From Vitrella brassicaformis CCMP3155 (taxonomy: Eukaryota > Protista > Chromerida): 64,000 nucleotides of DNA. The notes under the pieces were generated by a model that made no database searches, was not told the origin of the DNA, and was given only the letters and a program-made list of their open reading frames with translations. Positions within the stretch are counted from its first letter, which is position 1. Each line of letters starts with the position of its first letter. A program made the position numbers and the translations under genes. Of this stretch, positions 1 to 64,000 are shown in pieces. The stretch spans positions 6,210-70,209 of the forward strand of contig CDMY01000470.1 of NCBI GenBank assembly GCA_001179505.1, written 5' to 3'.

Positions 1-15
1 CCCGTCCTCTTTTCT

Positions 16-157
16 TCATTTTTCGCCGCTGGTTCGGCAGACGATGGCAGCTGGCGCATTCCCTTCCCTACACCCACACCTTATCCATCCATCCATCCAT
101 CCACCATGTGTGCGCCTTTTATGGCGTTTGAACCACCCATGCTCTTTGCTGCCGTAA

Positions 158-192
<35 letters not shown>

Positions 193-749
193 CTTGTGGG
201 TCTTTTTGGTGCCTACATAACATGGGAGATCGCTTCTTCCCTTCCTGTTGCCGCATGGCGTGTGGGAAGGGAACACTGTACGTATGCCGGGGACCATGGT
301 ATGGTGTGAGCGCCTTGAGCGAGCGTCGTGCGCTGAGAGGACGGTTTAAAAAGCTCCACAGGGCGTGTCTGTCCCCCACGCATCATGCGCTCACGCCACG
401 GACACACAGCCAGAGGGAGGGAGGGAAGGAGGGAGTCAAGGCCTCCCACGCCTCCCTGCCTGTCACGGACACACCCAGAGACAAACATCCAGTCAGTCAC
501 ACACACACCACACACACCGTCAAGAAATAGAAAAGGAGGGAGAGACGCAACCACCGCCACCCCCACCACCCCAAGCCCCCACCCCCCGTGACAGCTGCCC
601 GCTGCCTGCCTGGCAGCGTAGAATGCGTCCAACACAACCAACGCAACCAACCAACCAACCGACCTGTCTCTCCGCCCCGGCTGTTGCCCCTGTACGATGC
701 CCCTGTACGAATATCTGACCGTCTGAATGGCTGTCCTGTCTAGGCACTG
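16..749 (-). CDS. Possible small spliced exons (about 722-749, 205-371, 16-68), either 3' exons of the gene at 904-3630 or a separate gene
   Basis: GT/AG-bounded segments join in phase (CLDRTAIQT | TRPVELFK...AISHV | MEGNAP...GEK*). No homology recognised and the upstream donor is ambiguous. Confidence 0.25.
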
Positions 750-903
750 CAACGCAATCACCCCCACGCACCCACACCCCTCACCCGCACCCCTCACCCA
801 CCCTCCTCACGCACACACACCACACACCACACAGGCACAACACGCGCAGTACACACCAGCAAGCCCAGCCCACGGACCACTGCTCTGCTGTCCTTCCTGT
901 CTG

Positions 904-3630
904 TCAAGAAGATCGGTAGTACAAAACACCACCGCCTGCGTACCCCCCGCCCTCACCATCAACACCACCAGCCCCATCACTCCCCTGCCTCTGCCTCTGC
1001 TGCTGTTGCTGTTGCTGATGCACTTGCTGCTGTAGCTGTTCTTGTGGGTAGTGCTGGGGCCCCCAATACCCCGGACCAGCAGCACCAGCTGAGGAGGACG
1101 GATCAGCACCTGCCCCTGGCCCCTCCCTGCCGTCATCTGCTGCTGCAGGTGCTGGAGCCTGCCCCTCCCCTCCCACCCAATGGTGGTGGTGATGATGATG
1201 ATGCCCATGTGCCGTCTGGTCGTGAGCAGCTGACGGACTGGCTACCGACTGCTGAGGAGGGTAGCCAGGCATGAAGGGGTCGTTGGCAACAGCTGCTGCT
1301 GCTGCTGCTGCTGGTGGCGGCATGCCGTTGTGGGCCACTGGCAGCACCCCAAAGGGAGGCATCGGCACCGAACCTGCTGACGGGGGCACAGGTATCTGCT
1401 GCTGCTGCTGCTGGTGGTGCTGCTGGTTCATCTCGCCATGACGAACCTTCGGCGACGCTGACATGTTAGGAATCTGCCGACTTCGGTTTCGGGAGCCCGT
1501 TGCCGAACCACCCCCAGTAGCAGCAGCAGCAGCGCCGTAGTTGTGTGGACTGGAGCTGCCCTGGGACGCCGCCGAGGCCGAAGCGCCGCCAGGTTGCTCC
1601 TGCGCGTCGCTGTCCGACGGAAGGAACGGCGGGCTGCCCTGACCAAACGGCACTCCGACCCCAATCGCGCCGCCGCCGTGTGCCGCAGCGGGATGATACT
1701 GATACTGATACTGCTGCTGGTGTTGGTGTTGGTGTTGGTGATGATGGGGGACGGCAGCTGCGTAGGCACCACCCCATGGATTCATGTGCGCAGCGGGGGG
1801 CTGGAACATGGTGGGAACCATCCGTGGGCTGCCTGCCGCTGCTTGTGGTGCCGGCTGGTCACCCACCCCTCCCGGAACGCCCCAGAATGGCACCGGCGGC
1901 CCGCCGTTTGTCTTGGCGTCTGGGAATCCATCCTGGGCGGGGCTGGCATGCTGCACAGGCCGGTAGGGGTGTGTTGGCGGGGATGCATCGAGTGACGGCG
2001 AGGGAGAGGGCGACGGCGACGCAGGTGCCGCTCCCACCGGCCGATACTGCCCTTGCGGCATCAGGGGCGGCATCCCGTAGTGCCCAGCCGCAGGCGCGAA
2101 CGCTCCCGCCAGAGGATGGAACTGCCCCCCCATCGCCCCCATACCAGCAGCCCCACCGTGGTGCATCGGCATCACGCCGTTCAGCTCCCCAGCCTCGTGC
2201 GCCACCCCCTGCTGTGGCGCCTCGTCGCTGCCATTGCCATTGAGAGCCGCCGCGGCCTTGGGCAGTGGAGGCTGGAGGGGGGGAAGATCTGGAATCGGCG
2301 GCCCATTGGCGTAGGGATGGTGGAAATGGGCGTAGTGCGGGTTGACGGCCTGTCTCATCGCTGGCATCGGTGGCGTGGGCAGCGGCAGGTGCGGGGCGGG
2401 CACGGCAGAGGGGTGTGGAGGGTGGGGATTGGGGTGGGGCGGGGGCGCCACGGCCGAGCGTGACCGAAAGTGCTGCGCGAGGCCGTGCAGCATCTCATAC
2501 TCGAGCGTGTCCTGCGGGCCGTCCCCCGAGCCGTCGACGCCCACAGCCTGTCCACAGGCCGATGACGACTGTCCTCTCCCACCACAGATGAGCGACAGGA
2601 GGTAGTGAGGGTCCCTTTGGCGCTCTCGCTCCTCCTCGGCGTCCTTCTGCCGCTGGGCTGTCAGCTCGTGCTCACGCGCACTCTCGAAGTGCAGGTCGCG
2701 ATTAAGCTCAGCCGTGCGGGCCTTCTCGGCCTCAATCAGCCGGTCGAGCTCTTCCTGCTCGGCCTGGATGCGCGCCTCCTCCTCCCTGACCGCCTCAATC
2801 TCCTTGTCGATACCGTCGACCGCCACGGCGATGTCGCCCCCGGCCCGCTCCTCCCTCTCCTTGTCGTCACGCAGCCGCGCCATCTCGGCCGCGTCGTCCA
2901 GCTCGCGCACCTCCCTCGCCAGCTCGATACTGAGGGCCTCTTGCCGCCATCTTGTCAGATCGTCATGGTCGTGCAGCTTCTGGTTCTCATGCGCGTGGAT
3001 GAGCAGCGCCAGCTCAACCTCCATTGCCGCGACCTCGGCCGTCACAACAGCCAGCCGCGCCCTGTTGCTCTCGTACTCGGCGGCGGGAGGGATGGCTGGC
3101 TCGGGCGACGGGAAGCCTTCATAGCCCTCCCTCTCTGCTGCGGCGGCTGCCGCCGCCGCCTCGTCCTCGACGTCGTCGAGCAGCTGCATCTCCTCGGGGT
3201 CCACTTCTGTCATGATCTCGTCATCCTGATTATTGACGTTGTTGGCAGCTCCACCGTCGCCGCCCTGCTGCTGGTGCTGCTGCTGATGCTGCTGGTGCAG
3301 ACCCTCGTTGTTGACAAGGCAGTTGTCTCCGGGATTGTGGTCGCCGTCACCATCGCCTTGACTGCCATCGCCAGGCTGAGGGAAGGGGTGTGAGGGCATG
3401 TTGTTGTCATTGTCACGATCATTGTCATGATCATGGTCAACGTCGATGTCGAGCATGTCGTCCTCTGTGTTGGGCTGTAGGTGTGGTATGATGCTGTTGT
3501 GTGGGAGGTGGCTCATCATGTGGGGCTGCGGGAGGTGGGGGGTCGTCTGGGTGTTGTGCGTCGGAGTCAGCGTCTGCGCTTCGTTCCCAGTCAACTCTTC
3601 AGCCTCACAACCAAGCGCACCGGTCATCTC
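904..3630 (-). CDS. Hypothetical low-complexity (Q/H/P/A/G-rich) protein with a central acidic coiled coil; one 2.7-kb exon, possibly with further 5' exons
   Basis: Long open frame 904-3780. Acceptor ccacag|GAG ATG at 3630. E/R/A/L heptad-rich block (AEYESNRARLAVV...EEERERQRD). Stop at 904-906. Confidence 0.75.
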   Translation of the reverse strand, partial: EMTGALGCEAEELTGNEAQTLTPTHNTQTTPHLPQPHMMSHLPHNSIIPHLQPNTEDDMLDIDVDHDHDNDRDNDNNMPSHPFPQPGDGSQGDGDGDHNPGDNCLVNNEGLHQQHQQQHQQQGGDGGAANNVNNQDDEIMTEVDPEEMQLLDDVEDEAAAAAAAAEREGYEGFPSPEPAIPPAAEYESNRARLAVVTAEVAAMEVELALLIHAHENQKLHDHDDLTRWRQEALSIELAREVRELDDAAEMARLRDDKEREERAGGDIAVAVDGIDKEIEAVREEEARIQAEQEELDRLIEAEKARTAELNRDLHFESAREHELTAQRQKDAEEERERQRDPHYLLSLICGGRGQSSSACGQAVGVDGSGDGPQDTLEYEMLHGLAQHFRSRSAVAPPPHPNPHPPHPSAVPAPHLPLPTPPMPAMRQAVNPHYAHFHHPYANGPPIPDLPPLQPPLPKAAAALNGNGSDEAPQQGVAHEAGELNGVMPMHHGGAAGMGAMGGQFHPLAGAFAPAAGHYGMPPLMPQGQYRPVGAAPASPSPSPSPSLDASPPTHPYRPVQHASPAQDGFPDAKTNGGPPVPFWGVPGGVGDQPAPQAAAGSPRMVPTMFQPPAAHMNPWGGAYAAAVPHHHQHQHQHQQQYQYQYHPAAAHGGGAIGVGVPFGQGSPPFLPSDSDAQEQPGGASASAASQGSSSPHNYGAAAAATGGGSATGSRNRSRQIPNMSASPKVRHGEMNQQHHQQQQQQIPVPPSAGSVPMPPFGVLPVAHNGMPPPAAAAAAAVANDPFMPGYPPQQSVASPSAAHDQTAHGHHHHHHHHWVGGEGQAPAPAAADDGREGPGAGADPSSSAGAAGPGYWGPQHYPQEQLQQQVHQQQQQQQRQRQGSDGAGGVDGEGGGYAGGGVLYYRSS

Positions 3631-4238
3631 CTGTGGACACACGCACAGAGAGAGAGAGAGAGAGTCAGACAATACAGAAGACACACACACACACACAGGC
3701 AGGGAGGCAGACTGTCTCATGAGCTGTCTATCCCTCAACTGACCTAGCCCATTCCAGCCTGGCGCCAGAACGGACATCACAACTTCTTCTCACACACCCT
3801 GCCTGTCTGCCTGCCTGGGTGTCTGTCTTTCATCGTTCGAGGCTTGTGCGCTACGTGTCTGTGTGCGTGTGTGCGTGGCCTCTTTGCTCACCGCGCGGGG
3901 AGGACGACCCCCACGGAGAAATCCTCTATCCTTCGCGACCCGAAACGCCGAATCTTCAAAGAGCAAGCCCTCACCGCTTGACGATGGTCACGCCATCATG
4001 CACGTGTGATGCACTCACACGTCCGTCTTTCATCGGAACGTCTGCAGCTCGCGCCCAGTTGAGCGAGCTCGCCTTTGTCTTCTTCGGCGTCTTCGGCGTG
4101 GTCTCTTCTTCGACGTGGAAGGGTGTATTGGAGATCTGGGCTTCAGCAGCAAGGGTACAACACAGCAGCCGCTGCATCCCTTGATCCATTCCACTTCAGT
4201 CGCCATCGTGTTCGTCTCCCTCCCGCAGCTGTGTTTTA

Positions 4239-6246
4239 ATGGCGGACAAGAAGGAGAGCGGCTTGGCGTCGGCATCAGGCAAAGGCGGCGGGGCAGGAGT
4301 GCCGTCCAAGACGCAGACGTCGCTCGAGGGGCTTGTGACCGACAAGCAGGTGGTGGTGCATCCCCTGGTGCTGCTCAGCGTGGTGGACCATTACAACAGG
4401 GTCGCCACAGGTGCGATTTGACGAACGTGACAGATGTCGCGCAGGGAAGGGCAAACATCGCCAATGGGGATCTCCGTCTTGTCTGTCTGTCTGTCTGTCT
4501 GTCTGGTGTTGTCCCCCTTGTTTGTTCGTTCCTTCAAGGCACCAACAAGCGTGTGGTGGGTACGTTGCTGGGTGAGCTGCACTCTGACGGCAAGATCCAC
4601 GTGACCAACAGCTATGCGGTGCCGTTTGAGGAGGACCCGCGGGACCCCTCGGTGTGGTTCGTCGACCACAACTACCATGAGAACATGTTCCTCATGTTCA
4701 AGAAGGCAAGGCATCACTCTCACACACACACACACACACACACACAAAACACACTGTTGTCGTATCTATCGCTGTGTGTGTGTGTGTTTAGGTGAATGCG
4801 AAGGAGCGTGTGGTGGGTTGGTACAGCACCGGGCCGAAGATCCGCCCGGCCGACCTCGAGATACACGAGATCTACAGGCGGTACATCTCGCAGCCCGTCT
4901 ACGTCATCGTAGACCCTAAATACAAGGTAGGTTGGTGGGCAAGGCAGACCAGCCGAACCAGCGAGGAGACCAAACCCTCTTTCTGCGCTCTGTGTCTGTG
5001 TGCCTGTGTGTCCGTGTGTGTGTGATTGTGTTCAGGAGGAGCAGCTGCCGACAGACGCGTACATGTCGTTTGAGGAGGCCTCTGCGGACAAAGTCTTCAG
5101 GAGGAAGTTCGTGCACATCCCGTCGACCATCGGTCAGTCACCCTGGACAGACAGGCAGGACACGCTCCACTCCGACGCACTTAGTCAATCCAATCAGCAG
5201 GTCTCAGCTCAGTCTGTCGGTCTGTCGGCTTGTCCGTTCATAATTATGCTCAGACGCGTACGAGGCTGAAGAGGTGGGGGTGGAGCACCTGCTGCGCGAC
5301 ATCAAGAACGCATCCACCTCAACGCTGGCCACACGGGTTTGTGTATGTGTATGTGTGTGGACACACACACCCACAGGCACACACACGCGCGGCGCGGCGC
5401 GGCCGTCTCCGTCGTGTGTGTCTGCCTGCCTGCAGGTTGCCGACAAGTTGTCTTCGCTGAAGGTGATGATCTCCAAGCTCAACGACATCAGCGACTACAT
5501 TCAGGACGTCATCGACGGTATGACACCCACCCCGCCCACTCTCAGTCTCAGTCTCTCTCTCATTCTCTGTGTGTGTGTGTGTGTGTTTGTAGACAAGTTG
5601 CCGGCTAATCCGAAGCTCTTATACAATTTCCAGGACATTTTCAACCTGCTGCCTGACCTCGACAACGAGCAGCTTGTGCAGGCCTTCAGCATCGAGACCA
5701 ACGACATGATGCTCTCGCTATACCTAGGTCAGTCAGTCAGTCAGTCAGCCAGTGGGCAGCCAACTGAACTGCGGCAGGCCAGGCCAGCCAAGACAACTGT
5801 GCATGCCTTACCTTTCCTTGTGTGTGCACACCACACCACACCACACCACTCCTGATATCTGCAGGCTCGGTGATCCGGGCGTCGATGGCTCTGCACAACC
5901 TGATCAACAACAAGGTCGAGAACAAGAGAAAGGCCGAACAGGCTGAACTGGTAGGGGGGCAAACCACACCACACACACACACAAACCCCTCTCTCTCACA
6001 CCGCCACACTCACTGCAATCAATCCATGGTTTTGTGTTGTTCACCCAGGAGAAGGAGAAGAAGAAGAGGGACGCCGAGAAGAAGGAGGCCAAGGACAAGG
6101 AGGGCGCCGAGGGGGAGGCCTCTGGGGCGGGGGGCGGCGAGGAGGACAAGACCAAGATGGAGACGGACGAGGGGGGAGCCGACAACAAAGAGGGCGGGAA
6201 GGGCAACAAGGGCGCGGGAGGGGGAGGGGCAGACAAGAAGGGATAG
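4239..6246 (+). CDS. RPN8: 26S proteasome lid subunit Rpn8/PSMD7 (MPN domain), about 9 exons
   Basis: Spliced exons give [113 protein letters not shown], plus a K/E-rich tail. ATG at 4239, TAG at 6244-6246. Confidence 0.97.
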
Positions 6247-7067
6247 ATGGATGGATGGATGGGGTGTTTTACATTCGTCCACTAAGGTATTGCCATGTTT
6301 GTTTGGATCGATACGACCGCCAGACAGTGGCTGCTGTGCGTGCCTTACTGGTGCTGTGTGGAGACTCAGTGATTGAATCACTCATTGAATGCCGATTCTT
6401 CGCAGTGAGTGTGTACGCCATTTTGTAAAGCCGTGTGTGATCAAGCAGCCTGTCCCACTCACCCACACACACAGGCTATGCGACACACACCAGCATACGA
6501 ACGGGCGAACGAAAGAACAAAGCAGACGACAACAAACCCCATCGTCAGGCAGACCCTCCCCTCTTCTACTCAAGCATTCAATAAGTGCACTCACCAGCCA
6601 GCCAGCCACCGGGCCACTCACTCACTCAGCCCACCACTATGCCACCATTAATAACCGCGTCTTCGAGGTTGATGAGTTGCCCTCCTCCGTCGGGGGGTCG
6701 GGACTCGCTCCGCGTTCCGGCGGCCGCGTCGCGAAATGCATGCAAAGCCCCCAAGCTCGCATGCAAGCCCCCATCGAAGACGGTACCGAATGAAAAAGTC
6801 TCGATGGCCCCAATTACGAACGAACAAACGAACACGAACTTCGGGTAAGAGCGTGCCTCGCTCGCTAAAAGCTCGCGAGTCCCGAAATCGTCGCTGCGCA
6901 GCACACTGCAGAGGGGCATCGACACTGGGTAGCGGACGGCCACCTCCATCTGACGATGTGATTGCGATGTGACGATGTGACGATGTCAGCCCTTGGCGGC
7001 GACAAACCGAAATGGCTCAAGCTTCGTTCATCTTCTTAGCCCGTCAACGAGAGCCTCACGGCGGCAT

Positions 7068-7646
7068 TCAAAACCCGAAATGCTCGTCCACCCACCGCTG
7101 GAAAGTGGCCAGCAGCTCCATCTCGCCACCGGCCTCTAGCTTGACGGCAACACGCGCCCGCTCCTCCCCCTTGACGGAGTCCTCCCCAGCCTCCATTGGC
7201 TCATCCACGGCTTCCCGCTTGAGCTCGGCACACTCCTCCTTCTTGACCGCCCCCTCCACCTTGGCCCTCTTACTACCCGCGCTTTTGCTGGCGCGCCGCT
7301 CTTTGCGGGGCCTCTTGTCGTGCTTGCCGGTGGGTGGATGGTCTGTGGATGGTTGCTGAGAGGCGGCCTTCGCCGCATTGTAGGAAGCGATGAGCGCAGC
7401 GACGACAGGGCAGTGGCCGCCTGACGAGGCAGCGGGACAATCAGGCCTGGCGCAAGTGGGACACCGCTTGCGACGTCCTCCCTCAACAGACGGATGAAAC
7501 AGGGATGGCGGTGAGAAGAGTGGCGATGGGCCGGCGGAAGGGGGTGGACCGCCAGTACCGATGGGTCCGGACGGCGTCGATGGCACCAGCGCCCCATCTC
7601 CAGCGACGGGGGTGCCTGGGGTCATCCGCGGATCACCCCAATCCAT
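7068..7646 (-). CDS. Intronless hypothetical protein (192 aa) with a C-x2-C-x4-C-x7-H-C motif and basic NLS-like segments
   Basis: ATG-started ORF with an in-frame upstream stop. Motif RRKRCPTCARPDCPAASSGGHC. No recognised family. Confidence 0.5.
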   Translation of the reverse strand: MDWGDPRMTPGTPVAGDGALVPSTPSGPIGTGGPPPSAGPSPLFSPPSLFHPSVEGGRRKRCPTCARPDCPAASSGGHCPVVAALIASYNAAKAASQQPSTDHPPTGKHDKRPRKERRASKSAGSKRAKVEGAVKKEECAELKREAVDEPMEAGEDSVKGEERARVAVKLEAGGEMELLATFQRWVDEHFGF

Positions 7647-8149
7647 CGCAAGGAGTGATCAACGGATATGGGGCAGATCCGCCTGACCTGCGAGCCGGCA
7701 AAGGGATCGATATTCTTGCCGTGTATGAGTGGGTGTCCATCTTTGCCCGTTCGTTTGCTCACCGCACTCGTATTGCGTCGACAGATGGCACCACAACAAA
7801 CGGATGGCGCTTCCCGCAGATCGTCAGTGCAACTACGATAAGGATCTCACTCTACAACCGCACAGACACAGATTCGACACTTCAACAGCACCGACACCGA
7901 TGCACGTCGATCGGTGCCAAGCTCGCAAAGCTCGCAAAGGAAGGTGCGTTCTCCAACGCACACAATGCCTTGCGTAGGAGGAGTTTGACTCGCAGACCTC
8001 TCCCAGGCCGGAAAGCTGGGAGGACGTCGCAGAGGCCAAGAGTGAGCTACTGAAGGCAGATCTGCGACACCACCTACAACCAGCAGCGCATCTGCTCGCA
8101 CACACCACTCCGAGAGGGGATCAGCGGGCTGGAGGGCCAGGGTCCAGCG

Positions 8150-9604
8150 ATGAGTGCTGAGGAGGTCGCCGACAACCCTCCCGACGCCAACGGGAAGGAG
8201 GGGGAGAAGAGTGAGGAACCTGCCAGCGGTGAGCTGAGCTCAATCCTCTCCCTCTTCTGCATGTGTGGTGTGAGATGCCTGTGCGCGTGTGTGTGTGCGT
8301 GCAGGCCCTTCTGTGGGTGAGGAGGTGCAGCCATCTGCGACAGAGGAGAACAAGCCAGAAAAGGAGGAGGAAGCAGCAGCAGCAGCTGAGGCAGCACCTG
8401 ACGCAGCGGAGACCAACACGGGCAAGGAGGACAAGGAGGAGAAGGATAACAAGGAGGAGGGTGACACGCCGGCTGCAGACGCTCCGGGTGGTGTTGTTGA
8501 AGACAAGACGACAGAAGACGCTCCTGCCCCTGTTGAGGGCGAGAAGGCCGAGGGAGAGAAGGCAGAGGCAGAGGCAGAGGATGCGCCAGTGGACAAGACG
8601 ACGACAGAAGTAGAGGAGGCGCCCGCTGAGGTGAGAAGGCACCACCCATACATATGTGGCACATTAGTCACTCACTCACTCACGCCATCGGCACGACTTA
8701 CTTGTCTGTCTGCTCAGGGTGAGACGACAGCCGATGCTGCCGCTCCTCAGCCGAGTGAGTCATCCCCCGTCGTGGACAAGGAGGAGACCAGTGCCACCAC
8801 CACCCCATCAGCAGCAGCATCGGCATCAGCGTCCACCAGCCAGCCTCCCCCTCCCCCGCCCCCTCCTCCCCCGCCCCCACCCCCGCCGTCAGACGACGAC
8901 AAGAGAGAGAATGAGGACGACAGCAAGTCGCACGAGGAGGGCTCTTTCCGTGGCGGGAGAGGCCGTGGCGGATACCGAGGCAGGGGCAGGGGCAGGGGAC
9001 GGGGCGGATTCTACAACAGATACAGAGGTAGGTAGGTGACGTGAGCCACACAGGCAGCCAGCCAGCCAGCCAGCTGGATGGATGGATGGATGTTGGTACT
9101 GGTTTGGCCACAGATGATGCTTACAACGGAGGCGGTGAGATGGGCGAGTCGGGCGGCCCTTTGCCGTACTACTTTGGTGCGGACGGGGCGCTTTACACGT
9201 ACCCCCAGCACCCACAGGGCATGGGCGGCGGCATGGGGGTTGGCGGGATGGGCGGCATGGCCCCCAGCCCCTACTACATGCAACAGCAGCAGCAGCCGGC
9301 GCCGCCGATGCCCAACGGGGCGTTTCCATTCTTCACGGGCGTCGACGGAGCTTACAGCGTACGACACACACACACACACGAAGACGGACACAGACACAGT
9401 CAGATCTGGGCAGGGGGTCATGTGCTTGGTTGTTTGTGTGTGTTGCCCTCGTCCTCAGGTTGCGTATCCCTACTTCGATCCGACTACAGGGATGCCAATC
9501 GCCATCCTCGGTAGAACACACACTCACACCAAACCGGCACGTCTAGTCACCTCGCTCTCTGTGTGTATATGTCGATTGGTCAGCCCCCCCTCACGGCCCG
9601 TCAC
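8150..9604 (+). CDS. Acidic, RGG-box and Y/G/Q-rich putative RNA-binding protein; 5' part only, runs into the assembly gap
   Basis: Exons MSAEEVADNPPDANGKEGEK | E/A/K-rich | [26 protein letters not shown] | YYFGADGALY...QQQQQP | VAYPYFDPTTGMPIAIL, separated by GT-AG introns. Confidence 0.7.
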
Positions 9605-9904
9605 NNNNNNNNNNNNNNNNNNNNNNNNNNNNNNNNNNNNNNNNNNNNNNNNNNNNNNNNNNNNNNNNNNNNNNNNNNNNNNNNNNNNNNNNNNNNNNNN
9701 NNNNNNNNNNNNNNNNNNNNNNNNNNNNNNNNNNNNNNNNNNNNNNNNNNNNNNNNNNNNNNNNNNNNNNNNNNNNNNNNNNNNNNNNNNNNNNNNNNNN
9801 NNNNNNNNNNNNNNNNNNNNNNNNNNNNNNNNNNNNNNNNNNNNNNNNNNNNNNNNNNNNNNNNNNNNNNNNNNNNNNNNNNNNNNNNNNNNNNNNNNNN
9901 NNNN
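9605..9904. other. Assembly gap (300 N)
   Basis: Run of N. Confidence 1.
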
Positions 9905-9986
9905 TCATCCGTCGGCGCACAGAGGAACGGCGTCGACGCGAACGGACTCGACTGGCTGCTGCCCTTCGGGGCGCCCTGACAGACCA

Positions 9987-10022
<36 letters not shown>

Positions 10023-13000
10023 ACACACAAAAGTGGTGGTCGTGGTGATGGTGTGAGAGGGTGTGTGTGTATGGGTACCTGTGTTGACGCAGGGTGCGGA
10101 GGACCGCCCATCATCATGTTGGTGTGGGGGCGATATGCACCAGGGTGATGCCCATGGTGGTGCCCCGGGTGACTCGGCGGCGGGTGGCTGGGCGGTGGCG
10201 GGTGCGCCGGTGGGTGGGGGTGGGGCGGGGGCGCCACGGCCGAACGTGACCGAAAGTGCTGCGCGAGGCCGTGCAGCATCTCATACTCGAGCGTGTCCTG
10301 CGGGCCGTCCCCCGAGCCGTCGACGCCCACAGCCGCGGCCGATGACGACTGTCCTCCCCCACAGATGAGCGACAGGAGATAGTGAGGGTCCCTTTGGCGC
10401 TCTCGCTCCTCCTCGGCGTCCTTCTGCCGCTGGGCTGTCAGCTCGTGCTCACGCGCACTTTCGAAGTGCAGGTCGCGATTCACCTCAGCCGTGCGCGCCT
10501 TCTCGGCCTCGATCAGCCGGTCCAGCTCTTCTTGCTCGGCCTGCATGCGCGCCTCCTCCTGCCTGACCGCCTCAATCTCCTTATCGATACCGTCGACCGC
10601 CACGGCGATGTCGCCCCCGGCCCGCTCCTCCCTCTCGATGTCGGCACGCAGCCGCGCCAGCTCGGCCGCGTCGTCCAGCTCGCGCACCTCCCTCGCCAGC
10701 TCAGTACTGAGGGCCTCTTGCCGCCATCTTGTCAGATCGTCATGGTCGTGCAGATTCCGGTTCTCGTGCGCGTGGGTGAGCAGCGCCAGCTCAACCTCCA
10801 TTGCCGCGACCTCGGCCGTCACAACAGCCAGCCGCGCGCTGTTGCTCTCGTACTCGGCGGCGGGAGGGATGGCTGGCTCGGGCGACGGAAAGCCTTCACA
10901 GCCCTCCCTCTCTGCTGTGGCTGCTGCCGCCGCCTCGTCCTCGACGTCGTCGAGCTGCTGCATCTCCTCGGGGTCCACCTGCGCCTCGATCTCCTCCTGC
11001 AGGCCAGCATAATCCTCCTCCTCCTCCTCCTCCTCGTCGCCTTGGTATGCCTCCTCTTCCTCGTCAAAGCGGCCCGCACCCTCGCCGATGTCAAGCGGCT
11101 GACGAATGACACACAACACAACACAACACATTACACACACACACACACCCGTGACATCTGTATGTCCTGTTGATCTCTCCAGTGTCCTCACCTGAGCGAT
11201 AGCATCGTCACGGTACTCTACTTGTTCCTCATCCTCGCCTTGGTATCCCACCTCCTCCTCTGCCGCCTCGCCCGCTGGTCCCTCGAGCTCCTCCTCATGC
11301 TGAAGCAGCTGCTGTGCCTGCGCCTCGATCTCCTCCTGCAGGTCAGCATAATCCTCCTCCTGGTCGAGTCGAGCGCCATACTGCATGCCGCCCGCGGCAG
11401 CTGCTGCAGCTCCGGCCTCCTCCTGCTCCCCTTTGACCTGAGTGTATTGTTCTTCCTCCTGTGGTGGCTGAATCAGGCGGGGCGGGCCCTCCTGGACGTC
11501 AGACACGCCACCCACATCCTACATCCACACACACAGAGACCACAGATGAGCTGCGGCTGGAGCGAGAGCGTGTTTCTCGTTTTGGCTCTCTGGCAAGTCA
11601 GGTACATACCTGGATGAGACGCAGTTGGTCGGGCTGTTGGGCTCCGTTGAGTGCCCGCTCCATATCGTGGATCTCGCCGTTGCCGCGAGCCTCCTCTGAC
11701 AGCTGCTGGGGCGCCTCCTGCGACGGGGGGTGGTCGGGCACGAGGAGCACGGGCGGCAGCAGGTCCTTGTCCTCCTCATGAGCAACGTCAGGCTGCACGC
11801 ATCATGGCATGTATGTCATGAGAAATGTACGTGTGTATGGTAACACTGCACGTGTGTCTTCTGTCTGACCTGGACGAGAGTTGGTGCTTGTTCGAACGTC
11901 TGCGGCTGTTCCGGCGCGACCGATGCACCATTCCGCTGCTGCGAGAGGTCGCGGCTGACGGGCAGGCCGGGCGGCACGACGGGCGGCAACAAGTCTTCCG
12001 AATCAGGCATTAGGTCACGACTCACAAGATGCGGCGGGGGGTACTGCACACCACCCGCACCCCCTTCCACACTCGCCCTCTGGCTACTGGCAGGCCCCTC
12101 CCCCTCCCCCGCCTCCATGTCTGACAGCTGCTGCAGGCTGGGCGGCGGTGTGTGGCCAGCCACCTGCTGTCCCTCCTCCCCGCCGATGCGCACATCCACC
12201 CCTCCCTCGGTGTCCAAATCAACGTGCACGGGCGCCGCCAGGTGTCGGGGCGCGTCGATGTCGATGTGTCGGTCCTCGCCCGCCTCGCGGCACGTCAGAT
12301 GCAGGTTGGCCGATGCGTCGTCACGGTACTCTACTTGTTCCTCATCCTCGCCTTGGTATCCCTCCTCCTCCTCCTCTGCCGCCTCGCCCGCTGGTCCCTC
12401 GAGCTCCTCCTCATGCTGAAGCAGCTGCTGTGCCTGCGCCTCGATCTCCTCCTGCAGGCCAGCATAATCCTCCTCCTGGTCGAGTCGAGCGCCATGGCAA
12501 CACATACAAACGTCCAATGCAATGACACACGTGTGAAGCCCTGTGGGCGCGACTGACGGGTGCTGCTGGATGTTCGGCAGGCGGAAGGCCGTACTGCACG
12601 CCGCCAGCGGCAGCTGCTGCATCGACCACCTGAGCGTATTGCTCTTCCTCCTGTGGTGGCTGAATCAGACGGGGCGGGCCCTCCTGGATGTCAGACACGC
12701 CACCCACATCCTACATCCACACACACACAGAGACCACAGATGAGCTGCTGCTGGAGCGAGAGCGTGTTTCTCGTTTTGGCTCTCTGGCAAGTCAGGTACC
12801 TACCTGGATGAGACGCAGTTGGTCGGGCTGTTGGGCTCCGTTGAGTGCCCGCTCCATATCGTGGATCTCGCCGTTGCCGCGAGCCTCCTCTGACAGCTGC
12901 TGGGGCGCCTCCTGCTGCGGGGGGTGGTCGGGCAAAACCACGGGCGGCGGCAGGTCCTCCTCCTCCTCCTCATGAGCAACGTCAGGCTGCAGGCATCATG

Positions 13001-13700
13001 ACATGTATGTCATGAGAAATGTAAGTGTGTATGGTTACACTGCACGTGTATCGTCTGTCTGACCTGGACGAGAGTTGGTGCTTGTTCGAACGTCTGCGGC
13101 TGTTCCGGCGCGATCGATGCACCATTCCGCTGCTGCGAGAGGTCGCGGCTGACGGGCAGGCCGGGCGGCACGACGGGCGGCAACAAGTCTTCCGAATCAG
13201 GCATTAGGTCACGACTCACAGGATGCGGCGGGCGGTACTGCACACCACCCCCACTCCCTTCCACACTCCCCCTCTGGCTACTGGCAGGCCCCTCCCCCTC
13301 CCCCGCCTCCATGTCTGACAGCTGCTGCAGGCTGGGCGGCGGTGTGTGGCCAGCCACCTGCTGTCCCTCCGGCTGCTGAGCGGTCGGATGGTACACGTGC
13401 TCCTCCCCGCCAATGGGTCCGTGCGGTGACATAGCCTCCCCGCCCTCTGCCTCCATTTCCTCCCACCAGCTCAGGCGTCGCGGCTCGGTGTCCAAATCAA
13501 CGTGCACGGGCGCGTCGATGTCGATGTGTCGGTCCTCGCCCGCCTCGCGGCACGTCAGATGCTGGTTGGGCGACTCGGGGTGCAGGGCGCCCGACGGCAG
13601 GGATGGCGACGCGACAGAGGGAAGCGAGAGGTCCTCCTCCAGCTCGGCGTCCTCGGCGGCCTCCCCATACGGATCGCACACCGTCTCGCTCTCTTGGCCG
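9905..13700 (-). CDS. 3' portion of chimeric 'gene A': acidic repeat exons fused to a copy of the coiled-coil exon of the 904-3630 gene
   Basis: ORFs 9905-11515, 11816-12622 and 13010-14548. Repeated EEDYAGLQEEIEAQ blocks. Coiled-coil copy at 10217-10978. Confidence 0.55.
10217..10978 (-). repeat. About 760-bp direct duplicate of 2431-3204
   Basis: Near-identical nucleotide text. I counted about 10 differences in a 210-bp stretch. Confidence 0.97.
11190..13560. repeat. Tandem duplication of a 1.1-1.25 kb multi-exon unit (11190-12300 and 12315-13560)
   Basis: Matching blocks 11200-11390 vs 12315-12500, 11435-12176 vs 12628-13368, and 12195-12300 vs 13480-13560. Confidence 0.95.
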
Positions 13701-14600
13701 GGGCTGCGGACAACGCCCACCACGACGGTGATGTCGTCCCTTTTGCCGCCCCGGCCGTCGCGAAAATCTGGGTCCTTGGGGTTGTGGATCCGTGCCTCGC
13801 GGGCGAAGGGGGTTGGTGCCGTGCGGTCGACGCTGGTGTTGTAGGCCAGCTCCCCAATCTCCCTGGCCAGCTTGGCCGCCGTCATGCGCCACATGTCGTC
13901 CGCCCGCCTAACGACAACATCGATGAGAATATTGTCGAAGACGCCGTCCGTGGCCGCGATGATGACGTCGCCCTCCTGGACAGCCACCTCCAGGGTCTGG
14001 ACGCCGGCGCTCCAGTAGCCGCTGCGGGGTCCGGTGGGCGTCCAGAAGGGCGGCTTGTTGGCGGGGAGCGACCTGAGTCTGTCGGGCAGGGGATCCACGA
14101 TGCACCGGCGCCCGTCACTGGTCGTCACCCGCCACTCTCTCGCTTTTGGGCCGCACAGCTTGGCCAGCTGGAATGGGCACTTCCAGTGGCCGGGCAGCTG
14201 CATGGGGAGGAGCTGGCCCTCGATCGTCCCCTCGTCGAGGTCGTCCAGGCAGGTCACCGCAGCCACGGAGTCGCCAAAGGTGGCCAGGTGGGCGAAGACT
14301 CCGCCGTCCTGTTCCACCAGTTTGACGATGGTGGCCGTGGTGGAGCCCTTCGGGCCGTCCGCCACGGTGTCTTCCCACCCCGCCAGCATCACCTCGCTCG
14401 CCCTGTTGTGGCAGCCGCGGCTCTCGCCCGCTGAGTGCTCCTCGCATCGGGACATCATGTAGCGGGCGATCGCCTGGCTGCTGTAGCCGAAGTCCTTCTT
14501 GATGCCGCCCACGCCATGACCGCGCCGGTCGCGGCGCTCATGAACCACGCGTCCTCACACTCGTCCTCCCTCCCTTTGCCCCTGGAGAAGGCTGCCATCT
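13700..14600 (-). pseudogene. PP2C/PPM (PTC7-like) phosphatase domain of gene A, frameshifted at the DG motif
   Basis: Motifs ECEDAW, GVGG, TFGDS, IIAATDGVFDN and GGKRDDITVVV. The frame changes at about 14515, where VVADG is expected. Confidence 0.85.
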
Positions 14601-16738
14601 CCAGCACCTTGGAGCAAGAGGGAGGGGGAGAGGGTCGCGTCGGGGCTGTGGCAGTGGGGCTGGCGGTTGGGGGCGTGTTGAGAGAGGTGGACGGCGACTC
14701 CCCCGCCGATGAGGGCCGCTTGTGCTGGTCGGGGTGCTGCAGGGGGGGCAGCTGGCCGGCAGGCGTGACGACTGGCGAGAGTGGCGCTGCCGATGCGGCC
14801 GAGACGGGCGTGGCGTCCTCCTCTGCAGGGGGCTGTTCCCCACCCCTCTCATGCGCCTCTTCCCTCTGGTGAGCCACCATCTGCATGAAGGTGTCGATCT
14901 GCCGGTCGACCACCGCCCGGTCAGCCGCCGCTATGGGGGATGAGTCGACAGACGGCGCGCCATCAGGAGCACTCTCCGCCACGTCCGCACGGATGGCGGC
15001 ACTGGCGTGTGTGAGGGGCAGCACGATCGACTCAGGGGGGGTGGATGGAGGCAGGGGCGGGAGTGTGTCGTGCGAGCGGGAGACGGGGGAGATGCCCTTG
15101 ACCGTCTGGGGCGAGGCCGCTGGCACAGCTTGCGTTGTGTCGACCACCCTCAGCTTGCTCACATCTGGCCTTCCCGCCGGCACGTCTTCTCTGTCTGTCG
15201 GTGCGGCGGCCTCCTCCGGTTGCTGCTGCCGCTGTTTGTCTCGCCCCTCCTTGAGTCCCTCGGTGCTCGTCGATCGCGCAGCCCATTTCTCGTCCTTCTC
15301 CTCATCTGCCCTCTCCGGTGGCGGCACGGCAGCCATCGGGGCCTCTCGACGGACAGGCGGCGAGAGTGGAGAGGACGTGAAGGCCCCCAGCCCCTCCCTA
15401 GCCACGATGGTGTCCTCAGCGGCCTCATCGCCCAAGTGCTCCTCCCCATCTTGCGTCGCCGGTGCTTCAGGGCTCCCGAGAGTGCCTCTGTCTCTGTCAC
15501 GGTCTCTGTACTGCTGGGCGGGCGACGGCGTGGGTGAGAGTGGAGGCGGGGGCGACGGCTCCTCCTCGCCCTCGCTCTTGTCTTCTTGCTGTGTGCTGCT
15601 GGGCGGGGTGGGCTGCGAACGGGATGGGGCCTGGTCGGGCACCATGTCCGGCTGAAGGTCCGCGTGGTACACTGCACGACACAAACACACGAAGGAACGA
15701 ACGTGCGAACGACATTCACACACACATCCCGATTGTGTGTGTGGGGTGCTGGTGTGTTTGTGTGTGCGTACCAGCTCCCCCAGCGCCGCCCTCTTCGTCG
15801 GTGTACTCGTCCCTGTCGTCGCTCTTGGGCAGCGGCACGCTGCCGGCGCTCACAGACTTCTCCGTCGCAAGAGCAGGATACGACGGCGGGGGCGGTGTAG
15901 ACACCTGCACCCACAACACACACACACCGATGTTGCCTCGGTCACACACGCCACACGCACACAGAGAGAGACATACGCACCTTCCTGTCGGCCTGTGTCT
16001 CGGGGTCGCTCTCGTCGATGCGGCCACCAGGAACGGCACCAGCACTGGCCAAGAGCGGCCCGCCTCCCATCCCGAAGCCGCTGCCCGCGAGCGCGTCTCT
16101 GATGGGGGGGCTGCTGATGCTGAGGCGGTGTGCGTGTGGGTTGGTGGGCGGGGCGGGGACGGGGAATGGGGCCTTTGAGGGCGACATGATGCCGCCAGAC
16201 TTCATGGTGATGGAGTCGCGCTTGCCCATGTTGATCTGCGGGGAGGTGGGCATCGACTCGCTCTCGGGCAGCGACACACGGGGGTTGGCGGCTTTGTCTG
16301 AGAGACAAGGGAAGAGGGGGAACCCCGTTTCTTTGTGTGTCAAGCAAGGGTGTGTGTGCGTGAGATGCCGCCCATTTGCTCACTCACCGGGCGGCTGAAT
16401 GACGGTGGAGTGTGACTGCACCCCGTCTGCGCGCGGCCTGAGGTGGGTGGGGGGGATCATGTTGGCCGCCGTGCTGGGCGTCCCGTTGCCCTGCGATACC
16501 GTCGGGCTCTCAGGCGTCCCGCCACCTGCACCCACACACACAGAGAGATGTGAAACAAACCAGCTCGTCCATGCGGTGAATGAATCGTGCTGGCGCACCT
16601 GAGGAGGCGCCTGGCTGCGTGGACGTCATAGTGGTCTGCAAGGGGGCCTTCGGTGAGAGAGTCGACTCGCCCCTCTCGCGAAGGGCGCTGCCTGTGGGGG
16701 GCGGCTCGCTGCGCCACCGACTCAAATCCTGCGAGCAG

Positions 16739-16770
<32 letters not shown>

Positions 16771-17739
16771 GACAGAGGGGTGAGGAGCCATTATCACATT
16801 GAATTCATCGTCATTCATTCACAGTGAATGATCCATTATCACACTACACGGTGTGAGTGACGCGCGTGGGAAGTAGGGGGAGAGGGTGTCGGTGTGCTTA
16901 CGAGTCTCATTTGGAGTATTTCGAGCCCGGCGGCCTGTTTGATCTTGTCCATGTCGCTGCCTGGCCGGGTGTCGCGGTCCAACTCGGCCTCGTCAGTCGA
17001 CGATGAGGCGCCACGCAATGACTAATGAATTATTCACACCCATGACACACAGAGAGAGATTTGTGTGCGTGTTGGTGTTGGTGTTGGTGTTGGTGTGCTG
17101 TGTGTGCGAAGCGAAGCGGTCGGCGTACGGGTAGTTGTGTGAGCATGGACTTGACTGCGTCCTTCTTGTGTGCGATGGCGTGGCGCGTTCTTGTGTGCGA
17201 TGGCGTGGCGCGTCTCCTCGATCTGCTCCTCCAGCGTCTTTGGGCCCTCCACACCGTCGCTGTCGTTGGCGCCTCCCGTGGACAGCTCGTCACCGTCTAT
17301 CATATCAACTAGGTGGCCTGCATGCATCAACAGAATCACCCACACCACCCAAAGCAGCAATGAGAACGAATCCAAAGGCCAATAACTTCATGATCACATG
17401 AATGACAGTGCATAATGAGTGAGCCATTATCACATTGATCAATTGAATGATCCATAGTCACGCAACACCATGTCAGTGACATGATCACATGCAATGGATG
17501 AATCAATGGATGGCATCATCGTGCTGGCGCACCTGATGAGGAGATTCATAGTGGTCTGCGGTGGGAGAGCGGCTCGCTGCACCAACACACACCAACACAC
17601 ACACACACACACAAACGACAGGTGGGTGAATGTGTTAGTGGAGTGCATTCGACCAACAACCGCACACAAACATCAACCACACACACGCACACACGTGTTC
17701 CGGACTGACCTTGATCTCCTCCTCGCCCTCTATCATCAT
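14600..17739 (-). CDS. 5' exons of gene A (low-complexity S/P/E-rich), with two alternative ATG mini-exons (17303 and 17739) and a frameshifting 25-nt duplication
   Basis: GT-AG-bounded exons at about 14600-15670, 15770-15905, 15980-16290, 16390-16525, 16600-16730, 16900-17010 and 17130-17303. The frame is continuous into the PP2C N-terminal motif (ORF 14455-15723). Confidence 0.55.
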
Positions 17740-18165
17740 GACTACTTGACCTGCATGCATCAACAGATTCACCCACACCAGCCAAAGCGCCAATGAGAAC
17801 TGATCCAGAGGCGAAGGACTTCATGATCACATCAATGACACTGCATAATGAGCGAGCCATTATCACATTGAATTCATCGTCATTCATTCACAGTGAATGA
17901 TCCATGGTCACACCACACGACGTGAGTGACATGCATAGTCCACAATCAATCACTTGAATGACTTCATTCAGTCATCATCGTGAAAAACTACGTGAGTGAC
18001 ATGTGTCATTGCAAAATGGTCAAGTGAGTCGTTTGTTGACTGACTGACGACCGTTGAGTGTCATTGCGATGTGTCTCTGTGTGTGTGTGTGTGTGTGTGT
18101 GCTCACGGTGTGGGTACGGCTGAATGATGTGCATTCACATCTGTATACCGGTACGAATACACATG

Positions 18166-18594
18166 TGGGTGGATGCATCGACCGGGTGGTGCATTCCGAT
18201 GCATTCCTCTCACTTTTCTGTCTATCTGACTGAGAATGCATCATGTACACACTCCCTCTCTACGTGGGTGCGTACCTCACGTCGATTCGTCACCTCAGCG
18301 GCGACAGACCGACGTCCGGAGACCTCAGCGGCGAGGAGAGGACCTCACTCTGGCGATAAGGTCGGCTGCTCTTACGGCCTGGCCTCTCGTGGCAGAACAG
18401 CTTGAAAAACGCCGCGCAAATGACGAAACTGAGCGATCCCTGCCTGCAAGCTCGCAAAAACGACATCGCAACAAACAACGCAGCAGGAGCGCTAATCATC
18501 TCATCTTTGCTTCCCTCCGCCGACATCCATCGCTTTTTGGCAGCCAGAAGGCCATTCTATGCGTCAACTGGCATTGCAGAAGTGCACTGGAGGC
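18166..18594 (-). promoter_or_regulatory. Putative promoter, 5'-UTR exon and intron start of gene A; inverted copy at 22585-23001
   Basis: Lies upstream of the gene A ATG exons and contains the donor ag|gtacgc. Near-identical reverse-complement blocks: 18166-18278 vs 22890-23001 and 18415-18594 vs 22585-22765. Confidence 0.6.
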
Positions 18595-21556
18595 ATCTCG
18601 GCCGAATCCTCATCATCGCTTGTTTCACTCTGCCGGTGGTGCATCGGCCGCCGACGACACTCACGACGGCCGCTGGAGTGCCCTCGGCCTTTCACATGAC
18701 GAGAACCGACGAAAACACGCGAGAGAACTCGACGTCTGAAACACTCACTCACAATCGGTCAGTCAACATCTCATCTGCATCATCTGAGTGCTTCACTGCT
18801 TCCCTGTGCGTCTATTCGCTTCGTCAGATGCTTCACACCGACTGACCGGGGCGACCAAACGCTCTGCGACTGATGCCGCAACATGAGCTTGAGTCATTCG
18901 TTCGTGTGATGCTGACACATGCTGTTCATCAGCCCAACGAAGGGCCGTCCTCATCAACAAAGAGAGGAGGTGTGCAGTACAACGCGGAGAGTGTGGTGGT
19001 CGCGCCAACACAGCCGCACAAGCCGTCGCACGAAGATCCGCAACACTTTAGCTTGCAGGTGAAGAGATGATCGTCGAGGGCTGTTTCCCAGCTTCCTTGT
19101 GTGTGTTTAGGTGTGCTGTGGCGAGGCGAGGGCGTGTCCGTCGTGATCTGCGCCGTCCTACACCCTTCATTCATGTGAGCAAAAGCGTGCGCAGCGCCAC
19201 TCGCCGATATCGTGCACCCCCGCATTGTTTTCTCATTGTTCTGGTGTGTGTGTGCACGTGTGCGGCCCGTGGTGCATCCACGTGCATGGGGGTCGCCACT
19301 TTGATGTCACTCAAGGACGCCATCGGCACTTATCGGCACCGCTTTCGGGTTTGATGCGGCTGTCGCATCGCTCTCTCGTTCCTTGAGGCTGCCGACAAGT
19401 CGCTGGGGCTGCGGGAGAGAAGCCCCGGATGCCCTTGATGCATGCGACAATCTTGTTGTGCGGACTGACGGTGGCTCGTCTTATGTGGGGGGACGGCCTT
19501 CGATACGAGGCGATGCTCACTGGCGGCGCGTCGGCTGATTGCTGGGTGGAGAACTCGCTTTCTCAAGTGGCGCTGCGTGTTGGCTGTAATTGGCTGTGGT
19601 GTGAAGGATCTCAAGGCCGCGATGTGTGCCGGAGAAGGCGGCCGATCAGCCTTGCCGCAGCCTCAGCCGCTTGTTGGTCGGCCTGTCTTCCTGTCGATTT
19701 TCGGTCAACAAACCAGTTGGTGTCGATATATGGGAAGGCCGGTGGATTTTCTGATCCGTCACGTTCACATCAGTGCAGCGCCGCTGCGGCAATCTGTCGG
19801 AAGTCGAGGCATCGGCTGTTTCATGCGGCCCTCTAATCGTGCCAACAGTGCGGAGGGGGGATGGGGAGGGAGGTGGCTGGCGAGTCGGCGGGGCGACAGC
19901 CTTTATTTGCCCGAACATTGGCCGGCATGTCTGGTGTCTGGTTTGCACACTGATTGGCGCGATTTGCTGATTGGCGTTGGTTTCGCTATATACACGTGGA
20001 GGGAGGATTCGCTGTCTAATGTGCCTTTTTATGGCTGGTCTCAGGGTCTGTTCCTCCTCTCATTTGCTTGTGGCTGAGTGGAGGACTTGCTATTCGAAAT
20101 GGCCATCTACATGTATGTGGCGAAGAGGTGGCAGGCGAGATGGACTAGTTCTGCTCTTTGAGTGAGGATGGCTGTACACATATGGGAAGGAAGATTGGGC
20201 GGCCTCCGCGTGTGTTCTTAGCAGAGAGACTATGAACTATAAAAAGGATCTCATCCATTTATTTCTGTGGCCGTATATTGGGCTGTTGCGTGGGATATCG
20301 GGCTTCTTGTTCATGGAAGACCGCCTGTTATGATTATGCAGTATCCTGAGGCAATGGACTGATGCCCTGCGCTAATGTCTGTTACTTCACCTGCCGAAAT
20401 GTCTGACTGGCGTGTCGCCCTTCTGCTTGCACATCCAGTCAGACACACCGGACATACAACACACATCCTCCAGACGAAATGGACACAGCCGCGTTTTCCA
20501 TTGCTTGACGAGCGCATTCGTAATCTACAATCAACTCGAAGAATGGCACGCACACACAAGATCGGTGATACTTCCGGCCAAGCGGCGAGATACTGTACAA
20601 CTTTCTCGACAGAGAGGCGCGGGCCACACAAAAAAGAAAAAAGAAAAAGATCAGATTGGCCGCCTCGCTCAGCCCATTTCGCCATTGTGAGGCCTTCGGG
20701 CCGTCAAACTGAGAGCGCTCGGGGTTCGTTTTCATCATTTAAGCGTCGGTAAGAAGACGCCAAGTGAGAGCGGCTCATGGGAGGTGCACAAGACCGACGA
20801 CAGGTATGCACAGAAGTACAAAGGGAGCGTGCACCTTGAGCAATTCGCACGTATTCACTGTTGAGCAGCCACATCGCCACCGCGTGGGAGCGGCGGATAG
20901 AGCTCGTTTCGGCCTCATTCTGGCGCGGACTTCCTCCAACTGGGGAGCTCTTGGAGGAGCCTCGTCAATGAGCCGCGCTGTTTTGCTACAGGAGGTGAAG
21001 GCGCGAGGTGACAGAAAGCGCTTTCTGAGGAGGTGAAGGCGGCGAGGTGACAGACCGACGACAGATGAAGGAGCTCTTCACCAGTGTGAGAACCGGTCGC
21101 CGCTGTAAGGTCTCCATCGTTGAGAAGGCAATTCCCTCTTGTGTCCTCCCCCGCCAAGGAGCTTTTTCGTTGAGAGGCCTTGTCGAAGACGTGAAGCCGG
21201 CAAGACGACGCACACCACGCTGAGAGCAGGCCAGCTGTCCACTGACGACAAGGCCGCCATCCACGTGAGGGCAAAAGGGCGACATGCATCGGCCTGCGCA
21301 TCTCTTGCGTCTCTTGTTGATCAGTTCTCAACAATCTCGGCAAAGGCAGCACGTTTTTGCCAGTTTTGCAACCGTGAGGCTGACTGAGGAGCTGTCGAGG
21401 AGCTGACGGCGGCGACAGACGGACGACAGGTGCGCGCACACGTACTCGAGGAGTGTGATTGACGATCAATGAGGTCCTTTGCCTCTGAATCAGTTCTCAT
21501 TGCTGCTTTGGCTGGTGTGGGTGAATCTGTTGATGCATGCAGGTCACGTAGTTAGC

Positions 21557-22568
21557 ATGACAAAGTTGGATAAGGACGAGGTCAGTGCGGCACACGTGTG
21601 TGCGGGTGTCTGTGTTCGTGTGCTGGTGTGCGTGTGTGTTTGTTGGTCGAATGTGGCATGTCGAACACACAATTCGGCAGAAGGAGCACATGTGCATGAA
21701 TCTCTCTCTCTCTCTCTCTCTCTCCGGGCGTGTGGATGGCTTGCAGAGCCAGGAGAGCCTGAACATTCGCCGCCACCTGATGGCCGGGACGCTGGACGCC
21801 AACACGCCCACCACGTCCAAGGACTCGGTGAGTGAGCGAGCAATTCAGGGTGGGTGGGNNNNNNNNNNNNNNNNNNNNNNNNNNNNNNNNNNNNNNNNNN
21901 NNNNNNNNNNNNNNNNNNNNNNNNNNNNNNNNNNNNNNNNNNNNNNNNNNNNNNNNNNNNNNNNNNNNNNNNNNNNNNNNNNNNNNNNNNNNNNNNNNNN
22001 NNNNNNNNNNNNNNNNNNNNNNNNNNNNNNNNNNNNNNNNNNNNNNNNNNNNNNNNNNNNNNNNNNNNNNNNNNNNNNNNNNNNNNNNNNNNNNNNNNNN
22101 NNNNNNNNNNNNNNNNNNNNNNNNNNNNNNNNNNNNNNNNNNNNNNNNNNNNNNNNNNCAGGGTGGGTGGGTGGGTGGGTGAGATGAGATGGGATGAGAG
22201 AGATTGGTTCACCGCAGTTCCCTCCCTTCACGGCATACACGCCTCTCTCTCTTCACCTGTGTCTGTGTTGTGCCTCTAGAGTGAGCACCCCCTCCCCCCT
22301 CCCGCTCCCCAGCTCCCCTCCATGCAGTCGCGCATTCGGCACACGGCGGCCCTGCAGTCGCAGCTCGAGCTACTCAACGACACCCTCAACCTCGAGACGT
22401 CCACAGACCATGACATAGACCCCGCGGCTGACGTCACGGCCTCCCCCATCCCCTCGCGCGTCGCCCGATTCGATCTGGCGGCCGACACAGCTCGCCTTCA
22501 GGGCAGCGTCGAGCGGTTCCTGGCCACGAGAGACGAGCTGCAGCAGAGGGAGGACTTGAGGACCGCAG
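21557..22568 (+). pseudogene. 'Gene B': three in-phase 5' exons of a hypothetical protein, truncated by the inserted promoter copy at 22585
   Basis: MTKLDKDE | SQESLNIRRHLMAGTLDANTPTTSKDS | SEHPLPPPAPQLPSMQSRIRHTAALQSQLELLNDTL...REDLRTA all join in phase 0 through GT-AG introns. No downstream exon is evident. Confidence 0.6.
21859..22158. other. Assembly gap (300 N) inside a (GGGT)n intron tract
   Basis: Run of N flanked on both sides by cagggtgggtggg. Confidence 1.
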
Positions 22569-22584
22569 GTGCAGTTTCTGTACC

Positions 22585-23001
22585 GCCTCCAGTGCACTTC
22601 TGCAATGCCGGTTGACGCATAGAATGGCCTTCTGGCTGCCAAAAAGCGATGGATGTCGGCGGAGGGAAGCAAACAAGAGATGATTAGCGCTCCTGCTGCA
22701 TCGTTTGTCGCGCTGTCGTTTTGCGAGTTTTCAGGCAGGGATCGCTCAGTTTCGTCAGTCGACGGCAAATAAAAGAGTATTGCCGCTGCTGCCGCTCGTG
22801 TGAGGCCTTCGTGCCGTGACAGTGAGGCCTCCGGGCCGTAAAAAAGATTTCGAAGGAGAAGGAGAAGGCGGCGACGACGAATCGGCCACAGGTACGCACC
22901 CACGTAGAGAGGGAGTGTGTACATGATGCATTCTCAGTCAGGTAGACAGAAAAGTGAGAGGGATGCATCAGAATGCACCACTCGGTCGATGCATCCACCC
23001 A
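22585..23001 (+). repeat. Inverted duplicate of 18166-18594
   Basis: Reverse-complement identity over two blocks of about 110 and 180 bp. Confidence 0.95.
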
Positions 23002-23390
23002 TCTAGGAAGCGCCAGACGTTTGACGAGACCTTTCTCGCTGTGTGTCGCGCCTAGATAAAGAGGAGGCGAGAAACACGAGAGGGCGTCGAAGGCCATGAG
23101 AAGAGACTCAGGTGCACACCGAGTACATGACACACTCCACTCTGTCAGACAGACAGACAGGGTAGAGGCGGAAAGGCCATGCGCATCGGCCAGCCTGCTT
23201 GGAATCAAGAGAAACATCTCATGTCTCTTGCTGATCAGGTCTTAGCAATCGCTGCTTACATTTAATATTTCGAGACACTTTAACCTACCGAAGGGAGCGC
23301 GGTAAGTCTGAAGAGACATAATACGAACAGGGTGGGCGCTTTTTATTTGTCTCATGATCCCACTCGATGCAGCCTACCAGCCCCACAAAC

Positions 23391-24765
23391 CACCGAGGCG
23401 CCCAACGACAGCCCCACACTCACCACTGACCACTTCCCGCCACTCCTGCCCACAATCAACAACACCGGCACAACCACCGGCAAGAGGAGCAGCCGCGGCA
23501 GCCTCTCGTCACCAGCCCAACAGCAGCTGCGTCTGGAGATGGGCGCCTACATCAGGGCCCGCGACGACAAGAGGGGGCAGTGTGAGGACGCCGCCAGCAT
23601 TCCGGCTGAGGCGGGCGTCATGGTGGTGGCGGACGGCGTGGGAGGCTTTGTGGACGACCACCCTGGCGTCAGTGCACGTGACTTCGCGCGTGCAGTGACC
23701 GTCAAGACCATGGACGAGGCCATGGCCATGGCACCGCTCCGAGACGCCCGCACCAACAGGGCCAAGCAGCTGGTGGAAGAGGGATGGGCCAAGACAGCCG
23801 CCGACCGACACGGCCCGCCTGGCGCCAGCACCATCGCAGTCGCCGCCACCACGCACGACGAGGAGGGCCGGCCGTGTGTGGACGTCGCCGATAACGGCGA
23901 CACTGCGGTGGACCAAAACATCCAAAGTAACCATACGCAAAAGGCGACGTCTCAGAATTTTTACTTGTTTCTCGGTTTGTGTCTCAGATGGCTGCCTACA
24001 TTTTATATCCGACAGACATGTGATCTCTCACCGGCTCAGCCTCACACGAGCACTGCCGCGGCGGGGGGCTACGTCAGGCTGTGGATTCCGTCCGCCAACA
24101 GGTAGTCAAGAGGGAGAGACACGTTTGTATAGCATATCCCAGAACAATTCTTGCTCGTGTGTCAGCTGTTGTTCTAGCTATAGCCGCTGCCACATACGAC
24201 GAGGACGGCCAGCCGTGTGTGGACCTCGCCGCATACGGCGACTCGATTATAATGGTCGTCAGCTTCCCCCACCACGGCCCCCCCATCATCGTGACCGCGC
24301 TGGAGCCGATGCATCACCGCAACCAGCTCAACTACCCCTTCCAGCTGCAGCGCATCCCCCGCCGCCGGGCCGCCGACATCCTAATACCACCACCGGCCAC
24401 CCTCAAGCGCCTCACCCGCACTGACCACCGAGCGGAGGATGCCACGGAGGCGACCATCGGGGTTCAGGCTTGTCGGTGCCCTCGAGAGCGGCGATATTGA
24501 TATCGCCTGCTCGGACGGGGTCACCGACAACCTGTTCCACCACGAGATCGTCTTCTTCGCCCAGACGTTCCGGAGCCTGCCCGCCGACAGGCTGGCCGCA
24601 CATCTTGCGCGGCTGGCGTACCGCAAAAGCAAGAACAAGAGCGAGAAGCTTGACACGCCCTTCCGGCAGATGTGGGAGGCGCACGGCGAGGAGTGGCTGC
24701 AGGGCGGGAAGGAGGACGATATCACGGTGCTGGTGGCCAAGGTGGGGTCGGCGGAGGGGGTCTGA
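23391..24765 (+). pseudogene. PP2C/PTC7-like cassette, copy 1 (chimeric, interrupted)
   Basis: Motifs QCEDAA, VVADGVGG, GDT/GDS, CSDGVTDN and EDDITVLV. The N- and C-halves are in different frames, and there is a 1-nt deletion at about 24480 relative to copy 2. Confidence 0.85.
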
Positions 24766-25067
24766 GGACTAGAGGAGGCGGCCGTCTTTGTCAGTATCGC
24801 TGCTTACATTTTATATCTGTCGTACTTGATTGACCGATCGATGCATTTGTGCGGGTGATGCTGGTGCATGATGGATGAATGAGACATCTTTCAAGAGACC
24901 CCTTGGTGGCGATTCAACGCTCACAGCCTCCATCAGTCAGTGAATGGATAATTGATAATGTGCAGACCGATTCATTGCCACGCACTAAGGAACACACAAC
25001 CATGTCTTACGCCGCGACCATATCCAACTCAGCACGAGCCAGCCACAATACCACACTCTTCACACGT

Positions 25068-26744
25068 CTATTCACATTGTCTCTCTGCATCAACCGCCTG
25101 CATTCGACCTCCACGCCTCCCGCCCCCCTCCCTACCGTCCACTCTGATGGCCAGGCCCTGCTCGACCCCGCTCATCCCATGTGGGCCAAGTGATGTGTCG
25201 TGCAGCAGCCACTGGCCGGGGTCCTTCCACGACAGCAGCGAGCGGTGGGGCCGCTTGAGGATCGAGCGCGTGTCCATGACCCACAGCACACGACGAAGGC
25301 CCAGCTGGGCCTCCTGGCGGTCATCTGCTACCGGCGCGGCGGAGTGGAGTTGCCGGTCGACGTGAAGGAGGGTGGCCTCGAGGGATCGCTGGAGCTCGTG
25401 CCTCTGGTGCTTGGTCAACGAATCTGCACATGGAAACACCAGGGTGAGTGCTCCCTCATCGTGTTTGGTGTTTGTCTCACCAGTGAGGTTTGATGCCGCC
25501 CTGAAGAGCTGCTCCATCCATGGCGAATCGAACGCACCAGCAATGCGCAACTGAACAAGACAGATCCGTGCATCCGCCACCCCGTCGCTTGACGAGTAGG
25601 TCAATGTATCGTTTGTGCATGTCCTACTTGTGCGAGTGTCTGCACACAGTCGCTCGCCCTCAGCCGCTCCACCTTGTCATCGATCCGAGTGTGCAGATCC
25701 TTACCCACAGAGCCAGCCTGCACAGGGCAGCAAGCCACACAATACCTCACCAGTCTTCACCCACACCACCCATTGGCTTCCATCTCACCTGATGCAGCTG
25801 CATCTTGGTCAGCCCATCATACATGAGGCAGAGGTCCCACACAGGGCTGCCCGCAACCCTGTCCACCACCACTAAACGACTCGCCCACCGCTGCAGCCCC
25901 ATCTTGCCCCCTTCCTCCCCCTCCACGCACCCGAGGGCGTGCACCAGCCGACACAGAGCACTGCCGTCAAGACGTGACCAGTCCGCAAGACACCCACCAA
26001 TCAGCAGCCGCAGCTGAGCGTCGGTCAGCGCGTCGACAGCCTTCAGGACAGCGGTCGCCGAGAGAGTTTCCACTAGCTGGTCGGGTGTGAGGGCCTCAAG
26101 TGCGTCGAGAATGAGAGGCACGCAAGTGTGGGGAACAGACGGGGGGACTAGGAAGCCGCTCCAGGCAAGCGAGTGCAGAAGGCTGGCCAGGGAGGGGGCG
26201 TCGAAGTCGCTCGCTGAGCAGGCCAGGCGCTCACACACAGCCTGGAAGAGGGCAGCAGACCTGAACAATACGAATCAGTAACCACAACCAGAATGAGCGG
26301 TGAGCTTCATGCTCTGTGTTTCTGGTCGTGTCATGTGCTGCAGCACCCGTGTGTTCTCCAGTGGGCCAGTATGCGCATCGTGGCGACAACATTGGGAGTC
26401 GATAGATACATGTGCTCCTCCCGCAGCCGACGCAGCACATGCCGCCAGGCCGCCTTGCTCGGATCTATCTTCCTGCACGTACACCACACGCGCACACACG
26501 CATCCACAAGAGCCATCGTCTGCACTGCAATGCACTCAATGCATTGCATTTCGCCGCACCGCTTCCTGGTGTGTTTGTACCTGTCTGAGAGCTCCGTGAG
26601 TGCCTTGAATGCCTTGGCAGCTGACGTCACTTGAGTCGTTTGCTCGGCCATGTTGATGAATGTGCGGGCGGCGGGCGAGATGCGCCGGGGGATGGGAGGG
26701 GGCAGGGGGGCGGGCACAGCCACACACCGCACACGACAAGCCAT
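25068..26744 (-). CDS. Multi-exon alpha-helical-repeat protein (OPR/HPR/FASTK-like character), probably organelle-targeted
   Basis: R/P/A-rich N-terminus resembling a transit peptide. Leu/Ala helical segments (DAPSLASLLHSLAWSG, TPDQLVETLSATAVL, GSALCRLVHALG). GT-AG introns. The family call is weak. Confidence 0.55.
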
Positions 26745-28639
26745 GTTATCGACTCAGACACCAGATCTCAGATGATCAAATGAAATCACCCTGAATGTAT
26801 ATCAGCAGGAAATTGAACGAAGGGGCATCACATCAAACAGACGGCCTCCATACCAAAGGTGGGAGAACTTCGGAGTCCTACAGCTAAAATACAACCGGGC
26901 CGGGCCTGACGTTTTGGCTGCGTGCTTGTGATCTTGCGTCTCGTGGATCGCACCTTGCCTTCTCAGTTTGCTTTTTCGGCCCAGTGCTGCTGTACAACAC
27001 TGCCAAGGGCCTGGCTATCGTCTCCCACACACCTGAATCGCCCATCTGCCTTCCTGGTATGCATGCGTGCGGACACGGAAAGGGAATGAGGGCACGGAAA
27101 GGGACGCATATGTGGGTGTGTTCGTGTGTGGATCCATGCGTCGTCGTTGTGCTGTTGTGGTGTGGTATGGCAGGTTGTTTCTCGCACTCCTCTGTCGCCT
27201 TGCTGTTGCGTTTGGGTGCGCTGTACAACACTCTCTGGTTCGCAAGCGCACACACTGACTGGATGGCTGGCTTGTGTGTGTCCATCGTGTTGGTGGTGTT
27301 GTGTGTGTTGGTGGCAGGTTGGTTTTCGCACCCTCTGTCGTGTCGCTTTTCGTTCGGGTGCACTCTTGCCATCACTCTCTGGTGCGCATCAAGACAGACA
27401 GACAGACAGAGAGGCAGACACATACACCGACCACACACACCAGACTGTCTGTGTGGCTGCCTGGCTGTGCATGCGATGTCCTCAGACGTGCTTTGCTTTT
27501 GCCGGTCGTCTGCGAGTTTGGCAGCGGCAGTTCCCTGCCTTGTCAACGCTCACAGCGCCCATTGGTTGAGCTCGCTGCATGACCGGCACTGTCTAAGGAC
27601 TTTCGCGACAGACGTTCATTCATTCAATCGCTCTCGAGTCCCCACGCTTGAGTCAACCTGTGTTGATCTAGACCACCTCCTCCGGATGGTCTGAGCAGAG
27701 CACAAGAAAACCAACTACAGCCTCATCAGAAGCTCGCAGATGGTTTGGAGATCGCAAAAGTGAGAAGGGGTCAGCGTTGCTTCTTCAAGGTACGCACAGT
27801 CACACTCACACACAGCACACCGAACTCGTGAGCCCAGCCTCAACACACGTCACATTTGACCCGCATGCATGTACGCACACGAGGGACAGACGAGTGGGTG
27901 AGGGCCACAGGCAGGAAGGCGAGCAAAGGGGCAGAAACGACTCCACAGCGGCCAGCAGGGAGGCAGAAGCACAGGGGCAGCCAGGCCGTCTCACAGGCGT
28001 CACGTGTGTACTGGCAGTCAGGCATTTCGTTGGCACCTGACGAGTTGATCGGTGCATGTGTGTCCATTGGTGGTGTGTTTGGGCTGCGGGCGTCATGGCG
28101 TCTCCCTGTGTGTGTCTGCTTCAGGTGACTCGCCCTCCTTCTGCTGCCCCTCCGACAGACAGCACCCGAGTGAGCAGAGCCCACCTACTGAGGATGTGAG
28201 ACCACACCAACAGGACGTCTAGCGGACGGCAATTACTGGTCGATCAACGCCTTTCCCAGCAGACGGCATCCAGCAATCGGACCCATTTTTGAGCTCCCTC
28301 CCTCCCACCCGTAGTAGCATAGCCTGTCGCTTGAAGAGGCACACGTATGCACGTACGTCGTCTGAGTGAGTGAGTGGCGCTCCTCGACCGTCTGTCCGTC
28401 TTCCCCCATCCCGCTTGCCTGCCTTCTTGTTTGAGGACGGCCAACCATCGAACCAGCCCCCTCCCTCCCTCCCTCCCTCCCTCTCGGACGCACTCACATA
28501 GATGCCCTCTTCCTCACCCACCAAGTGCTGACCTGACCTAGCCGCACCAGAACCACAACCTGCCCGCTTTACTTCGTTGCCTGACTGACTTATCTATCTG
28601 TCTATCTGTCTATCGCTCACCGCATGTGTTAGTCTCCGA

Positions 28640-31600
28640 ATGGCCAACGGTCTGATGGCTGACGTGTATGGTGGTGCTGGTGTGGAGGGGGGCGGGATCT
28701 CGGCTGCCGTGGCGGAGGTCATCCACTCGCTATGGTCAGTGACACACACAACACACAACACACAGAGAGGGATATGGGACAGCTAAGCGGCATCTTATGT
28801 GCGTCTGTGTGTGTGTGGCGGTGTGTGTGATGTTTCTGTCAGGCTTGAGCTAGTGGTGTGTTCGTTCCTGATGGTGGTGTGGGTGTGGAGGCAGCGGCAC
28901 AATGGCAGCAAGACCAGCACCAAAAGCACTACCAAGACCACCGCCACCAGCAGCGGCAACAGCAGTAAGGCCAAGCAGGCTGCTGCCGGGCGGCCATCTC
29001 CCCCGTCCATCCCCCACCTCTCGGCTCCCTCACACCCCCCCTCCAGCAAATGGTCCGTCGCTGGCGCCATCCGCTCCACGGCAGCCACCATCATCAACAG
29101 ATTCAAGAAGAGGACCACTGCACCGCCCAACGCGGCGGCCCATGACACCACCGACGAGCACCAGCCGGCCGACGACCAGAGCCCCGTTGCTCGCAAGCGC
29201 CCAGACGCGCTTCTGCTGGCGTCGCCCTCTGACGGCGGGCTGGCCAAGGCCATGGCGGAGGCGGTGCTGCGGGAACAGACGCCCTGGTCGCCCAACGCAC
29301 AGGTGGCTTCCAAGGGCCACCCGCAACCGCCCTTGGCGGCCACCAGCCCCCTCCTGGGCGACTTTCCCCCGCCACCCGACGGCCTCTTCGCACCCCCCAC
29401 CAACCAGCACCAGCAGTGGAGCGGCGTGTTTGCCACCTCCCCCAGCCCCTCCCACGCCCACACACACGCCTTCGCGACCTCCTCTGTGCACAGCGTGCAC
29501 TCGCTCAGCCCCTTCACCTCCAACACGTCACCGGCGCCGTCGTCAGTCGTGGCACAGCAGCACTCGCCTGACCTGGTGGTGGGGTCGTCGGGTGGCGGGC
29601 AGCACAGCGGGACGGCCACCACCATGACCACACCGTCGTTCTTCAACGGCTCCTTCGGCATCCCTGCCACTTCGTCGGTGACGAGCTCGCCCGCAGCCGT
29701 GACCAACGACGGGTGGGCCGTGAGTGGGGGAGGGGGGAGCGGCAGTGGAGGCGGGGGGAGTGGCGATAAGGGCGGCTATCGCAAGGACAAGGACCACTGC
29801 AGTGACGACTCGTCGACGCACGAGCAGGCCTTCCCGGAGCTCTCGGCGGCCGCATCGCCCACATCGACATCGCCCACATTCGCCAAGAAGGACATTGTCG
29901 ACGAGTCCCCCGTCCACCAGGCCATCGTGTACCGTCGGCCAGGCATCTCGCGCCTCCCCACCGAGGCGCCCAACGACAGCCCCACACTCACCACAGACCA
30001 CTTCCCGCCACTCCTGCCCACCAGCACAGCCACCAGCGCCACCAATGGCAAGAGGAGCAGCCGCGGCAGCTTCTCGTCCAGACATGACAGCAATGAAGGC
30101 ACCACCCACAACAGCAGCCACGGGGGCGGATCGGGCGCCAAGAGCTCCACTGCCCGCCGTCTGTCTGCCTTGACGGAGCGGCTGACGTCCGTCGGCTCCA
30201 CCAGTGCGGGCGAGACCCCGACCCATCGTGGGTCTATCGACCAGGGCAAGATGGGCGGCGACACACCATCCTCCGGGAGCGCATCCACCTCCGAGAGCCG
30301 CATGCGGGGTGAGGAATCGACCAACGGCAATGGGGGCAATGGGGGAAACGGTGAGAGGGGCTGGGGCGGTGCTCGTGAGAGATGGGGCAATGGTGGCGGT
30401 GGCGGTGGGGGCGGCCGTGGTGGTGGTGGTGGTGGTGGTCGAGTGAAAGGCATAGTAGAGATGGACAACACAGTTCCGTTTGAGGAGCTGGCGCGAGACC
30501 CGATGCGGCTGCGTGGGAGCATCATGGACATGTGCACCAAGCGATACGGCAGGGCCATCGAGTACTACAAAATGGCAGTCAGAACAGGCGTCTACAAGTG
30601 GGGAGGGGGGAGGGGGAGGGGATGGGGGAGATCGGCACCACCCACAAGGCAACACATCCACACCCACACATCCCGTGTGTGTTGGTGTGTGCAGGCACAT
30701 CCGCGACGAGCAGATGTATGTCAACTTGGTGCAGCTGGGGCTGTTCCTGGGCCACCGCGACCTGGCGGACAGCGTGTTGGGTGACATGAAGGCGGCCTCC
30801 ATCCCGCGGCCTCTCAACATGTACATCTCCATCATGAAAATGTTCGCTGCACGACACCTCTACTCGAAGGTATGTACGCCACACAGAGAGTGGGAGGGAA
30901 AACACCTAAGAGACATCCTGTGTGTGGGCCATCCGTCCACACATCGACCCTTTGGTCAGTGTCTGTGGCTGTATGAGGCTATGCGGGAGGACGGCCACGC
31001 CCCCCGCGACGCCACCATGTACTCGTGCCTTCTGTCGGCGGCCGTCGAGTCGGGCGAATTCGACAAGGCCATCGAGTTCTTCAAGAAGGTATGCCCTTCT
31101 TGTCTGTCTGTCTACTCAGCCAAAGCCAAGTCTTCTGCGTACTCTCTCTCTCTCTCTGTGTGTGTGTGTGTATGGTTCAGTTGTCCAACGTGGGCCGTCC
31201 GTCGATCAAGGCCTTCATGCAGGTCATCCGAGTGCACTCGCGACGAAACGACTGGCAGGCCGCACTCAACCTGCTCAAACAGGTCACTCTCCCGGCCCCA
31301 CACACACACCACACAGGCAAGACCATCCCTCTCTCTCTGTGTGTGTGTGTGTGCATCCATCAGTTGTGTGACAGCGGGATGGAGCCCGACAACCTGATAG
31401 TCAACAACGTGTTGGCGACGTGCGTCAATGCGCGGCAGGTGGCGGTGGCCCGCACGCTGCTCGAGGAGATGAAAGACACACCGGGACTGCTCGACACCAT
31501 CTCATACAACACCATCATCAAGGTAAGCACCCAGCCCACAGGCGCTGACAGACAGAGGGCAAGAAATGTACCTCTGTCTCTCTCTCCGTGTGTGTGTGTG

Positions 31601-34473
31601 TATGTGTGTGTGTATTAGGGTTACGCGCAGTCCGGTGCGTTTGAGAGTGCGATGGACATTCTGCACGACATGCGTGAGCAGGGCCTGCAGCCTAACGACA
31701 TCTCATTCAACACACTCATGGACGCCGCCATTCGGGCAAAGTACACAGCTACACCCACACACCCACATTTGTGTGTAAATCTCTTCCTCTCTCTGTTGTG
31801 TCAGTGCGTCCGATGCGGCGTGGAAGATCTTGGACGAGATGCAGCGCAGCGGCATCAACCCCGATCGCTACACCTGCAGCATCCTCCTCAAAGGCATCAG
31901 CAACGAGCCCAACAGCCACAGAGGAGGAAGAGACCACAACCGAGACAGAGACAGGGACTCCGTCAACACCCCCAAATCGGCCTCTCGCCACCCGTCCAAT
32001 CACCCCTCCACCCCCACCAGCAACCAACAAAACAACAACAATAGTGCCAACAGCAGCAGCAGCGGCAGCAACCGGACAAACAACGCTAGCAACGGCCGAA
32101 GGAACAACACACACCGACAGCAGCAGCAGCACCAGCCGCCCCCGCGCAGCTCTGGTGGGCGCGCATCCTCCCACTGGGATGAGGGCGGCGGCGGCGGTGG
32201 TGGCCGCGTGGGCGGCACGACGTGGGTGCCGGCAGCTGCTGCCAATGCCACCAATCGCACAAACAGCGTGCAGGACAGCAACAGCAGCAGCAGCAGGGGC
32301 GGGAGGCCTTCTGCCGGTGGTTCTGGTGCTGGTGGTGGTGGTAGTGGTGTGCGGGCTGGCCGGCAGAGCGACGAGGGTGAGAGAGAGCACCCGAAGGACC
32401 CTGCCGTCAACGACCTCGATATCAACGGAGGAGACGGTACACACAAACACACACACACAGACAGAGAGACAGAGAGACAGACGGACCAACGGAAGATAGC
32501 ACCCATTCTCTGTTGTGTGTCTTTGCGTGTCTTTGTGTGTGTGTCCATCCTTCCATCCCATCGACCCATCAGGCGGCATGCGTGAGGTGTCTGAGATCCT
32601 GGCCCGTCTGGCCAATAACCAGATGCCGCCCTCCGCCCAGAGCTACGGCACCATCATCAAGGCGCTCGGGCAGGCCGGCCAGCTCGACAAGTGCTTCGTG
32701 GTCTGGCAGGACATGACCAAGAACAACATCTCACCCACACCCCTCACATACGGTCACTCGGCACACACACACACACACACACACAGAGAGAGAGAAAGGC
32801 CTGCACGCGTGTGTGTGTGTGTGTGTGTGTGTATGGCTGGCGCTGCAGGCATCTTGATGGACGCCTGTGTGCACTGCGGTGAGACGGGCAAGGCGTATGA
32901 GGTCTTCCAGGACATGTGTTCTGCCGGCTGGGCCGCCAACGACGCGCTCTACACCACACTCATCAAAGGATTCGTCAAAGTGACCACACCCTGCACACAA
33001 CCACCCCCCAAGCACACCACACCACACCACACCACACCGCACACGTGTGCTGCATTGTGTTGTCTTGTGTGGTGTCAGGCCAAGGACATTGATCATGCTC
33101 TAGCGGTGTATCAGCAGATGCAGGCCGTCCCCTCACCGACCACCAAGCAGGCCTCAGGAGGAGGCTCACCGGAGCGGGGGCCCCGCGGTGACCTGCTGAC
33201 GTACTCGATGCTCATCAAGGCCACCTGCGACGCACAGGACCTCAACACAGCCACACAGATACTCAAAGACATGCAGGCTAGTGTGAAGTGACAGACAGAC
33301 AGAGAGGCACACAAGACACAGGCCACACAGAGAGCACGTGTGTATGTGTATGTGTGTGTCTGTGTGCGTGTGTGTGCAGAGTGATGGCGTGGCTGCGGAC
33401 GAGTTGGTGCTCAACAGCCTGCTCAACGCGTGTCTGAAGGAGCAGAACGTCACATTGGCGCAGAGCGTGCTGAATGACCTGACGCAGAAGGGCGTCGTTC
33501 CGTCGACCCTCACCCTGGCCATCATGATCAAGCTGCTGACCAAGTCAGCACCTCACACACACAGAGACAGACAGAGGGACACGATCCATCCATATGTGTG
33601 TGTGTGTGTGAGTGTGTGTGCAGGTGTCGCATGTATGTGGATGCGCTTGGGCTGCTCCGCGAGTTCAAGTGCGACTACGGCATGGCCCCCGGGGCCAACA
33701 ACTACAATGCACTCATACAAGTGACTAAAAAACACCCACCACCCTACAAAGACATCGACCAGTCCGCCCATCTGTCTGTCTGTCTGTCTGTGTGTCAGGC
33801 GTGTGTGCGGGGCCATGCCCTCTGTGTGGCCCTTGACGCGTTTGACGAGTTCCTGTGCGATGCAAACACCGCCCCGCCCAAGTGCCCGCGGCCCGACGCT
33901 TCCACCTATGTAGCGCTGCTTAACGGATGTGTAGAGGCCACACACAGCAGCAACGGTGGGGGTGGGGGTGCTGGCCAGACACCCAATGGTGCGGGCGGCA
34001 TGACCACTGCCAAACTCACAGACACCGCGGTAAGCGCACAGAGAGGGAGAGAGGGAGGGAGGGTTTCTGTGTGGGAGTGTGTGTGTGTCTGTGTGTGTTT
34101 CGGCGTGTCAGGTGTCGTTGGTCGAGCGTGCCTATTCAGAGGGTCTGTCGTTGCCTGAGGACTCGCTCACACCTCTGATCAAGCTGGCCTCCTACACTCA
34201 CACAAGTACATAGCATCAGTATCCGGCCGTATGTATCACACACACCACACGACGCGACACACGGATACCTCCCCCCCACCCCATGTGTCGGTGTGTTTAG
34301 GTGAGCATCTGGTGAGTTTGATGAAGAAGATGGGCCTACCGGTGTCGCCTGAGCATGCCCACGCCCGCTCGGCGACGCCCCCAGTGATGGTGGTGCACCC
34401 GAGCGATCGAGACGGGCACCCCATGCTGCCCCCCATCATGGCACACAACGACGTCACCGCCACACCGTGCTAG
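28640..34473 (+). CDS. Pentatricopeptide-repeat (PPR) protein with a long disordered N-terminus, about 17 exons
   Basis: Multiple 35-aa PPR motifs, e.g. DTISYNTIIKGYAQSGAFESAMDILHDMREQGLQP, NDISFNTLMDAAIRA, SAQSYGTIIKALGQAGQLDKCFVVWQDMTKNNISP, NDALYTTLIKGFVK and DELVLNSLLNACLK. Stop at 34471-34473. The start position is uncertain. Confidence 0.93.
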
Positions 34474-36696
34474 TCGCTCTGCGGGCGGCATTCAAACACA
34501 CACATACACACATACAAATGCATGGCAGCTTTACGCGCGAGTACATTGTGAGTAGCTAGATCTTCTGTAGAGTGGTGGATGGATGGACGGCTTTATCTCC
34601 CTCTGTAAGTATATGTGTGTGTGTGTGTGGCGGTTGTTTGCCCGTCTGTCGGTCTGTCTGTCTGTCTGTCTGTCGGAACACACAGCTGCGTACACACATC
34701 CACAGCCACACACACATGACGCGTAGAAGAGATACATACTTACGATGCGTGTGGTGTGCGTGTGTGATGCATGCTTTAGTAGGCAGAGAGTGAGTGACTC
34801 ACTGGCCGGGCGGGGCGGGTGGCTCCCTGCCCTGACCAACAGGACAGAGACAGAGAGAGAGAGAGAGAGCAGATTATCTTTATCGAGAGACGAGAGAGAC
34901 CAATCTACGCGTCCATGGATGGACGGATGGCTTGCCGCATTCATTAACACCTAGATAGACATCTCTGCAGCGCGGCAAAGGCAATTTTGGGGCTGGCTGC
35001 GTACCTACCTTACCTACACACACGCCTTCACATGCACACGCGCAACAGAGAGAGAGCGGGAGAGGGAGAGAGAGGGAGAGATTTGTACGGCAACTCAGCT
35101 GAATCGTTTTCCTGCCATTTACCTGGAGAGAGGAGAGAGGAGAGAGAGAGAGCTGCCGGCGAACCAGCCTGCTGTCGTTTCCCAAGAGAGATAGATACAC
35201 TTGACGACTTCCTCGCGACGAGTGTGTAGATACGTACCAACCCACTGGCTGTCTTCCTGAGTGAGCGAGTGACTGACTGACTGACTAGCGCCCCGACCAA
35301 CCAGCCCCCTACCTGTGCAGACAAACAGACAGACAGATAGACAGACAGACAGTCGCAAACGTATCAGGCCTGACTTACTCGTTCTTGCCACCTGAAGTGT
35401 GTGTGTCCTACGTGCGTGTGTGTGGTGTGTGTGTACCATATGTACGTGTGATGTCATGTGATGCGATGCGATGCTATCATGCGACGCTATGCTAAGCTGC
35501 CCCAAAGACAGGGGCGGGCCGGGCCGCTGCTGTCAGGGAGGGAGGGAGTGAGTGCAACAACGGTTTAGAGAGAGAGGGAGAGAGAGAACAACACAGAGGG
35601 GCCAACACTTGCCTGCCCGCCCGACACAAGCTGCATGATTGGATGGAGACATGCTGACCGGCACTCGCTCTCTCACGTGATGACTGACTGGCCTGTACAC
35701 CTACCTGGATGGATGGCGGCATGTCTGCAGGAAGGCATCAAGTGTTTCAAGGGCGGGAGGGAGGGAGGGAGGGAGGGGTGCAGAACAGCCTGACTACCTA
35801 CAAATGAATATATATGGTATATATCGCACACACGCGATGGATGCGATCGACCACCCCGAGATGGATGGAAGGGCATGATCATTTTTAACACCATGCATCG
35901 GAGCCCCCGGGCCATTTATACATTTCTCTGTGTAGACAGCCCTCCCCTCCACCGAACCGATCTGTGCTGTGCGAGTGGGTGTGTATCGGTGTGTACCATC
36001 GCTACACAGTTCAGTTTGTCATACCGGATGTTATGTGTCCATATCACAGCTGTAGACAGACAGACGAGACGATCGCCGTTTGTCGTGTCCGTCGTGTCGG
36101 CGGAGTCAGGCGGACAGCCGGGCCGTAACGTCACTCTCTGAGTGAGTGAATGAGTGAATGCGTCGCTAACGAAACGAACGGTTCTCCCAATGGGAGTGTG
36201 TTTGTGTGTGTCTGTGTCGGTGTGGGGCTGCTGTGGGAGGGGCGGGGGCTCTGGTGGTCTCTTTTTCGACCTCTGTGTGTGTGTGTGTGTGTGTATGCCT
36301 AGCTGTCTATGCCTAGACTGACTGGCTATCTATCCACCAATACGCGACATCAATCAACGTATGTAAGAAATGTGCAACGTTCACCAATCCACCAGCCAGC
36401 CATACACACATTGACCATTTGTACGGCTCGGAAGTCACACATGCACTCATCCATCCATCCATCCAAGGCGGAAAAAGCCGTCAGGTTGTCCACCAGACAG
36501 ACAAGAGGGACACACCGCCCCTTACGCAAACAAACCTAATCACCACCTCTCTCACACACAGGTGTACAGTCTGTCTGCCTGATGCGTGCCTGATGTATGT
36601 TCGTACGACTGACATGCCGTCGGTTGCCGTCGGCGGCAAATCAGTCACACGCACATCGGTCAGGTATCACTCACGCAGACAAACTGTAACGATTAC

Positions 36697-39600
36697 TCAC
36701 GAGCTGATGGACCTAGACGTGTCGGGTAAACCGTCGTGCTGCTTCCCGCTACCCTGGCTGCTGCCCTGGCTGCCGCCATCCTTGCGGAATCGAGCACGCT
36801 TCAACGACCCCGGAGCGGGAATGCTACCACCACCAGCAGCACCCCTCAGCTGGCTCTCTGGCGAGGCTGATGGCATGTCCTGGTCATCCGACGCCAGAGC
36901 CTCGACAGCAGCGCGCTTCTTCTGCTGCGCTGCACTCCCACCACCGCCCCGCCCCTCGTCGGGCTTGCTCTCGGGCGGCGTGCCGAAGAGTCCCTCGTCG
37001 AATCCCGACAAGTCCTGGCTGTCGTGCTGCCTCAACCCTCCCCGTGCCGACCAGGCTGAGCGACCCGGTGCCGCGGGTGAGGGCCCGTCGTTCATCTGCC
37101 GATCCTCGCCCGCAAAGCCATTCCGCACCAACTCGCCAAGCCTTTTGTCGCGCATTGACTGTGAGTCGTCCTGCATCCCTAGGGGGGGCGGGCCGAGAGG
37201 GAGGGGGGGCAGCGAGTCCTGCGATGGGAAATCGGCACCCAGCCCCAGCGACCGGTAGCAGGGCGGCGGCAGCTGCAGGTGCGGCTGCGACGACTGAAGA
37301 CCAGGGGGGCTGCCCGAGTTGTCCTGCAAGGCGGAGAGGACACAGAGAGAGAATGCGCGGGCTGAGAACAGATGACGTGATGAGAGCCGGCCGACCTCGT
37401 CGTTGTATGCCCCTCCGGAGGATGACGCTTCCATGCCCTGCGAGTCGCCCTTCTGCGGGGGTGGGCGGAGCAGCGATGACGGGATGGCAGGGGGAGGCCG
37501 ACAGGGGGCGACGGGGAGGGGAAGCCGCGCAGGTTCGGACGGACCGCCATCAACACTCGGCATGGGAGCTGCAAAGGCGGAAAGAACGAGAATCCTCACT
37601 TCTCGATCTTTGTCTCTGGTTTCCCCAACCGCCCTCTTTCGTACCTATGATTTTCAGGTTCTCAATGCTCATCGGTGCCATCCCGCCGACGGCCGGGCTG
37701 GCGTGCTGCTGACCTCCCCTGTGCGCACCCTTGAGCGATGCCCGCTCCTGCCTGCGACCACCACCACCGCCGCCGCCAGCAGTGCGGTCGGCCTTTGACT
37801 CCCTTGGTGGCGCTGGGGGCGGGTGTTGCTGCAGCAGGGGGTGCTGGCTCTTGTCGAACTGCTTCCGGCGCCTCTCGAGGTAGGTCTCGTCCGTGTGCCG
37901 CACGCTCGCAAACGACACGTTGGGCTTGTCCATGCCGTGGGCTTTGAAGTACTCGTTGATCTCCCGCCGCACTTGAATGGCGAAGGTGTCAGAAAGGGAC
38001 GGCTCGCTGTTGTTGCGGCCACCACTGGCAGCAGCCGCCGCCCCCCACTGCGGAGATGGGGCGTCGTCATCGAAGCCGTCCTCGTCGTCCATCTCGGCAG
38101 CTACTGAGGCGCGCTTGCCGGCCGCCGTGGTGCGGCGTGCCACTGCTGTGGTGCGGATGACGATCTTGGCTACCTCGCCGGCACCGATCTGACATGGTGG
38201 TGTGGATGTGTCCCATGGGCAGCGAAGGGGTGTTTGTGTTTGTGTGTGGTGTGCTTACGTTGATCCACTGGTTGTCTTCATCAGTTGGGGTGGGGAAGAG
38301 GCGGGAGTACAGCGTCTGGCGCTGGGCGTCAGACATCAGCCTGAGCTCCTCAGACACCAACGAGTAGTGCTGCAGCCAGATGGCAGCAAGGCAGCGACCA
38401 TCACAGCAGACACACACAACACTCACAAGACTCATCAGCCTGTGTGTATGCGTGTGTGTGTGTGTGCAGTGGCTGTGTGTGTGGACGCACTTTTCCGCAT
38501 GGGGCGAAGTAGTAGAAATGCACGTCGGATGCCAAACGCAACTCGTAACCTGCACACACACACACACACACACACAGCTTTACACGAGAGGTCTCATCTT
38601 CCATTCTCTCTGTCTCTCCCTCTCTCTCTCTGTGTAAGCTACCGGCAGCGATTTTCTCTATGTAGTCCGAGTAGGGTGTGCTGTGAAGGCTCACAGTGGC
38701 CGTCTTCCGGCAGTACGGCACAGACACAGTGCCATATCCCTGACAAACGGATGGATGGATGGATGGACCCATCACACACACACACACACACACATATTGC
38801 AATGCAACCCCGCATGTGCCCCTCCCTCGTGTCTGTGTGTCTTGTGTGCCCCATTCATTCCCTGCCGCACTTTTAGGTTGAAGGACTTCTTGCTGGTGCC
38901 CTCGGTGCCCTTCTTGGAGCCCTTCCCACCAGTGACTACCTTGACAGGCACCTGACGACTGAACGACAGACAGACAGACAGACACAGTGGGTGGGTGGGA
39001 GGGAGGGAGGGAGGGACGGAGGGACGGAGGGAGGGAGGGACACACCGCACCAAACCACACCACATGTCAGATCACAGATGTCACACGTGTTTCTTCCACA
39101 TCAGCAGGGCGAGCTTAACGCACCTCTTGCTAGATGTGTCGGCCAGGCTGCCGCCCACCGTGGCGAAAAACACCGCTGCCATGTCAGTGAGTCAGACAGA
39201 CAGACAGACAGACAGACGCCAGTGAAAAGGACAACAGCATGAGGCAGAGGGATGTGTGTGTGAGTGAATGGGTGGGGTGGCTCACTCACTGTTGTCGTAG
39301 AATCTGAGTGACGACTGGGGGGGCCTGTTGAAGACGGGCAGCTCCGCCATCGCCCTGGCCTCCTTATCCCCCATACACAACAGCTTCACAGCCTGGAGGA
39401 AAGAATCAAGGTGGCACACACACACAGGTGGGAGGGAGGGAGGGAGGGAGGGAGGGGAGGCGTGAGAGTGCACAAACGATGAGAGTCTGTCTGTCGGTCT
39501 CAGCCTCGATGAGCTCACCTCGTCGGCCTTCTCGTAGATGTGTTTCATTTCGACATTTCTGAGGGTGACTGGTGTGTCCTGCAAGATGCGCGCCGCCATA

Positions 39601-40282
39601 TCCTGCACACACACACACACCCCCACACACAGCCATCGATGCAGCCGTCCGCGAGAGAGAAGCCCGCCCCTGCTGTTGTATTGCCCATGGTTTCTTTGTA
39701 CCTCCCGCAGGTAGGTCAGGAGTCGTGTGAGGTCGAAGCCCCCATCGCCCCGCACACGATCTATCAGGTCACGGATGCCTGCAATCACACACACACACAC
39801 AAACAAACGACAGAGGGATTTTCTCCTCGCTCGTGGCACAGCCATCCTGAGTGGCTGGCTGCCCGGGATCGATCTGGTTACCCACTCACCGCGTCTGAGC
39901 ATGTACTTGTCGACGGGATTGAGTTTGAGTCCAGGAGAGCTCACTGCTCGGTGCACCTCGCAATACAACTCCTGCACAGCACACACACAGAAAGAACAAA
40001 AGGCACACATCGATCACAGGAAGCACCAGTGCTGTGTGTCTGTCCTCACTGACCGCGCCGCCCACGTGCAGCAGGCCATCTGCCTACCCTACCCTAGCTG
40101 ACCTGCATGAGCGATTCGATGTCGTCTGCGTCACCATTCTGGACCACACTGCTCGCCGACGGCTGAGGAACCAGCGCCATGTCGATCTCGCCGTTTCTAC
40201 CCCTTTTGATGCTGCCGCTCGTCGTCTTGCTCTGGCTGTGGCTGGGCTTGTTGGCCGGCGGCTGTTCTTTCTTGCCGGGCAT
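36697..40282 (-). CDS. Multi-exon hypothetical protein with a low-complexity C-terminus
   Basis: ATG at 40282 (MPGKKEQPP...). A chain of GT-AG-bounded protein-like exons (ELYCEVHRAVSS, GIRDLIDRVRG, DMAARILQDTP, YSLVSEELRLMSD, FAIQVRREINEYFK). Terminal ORF 36697-37599. Confidence 0.7.
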
Positions 40283-40473
40283 GGCTGAACTGGAGGGCTC
40301 GCTAATCTGGTACTCAAACTTTGGGAAAGTGGCCCAGGTCACAGTCGCTAGATGGTCCGAAGAAGGCAATGACATCCGGGGAGGCACGTCAGCATCAAAA
40401 ATCGAAACTGCCAGGAGTTGGGGAGAAAAGCGTGAAACGGAGCGCTGTTTACCACACGACCAAGCCCTTTGGA

Positions 40474-42766
40474 ATGCCTTCACCGGCCATCGCCTTCATC
40501 CTTTCATCATGCTTTGTCCTCACTCACGCCCGATGGGCCACCGACGGCACGGCCAGCAGCCTCCTGCCCGCCCTCATCAGGGCGTCCAGTGGCAACCGCA
40601 CCGCCCCTGTGGGAGACGCTGAGAGAGGCTGCCACAGAAGCGACCCCGAGTGCAAAGAAAAGCTCATCTTCGTTGTCGAGGTGGGCAAAGCATTGCAGAC
40701 CCCATGAAAATGTGTTACATGTCTGTCTGCGGTGTACGTGTCCTCGACATCAAGTTGGGTGCCCCCTCTGCATGCACTGCAGGTGTGCCGGCATGGCAAC
40801 CGCTCGCCCTACCACTACTTCGAGAAGGACACAAAGAACGGGCTCGACACATGGTCAGTGAGTGAGTGAGCAGCACATGCCTTCAGGAGACTCTTTCTTT
40901 GGTGTTTGCACTGACTGTGCTGTGGTGGCTGGGCCGCAGGGAGGGTGTGGCGGAGAAGGGCTGGCTGACGAGGCTTGGAATGCTGCAGCACTACCTGATC
41001 GGCGCTATAGCCCGCAAGAAGTACGTCCGGACCTATCGGCTGCTCAGCGGCAGGTACACGCCACGGGAGGTGTACGTCCGCTCCACTCTCGTGCCGCGCC
41101 GTCCTCTCCGCCCAGTCACAAATGGCAGGCAAGCACATTCCCACCTCACACACACACATGCATTGCAGCCCCCCACCCATTCAGCGTGTCTTTCATATCA
41201 GGTTTGTTTCCTCCCGGTTCGGGCCACCACTTCACAATGGCTCAGGAGGACATGCGCGATGCGCTCTACAGGGAGACCGGCAAGATCAGCCCCATCCGCC
41301 AACACCTCTCACTTCACAGCAACGGCACAGTCGGCGAAGACGACCCCACCGAGACCATCCAGAAAATGGGCGACGCCGCATCGCTCGACATCAAACAGGT
41401 GACCAAACGAGCCACGAGACACCCTTTGTGATATGTGTGTGTGTGTTTGCGTGTGGTGGTAATGGTGGTGAATCAGGTGGTCGGTTCTGGGTGCAGCCCG
41501 CTGCCCCAGGCTTTCGACATGGTGCCGGTGTACACTGTCGAGAAAGAAGAGGACACCCTGCTCCTCGGCTTCGAGGACGACATATGTGACCAATTCAAAG
41601 ACGAGTACATGGCGACACACAAATGCACCGCATTCCACAGCCCGATGATGGCGCGGCACGAGGCCGTCCTGGAGGGGCACGTCAAGGGCGCACAGAAATC
41701 CAACTCCGCCTCATGCGGCAAGACCAGCACTCAGGTGATGGAGCACTTCAAGGGCATCCTGGACAGGGCTGACAAGGCCCTCGGCAAGAGTCTGTTCGAG
41801 CCGGGCAAGGCTGTAAACGCTGACATTCATGTGGCGTCACACATGGCGGACGCTGTCGTCTGCCAGATTGCTGACGGCCGGAGACCCGCCATCAAAGACG
41901 CAGTAATGGAGCTAGGGAGATACTTGACGAGTGCATTGTCAGCACCCGAGACACTGCATGTGACTCTGCTTTGTGTGTTAGGACGTCATCAAGGGGTACC
42001 GTATAGAAGAAAGACATGTCTGCTGCATCGATTGACACATCCATCCAATTGCATCCATCCGTCCATCCATCCATCCGCGTCTCTGTGCGCCTCAGGTTGA
42101 TCGACCTTCTCGACGCCTACTTCTCCATCCGGTTTGCCGACCCCGTCATCGCCTCACACGGCTCTGCAGGTACGATGAGCAGGCTGCATGCAGAGAGAGA
42201 CACAAGCCCCGCATGACCTCTTTGTCTGTGTGCTGCATCAGAGTTCTACAAGCTGCTGGCGTCCCTCTTTGAGAGCAAGGCCGCCCTGGCCAAGGACCCC
42301 ACGAGTGCCCTGGCACTTAGGACAGGAAGAGAGGCACTCAAGGGGGCCCCAGGGCTGGCGGAGGCAGCCAACGTGTGGGAGACACTGAGATTCCTCTACC
42401 TCTCGGCACATGACAGCACCGTGGCCGCATTCATCGCAGCACTCGGCGTCTTCAACGGCGTGCAGCCACACTTCGCTTCGGTGAGGGAGGGAGGGAGACA
42501 GGAAATGACCGCTGTGTATCGTTCGGTGGAGGAGCTGTGTGTGCGTGTGCGTCTGCTAGACCATCTTCTTTGAGCTGTGGCAGAAGGGGCCCTCCGGCGA
42601 CTTCTTCGTCCGGGTCATTTACAACGGTGACGCTATGGGTGTGTGTGGCGAGGGCATTCAGGACTGCCCTTTGACGCAATTCCTCGACAAGATCCGAAAG
42701 ATTGGCGGCGGGATGAAGGTGAATGAGTTTTGTCTGCAGCCCCCGCCCTCACCCCAGCAGACGTGA
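40474..42766 (+). CDS. Secreted/lysosomal-type histidine acid phosphatase (His_Phos_2); apparent frameshift at about 41099
   Basis: Signal-like N-terminus. VCRHGNRSP (RHGxRxP), LTRLGMLQH, VYVRST, SAQSQMAGLFPP, YLSAHDSTV (HD) and FELW...FFVRVIYN. Stop at 42764-42766. Confidence 0.92.
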
Positions 42767-43009
42767 TGGATTGACTGATTGATGAGACACACACTGCTCT
42801 CCCTGGCGGTGGCTGCATACCGAGACACTGATACAAATGGGCGGATGGATGGATGGATCGGTCAATCACCAGAAGGTCCAACTTCTGTCCATCCATTCAC
42901 CAACCATCGGTGACAAATTAAGGCCGAGAAACTCCCGGCGAGAATTTGAGACGGGACAAACCCCGCAAACCCTGCCACAATGCAAAACACACTTTTGCGT
43001 TTTTCTCCG

Positions 43010-44630
43010 TCACAAACACACCAATACCCCCACCAAGCAGCAGTCGGCGGCGGCGCCCACTCCATCTACCGATAAGGGCGACACGACGGCCACTTCCCCG
43101 TCATCACCAGCCCCACCACAGCTGCACCTAAGGATGGGCGCCTATATCAGGGCCCGCGACGACAAGAGGGGGCAGTGTGAGGACGCCGCCAGCATTGCGG
43201 CTAAGGCGGGCGTCATGGTGGTGGCGGACGGCGTGGGAGGCTTCGCCGACATGAAGGACGGCGGCGTCAGTGCACGCGGTTTAATGCAACTCTCGCCGCC
43301 CTCGCCTTCATCTTTCTCTGGGTCTTCCTTCACGGGGGCATTCTCAAGGGCTCCGACAAGATTATCTTGTCAGGCATGGCGGTCTCAGTGTTGCTGTCCG
43401 GCGCGGCGGGGGCTATCTATTGGTTGCCGAAGCCTCTGTCGTTGGATTGCAAAAAGACATACGCCAACCTGTGTTTTGCGCGTGCAGTGGCCGTCAACAC
43501 CATGGACGAGGCCATGGCCACGCCACCACCCCAAGACGCCCACACCAACAGGGCCAAGCAGCTGCTGGAAGCAGGATGGGCCAAGACAGCCGCCGACCGA
43601 CACGGCCCGCCCGGCGCCAGGACCATCGCCGTAGCCGCCACCACGCACAACGAGGAGGGCCGGCTGTGCATGGACCTCGCCGATAAGGGCTACACTACGG
43701 TGGACCAAAAGATCCGAAGTAACCATACGACTTGGAACGCAAAAGGCGACGTCTGTATGTCTCAAAGTCTTCACTTGTGTCTCGGGTTGTGTCTCCGATG
43801 GCTGCCTACATTTTATATCCGACAGACATGTGATCTCTCACCGGCTCAGCCTCACACGAGCACTGCCGCGGCGGGGGGCTACGCCAGGCTGTGGATTCAG
43901 TCCGCCAACAGGTAGTCAAGAGGGAGAGACACGTACATATAGCATAACCCAGAACAATGCTTGCTCGTGTGTCAGCTGTTGTTCTAGCTATAGCCGCCGC
44001 CATACACGATGAGGAGGCCGGCTGTGCGTGGACCTTGCCGGCTATGGCGACTCGACGGTGTTGGTCGTCAGGCGCCCCGCTCACGGTCCCCCCACCATCG
44101 TGGCCGCGCTGGAGCCCATGCAGCACCCCAACCAGCCCAACTACCCCTTACAGCTGCAGCGCATCCCCCGCTGCCGGGCCGCCGCCATCCGGGCCGCCGA
44201 CATCCTAATACCACCACCGGCCACCCTCAAGCGGCTCACCCGCACTGACCACCAAGCTGAGGATGCGTCAGAGGCGACCATCGGCATTCAGGCGTGTCGG
44301 TGTCCCCTCGAGTGCGGCGATATTGATATCGCCTGCTCGGACGGGGTCACCGACAACCTGTTCCAGTGGGAGATCGTCTCCTTCGCCAACATCCTCCGCA
44401 GCCAGCCCTCCCACAAGATGGCCGCACTTCTTGCGCGGCTGGCGTACCGCAAGAGCAAGAACAAGAGCGAGAAGCTCGACACGCCTTTCCGGCAGATGTG
44501 GGAGGCGCACGGCGAGGAGTGCCGGCAGGGCGCTAAGGAGGACGACATCACGGTCCTGGTGGCCAAGGTGGAGGCGGGAGAGGGGAACTGTGAGGAGGGG
44601 GAGGCGGGGCGACGGGCAGGCTGGCTGGTT
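43010..44630 (+). pseudogene. PP2C/PTC7-like cassette, copy 2, with a 194-bp insertion
   Basis: Same motifs as copy 1. Insertion at 43279-43472 shifts the frame. Confidence 0.85.
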
Positions 44631-45092
44631 CTGCTGTGTGCTCCAAAAGTAAAACTGACACACACACCAAAAACAGAAACACAGCCGTCATCCACCAATC
44701 CCACGTGCCTGTGTGTGTCATGACCAACCGGGCTGCCGAAGAGAGTGCGGCATTTGGTGTTGAGGTCCTGCTGCACATCGAGTGGGAGTGTCTTGACGTA
44801 GTCGGCCGTCTTGGTTTCCTCGCCTGTCGGTGCCGGTCGGCACGTCTGCGTCTGCGTCTGCGTGTCGAAGTAGTACTGCATGCAGCCACACAAAGGAGGA
44901 ATGTCAATCGAGCCTCTTGACGTTGGTGTGTCTGTTCGTCGGCCGCTCACATCCACAGTGAGGCGTCGCTTTGTGGCCTGGACGTTGCAGGCGTCCGTCA
45001 ACTCGTCAATCGTGTCACGAGACACTGAAAGGGACAGTATTGAGGTGTCTTTGTGTCTGCCTATCTGTCTGTCTGTCTATCTGTGTGTATCT
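44630..45092 (-). pseudogene. 5'-truncated copy of the secreted Cys-repeat gene at 55061-56010
   Basis: Encodes VSRDTIDELTDACNVQATKRRLTVD...YYFDTQ...NTKCRTLFGSPV, but the signal-peptide exons are absent. Confidence 0.85.
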
Positions 45093-45182
45093 GTTGACAA
45101 CACCACGGCCACAAGCCCCACCACTTATCTCATGCACGACTGGTCCACTCTGACGCATAGCATCCATCCATCCGTATACACA

Positions 45183-48100
45183 TCACCACGGTGTGTGTCG
45201 TCCCGGGTCAAAAATGGGCGGCATGCGGAGAGGGTCTGCGTCAATGTTGGCACGAATCCTGTCGGTCGACTTGCTCAGCCAGGCCGCACGCTCACACAGG
45301 GGGTGGGAGGAGTGATACAAGAGCCGCAGGCGCTCGTCGCAATGGTGATGCAGCTGCACTCACACGCAGACAGACACACACACATATATATGCAGTGTCC
45401 TGATGTGTTGGCTTGGCCGTGGGTGGATGGGCGTGTACCTCGTTAGCGTCTGTGATTCCATCGAGTGAAGTCATCCGGGCCATCGACAACTCACCCGCCT
45501 TGAGCATCTCCACCAGCACCTCAGGCTGCGACGAACCTGCAGAGAGAGCATCAAGACACACACCACACTTCAACACGTTTCTCTCTCTAATGCGTGTAGG
45601 CTGACCTAGAGGATAGTGGACGGCAAGGACGGCGATGCTGGCCAGACACCGCTCAAAGGCCGCCAAGTGCTCCCCGTCGCCATGCAGAAACTGACGACAA
45701 AGCAACCTGTGCGCCCCATGTCAACGTGGCCCATTCTCGCACTCACTGGCTGACCTGTGCGTTTTCGTCTGCCTCCCTGCCCATGTCGCGATGGAGAGGC
45801 CCCTTCCACCGCCACAAAGCGTCCACACACCCCTTCATGGCGTCGATCAACTCACGAGCAGCCGGCCGCGGTGCCGCGTACAGATGCCGATGCAACGCAG
45901 TCTTGACGCGCTCCCGTGCCGCCTTCATCTGCGCCTTGCCGCTGCTGTCCCTGGCGTGGCCCTGCCACCCACAATGAAGGCACCTCTGTGCGCCATCATC
46001 CGCAGTGGTCACTGAATGGCCGAGGGACGCGAGCAGGCTCTGTGTGACCTGGTGATCGCCACCTGTCGCGGCGACCGATTGGCCTTGGTCGTGGATGCGC
46101 CTGCCGATCTTCTCCACGGTTGTGAGCCGCTCCTTCCACCCTTTTGCCGTGGTCATGACACCACAGGCACGGAGGACGTCTCGGTGTGCCGATGGCTGGT
46201 GGCACGATGGGCATGGCGTCATGTACAGCCAGTCGGACAGGGGAACGGGGGAGGGAGGGGAGGCCACACACGAGGGACAGACGCACTCAAAGCCGTAATC
46301 CCTGGAGGCATCGACCAACCGAGACCAAGACAGTGGGTGACGCGGAAGGGGAAGAAGGCTGCCTCTTCCTTCCCTTTTGTATTCGTTCATACCTTTTGAG
46401 CACCTTGTGTCGGTCAGCAGACGGCGATTTGCCGCAGAGAGGGCCGTATGTGATGGTGATCTCCTCGCCCGCCCGCACGTCTCGACACAGACACACTGCA
46501 TCCAGGCACACAAATACACAGAGAGCAATAACGAATCTCTCCAATATGTGTTTCGTTTCTGTCTCGTTGGCTAACGTGCCTCTGATGGATGTCCCATAGA
46601 AGGACACTATGGCGTTGGGGCTGCATGAGTGATTCATGTAGGAGGCCCGGGGGTAGAATGCCGTCCCAAACACACAGTGGTCACCCGCTTCATTACACGT
46701 CGACACCCCAAAGGCGTTGCACCTACACACATAAACAAGGAGACAGACACACCATAGGGGAGGGACAACTGCCCACGGCCGTGCCGCCCACGCTCTCACC
46801 TGATTCGCGCAATAGCCTGCATGACCACCGCCATTCTGTCGAGTACCTGGTCGTCGATGCTGGTCATCTCACCCTCCCCCCAGTCGCACCACACGGCCGT
46901 CCAAAACAGCGCACCCACCACATCTTCCACCACACAAGCCACGCTGACACTGTCGCTGCTCGACGGTAGGTGACACACCAGACTCTCCAGGCTCCTCTCG
47001 CCCCTCCAGCTGTCCTCTCCTTGTCTGATCAGCTCGCACGCCGCCACGACTGCTCGCGGCGTGAGCAGACGGTATCCGTTGAGATGGCTCACCGATGCCG
47101 GGCGAGGCACAAATCCCTCTCCCTGCCTCTTCGAGCTCGGTTGCCGGCACAACAGCACATGGGATGAATCATCGCGACACCTTGGAGAACAGAAGATGAC
47201 CCGACGGCATGTGGAGCATGGGACAGTCAGCGGCACGGCGCACTTGGTGCGGAGCATTTTCCGCAAGCAAGCCACCAGAGGATCACCATCCGTCAAGGGC
47301 GCCCCTCCGTCGCTCGCTGTGTAGGTGTCACAGATCCGTGCCAAGCAGCCGGCGCACCGCGCACATGAAGGGGGCAGCTTCTCCCTCCACCCTGGCGACT
47401 CAGCAGCATCAGCGAGCTGCTCATCGAGGCTCCGAAAGTAATACAACGACAGCGCCAAGGAGGTCGGCTGCTCCTGCATGACTTCTCTCCGACAGCTGAG
47501 GGCGGCGTCTTGATCCGACACGACGTGAAGGCCCCGTGACGGCTCGTCCTCGACGGACCACCCCACCGGCTGACACACGTCCCTTTTGTCGATCTCGTCG
47601 AATGGCCAGCCGCGAGCGAAGCCCTCGTCCGTCACCTCTGACAGCATATCGCCCAGCAGCTTGGCCACGCGCAGCCGGTCGTCATCCGACCCACCATCCA
47701 TCGCCAGCCTATCCACCTCTCTCATAGCAGCCTTTCCCTCCTCCCCCTTGTCAGCCCCGAGGGCATCCATCGCCTTCTTAATGCGAAACCACGCCTTCAC
47801 ATGGGTCGGCAGCCGAGCCACCGCCGCAATGCCGTCCGTCAGTGCCAGCCAGGGGCAGTCCACCCGCAGGAAAATGAGGCTCCGGTTGGTGAGTACCACG
47901 GCTGCCGCATCGTCTGTCGGGGCGGTCTTGAGGGCCTCTGTGTAGTAGTAGATGGCCTTGTCCTGAGCGTCCCCTTTAAAGGCCTCATTGCCTTGCTGCC
48001 GCACTGCATCTGAAAGCTCACGGGATTTGCTGTCGGTGTCGGTGCTGCGCAGTAGATGGGACAGAGTGGCCAGCAGCTCTCGCCTGACAGCCAGGGATGA

Positions 48101-48229
48101 GCAGATCTGCGCGAGCAGATCCCGCCATGTTGAAAGATCAGCAGCTGAGCCGGCCGGGATGTTGCGTAGCGCCTCTTCTGTCGCCTCACGCAAGTGCTGC
48201 AGACACTGTAATGGCGAATGAGCACTCAT
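45183..48229 (-). CDS. TPR + SET/MYND (SMYD4-like) lysine methyltransferase
   Basis: TPR (VRQQGNEAFK...AIYYYTEAL, VLTNRSLIFL). Split SET start (RGLHVV). MYND-like cysteines (CAGC, PCSTCRRVIFCSPRC). FYPRASYMNHSCSPNA, GEEITITYG and post-SET FECVCPSC. Confidence 0.92.
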
Positions 48230-48614
48230 TGATGTGCACTGACCAGTTCAGTGCCTCACCTGAAGTCGGCCGTCCATCAGACCTGAAAGATCCATCGTAT
48301 CTGGCTCTCAACTCGACATCATAGCCATTGATTGGTACCCAGGAAGCCAATTGGAAGCGGCTCTTCGGCTCTTCGCCATTTCCCCTGTGCGAGCTTGAAC
48401 AGCGCGCGATTTGCGAGCTTCGAATGTCTTTAAGGCAGAGGCGAAAGGAGGCTGCTCAGCAGGTCGTCCTCGTCGCGCAAGAGGGTGCTAGTGCCAACGT
48501 TCTATGAGCAGTGATTGAGCGGAGAGACCGAGGGAGAGAGTGAGTTGTTCTTCCATATTCTGCGAGAGAGTGAGTGCTTAGTCAGCACTGCCCCTCCCAT
48601 CCCCAGCAACTAGT

Positions 48615-51600
48615 ATGGTGTGGCGGAGCTGCTTGCTGCTGGTGGCCGGCCTTGCAGTCGCGAGGCGCGCTGCCGCAAGTTGTTTTGACGCCGTTGATCT
48701 CATAGAGTACGATGGCCTGCCCAGCCACAAGAAGATGGAACAGTGCCTGGCGGACAAGGGTGAGCACAGAAAGAATCGCGCCAGCCATTGCTGCACAGTA
48801 TTCATCGCCTGTTTGTTGTGTGTGCTTGTGTTGCAGAGGATGGCGAGACCAAGTACTGTCTGGCGACGGTCAACTTGATGAACAAAATCGGTGTCACGGG
48901 CGGATTCTGCCTGCCCAAGGACTGCCTGTAAGCACAGCACACCACACCACGGCAAAACACATCACGCCAACCACACACAGCCACACCCCTCTCTGTGTGT
49001 GTGTGCGTGCAGGATAACAGAGATAGAGCAGTTCATCCAGGATGTGTGTGCGGTGTCGGACTGCGCCTCCCTCGACCTGCCCAACCCCCTCGCCAAGGAG
49101 CTCTGCCCCGTCATCCAGTCCTCCCTCTGCAACCCACAAAACCGCACACAAGCTGGTAGGCCAAGGAGCCATATCATGCAGCCAGCCGGTCACACATAAA
49201 CCCATGGCTGTCCTCTCTCTCTCTTGGCAGGGAACAATTTGAATGTGACGTGTCTGGACCGTCTTGGGATCCGGCATGATGTACGGCAGCAGCAGCTGGA
49301 GAGCGTCCTGGCCTGTGGCGGCGGCGACCCACAGGCGCAGCTCGACTCGGGACTCATTAACGACCTGGGAGACTACGACGGATGCCAAAAGGTGAGTTAC
49401 AAGGCACTGCTGTGTGGGGTATGGATTCATGGATGGATGGATGGATGGATGGATGTCAGCTGGCTGACAGCCACTACTGCCTGGCGACGTACAACCCCCT
49501 GCCCGTAGCCTCCGGCCAGTGTGTGCCCCGCTCGTGCAGCTCAGACAACTACAAGACCACCGCACACTTCGTCTGCTCCATCCCGGACTGCGTCGCCTAC
49601 GCGTCACTCATACCCATCCAAAACTGCTTCCTGTGGAAAGCCCTCGTCTGCGGCGAGGCACCACCGACCCCCCCGATGCACGACGACGCACACGTCATGC
49701 GGGCGGCTTTCCGCGGCCACGTGATCGAATTCCCCGCTCTCGGGCCGGCAGCGCCGCACAGCTTGTCTGCTCGGGAGGTGGACAGGCTGCAGAAGGTGCT
49801 CCAGGGGCTTGGGCCGTTCGTGGGCATCGTCAACCGCACGAACGGCCTTCACGACGGTGCGGGGGGCAAGATGACCAGCGTGGTGTCGAGAAGACGGCTT
49901 CAGGTGGGTAGGGTAGGGTGTGGTGTGGTAGCGCCGGAACCGACAGGGCAATGCAGGCAGACAGTCCACTGTGCGCGTGTGGGTGTGTTGTGTTGTGCAG
50001 GACATTCCCAACTCTGGCCCCCAGGGGTTTGCCGTCACCTGCGACTTTGGTCCACCTCAGGTCGACAGCGGACTCATCGGCTTCATCTGCCTAACCGGTC
50101 AGGGACTGACAAACCAAATAATGATTGATCCCCCATCCCACCCCATCCACAGCAAGCAATTCGTCTCTTTGCCTGCCACCAGGTTTCCTCCTAATGGTTG
50201 GTGCCATTGCGGGCGCCATGTCCTACTACGCCAAGACACATCCCAAGGACGACACCGACGCGCCGGGAGGCGGCAAAGCCCTCGACACACTCGGCGGCAT
50301 CTCATCGTCGGCGCGTGATATGGGCGCTGTGTCCAGCTCAGCTGGTGCAGGTGGTGTGGGTGTGGGCGTGAGGGACGTGCGTGTGGACCGCTTCGAGGCG
50401 TCGGTGGCGCACCAGGCGGCGCTGAGCACCCGGGGGCTGCTGGAGGGGCAGAAGGAGGAGGACAGCATGGGGTACAAGCTGCTCATGTGCTTCGACCCCA
50501 TCAATAATTGGAACAAAATGTTCTCACTCAAGGTCAGCCAGCAGCTCACGTGTGTGCCATCCGTGCCATCCATCTGTGTGTGTCTCCTTCCTTGTGCAGA
50601 CGAGTGATAAGTCGCTGTCGTGTTTGAATGGCGTGCGGGTGCTGTCGCTGTCCTGGATCATCCTGGCGCACATACTCGTCGCCGAAGGCATCGCCGCCAC
50701 ACTCAAAAACATCCAGGTACGCATCACATCCCATTCATCTCACGCGACGAAGGCGCCTGTGGATGTGTCGTGTTGCGCTGGCTGCAGGTGGTCGGCGGGT
50801 TGCTGCAGCGGTTCTCCTTCCAAACCATCATCGGGGGCTTCTTCGCTGTCGACAGTTTCTTCTACCTCTCCGGCTTCCTCACGGCCTACACCGTCACCAA
50901 CACCACCCGCACCAAGACCAGGGGCAAACTGCCTGTCGGAATGGCCATCCTCCACAGGCAAGCGACCACACCAACAAAGAACCGCCCCCACACACAGGCA
51001 ACCCGATGCATGTGTCGTCCCGCCACACACAGGTATGTGCGCCTGACGCCGGTGTACCTCTTCGTCATCTTTTTCTGGGACAAGGTGGCGCCGTACCTGG
51101 CGCTAGGCCCCCGTTGGCCGCTGCTGTCCCAGTCTTTGGGCGGTGTGGGTGAGGGGAGTGCCTGCGAGAAGTACTGGTGGAGCAACGCCCTCTACATCAA
51201 CAACTTCGTCCCAAGCGACTTCGGCCAGCAGTGCCTCCCCTGGTCCTGGTACCTCGCTAACGACTTCCAGTTCTTCCTCGTGGGCATCATCATCCTGTGG
51301 GCCTACTTCCAGTAAGCGAGCTTACCTCACCGCAGCAGCAACAGACCAGGAAGGAGCAACGTGCCTCTCTGTGCGCGTGTGTGTGTGTCATCCATCATAT
51401 CAGCATTCACAAGCTGGTTGGGTGGCTGACGATCGGCGCTACGGCGGTGGCGGCGTCCATCAGCACCTACATCATCGTGACGCAGCACCACTTCGAGGTG
51501 TCACTCACACAGGGCGTCTTCGCTGGACAGGCCGACCCTAACAACAACCAGGTGAACATACCACATACACACACACACAGAGAGAGACGGAGACCGATGC

Positions 51601-52703
51601 ACACAAACACGCGACCGTATGCCTGTCGATGGTGCTGATCTGGCCATGTCAGATGACGGTGTACTACCAAAAGCCCTGGTGCCGTATTCTCCCCTACCTA
51701 GTGGGGATGGCGGCCGGCCTCCTGTGGGCTGAGCACAGGGGCGACGTGCGCGAGGCCTTCGGCAAAATGAGGGGCGTGGGGAGGTGGGCGGGCAGCATCC
51801 TGGCCGGCGCCCTGATGCTCTTCCTCATCTACATCCAGTGGACGGCCAACAAGGACCACCCCGTCGTCTGGACACAAGTCGAAAACTCACTCTTCCTCAC
51901 CTTCTCGAGGTGAGAGATGGCGAATAGAACGATAGCAAACCATTCGCTCGGCATCTTATCGTGTGTTTGTGTGCGTGTGTGTGTGTGTGTGATCGATCAG
52001 GGGTGCGTGGGCAGTCGGGCTGACGTGGTACGTCTACCTGTGTGCGTTGGGCCACGCCCCGATTACCAATTTCTTCCTGTCCTGGGGGTTCTGGTCCCCC
52101 CTGGCACGGGTCACCTACTCGTCATACCTCATCCACCTCGCAATCATCCTCATGTACGATCGCTCCATTGATGCACACAGCCACACACACACAGGTCTCT
52201 CCAAGTGCATACGCGAATTTTGTGCTGTCCTGTGGTGCAGGTGGTTCTTCGCCCGCCCATACCAAGAGTACTACTATGACGGCGAGATGTACCTGTATGT
52301 GCCGGGCTTCATCTTCATCTCATACGTGACGGCCATATTCATCTCGCTGCTCGTCGAGGCGCCCGTCATGAACCTCGAGAAACACCTCCTGGCGCAACTA
52401 TCGAGGCTGGGGAGGCGGACCAGGTCGACGGCCGACAACGACAAAGGTAGGCGATCAGAGCAAGAACCATAACACACGCTTTGAGAGCGGCTGGATGGAT
52501 GTGTGTGTGTGTGTGTGTGTCGTGTTGCCCGCCCGCGTGTAGTGGGTCCCCTCGAAGAGGCGTCCATGAATCCGTCGACGGAGGCCGGCCGCAGCCCCAC
52601 CCTCATGACCATGGGCAGCGAGGCATCCTCATACACACCACTCGACAAGCCCACCACACGACTCAATGGCGGCAGCCAGCCGCCCCCGCCCCACGGCGCA
52701 TAA
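48615..52703 (+). CDS. NRF-6-like O-acyltransferase (Acyl_transf_3) with a signal peptide and a Cys-rich NRF-type ectodomain
   Basis: Signal peptide, SGLINDLGDYDGC, LNGVRVLSLSWIILAH, VDSFFYLSGFL, HRYVRLTP, WWSNALYINNF, WSWYLANDFQF, YQKPWCRILPYLVG and PLARVTYSSYLIH. Confidence 0.93.
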
Positions 52704-55060
52704 GGCGCCGGGGGGTGGGAAGAATGTCCATGTATGTTGTATGTACACGAATGTGTGAGCGTGTGTGTGTGAAGCTCGAGTGTCGTGTATAGACAGATAG
52801 GGGGATAGATGGAATGAACGAATGGGCGACCGGCAGGGGGGAGGGGGAGGGGGCTTTTTCAAGTGGCTGTGCGCGCCTCTTTTTCCGTCTATACGGTCCG
52901 TCTATACGGTCTGTCGCGTGTTGGGGCTGGATGGATGGATGTGGTGTCGGGTGTTTGTTCCACTTTGCTGGTATCGTACTCCAACAATTAGTGACGTGTG
53001 TGTGTGTTGCAACCTAACGCTCATGTGTCTGTGTCTGCATGAAAGAAAGCGTGTAGAGCTGTCTTGTCTTGGCTGGCCGCATTCGTACACACATCCGTCA
53101 ATATACCCACCCATATATTCACTTGTATATCCACTCGCTGCCCCTGCTCACACCTGCCCACCACTTCCACTCACTCAGTTTCTTCTCTCCCGCCCAGTCA
53201 GGTTGGTGCGCGCGTGGCCGTCTGCCTGTCTGTCCGCCGGTCGGCCGCTGTCAGTATCCTGTGAATAGGCGAGCGATCGGTGGATGGTTGGATGGATGGC
53301 TGTCTGCCTGTGTGTGTGTGTGTGTGTGTGTGTCTGTGCGAGAGAGAGGAGAGGAGAGGAGGGGAGGGGACTGACCACCGAGGTGCTCGCATTCGTACCG
53401 CGACACCTCACAGCCAGGCCTTTTGCGCTGAGTGCACAGATGACAGGATCCATCCACCATCCATCCGCCTGCCTGCCTACCCTTGCTGCCGACCGACCCT
53501 CTCCCGACTCTCCAATTGCCATCTTTGTCAAGACAGACAGACGGACAGACGGACAAAGACCGACTCCTCTCTCCCTGCTTGTGACCATTGACTGCTTTGT
53601 GTGTATGGAATGCTTCGTCTGCCAAAGGCAGACATACACTGTATGTAAGATACAGATGATGAGATGATACCACTACTGTAGAGGACAGGCACACAGACAG
53701 ACCACCTCACCAAATGCTGAGCTGCTGGGGAGCAAATACGACGGACAGACAGACAGGAAGGACTGGCGGGGATGGGTGGGTGGATGGATGGATGGATGTG
53801 TCTACCTCTTTCAAGGTCTGGCTGGCGCTGCCCTGACTGAACACGAAAGCTCTGTCTGGCACAGTCAATGAGTTGGTGGCTGTGCCTTGTCACCTCTCAC
53901 CTCTCTCAACCTTATCTCTTCGATCTGTCAGCCAGCAGAAAGACACCCATGCTAGAAAGGAAGGGCAGCGAGTCGGCGGCCGTGCGGCACACACATGAGT
54001 CTCGTACTGTGATGTGTGGTGTCGCCCTGCAGTGCTTCCACGTTCAAGGCACGCGAGCTGGAGGCAACAGGGGGGGCCGGCTGGCGGTCTGGCATCACGT
54101 CAGGCGTGCAGCTGGTGTCCCCGGCCGCCACGGAGGGCAGGAGAGGAGCGGAGGGCTGGATGCATCGCATGATGGAGCGAGCGAGTGGATGGCCATGGGC
54201 GTGTTGTGTGGATGGCTGATGGCTCTGTGTACCTATGTATCACTCACTGCTTCCTTCTATCCTTTCCCTGCTTTGCCTGCCTTCAACCACCGCACATGGA
54301 TACATACGTAAGCATGGCGAGTGAGTGAGGAGATAAGAGCAGAGAGAGAGGGAGTGGAGTCGGCGAGCGAGCGATGCAGAGAGGAGCGCACCCATCCATC
54401 CATCCATCCGTGTGCGCATCGTGGTGTGTGTGTGTGTGTATGTGTGTGTGTTGTGTCGGTGCGCGCTGGATAGTCGATCTGGCGTGGTGTCGTTGGTGTA
54501 CAGACAGGAAAGAAAAGGTGCACACCTGTGTGTAGCTTTTGCTAACTCACTCGCCGTGTCTGTCTGTCTGTCTGTCTGTGTCGCCACTGTCGAATTCACT
54601 CACCCATTGTATCTGATCGATCAGATTTTGGCAGGCAGTGTGCATGCGTCTGGCCATGAGTGTAGGAAGATAGAGTGCACGCATGAGTGGCATGACCTTA
54701 CCTTGGTTGGCCGATCGATGGATTGGTGGATGGATGGATGGATGCAGTTTTGGAGGCGATGAAATAAATGATTGGTGTCAGTCGGTTTTGCTCGCGAGAT
54801 CGAGGTGGAGAGCCTGCAGACAGAGAGCACAGTGAACTGTCCGCACAGATGGACCGAGACACGTACCTGCACACAGACAGAGTGACAATGAGTGAGTGGA
54901 GTGCATTGCATGAGCGCGTCAGTCACTTTTTGAAATGCAGTCGGTCCGTCGATCGATCTCCGTACGTATACGCACACATCGATCATGTCATGTGTGTACA
55001 GTACTCAAATCAATCACAGGCATTCATCGATCAATCACAGGCACTCAAGACCCACCAGCA

Positions 55061-55292
55061 TGATGAAGGCTGCCGCTGCGTGTCTGTGCCTCCTGCTGGT
55101 CTTGTGTGAGGGTCTGCTGCCGCCCCGCGCACAATACGGGCTGCTGACTCGGATTCGCCGCCGCAAGGCAGTTGGCAAGAAGGCCTTCTTTCCACCACTG
55201 ACGCCTTGGATTGCCCGAACACTCAATCGAGCGTGCAAGACGCAATTCGGTCTGCCTGCAGCTAGAGACACAGAAATAATCAACGACCGATG

Positions 55293-55353
<61 letters not shown>

Positions 55354-56010
55354 ATGTGTGTGTCAGGCTACGAAAGCACGTACGATGAGTACTACCGGTA
55401 TTGTTTGACTGGTGGATTCATCCCCTTAGTCAAGTTCCCTGTCGGTCCGTGAGATACAGACAGACAGACAGACGGACACGAAGACACATACCTCAATCGA
55501 TGTGTTGCTGTCCCTTTCAGTGTCTCGTGACACGATTGACGAGTTGACGGACGCCTGCAACGTCCAGGCCACAAAGCGACGCCTCACTGTGGATGTGAGC
55601 GGACGACGAACAGACACACCAACGTCAAGAGGCTCGATTGACATTCCTCCGTGTGTGACTGCATGCAGTACTACTTCGACACGCAGACGCAGACGTGCCG
55701 ACCGGCACCGACGGGCGAAGAAACCAAGACGGCCGACTACGTCAAGACACTCCCACTCGATGTGCAGCAGGACCTCAACACCAAATGCCGCACTCTCTTC
55801 GGCAGCCCGGTTGGTCATGACACACACAGGCACGTGGGATTGGTGGACGACGGCTGCGTTTCTGTTTTTGATGTGTGTGTCCAGTTTTTACTTTTGGAGC
55901 ACACAGCAGAACCAGTGCATGCACGCGTGAGCACACCAGTCCACACACATATTTCTGCGAGTGCGTCCAGAACTCGCCAGCAAGAGACATCAGCCCACAT
56001 GGATGGATGA
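55061..56010 (+). CDS. Small secreted protein with about three Cys-containing internal repeats
   Basis: Signal peptide MMKAAAACLCLLLVLCEG, spliced exons, and the repeats RTLNRACKTQFG / DELTDACNVQAT / QDLNTKCRTLFG. The 3' end is uncertain. Confidence 0.65.
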
Positions 56011-56199
56011 CATAACCACTGCATCAGTTGAATTGCCATTGACGTCTCGCTACATGTCCATATCCTCCCTCCATCACCCCACATGACACGCCAAGTCGTG
56101 TCTCTTCACACAGTCCCCACGAACGCATGATTCGGTCAATCACGTACGACAGATATAAAACGTAAGCAGCGATACTGACAAAGACGGCCGCCTCCTCTA

Positions 56200-58065
56200 G
56201 TTCTCAAGACCCCCTCCGCCGACCCCACCTTGGCCACCAGCACCGTCATTGGCATTGTCATTGTCATGGTCATTGTCCTCTGTGTTAGGATGCAGGTGTG
56301 GTATGCTGTTGTGCGGGAGGTAACTCATCATGTGCGGCTGCAGGAGGTGTTGTGCGTCGGAGTCACACACGGCAGGTCGGTGTCGACGTGCTGTGGCTGC
56401 TGCTGCTGTGACTGCGGTGGCTCCTCCTCCTCGCCCTCATCATCGTCGTCCGCCCAGAAGTCGTCGTCATCGTCGCTGTCCTCCTCCACGACCTCCTCGC
56501 GGGCGTCCACATCCTCCTCCACCAGCCAGCCTGCCCGTCGCCCCGCCTCCCCCTCCTCACAGTTCCCCTCTCCCGCCTCCACCTTGGCCACCAGGACCGT
56601 GATGTCGTCCTCCTTAGCGCCCTGCCGGCACTCCTCGCCATTCGCCTCCCACATCTGCCGGAAGGGCGTGTCGAGCTTCTCCCTCTTGTTCTTGCTTTTG
56701 CGGTACGCCAGCCGCGCAAGGTGTGCGGCCAGCTTGTCGGCGGGCAGGCTCCGGAACGTCTGGAAGAAAAAGACGATCTCGTGGTGGAACAGGTTGTCGG
56801 TGACCCCGTCCGAGCAGGCGATAATGATATCGCCGCTCTCGACGGGGCACCGACACGCCTGAACCCCGATGGTCGCCTCTGACGCATCCTCAGCTTGGTG
56901 GTCCGTGCGGGTGAGCCGCTTGAGTAGGGCCGGTGGTGGTATTAGGATGTCGGCGGCCCGGCGGCGGGGGATGCGCTGCAGCTGGAAGGGACAGTTGGGC
57001 TGGTTGCGGTGCTGCATCGGCTCCAGCGCGGCCACGATGATGGGAGGGCCGTGGTGGGGGAACCTGGACCTGACGGCCATTATGGTCGAGTCGCCGTATG
57101 CGGCGAGGTCCACACACGGCTGGCCCTCCTCGTCGTACGTGGCAGCGGCTATAGCTAGAACAACAGCTGACACACGAGCAAGCATTGTTCTGGGTTGTGC
57201 TATACGTACGTGTCTCTCCCTCTTGACTACCTGTTGGCGGACGGAATCCACAGCCTGGCGTAGCCCCCCGCCGCGGCAGTGCTCGTGTGAGGCTGAGCCG
57301 GTAAGAGATCACATGTCTGTCGGATATAAGATGTAGGCAGCCATCTGAGACACAAACCGAGAAACAAGTGCAAACTCTGAGACATACAGACATCGCCTTT
57401 TGCGTTCTAAGTCGTATGGTTACTTTGGCATGTTTCGGTCCACCGCAGTGTCGCCGTTATCGGCGAAGTCCACGCACAGCCGGCCGTCCTCGTCGTGCGT
57501 GGTGGCGGCTACGGCGATGGTGCTGGCGCCGGGCGGGCCGTGTCGGTCGGCGGCTGTCTTGGCCCATCCCTCTTCCACCAGCTTCTTGGCCCTGTTGGTG
57601 TGGGCGTCTTGGGGCGGTGGGGTGGCCATGGCAGCGCCCATGGTCTTGACGGTCAGTGCACGCGCAAAATCGCGTGCACTGACGTCGTATTTGTCGACGA
57701 AGCCTCTCACGCCGTCCGCCACCACCATGACGCCCGCCTCAGCCGAAATGCTGGCGGCGTCCTCACACGGCCCCTCTTGTCGTCGCTGGCCCTGATATAG
57801 GCGCCCATCCTTAGGTGCAGCTGCTGTTGGGCTGGTGACGAGAGGCTGCCGCGGGTGCTCGTCTTGCCGGAGGTGGTGCCGGTGGTGTTTGTGGTGGGCA
57901 GGAGTGGGGGGAGGTGGGCTGTGGTGAGTGTGGGGCTGTCGTTGCGCCTCTGTGGGCAGAGGCGGGATGCCTGGGGCGACGGTACACGATGGCCTGGTGG
58001 ACGGGGGACTCGTCGTCCGTGTCCTTCACAGCAGCGGTACCAACCGAAGGCAAGGAGAACCGCAA
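56200..58065 (-). pseudogene. PP2C/PTC7-like cassette, copy 3, with a PPR-derived leader and a mosaic acidic tail
   Basis: Same motifs as copies 1 and 2. Frameshifts in the leader and at about 57770. The C-half ORF 56328-57251 is open. Confidence 0.85.
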
Positions 58066-58200
58066 AAGAGAGCGAGGCGGAGAAACCGCAAAAGCGCGTT
58101 TTGCATTTTATCGCAGGGTTTGCGGGGTTTGCATTGTCCCGTCTCGAATTCTCGCCGCAAGTTTTCTCGGCCTTATTTATCCAATTGTTGTGGATGGATG

Positions 58201-58272
58201 GATGAATGGATGAATGGATGAATGGATGAATGGATGAATGGATGAATGGATGAATGGATGAATGGATGAATG
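58201..58272. repeat. Perfect (GATGAATG)x9 tandem repeat within a GGAT tract
   Basis: Direct reading. It lies at the edge of the inverted duplication. Confidence 0.95.
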
Positions 58273-58958
58273 GATGGATGGACGGCCCTCGCATGCAGGT
58301 TGAATGTGAATGGGTAGGTTGAGGGATTTCCAACAACAAGGATAGTTAATGCATATCTATGTCGAGATCATGGATGATGCATCCAATCCAGACAGCCGTA
58401 CACACAACACAGTAGCTAGGTGTCATACGAATCCCTCACTCACTCATTATATTGAGCAGTCTATACACATGCAGTGCACCCACCCTCATCACCGCCCTCT
58501 CCTCTCTCGCTGTACACGCACCCCCCCAGTTCGCCCCATTGCTCCTTCTCTTGCTCTCTCCGACGTACAGGGGAGCTCTCTCGTCCTTATCTCTCTTGGT
58601 TGGTCGGCAGGCAGGGAGAAATCCACTCAATTCGGAAGGGAGCAAAGCAGGCAAAGCGAATGGACACACACTAGCCGACCGAACCGACACACCGACGACA
58701 AAACTGCTCACACCTGCAGGCAATTCTCACAGAGAAGGAACAGAAAGGGCTATCGACTGTGCTCGGGTGGACATGCCATGCGTGCCTCTCTGCCGCATTG
58801 CTCAGATTCAAGACATTCTCGTCTACACTGCACTGACTGCTCCAGCCAACGAGTTTACGAATCACATCACCGCAGCTGCCGTCCCTGTGCACCCAAGCCA
58901 TCCACCCACTGACCTGTGTGTGTTATGGATCCCCAATGGATGGATGGCCTAGCCGCTA

Positions 58959-60000
58959 TCAGACACCCGGATCATAGAACCAGATCGACTGCTCAGGACC
59001 AGGAGTGCCCCTGGTCGTTGCGGGAGGTGTCCTGGACCTCCCTCCCATCACCAGTGGCGGCCATATGGGGGCCGTCACTGCCATGCCCCTCACTCGGCGG
59101 CGCTGATCCAGCCGCAGCAACGCAACTTCCAACGCCTCCTCGTCGCGGGCGGCTCTCACTCGTCCGGTCTCTCGCTTTCTCAAATCTGCCGATGCACTCG
59201 CCGTCGGCGACTGCTCGGCCGCATGAGAGGACGATGACGCAGACGGCGAAGCCCCGCCGGGCTCGACGTGCCGACCTTCCTCCTTGCCCCCTCTTGAACG
59301 CGGCGACCGCACGGCAGTGAGCCCGTCGCAGAAGGCGTAGTCCCTCTCGCTGGCCGATGCCGCTGCAGATGCCGATGCCGATGACGCGTTGCTGGGCGAC
59401 GGCGCAGCCTTCTTCTTGCCGACGGGTGACTCGCACTCTTCAAATTCCTTCCAGTCGACGATGCCGCCGGCAGCGTCAGGTCCGAGAGGGCAGCCTGGTC
59501 GGGGAAGGGCGAGGGGGGGCGGGACGGGGAGGGGCAGGGGGGCGGGCCATGGGGGGGCGGGTGAGGGTGAGAGTGAGGGGCGGTGGGTGGCCTGTCGGAG
59601 GGTGGCCACCTCCACCTGCAGCGACCGCATGTCCTCGTACATCACTGAATGAATGAACAAACCAATCAAAGAACATGTGTTCGCACATCGCATGCATTAT
59701 ATGTGTGTCCCATTCACACGCATCCGTCTTACTTCTCAGCCTCTCCTTGGCCTCGAGCTGCCACCTCAGAGCGTCCCTCTCCCTCGCCAAGGCGGCCACG
59801 TCCGCCTGCAGGTACTTCCTGTGTGAGAAGAGCGTCCGCACTGCCTGGTGCTGGTAGTCCAGGGAGTCCTGCAGCTCCACCAGGGCGTCCAGGGCAGCAG
59901 CAGCATCCGCACCCTCGGCTGTGCTGAGGGAGGAGGGCTCGTGTGAGCCGGATGCTCCCATCACTCACACACCCAACATGACCAGAGGGCTCCGGGGCGC
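58959..60000 (-). CDS. Hypothetical protein with a short coiled coil and a P/S/A-rich region
   Basis: Exons ALDALVELQDSLDYQHQ...QLEAKERLRSK and VMYEDMRSLQVEVATLRQ... to the stop at 58959, with an intron between them. The start is uncertain. Confidence 0.6.
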
Positions 60001-60986
60001 ACAACGCAGCCGCATCCACGGCGAGCTTGCATCTGCTGCGAGCCTAGAGTGCAGATCTCGGCAGAGGAAAAGAAGGGGAGGAAGGCCACACGAGCAACCA
60101 GAAGGCCCAACGGACACTGCGTGTTGTCTTGATTCATTGACTGACTGCAGATTTCGTCTGTTGCATATCGGGCTCGTCGTGACTCGCGCCATCACGCCGC
60201 GCTGCGCTGAAGGGACGTGTCTTATTGGTTTTGAAGGCTTTTCCCTTGTCTGTTGGCTTGCCCTGTTTGCATCTCGGCACACGATAGAACGAGAGGAGAC
60301 GTTTGGGTTGAAGAAGAACGCTACCGACAGGACTTCCATGTTGATGCTTGCACATATATCTGCATTACTTACTGCCTCACGAGCGTCTCTCTCAAGTCTC
60401 AAGAGAAAGAGCGTGATCCATCCAAGAGAAAGAGCGTGATCCACCACCAGACACAAACACAGCCAGACAAACACCCCCGCAATCAATCAAGGCATTCAGC
60501 AACCGGCCTTCCCGTCACCATCCATCGCATGCACCATTCACTCACACAGTGCGTTGTTCTACCAGACACAGCTCCTCTCACCCATCACAGTTACATTAGT
60601 TCTGCGTTCGTCGAGCGCGGGAAAAAACAGCGCAGTACAGGCAGCAGGCATTGTTGTGAGGTCAAAGCCAGCGAGTGAGACATCCTTACCTCACATGTAA
60701 GCAAGCGAAAATCGAATTCACAGCCTCAGAGCACTAGAAATTGAGTGGGGTGTGTGCCCCTAGACTAGAAAAGGGTGTCTGTCTGTCTCATCCCTCCCCT
60801 CCAAAAGGGAGGGTGAGAGCACGACGCCCAACAGGAAAAACAGCACATATCAGTGGTGCCCCACGACTGACTACAAAACGGTCATCTGCAACAACCGCGC
60901 GGTCTCCATGAATGCCATGCCGCCCGCCATTGTACGAATCACGTCGCTCTTTCTCTCTCTCTTTCTCTCTCCCTTCGAGGGAGACC

Positions 60987-61097
60987 CCCACCAGAATGCC
61001 CCCCACTCTCTCTCTCTCCTCCGAGGAAGAGATCCCACCAGAATGCCCCCCACTCTCTCTCTCCTCCGAGGAAGAGATCCCACCAGAATGCCCCCCA
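60987..61097. repeat. Minisatellite of about 2.4 copies of a 45-47 bp unit (CCCACCAGAATGCCCCCCA(CT)nCCTCCGAGGAAGAGAT) downstream of the alkaline phosphatase
   Basis: Direct reading. The units differ by one CT. Confidence 0.9.
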
Positions 61098-61200
61098 TAC
61101 ACAACACACACGCAAGAAGCCCCACGCAAGAAATAGCAATAGAAAGTGATGCCCTACGACTAGAAAAAGGTCGCATACGACCAGACTAGACTTCTTACAA

Positions 61201-63549
61201 TCAATGGCCCCCCCGGTCGGGAGCCACCTCGCCGTAGGAATCGGGGAGGAACTTGCCGAAGAGCGACAGGTACAGCATGCGGTAGATGTCAGTGTTGTCG
61301 AATCGTACGCTGAACTCCTTGCTCAGCAGCTCCGAGTTGATGCCCTCGGCGCGGGCCACAATGCCACCGCCGACGTCGTCAGTGCCAGACCAGCCTGAAA
61401 GAGAACAAACAAAACCAACAGACAGAGCCCACACAGGAAGAGACAGTCAGAGGAGCTGCATACACTGATTCCCTTGCATGCCGTGTGCAAGTGTTGGTCG
61501 CGCCAGTAACCTACCGATGGCAAATTTCTGTGGATCGCCGAAATCGTTGGGCTCAGCAGTGAAAGGCTCGGTGTTGCGGCCTTCAACGCCGTCGAGCTCG
61601 AACCTGTCCGCGAGGTCCTCCTCCTGACGTGTCAACAGAATCCCAGGCGCGAGACATGTGTGCAGCCCAGCCACCCTCAGACACACTACGTGTGTCTCTC
61701 TCATATGCTTGTGTGCGTACCTCGTTGATGCCCGTGGAATTGCCGCCAGAGACCGTGACACGACCGTCGTTGTCAACGGGGGGAGGTCCGAAACACTGGG
61801 GGGCGCCACCGTCACTGAAGACATGCATGGCAGCAGACACCAGATGGAGAGACAGGGAGCCGCCTTTCGCCTGGCTCGTGTACCTATCGGCGGCGAGGAT
61901 GGTGAAGGTGTGGGGGTTCTCCGCGATAAAGTGACGCACCACGCCGACGAGGTCATCCGCGCGCTTGATGGCATTGAGCATTCCGATAGCCTGCATGACA
62001 GGCACATCACCAGCACAAGACAGCCACATGTGAGGGCGGTAAGCCGTTGTCGACTTGGCTGGCTGGCTGGCTGGCTTACGTTAGCATTGTTGGGGAGGTT
62101 GTCAGTGCTTTCGATCTCGGCCACCAGGAAGAAGGGCTTGCCCCTGGCGTGGCTGTGGCGCTTGAGGATCTCCAGGGCCATCTTGCCCAGCTCTGCACCA
62201 GTCGCCGGGGCGAAACCACGTGTGTTCGGTCGGCTGCCGTAGAGGATGAGGCGGCCCTCCTTGCTGCCGGCCTTCTCGGGGATTACCAGTCCGATGTCGA
62301 TCAACTTCTCCTCGGGCTCGTCGTTGAAGATGTCGTCCCTCGCGAAGAGCCCCAGCACCTGAGAGAGCGACAGCAATCACACACCAAACATCGGCCGCGT
62401 GTCGCCCGCGGAGAGGGCAGAGGGTAGTGTTGACACTTCATCTCAGACCTTCGGAGTGAAGTGGGGGTCCGCCTCAATGCGGTGCAGGAGGGCGTCGAAC
62501 TCCTCGCGAGTGCGGATGACCTCGTACCCTTTGTTGGCGAACTCACGCAGCAGGTTGCGGTTGTCCTCACGCGATGGGCCCTCGCCTGTGATCTGAATTA
62601 TGAGAGAGAGGACAAGTAAGGGTGTGTGTGTGTGTGGTTGCCAACCACACACACACAGGCGCTGTGTGTCAAGTGTGCCTCAGCTAGGTACCTGGTCCTC
62701 GTGGATGAAACAGTCGAGCGTGACGTCCTCTTCGCACTTTGGCGTGCCCTTGGGAAGGAAGAATCCCTCCCCGCCAGCCAGCAGCACCTCAGGCACCGGC
62801 TCGCCCTCTTTGCCCACCCGACCGTCGAGAATCTGTCGCACGATCTCCTCGCTCTCGTTGCGGTCCTCGACCTCGGACGTGAAGCACGCCGTCCCAGGCT
62901 CCGCCAAGTCGCCGTCGTTGACCAGGCCCGTGGGCATTCCCTGAGCGGCCGCCTCGCGCAGGATGGAGCCACCGAAGCCGCTCAGACTCTTGATGGAGCG
63001 CCCGGCGTCGTTGCCGAAGGAGCTCGAGTCCACTTTGTAACCTGCAGGCACGCACAGATCAACGACACCAAGCACATATGAGTGGGATCCGACGTCCAAC
63101 CAACTTGAGGAGTGGCCGGTGTGTATGGTGTGGTGTGGTGTATTGCGCTCACTGACCGAAGGCATGGACGGTTGCGCCGCCGTTGGATGTGCCGACGAGG
63201 CGGTCGAACATGTGGCCTTTGTAGACGGCGATCTCTGGCAGCTGGTCCCAGTTCCAGGAGAAGTCGTTGTCAGGGCCCGCCCAGTACATGCGCCCCAGCT
63301 GGAAGTGGTTCTGCACACACACACTGTGTGACACACACAAGACGACATTCCAACCGTGACACCAACCAGTGAGTTGAGTGCAAGGATGTGGCTTGCACAC
63401 ACACATACCAGGCCGGTGCCGTCAGGGTGAAGGAAGATGGTGTTGCCGATCTTGCCGGTCACGTGCTCGCCCCGCATCTTGCGCACAGGTGTCGCCAGGG
63501 CAGGGAGGACCGCTGCAAAGACGACCACAGCGAGGACAAAAACACGCAT
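61201..63549 (-). CDS. Secreted alkaline phosphatase (PhoA superfamily, bacterial-like subtype), about 8 exons
   Basis: Signal peptide MRVFVLAVVVFAAVLPALA. Motifs GNTIFLHPDGTG, TSNGGATVHAFG, EPGTACF, VLLAGGEGFFLP, FFLVAEIESTDN, ILAADSD and FDNTDIYRMLY. ATG at 63549, stop at 61201-61203. Confidence 0.88.
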
Positions 63550-64000
63550 CTTGGTGGCAGCTATGCTATTGGCTGCAGCAGGGAGGTACAGTAACAGGGT
63601 GAACAGAAGCACAGAGGGCACACAAGAGAGATAGGTCAGCAAGAGACAGCGGAAGATGTCCAGGTCAGGGAGTGGATGCGAAGCCGTCGCAAAAACAATG
63701 TCAACTCAAGGCAATAACGCCTCGACAGGTACCATGGTCTAGGGGAGGCGTTTCGTAACGCCTAACGGAAATGCGAGCTTGAGGAGCAAAGGGGCTCTTT
63801 CTGTCAGAAGTGCAAGTCGGTCCAGGGTTTAGGGCCTAGGGTTCATAGACCGACGATCCACTGATCTGTGAGACAGGACGGCTGTTGAGTCTTTGTCCGT
63901 TCCATGAGACAGGCCATGGCGGACAGGACGTCAGACAGGATGGACTGACGCATACTACATGTCCTACGTGGACTCTCCACAAAATCCACAGACCTTACGT

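What the first reader, a model, noticed from the sequence alone, without database searches (positions are those of the whole stretch)
2431..58180. Local gene-building patchwork: genes assembled from pieces of their neighbours
Seen in sequence: at least nine duplicated segments have both source and copy inside these 64 kb. They are a coiled-coil exon (2431-3204 to 10217-10978), an N-terminal fragment of the same gene (about 3460-3569 to 56275-56365), a PPR fragment (29886-30078 to 57837-58028, partly also 23391-23510), a promoter/UTR module (18166-18594 to 22585-23001), an ATG mini-exon module (three copies), a 1.2-kb tandem unit, a 2.2-2.7 kb inverted block, and three PP2C cassettes, each with a different leader or tail. 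Some joins show short microhomology or 21-22 bp direct repeats. No transposase, Rep/helicase or RT ORF and no poly(A) tail is visible. Inference: a proximity-biased copy-paste process (template switching or templated double-strand-break repair, or non-autonomous Helitron/Pack-type capture) is shuffling promoters, start exons and domains around an expanding PP2C family.
Basis: partly seen in the sequence, partly recalled or inferred. Interest (0 to 1): 0.8.

Follow-up and report, generated by a model that had tools for sequence, protein, structure and literature searches.

The report
Patchwork of partial gene copies
A stretch of the alga Vitrella brassicaformis really is stitched together from partial copies of its own genes, some from next door and some from other scaffolds, but this is ordinary DNA duplication and rearrangement, and one pair rests on a doubtful scaffold join.

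Summary
The window is Vitrella brassicaformis CCMP3155 scaffold C470:6210-70209. All nine repeats exist near the stated coordinates (78-2750 bp, 79-96% identity). Several labels are wrong. The "ATG mini-exon" is a 45-nt coding piece on the minus strand. The "PPR fragment" carries no PPR motif. The "promoter/UTR module" label stays untested.

Gap 1 fails the continuity test. Window 9905-11085, starting at the gap edge, is 100% identical to C470:4183-5363, which ends at a third gap. The 10-kb contig between them is probably misplaced. The "coiled-coil exon copy" is part of a whole-gene paralogue pair. Gap 2 flanks overlap by 13 nt inside a hybrid intron.

Window 9.9-24.9 kb is a mosaic. Blocks of 0.2-1.4 kb each have their closest relative at a different locus, seven on other scaffolds. 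Several joins I checked keep the reading frame. The annotated 1244-aa protein CEM15772.1 joins a PP2C domain, two acidic blocks and a coiled coil.

I found no flanking repeats, poly(A) or transposon ORFs, and introns are kept. The three PP2C cassettes show relaxed constraint and private lesions. Best reading: repeated DNA-level partial duplication with microhomology joins. The scan noted many similar chimeras elsewhere in this genome. Interest is moderate.

The parts
907..4177 (-). Gene 1 = CEM15765.1 (P0006, 987 aa). Low-complexity protein with a central coiled coil. Exons 4177-3974, 3927-3892, 3630-907.
2202..3222 (-). Coiled-coil segment X' (2421-3222) plus a downstream piece (2202-2403). 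Both are paralogous to gene 2, at window 10209-10996 and at C470:3686-5274.
   Evidence: dN/dS is 0.36 in frame against 1.3-1.6 out of frame.
3460..3569 (-). N-terminal coding piece of gene 1 ('TPTHNT...PNTED'). A copy of it lies in the tail of cassette C.
   Evidence: No other genomic copy was found.
9605..9904 (.). Gap 1, a 300-N placeholder. Its flanks are not continuous.
9905..11085 (-). Block X. It is 100% identical to C470:4183-5363, which ends at a third gap. It is probably an unmerged contig overlap. Internally it is a mosaic: 9912-10216 C308-like, 10209-10996 gene-1-like, 10978-11022 the 45-nt module, 11023-11085 the acidic-family exon.
9905..14389 (-). Annotated chimeric gene CEM15772.1 (P0005, 1244 aa): PP2C-4 domain, two acidic multi-exon blocks, then the coiled coil. 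The model stops at the gap edge.
11197..13573 (-). Two tandem 1.2-kb units of the acidic block with GT..AG introns. The tandem junction is in frame ('EYRDDA|SANLHL') with microhomology TCG. Paralogues lie on C897 and C748.
13617..14467 (-). PP2C-4 body. The closest relative is the stand-alone PP2C P0004 on C512 (82% nt, 69% aa). C289 is more distant (72%). Junction J1 with the acidic block is at 13617-13628.
14458..15849 (-). A 464-codon open frame that joins the end of P' (C499:236k-like), a' (14684-15394, C499:318k-like, 90%) and the PP2C-4 N-terminal 'EDECEDAWF' motif. A one-nucleotide frame change follows, before GHGVGG.
15383..17291 (-). Blocks P (15383-16783, 85%) and Q (16881-17291, 88%). 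They are partial copies of a C499:235.5-237.7 kb gene, in permuted order. A degenerate second copy of the P start lies at 17488-17629.
17286..18594 (+). Left arm of an inverted duplication, about 80% identical to 23001-21452. The stretch 18041-18813 also has a relative on C295.
21452..23001 (.). Right arm of the inverted duplication. It carries inserted exon R (about 21744-21827, C499:235k-like), gap 2 (21859-22158), and the b fragment 22159-22567 (C499:318k-like, 95%; exon from 22280). R to b is a hybrid intron and the splice would be in frame.
23390..24854 (+). PP2C cassette A. It has a 2-nt deletion near 24481 in exon 3, and it lacks the upstream and downstream parts kept in C.
29887..30078 (+). 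A 192-nt copy of the cassette C/A leader inside long ORF 28799-30784, upstream of the PPR exons. It is read in the same frame as in cassette A. It has no PPR motif.
42888..45081 (+). PP2C cassette B. It has a private 191-194 nt insert at 43283-43473 and a 605-nt deletion relative to C (junction CTGGT). Its 3' part is transcribed (MMETSP transcript P0002, 100% match).
55451..58202 (-). PP2C cassette C, the most complete copy. The annotated gene is CEM15787.1 (P0001; exons 57728-57423, 57346-57230, about 57068-56331). It has a 1-nt deletion near 57775 before the CEDA motif, and GVRGF in place of GVGGF.
56189..56603 (-). Rearranged 3' end of cassette C: a 61-nt B-like copy, then an acidic stretch, then about 165 nt of gene-1-like sequence read out of frame ('TPTHNTSCSRT' then stop), then a 61-nt A-like copy.

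Best explanation
This part of a Vitrella brassicaformis scaffold has collected many DNA-level partial gene duplications over a long period. Copy identities run from 79% to 96%.

Pieces of 0.1-2.7 kb, still carrying their introns, were copied from neighbouring genes and from genes on other scaffolds. They were joined end to end by break repair or by replication template switching that needs only a few bases of homology.

Later events added a tandem duplication inside a gene, two inverted duplications, microhomology deletions and small templated insertions.

Where a join kept an open frame or fell inside an intron, it yielded chimeric gene models. The clearest is the 1244-aa PP2C / acidic repeat / coiled-coil protein CEM15772.1.

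The three PP2C cassettes are ordinary local paralogues with different end points, and they are now under relaxed constraint.

Shown: the blocks, their relatives, the join sequences, the retained introns, and the absence of transposon hallmarks. Inferred: the repair or replication mechanism, the direction of copying, and that the chimeras are expressed.
For: - Block map against the whole genome: each block has one to three relatives and none is a high-copy repeat.
- Direction of copying: in C499, b and a' form one continuous exon, and exon R is followed by an intron and then P'. In the window these parts are split, inverted and joined to other partners.
- C897 and C748 share a 3' continuation that the window replaces with the coiled coil, although the window units are closer to C897 than C748 is.
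- Joins change abruptly from about 90% identity to none. Overlaps are 3-13 nt: TCG at the tandem junction, about 12 nt at J1 and J2, CAG plus a run at gap 2, and CTGGT at the deletion in B.
- Introns are retained and are 87-94% identical between cassettes. The acidic block keeps its GT..AG introns in all four copies.
- No terminal inverted repeats, no target-site duplications above the null, and no transposon protein domain in about 60 ORFs.
- The annotated protein CEM15772.1 spans three block types.
- The assembly used Velvet at k=75, so joins with no more than 13 nt of shared sequence inside contigs are unlikely to be assembler errors.
Against: - No read-level, long-read or RNA evidence spans any chimeric join. 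The only transcript found (P0002) covers just the 3' half of cassette B.
- One listed pair sits on an exact 1181-nt duplicate bounded by two gaps, so the order of L, M and R in the scaffold is unsafe.
- Microhomology of imperfect 10-13 nt in 60% G+C DNA can partly be chance extension of alignments.
- The differing identities of a (90%) and b (95%), which come from the same source gene, mean the history is not one simple event.
- The upstream ORF (P'-a'-PP2C N-terminus) is separated from the annotated gene by a frame change, so part of the mosaic may be dead.
Confidence: 0.6

Rival explanations
1. The cluster is an ordinary tandem and segmental duplication cluster shaped by unequal crossing-over and gene conversion among family members. 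The mosaic look comes from erosion of once larger duplications. No special stitching process is involved.
For: - The PP2C cassettes, the tandem unit and the coiled-coil gene pair are classical local duplicates.
- Site patterns in the cassettes come in runs. For example, the last 28 informative sites group B with C. That fits conversion or recombination between copies.
- Cassette C is the most complete copy, and A, B and the leader fragment are overlapping subsets of it.
Against: - Adjacent blocks in 9.9-23 kb belong to unrelated families, so homology-driven exchange cannot have joined them.
- Identity drops abruptly at joins rather than decaying.
- tblastx of 40 kb of C499 against the window finds only blocks a and b. 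There is no eroded larger paralogous region.
Confidence: 0.2
2. Much of the patchwork is an artefact of a short-read draft assembly. It would come from misplaced contigs, gap-filling duplicates and false joins.
For: - Window 9905-11085 is 100% identical to C470:4183-5363, and both copies end exactly at gaps.
- Merging L and R would give one coherent full-length paralogue of gene 1.
- All gaps are 300-N placeholders in a Velvet/SSPACE/GapFiller/REAPR assembly.
- The two sides of gap 2 match C499 at places 83 kb apart.
Against: - All other copies differ by 4-21%, too much for collapsed or duplicated reads or for alleles.
- Joins inside contigs share at most 13 nt, far below k=75.
- The left flank of gap 2 already contains 13 nt of the b-type intron, so that join is present in assembled sequence.
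- An independent transcriptome contig matches cassette B exactly, including its private tail.
Confidence: 0.12
3. Non-autonomous transposons (Helitron, Pack-MULE-like or similar) captured gene fragments and moved them.
For: - Fragment sizes of 0.2-1.5 kb and chimeric ORFs resemble captured fragments.
- The genome does hold young high-copy elements. One starts at 63799, an 830-nt repeat lies at 26900-27734 and a 215-nt repeat at 6672-6887.
Against: - Copies have different end points and no shared termini.
- There are no terminal inverted repeats beyond a 14-nt microsatellite match and no target-site duplications.
- Each block has only one to three copies genome-wide.
- No Rep, transposase or RT domain was found.
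- None of the dispersed repeats borders a block.
Confidence: 0.06

Closest known systems
Segmental-duplication mosaics ('duplication hubs') of primate genomes that spawn fusion genes (from my own knowledge of the literature)
   Same: Short duplicated blocks from several source loci are juxtaposed at one acceptor region. Introns are kept, and chimeric ORFs and transcripts arise. Local and dispersed sources are mixed.
   Different: The blocks here are 0.1-2.7 kb rather than tens of kb. No flanking repeat enrichment was found (microsatellite test not significant). The genome is a compact 73-Mb alga with little transposon content (1.5 Mb).
Replication-based complex rearrangement (FoSTeS / MMBIR) and templated insertions at repaired breaks (from my own knowledge)
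   Same: Joins have 3-13 nt of microhomology. Several templates in both orientations lie within a few kb. A small templated insert (about 165 nt of gene 1) sits inside a duplicated 61-nt stretch in cassette C.
   Different: Block identities range from 79% to 95%, so this is not one event. No junction has been verified in reads. The mechanism is inferred from sequence only.
Chimeric genes born from partial tandem duplication, as described in Drosophila (from my own knowledge)
   Same: There is an in-frame junction inside a gene in the 1.2-kb tandem unit. Parts of neighbouring genes are fused into one ORF.
   Different: Most partners here are not adjacent genes but copies of genes on other scaffolds.
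Pack-MULE / Helitron gene-fragment capture in plants
   Same: Gene fragments with introns are reshuffled into new ORFs.
   Different: No terminal repeats, target-site duplications, shared termini, multi-copy spread or element protein were found.
Other chimeric genes noted by this scan in the same genome (s1-235840, s1-221669, s1-212047, s1-239464; unchecked AI notes)
   Same: They describe DNA-level fusions of partial gene copies, some joined inside introns, and attribute them to heavy duplication rather than to a mobile module.
   Different: Those notes describe single fusions. Here a run of at least nine source blocks lies in about 15 kb (9.9-24.9 kb).

Membership tests
DNA-level segmental/tandem duplication | Copies keep introns and non-coding flanks | tested here: met
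   Cassette introns are 87-94% identical. The acidic block keeps its GT..AG introns in four copies.
DNA-level segmental/tandem duplication | Low copy number, not a dispersed repeat family | tested here: met
   Each block has one to three relatives in 72.7 Mb. The search scores only the best candidates, so these counts are lower bounds.
MMBIR/FoSTeS-type complex rearrangement | Microhomology of a few bases at breakpoints | tested here: inconclusive
   Overlaps of 3-13 nt, some imperfect, occur at five joins. No null model was run for alignment over-extension in G+C-rich DNA.
MMBIR/FoSTeS-type complex rearrangement | Several template switches made in a single event | tested here: not met
   Block identities range from 79% to 95%. 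Blocks a and b come from one source gene but differ (90% against 95%).
Helitron capture | Shared 5'-TC / 3'-CTRR-hairpin termini on all copies, and a Rep/helicase master element | tested here: not met
   Copies end at different points, and the B/C ends lie in microsatellites. No Rep or helicase domain was found in about 60 ORFs. A dedicated terminus scan was not run.
Pack-MULE / TIR-element capture | Terminal inverted repeats plus target-site duplication | tested here: not met
   The only match is a 14-nt (GGAT)n-based inverted pair around cassette B. Direct repeats at block ends are within the null.
Retrocopy | Intron loss and a poly(A) tract | tested here: not met
   Introns are retained.
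PPM/PP2C phosphatase (SpoIIE-type, PF07228) | Domain match above the curated cut-off | tested here: met
   The cassette C ORF scores 27.6 bits against a cut-off of 25. P0001 carries PF07228 precomputed. UniRef names P0005 'PPM-type phosphatase domain-containing protein'.
PPM/PP2C phosphatase (SpoIIE-type, PF07228) | Uninterrupted frame from the N-terminal ED motif through DGxGG to the C-terminal motif | tested here: not met
   C has a 1-nt deletion before CEDA and has GVRGF. A has a 2-nt deletion in exon 3. B has a 194-nt insert that needs splicing. PP2C-4 has a frame change before GHGVGG.
PPR protein (for the 29887-30078 fragment) | PPR repeat motif in the fragment | tested here: not met
   ORF 28799-30784 has no Pfam match. 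PPR motifs occur only at 30459-31394 (weak) and 32500-33288 (strong).

The most novel reading that the evidence does not exclude
Vitrella may have a genome-wide, transposon-independent cut-and-stitch process. It could be polymerase-theta-like templated repair or fork template switching. It would copy exon-scale pieces of genes and join them in frame or inside introns far more often than in other eukaryotes. This locus would be a hotspot, with a run of blocks joined into one reading direction. That would make the alga a natural model for gene birth by exon shuffling.
Probability: 0.2. Interest if true: 0.65.

Novelty: new member of a known kind. Interest (0 to 1): 0.4.

Why it matters
If the joins hold up in long reads and RNA, this locus shows exon-scale shuffling making new multi-domain genes without transposons, in a free-living relative of apicomplexan parasites. 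It adds to many similar chimeras that this scan noted in the same genome.

There is also a practical warning. The public Vitrella scaffold C470 probably contains a nested, misplaced 10-kb contig and an unmerged 1.2-kb overlap. This truncates the model CEM15772.1 at a gap. The protein set also includes PP2C models that start downstream of frame lesions.

Tried and rejected
- **Subtelomere idea.** The repeat at the contig end (63799-64000) contains telomere-like GGGTTTAGGG and lies at many contig ends. Eight fetched copies all start sharply at 'TGTCAGAAGTGC' with unique flanks. It is a young dispersed element that breaks the assembly, not a chromosome end.\n- **Large old duplication shared with C499.** tblastx of C499:303-343 kb finds only blocks a and b.\n- **Breakpoints at microsatellites.** 7 of 49 boundaries lie within 30 nt of one, against 3.9 expected (P about 0.09), which is not significant.\n- **Target-site duplications and terminal inverted repeats.** None was found.\n- **S repeats (16.8-18.2 kb) as a dispersed element.** They have only local and C499 relatives.\n- **dN/dS of the tandem unit.** Only 15 substitutions, so it is uninformative.\n- **Word search with the coiled-coil ORF.** It returned nothing, probably because low-complexity words filled the candidate list. 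Searches used single ORFs by reference or database protein ids.
Full report
**Identity of the sequence**

The window is 60% G+C. It is G000:C470:6210-70209, the right-hand 64 kb of a 70,209-nt scaffold in a 72,700,666-nt, 1064-scaffold genome. Proteins encoded here are named Vitrella brassicaformis CCMP3155 in public sources: CEM15765.1, CEM15772.1 and CEM15787.1. That assembly was made with Velvet at k=75, SSPACE, GapFiller, ICORN and REAPR. It holds 4177 contigs, 931,689 N and only about 1.5 Mb of transposable elements (PMC4501334).

**Check of the observation**

- Coiled-coil segment 2421-3222 ~ 10209-10996, 93.4%.
- 3460-3537 ~ 56275-56349, 86%. With indels the match reaches about 165 nt.
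- 29887-30078 ~ 58027-57837, 85.5%, and 29958-30078 ~ 23390-23510, 89%.
- 18166-18594 ~ 23001-22585, 81%, inverted.
- A 1.2-kb tandem unit, 11197-12313 and 12311-13573.
- A 45-nt module in three copies.
- Three PP2C cassettes: A 23390-24854, B 42888-45081 and C 58202-55451. B and C form the 2.2-2.75 kb inverted block.

So the repeats are real. Several labels are not.

**The gaps, tested first**

- All five gaps I saw are exactly 300 N. The paper's totals give about 299 N per gap. Gap length therefore carries no information.
- *Gap 1 (9605-9904).* The 1181 nt that start at its right edge (9905-11085) are 100% identical to C470:4183-5363, and that stretch ends exactly at a third gap (5364-5663) upstream of the window.
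- The scaffold therefore reads L(...X) gap M gap (X...)R. M is a 10.15-kb contig holding gene 1.
- In L, the paralogy with gene 1 continues to the left of X. The 'PAMRQAVNPHYAH' region shows this. In R, the gene continues to the right of X.
- Merging L and R gives one coherent gene. I judge an unmerged overlap with a nested, misplaced contig M to be more likely (about 3 to 1) than a true perfect repeat. The data here cannot settle it.
- *Gap 2 (21859-22158).* The left flank ends and the right flank starts with the same 13 nt, in a (GGGT)n run. The gap lies about 30 nt after a GTGAGT donor. The gap is probably empty.

**What the coiled-coil pair is**

- Gene 1 (P0006, 987 aa; exons 4177-3974, 3927-3892, 3630-907) and gene 2 share the coiled coil (93% nt). 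They also share a downstream Pro-rich piece (84% nt).
- dN/dS for the coiled coil is 0.36 in frame, against 1.3-1.6 in the two wrong frames.
- This is a gene duplicate under purifying selection, not an exon pasted alone. The two genes do have unrelated N-terminal parts.

**The tandem unit and the 45-nt module**

- The tandem unit aligns with its two external relatives, C897 (L005) and C748 (L006). The alignment shows a minus-strand coding block of several exons with conserved GT..AG introns.
- The tandem junction is in frame ('EYRDDA|SANLHL'), with TCG shared.
- The 45-nt module encodes 'EDYAGLQEEIEAQ'. It occurs once in each unit and once exactly at the join with the coiled coil. It holds no start codon.
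- The window units are 95% alike, 92-93.5% like C897 and 88-89% like C748.
- C897 and C748 share a 3' continuation that the window lacks. The join to the coiled coil is therefore the derived state.

**One annotated chimeric gene**

- The ORF 13013-14554 (minus strand) holds a fourth, distant PP2C domain and runs without a stop into the acidic block.
- The full HMMER search with ORF 9908-11518 returned P0005 = CEM15772.1, 1244 aa. It reads PP2C-4, then two acidic blocks, then the coiled coil. It ends at the stop codon that touches gap 1.
- The closest PP2C relative, P0004 on C512, is a stand-alone 326-aa protein. It matches up to 'EEDLS.PS' and then diverges.
- At that point (J1, 13617-13628) the C512-like and C897-like homologies overlap by about 12 imperfect nt.

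**The mosaic continues upstream**

Whole-genome searches in chunks and fetched loci give the following block map.

| Window coordinates | Closest relative | Identity |
|---|---|---|
| 9912-10216 | C308 | 84% |
| 10209-10996 | gene 1 (local) | 93% |
| 11013-13628 | C897 / C748 | |
| 13617-14467 | C512 (C289 at 72%) | 82% |
| 14684-15394 (a) | C499:317.7k | 90% |
| 15383-16783 (P) | C499:235.7k | 85% |
| 16881-17291 (Q) | C499:237.3k | 88% |
| 18041-18813 | C295 | |
| 21663-21832 (R) | C499:235.5k | 84% |
| 22173-22567 (b) | C499:318.5k | 95% |

- In C499, b and a' are one continuous exon in one frame. Exon R is followed by an intron and then P'.
- In the window, b sits on the plus strand at 22.2 kb and a' on the minus strand at 15 kb.
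- R is joined to b through an intron whose first roughly 20 nt are R-type and the rest b-type. By my reading of the frames that splice would be in frame.
- P' is cut ten codons before its exon end and fused to a' with both source frames kept ('EGLGAF|TSSPL').
- That 464-codon ORF (14458-15849) then reads into the PP2C-4 N-terminal metal-binding motif. A one-nucleotide frame change follows, before GHGVGG.
- The window copies are therefore the rearranged ones.
- A 40-kb tblastx against C499 shows no larger shared region.

**The PP2C cassettes**

- They occur only on this scaffold, apart from a weak relative at C499:328-330 kb.
- C is the most complete copy. A, B and the 192-nt leader fragment at 29887-30078 are overlapping subsets with different end points.
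- The leader fragment is read in the same frame in the long ORF upstream of the PPR exons and in cassette A. It has no other copy in the genome.
- The 3' end of C is rebuilt. It holds a 61-nt stretch identical to B, an acidic stretch, and about 165 nt resembling the N-terminal coding region of gene 1. That last piece is read out of frame, so it gives eleven codons and a stop. A 61-nt stretch almost identical to A follows.
- B lacks 605 nt relative to C, with CTGGT at the deletion junction. The C arrangement is backed by C499:327857-328096.
- Each copy has its own lesion:
  - a 1-nt deletion before CEDA, plus GVRGF, in C, which explains the N-truncated model CEM15787.1;
  - a 2-nt deletion in exon 3 of A;
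  - a 194-nt insert in exon 1 of B, which could be removed by several frame-restoring GT..AG pairs.
- dN/dS is 0.5-0.83, and the introns are as conserved as the exons.
- B is transcribed at least in its 3' half (P0002).
- This looks like relaxed constraint, not an expanding family.

**Mobile-element tests**

- No terminal inverted repeats flank the cassettes, other than a 14-nt microsatellite match.
- Direct repeats at the ends of 14 of the 15 blocks are within the null; the 37-nt value for the tandem unit is expected.
- About 60 ORFs show no transposase, RT or Rep domain.
- Introns are kept, which excludes retrocopies.
- Three dispersed repeats exist in the window (6672-6887, 26900-27734, 63799-64000). 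None borders a block.

**Interpretation**

- The best reading is repeated DNA-level partial duplication with microhomology joins, accumulated over time.
- 'Neighbours only' is wrong: seven of about fifteen blocks have their closest relatives on other scaffolds.
- Proximity bias is true for the rest but is what tandem and segmental duplication always gives.
- The transposon alternative has no support.
- Assembly error explains one pair, and perhaps the position of contig M. It is unlikely to explain joins inside contigs, which share at most 13 nt against k=75.

**Context from the scan**

- The scan's notebook holds 55 notes with the word 'chimeric' in this genome. They include DNA-level fusions joined inside introns.
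- These are unchecked AI notes, not evidence. They do suggest that this locus is one dense example of a genome-wide habit.
- I found no paper describing this for Vitrella.

**Limits**

- No reads or RNA-seq could be examined.

Noticed in passing
window 63799-64000 (contig end): A young high-copy element starts sharply at 'TGTCAGAAGTGC'. At least 40 copies are 98-100% identical, many of them at contig ends, each with unique upstream flanks. It contains a telomere-like GGGTTTAGGG but behaves as a dispersed element that breaks the assembly.
   Followed up: partly
window 6672-6887: A dispersed repeat of about 215 nt with at least 40 copies at 75-97% identity on many scaffolds. It may be a MITE, a SINE or a solo LTR.
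   Followed up: no
window 26900-27734: A dispersed repeat of about 830 nt with at least 25 copies at 73-97% identity. Its two long ORFs have no Pfam match.
   Followed up: no
L001 (C470:1-6209) 5364-5663 and window gaps: Every gap seen is exactly 300 N. Two gaps in C499 and the left end of contig M sit in poly-G/C runs. Gaps in this assembly are placeholders, often at homopolymers.
   Followed up: partly
window 43283-43473: Cassette B has a private insert of 191-194 nt between 'VSAR' and 'DFARA'. It is the subject of finding s1-201953. Its only other genomic match is 70 nt at 80% on C27. Several GT..AG pairs would restore the frame.
   Followed up: partly
window 57149-57090, 24183-24242, 43991-44060: Intron 2 of all three PP2C cassettes holds a degenerate 60-nt copy of part of exon 1 (80-87% identity). 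This is an older internal duplication that predates the three cassettes.
   Followed up: no
window about 14440-14560 (minus strand): PP2C-4 changes frame by one nucleotide between the ED motif and GHGVGG. Cassette C has a similar lesion at the same part of the domain. Both annotated models therefore start at a downstream Met.
   Followed up: partly
P0004 (scaffold C512, L007): The stand-alone PP2C paralogue carries an internal partial duplication of its own C-terminal PP2C segment, right after the point where the window gene switches to the acidic block.
   Followed up: no
window 4010-5852 (+): A JAB/MPN plus MitMem_reg gene (Rpn8 / eIF3f / CSN6-like) lies on contig M.
   Followed up: no
window 30459-33288 (+): A PPR gene with strong PPR repeats at 32500-33288 and a weak one at 30459-31394.
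   Followed up: no
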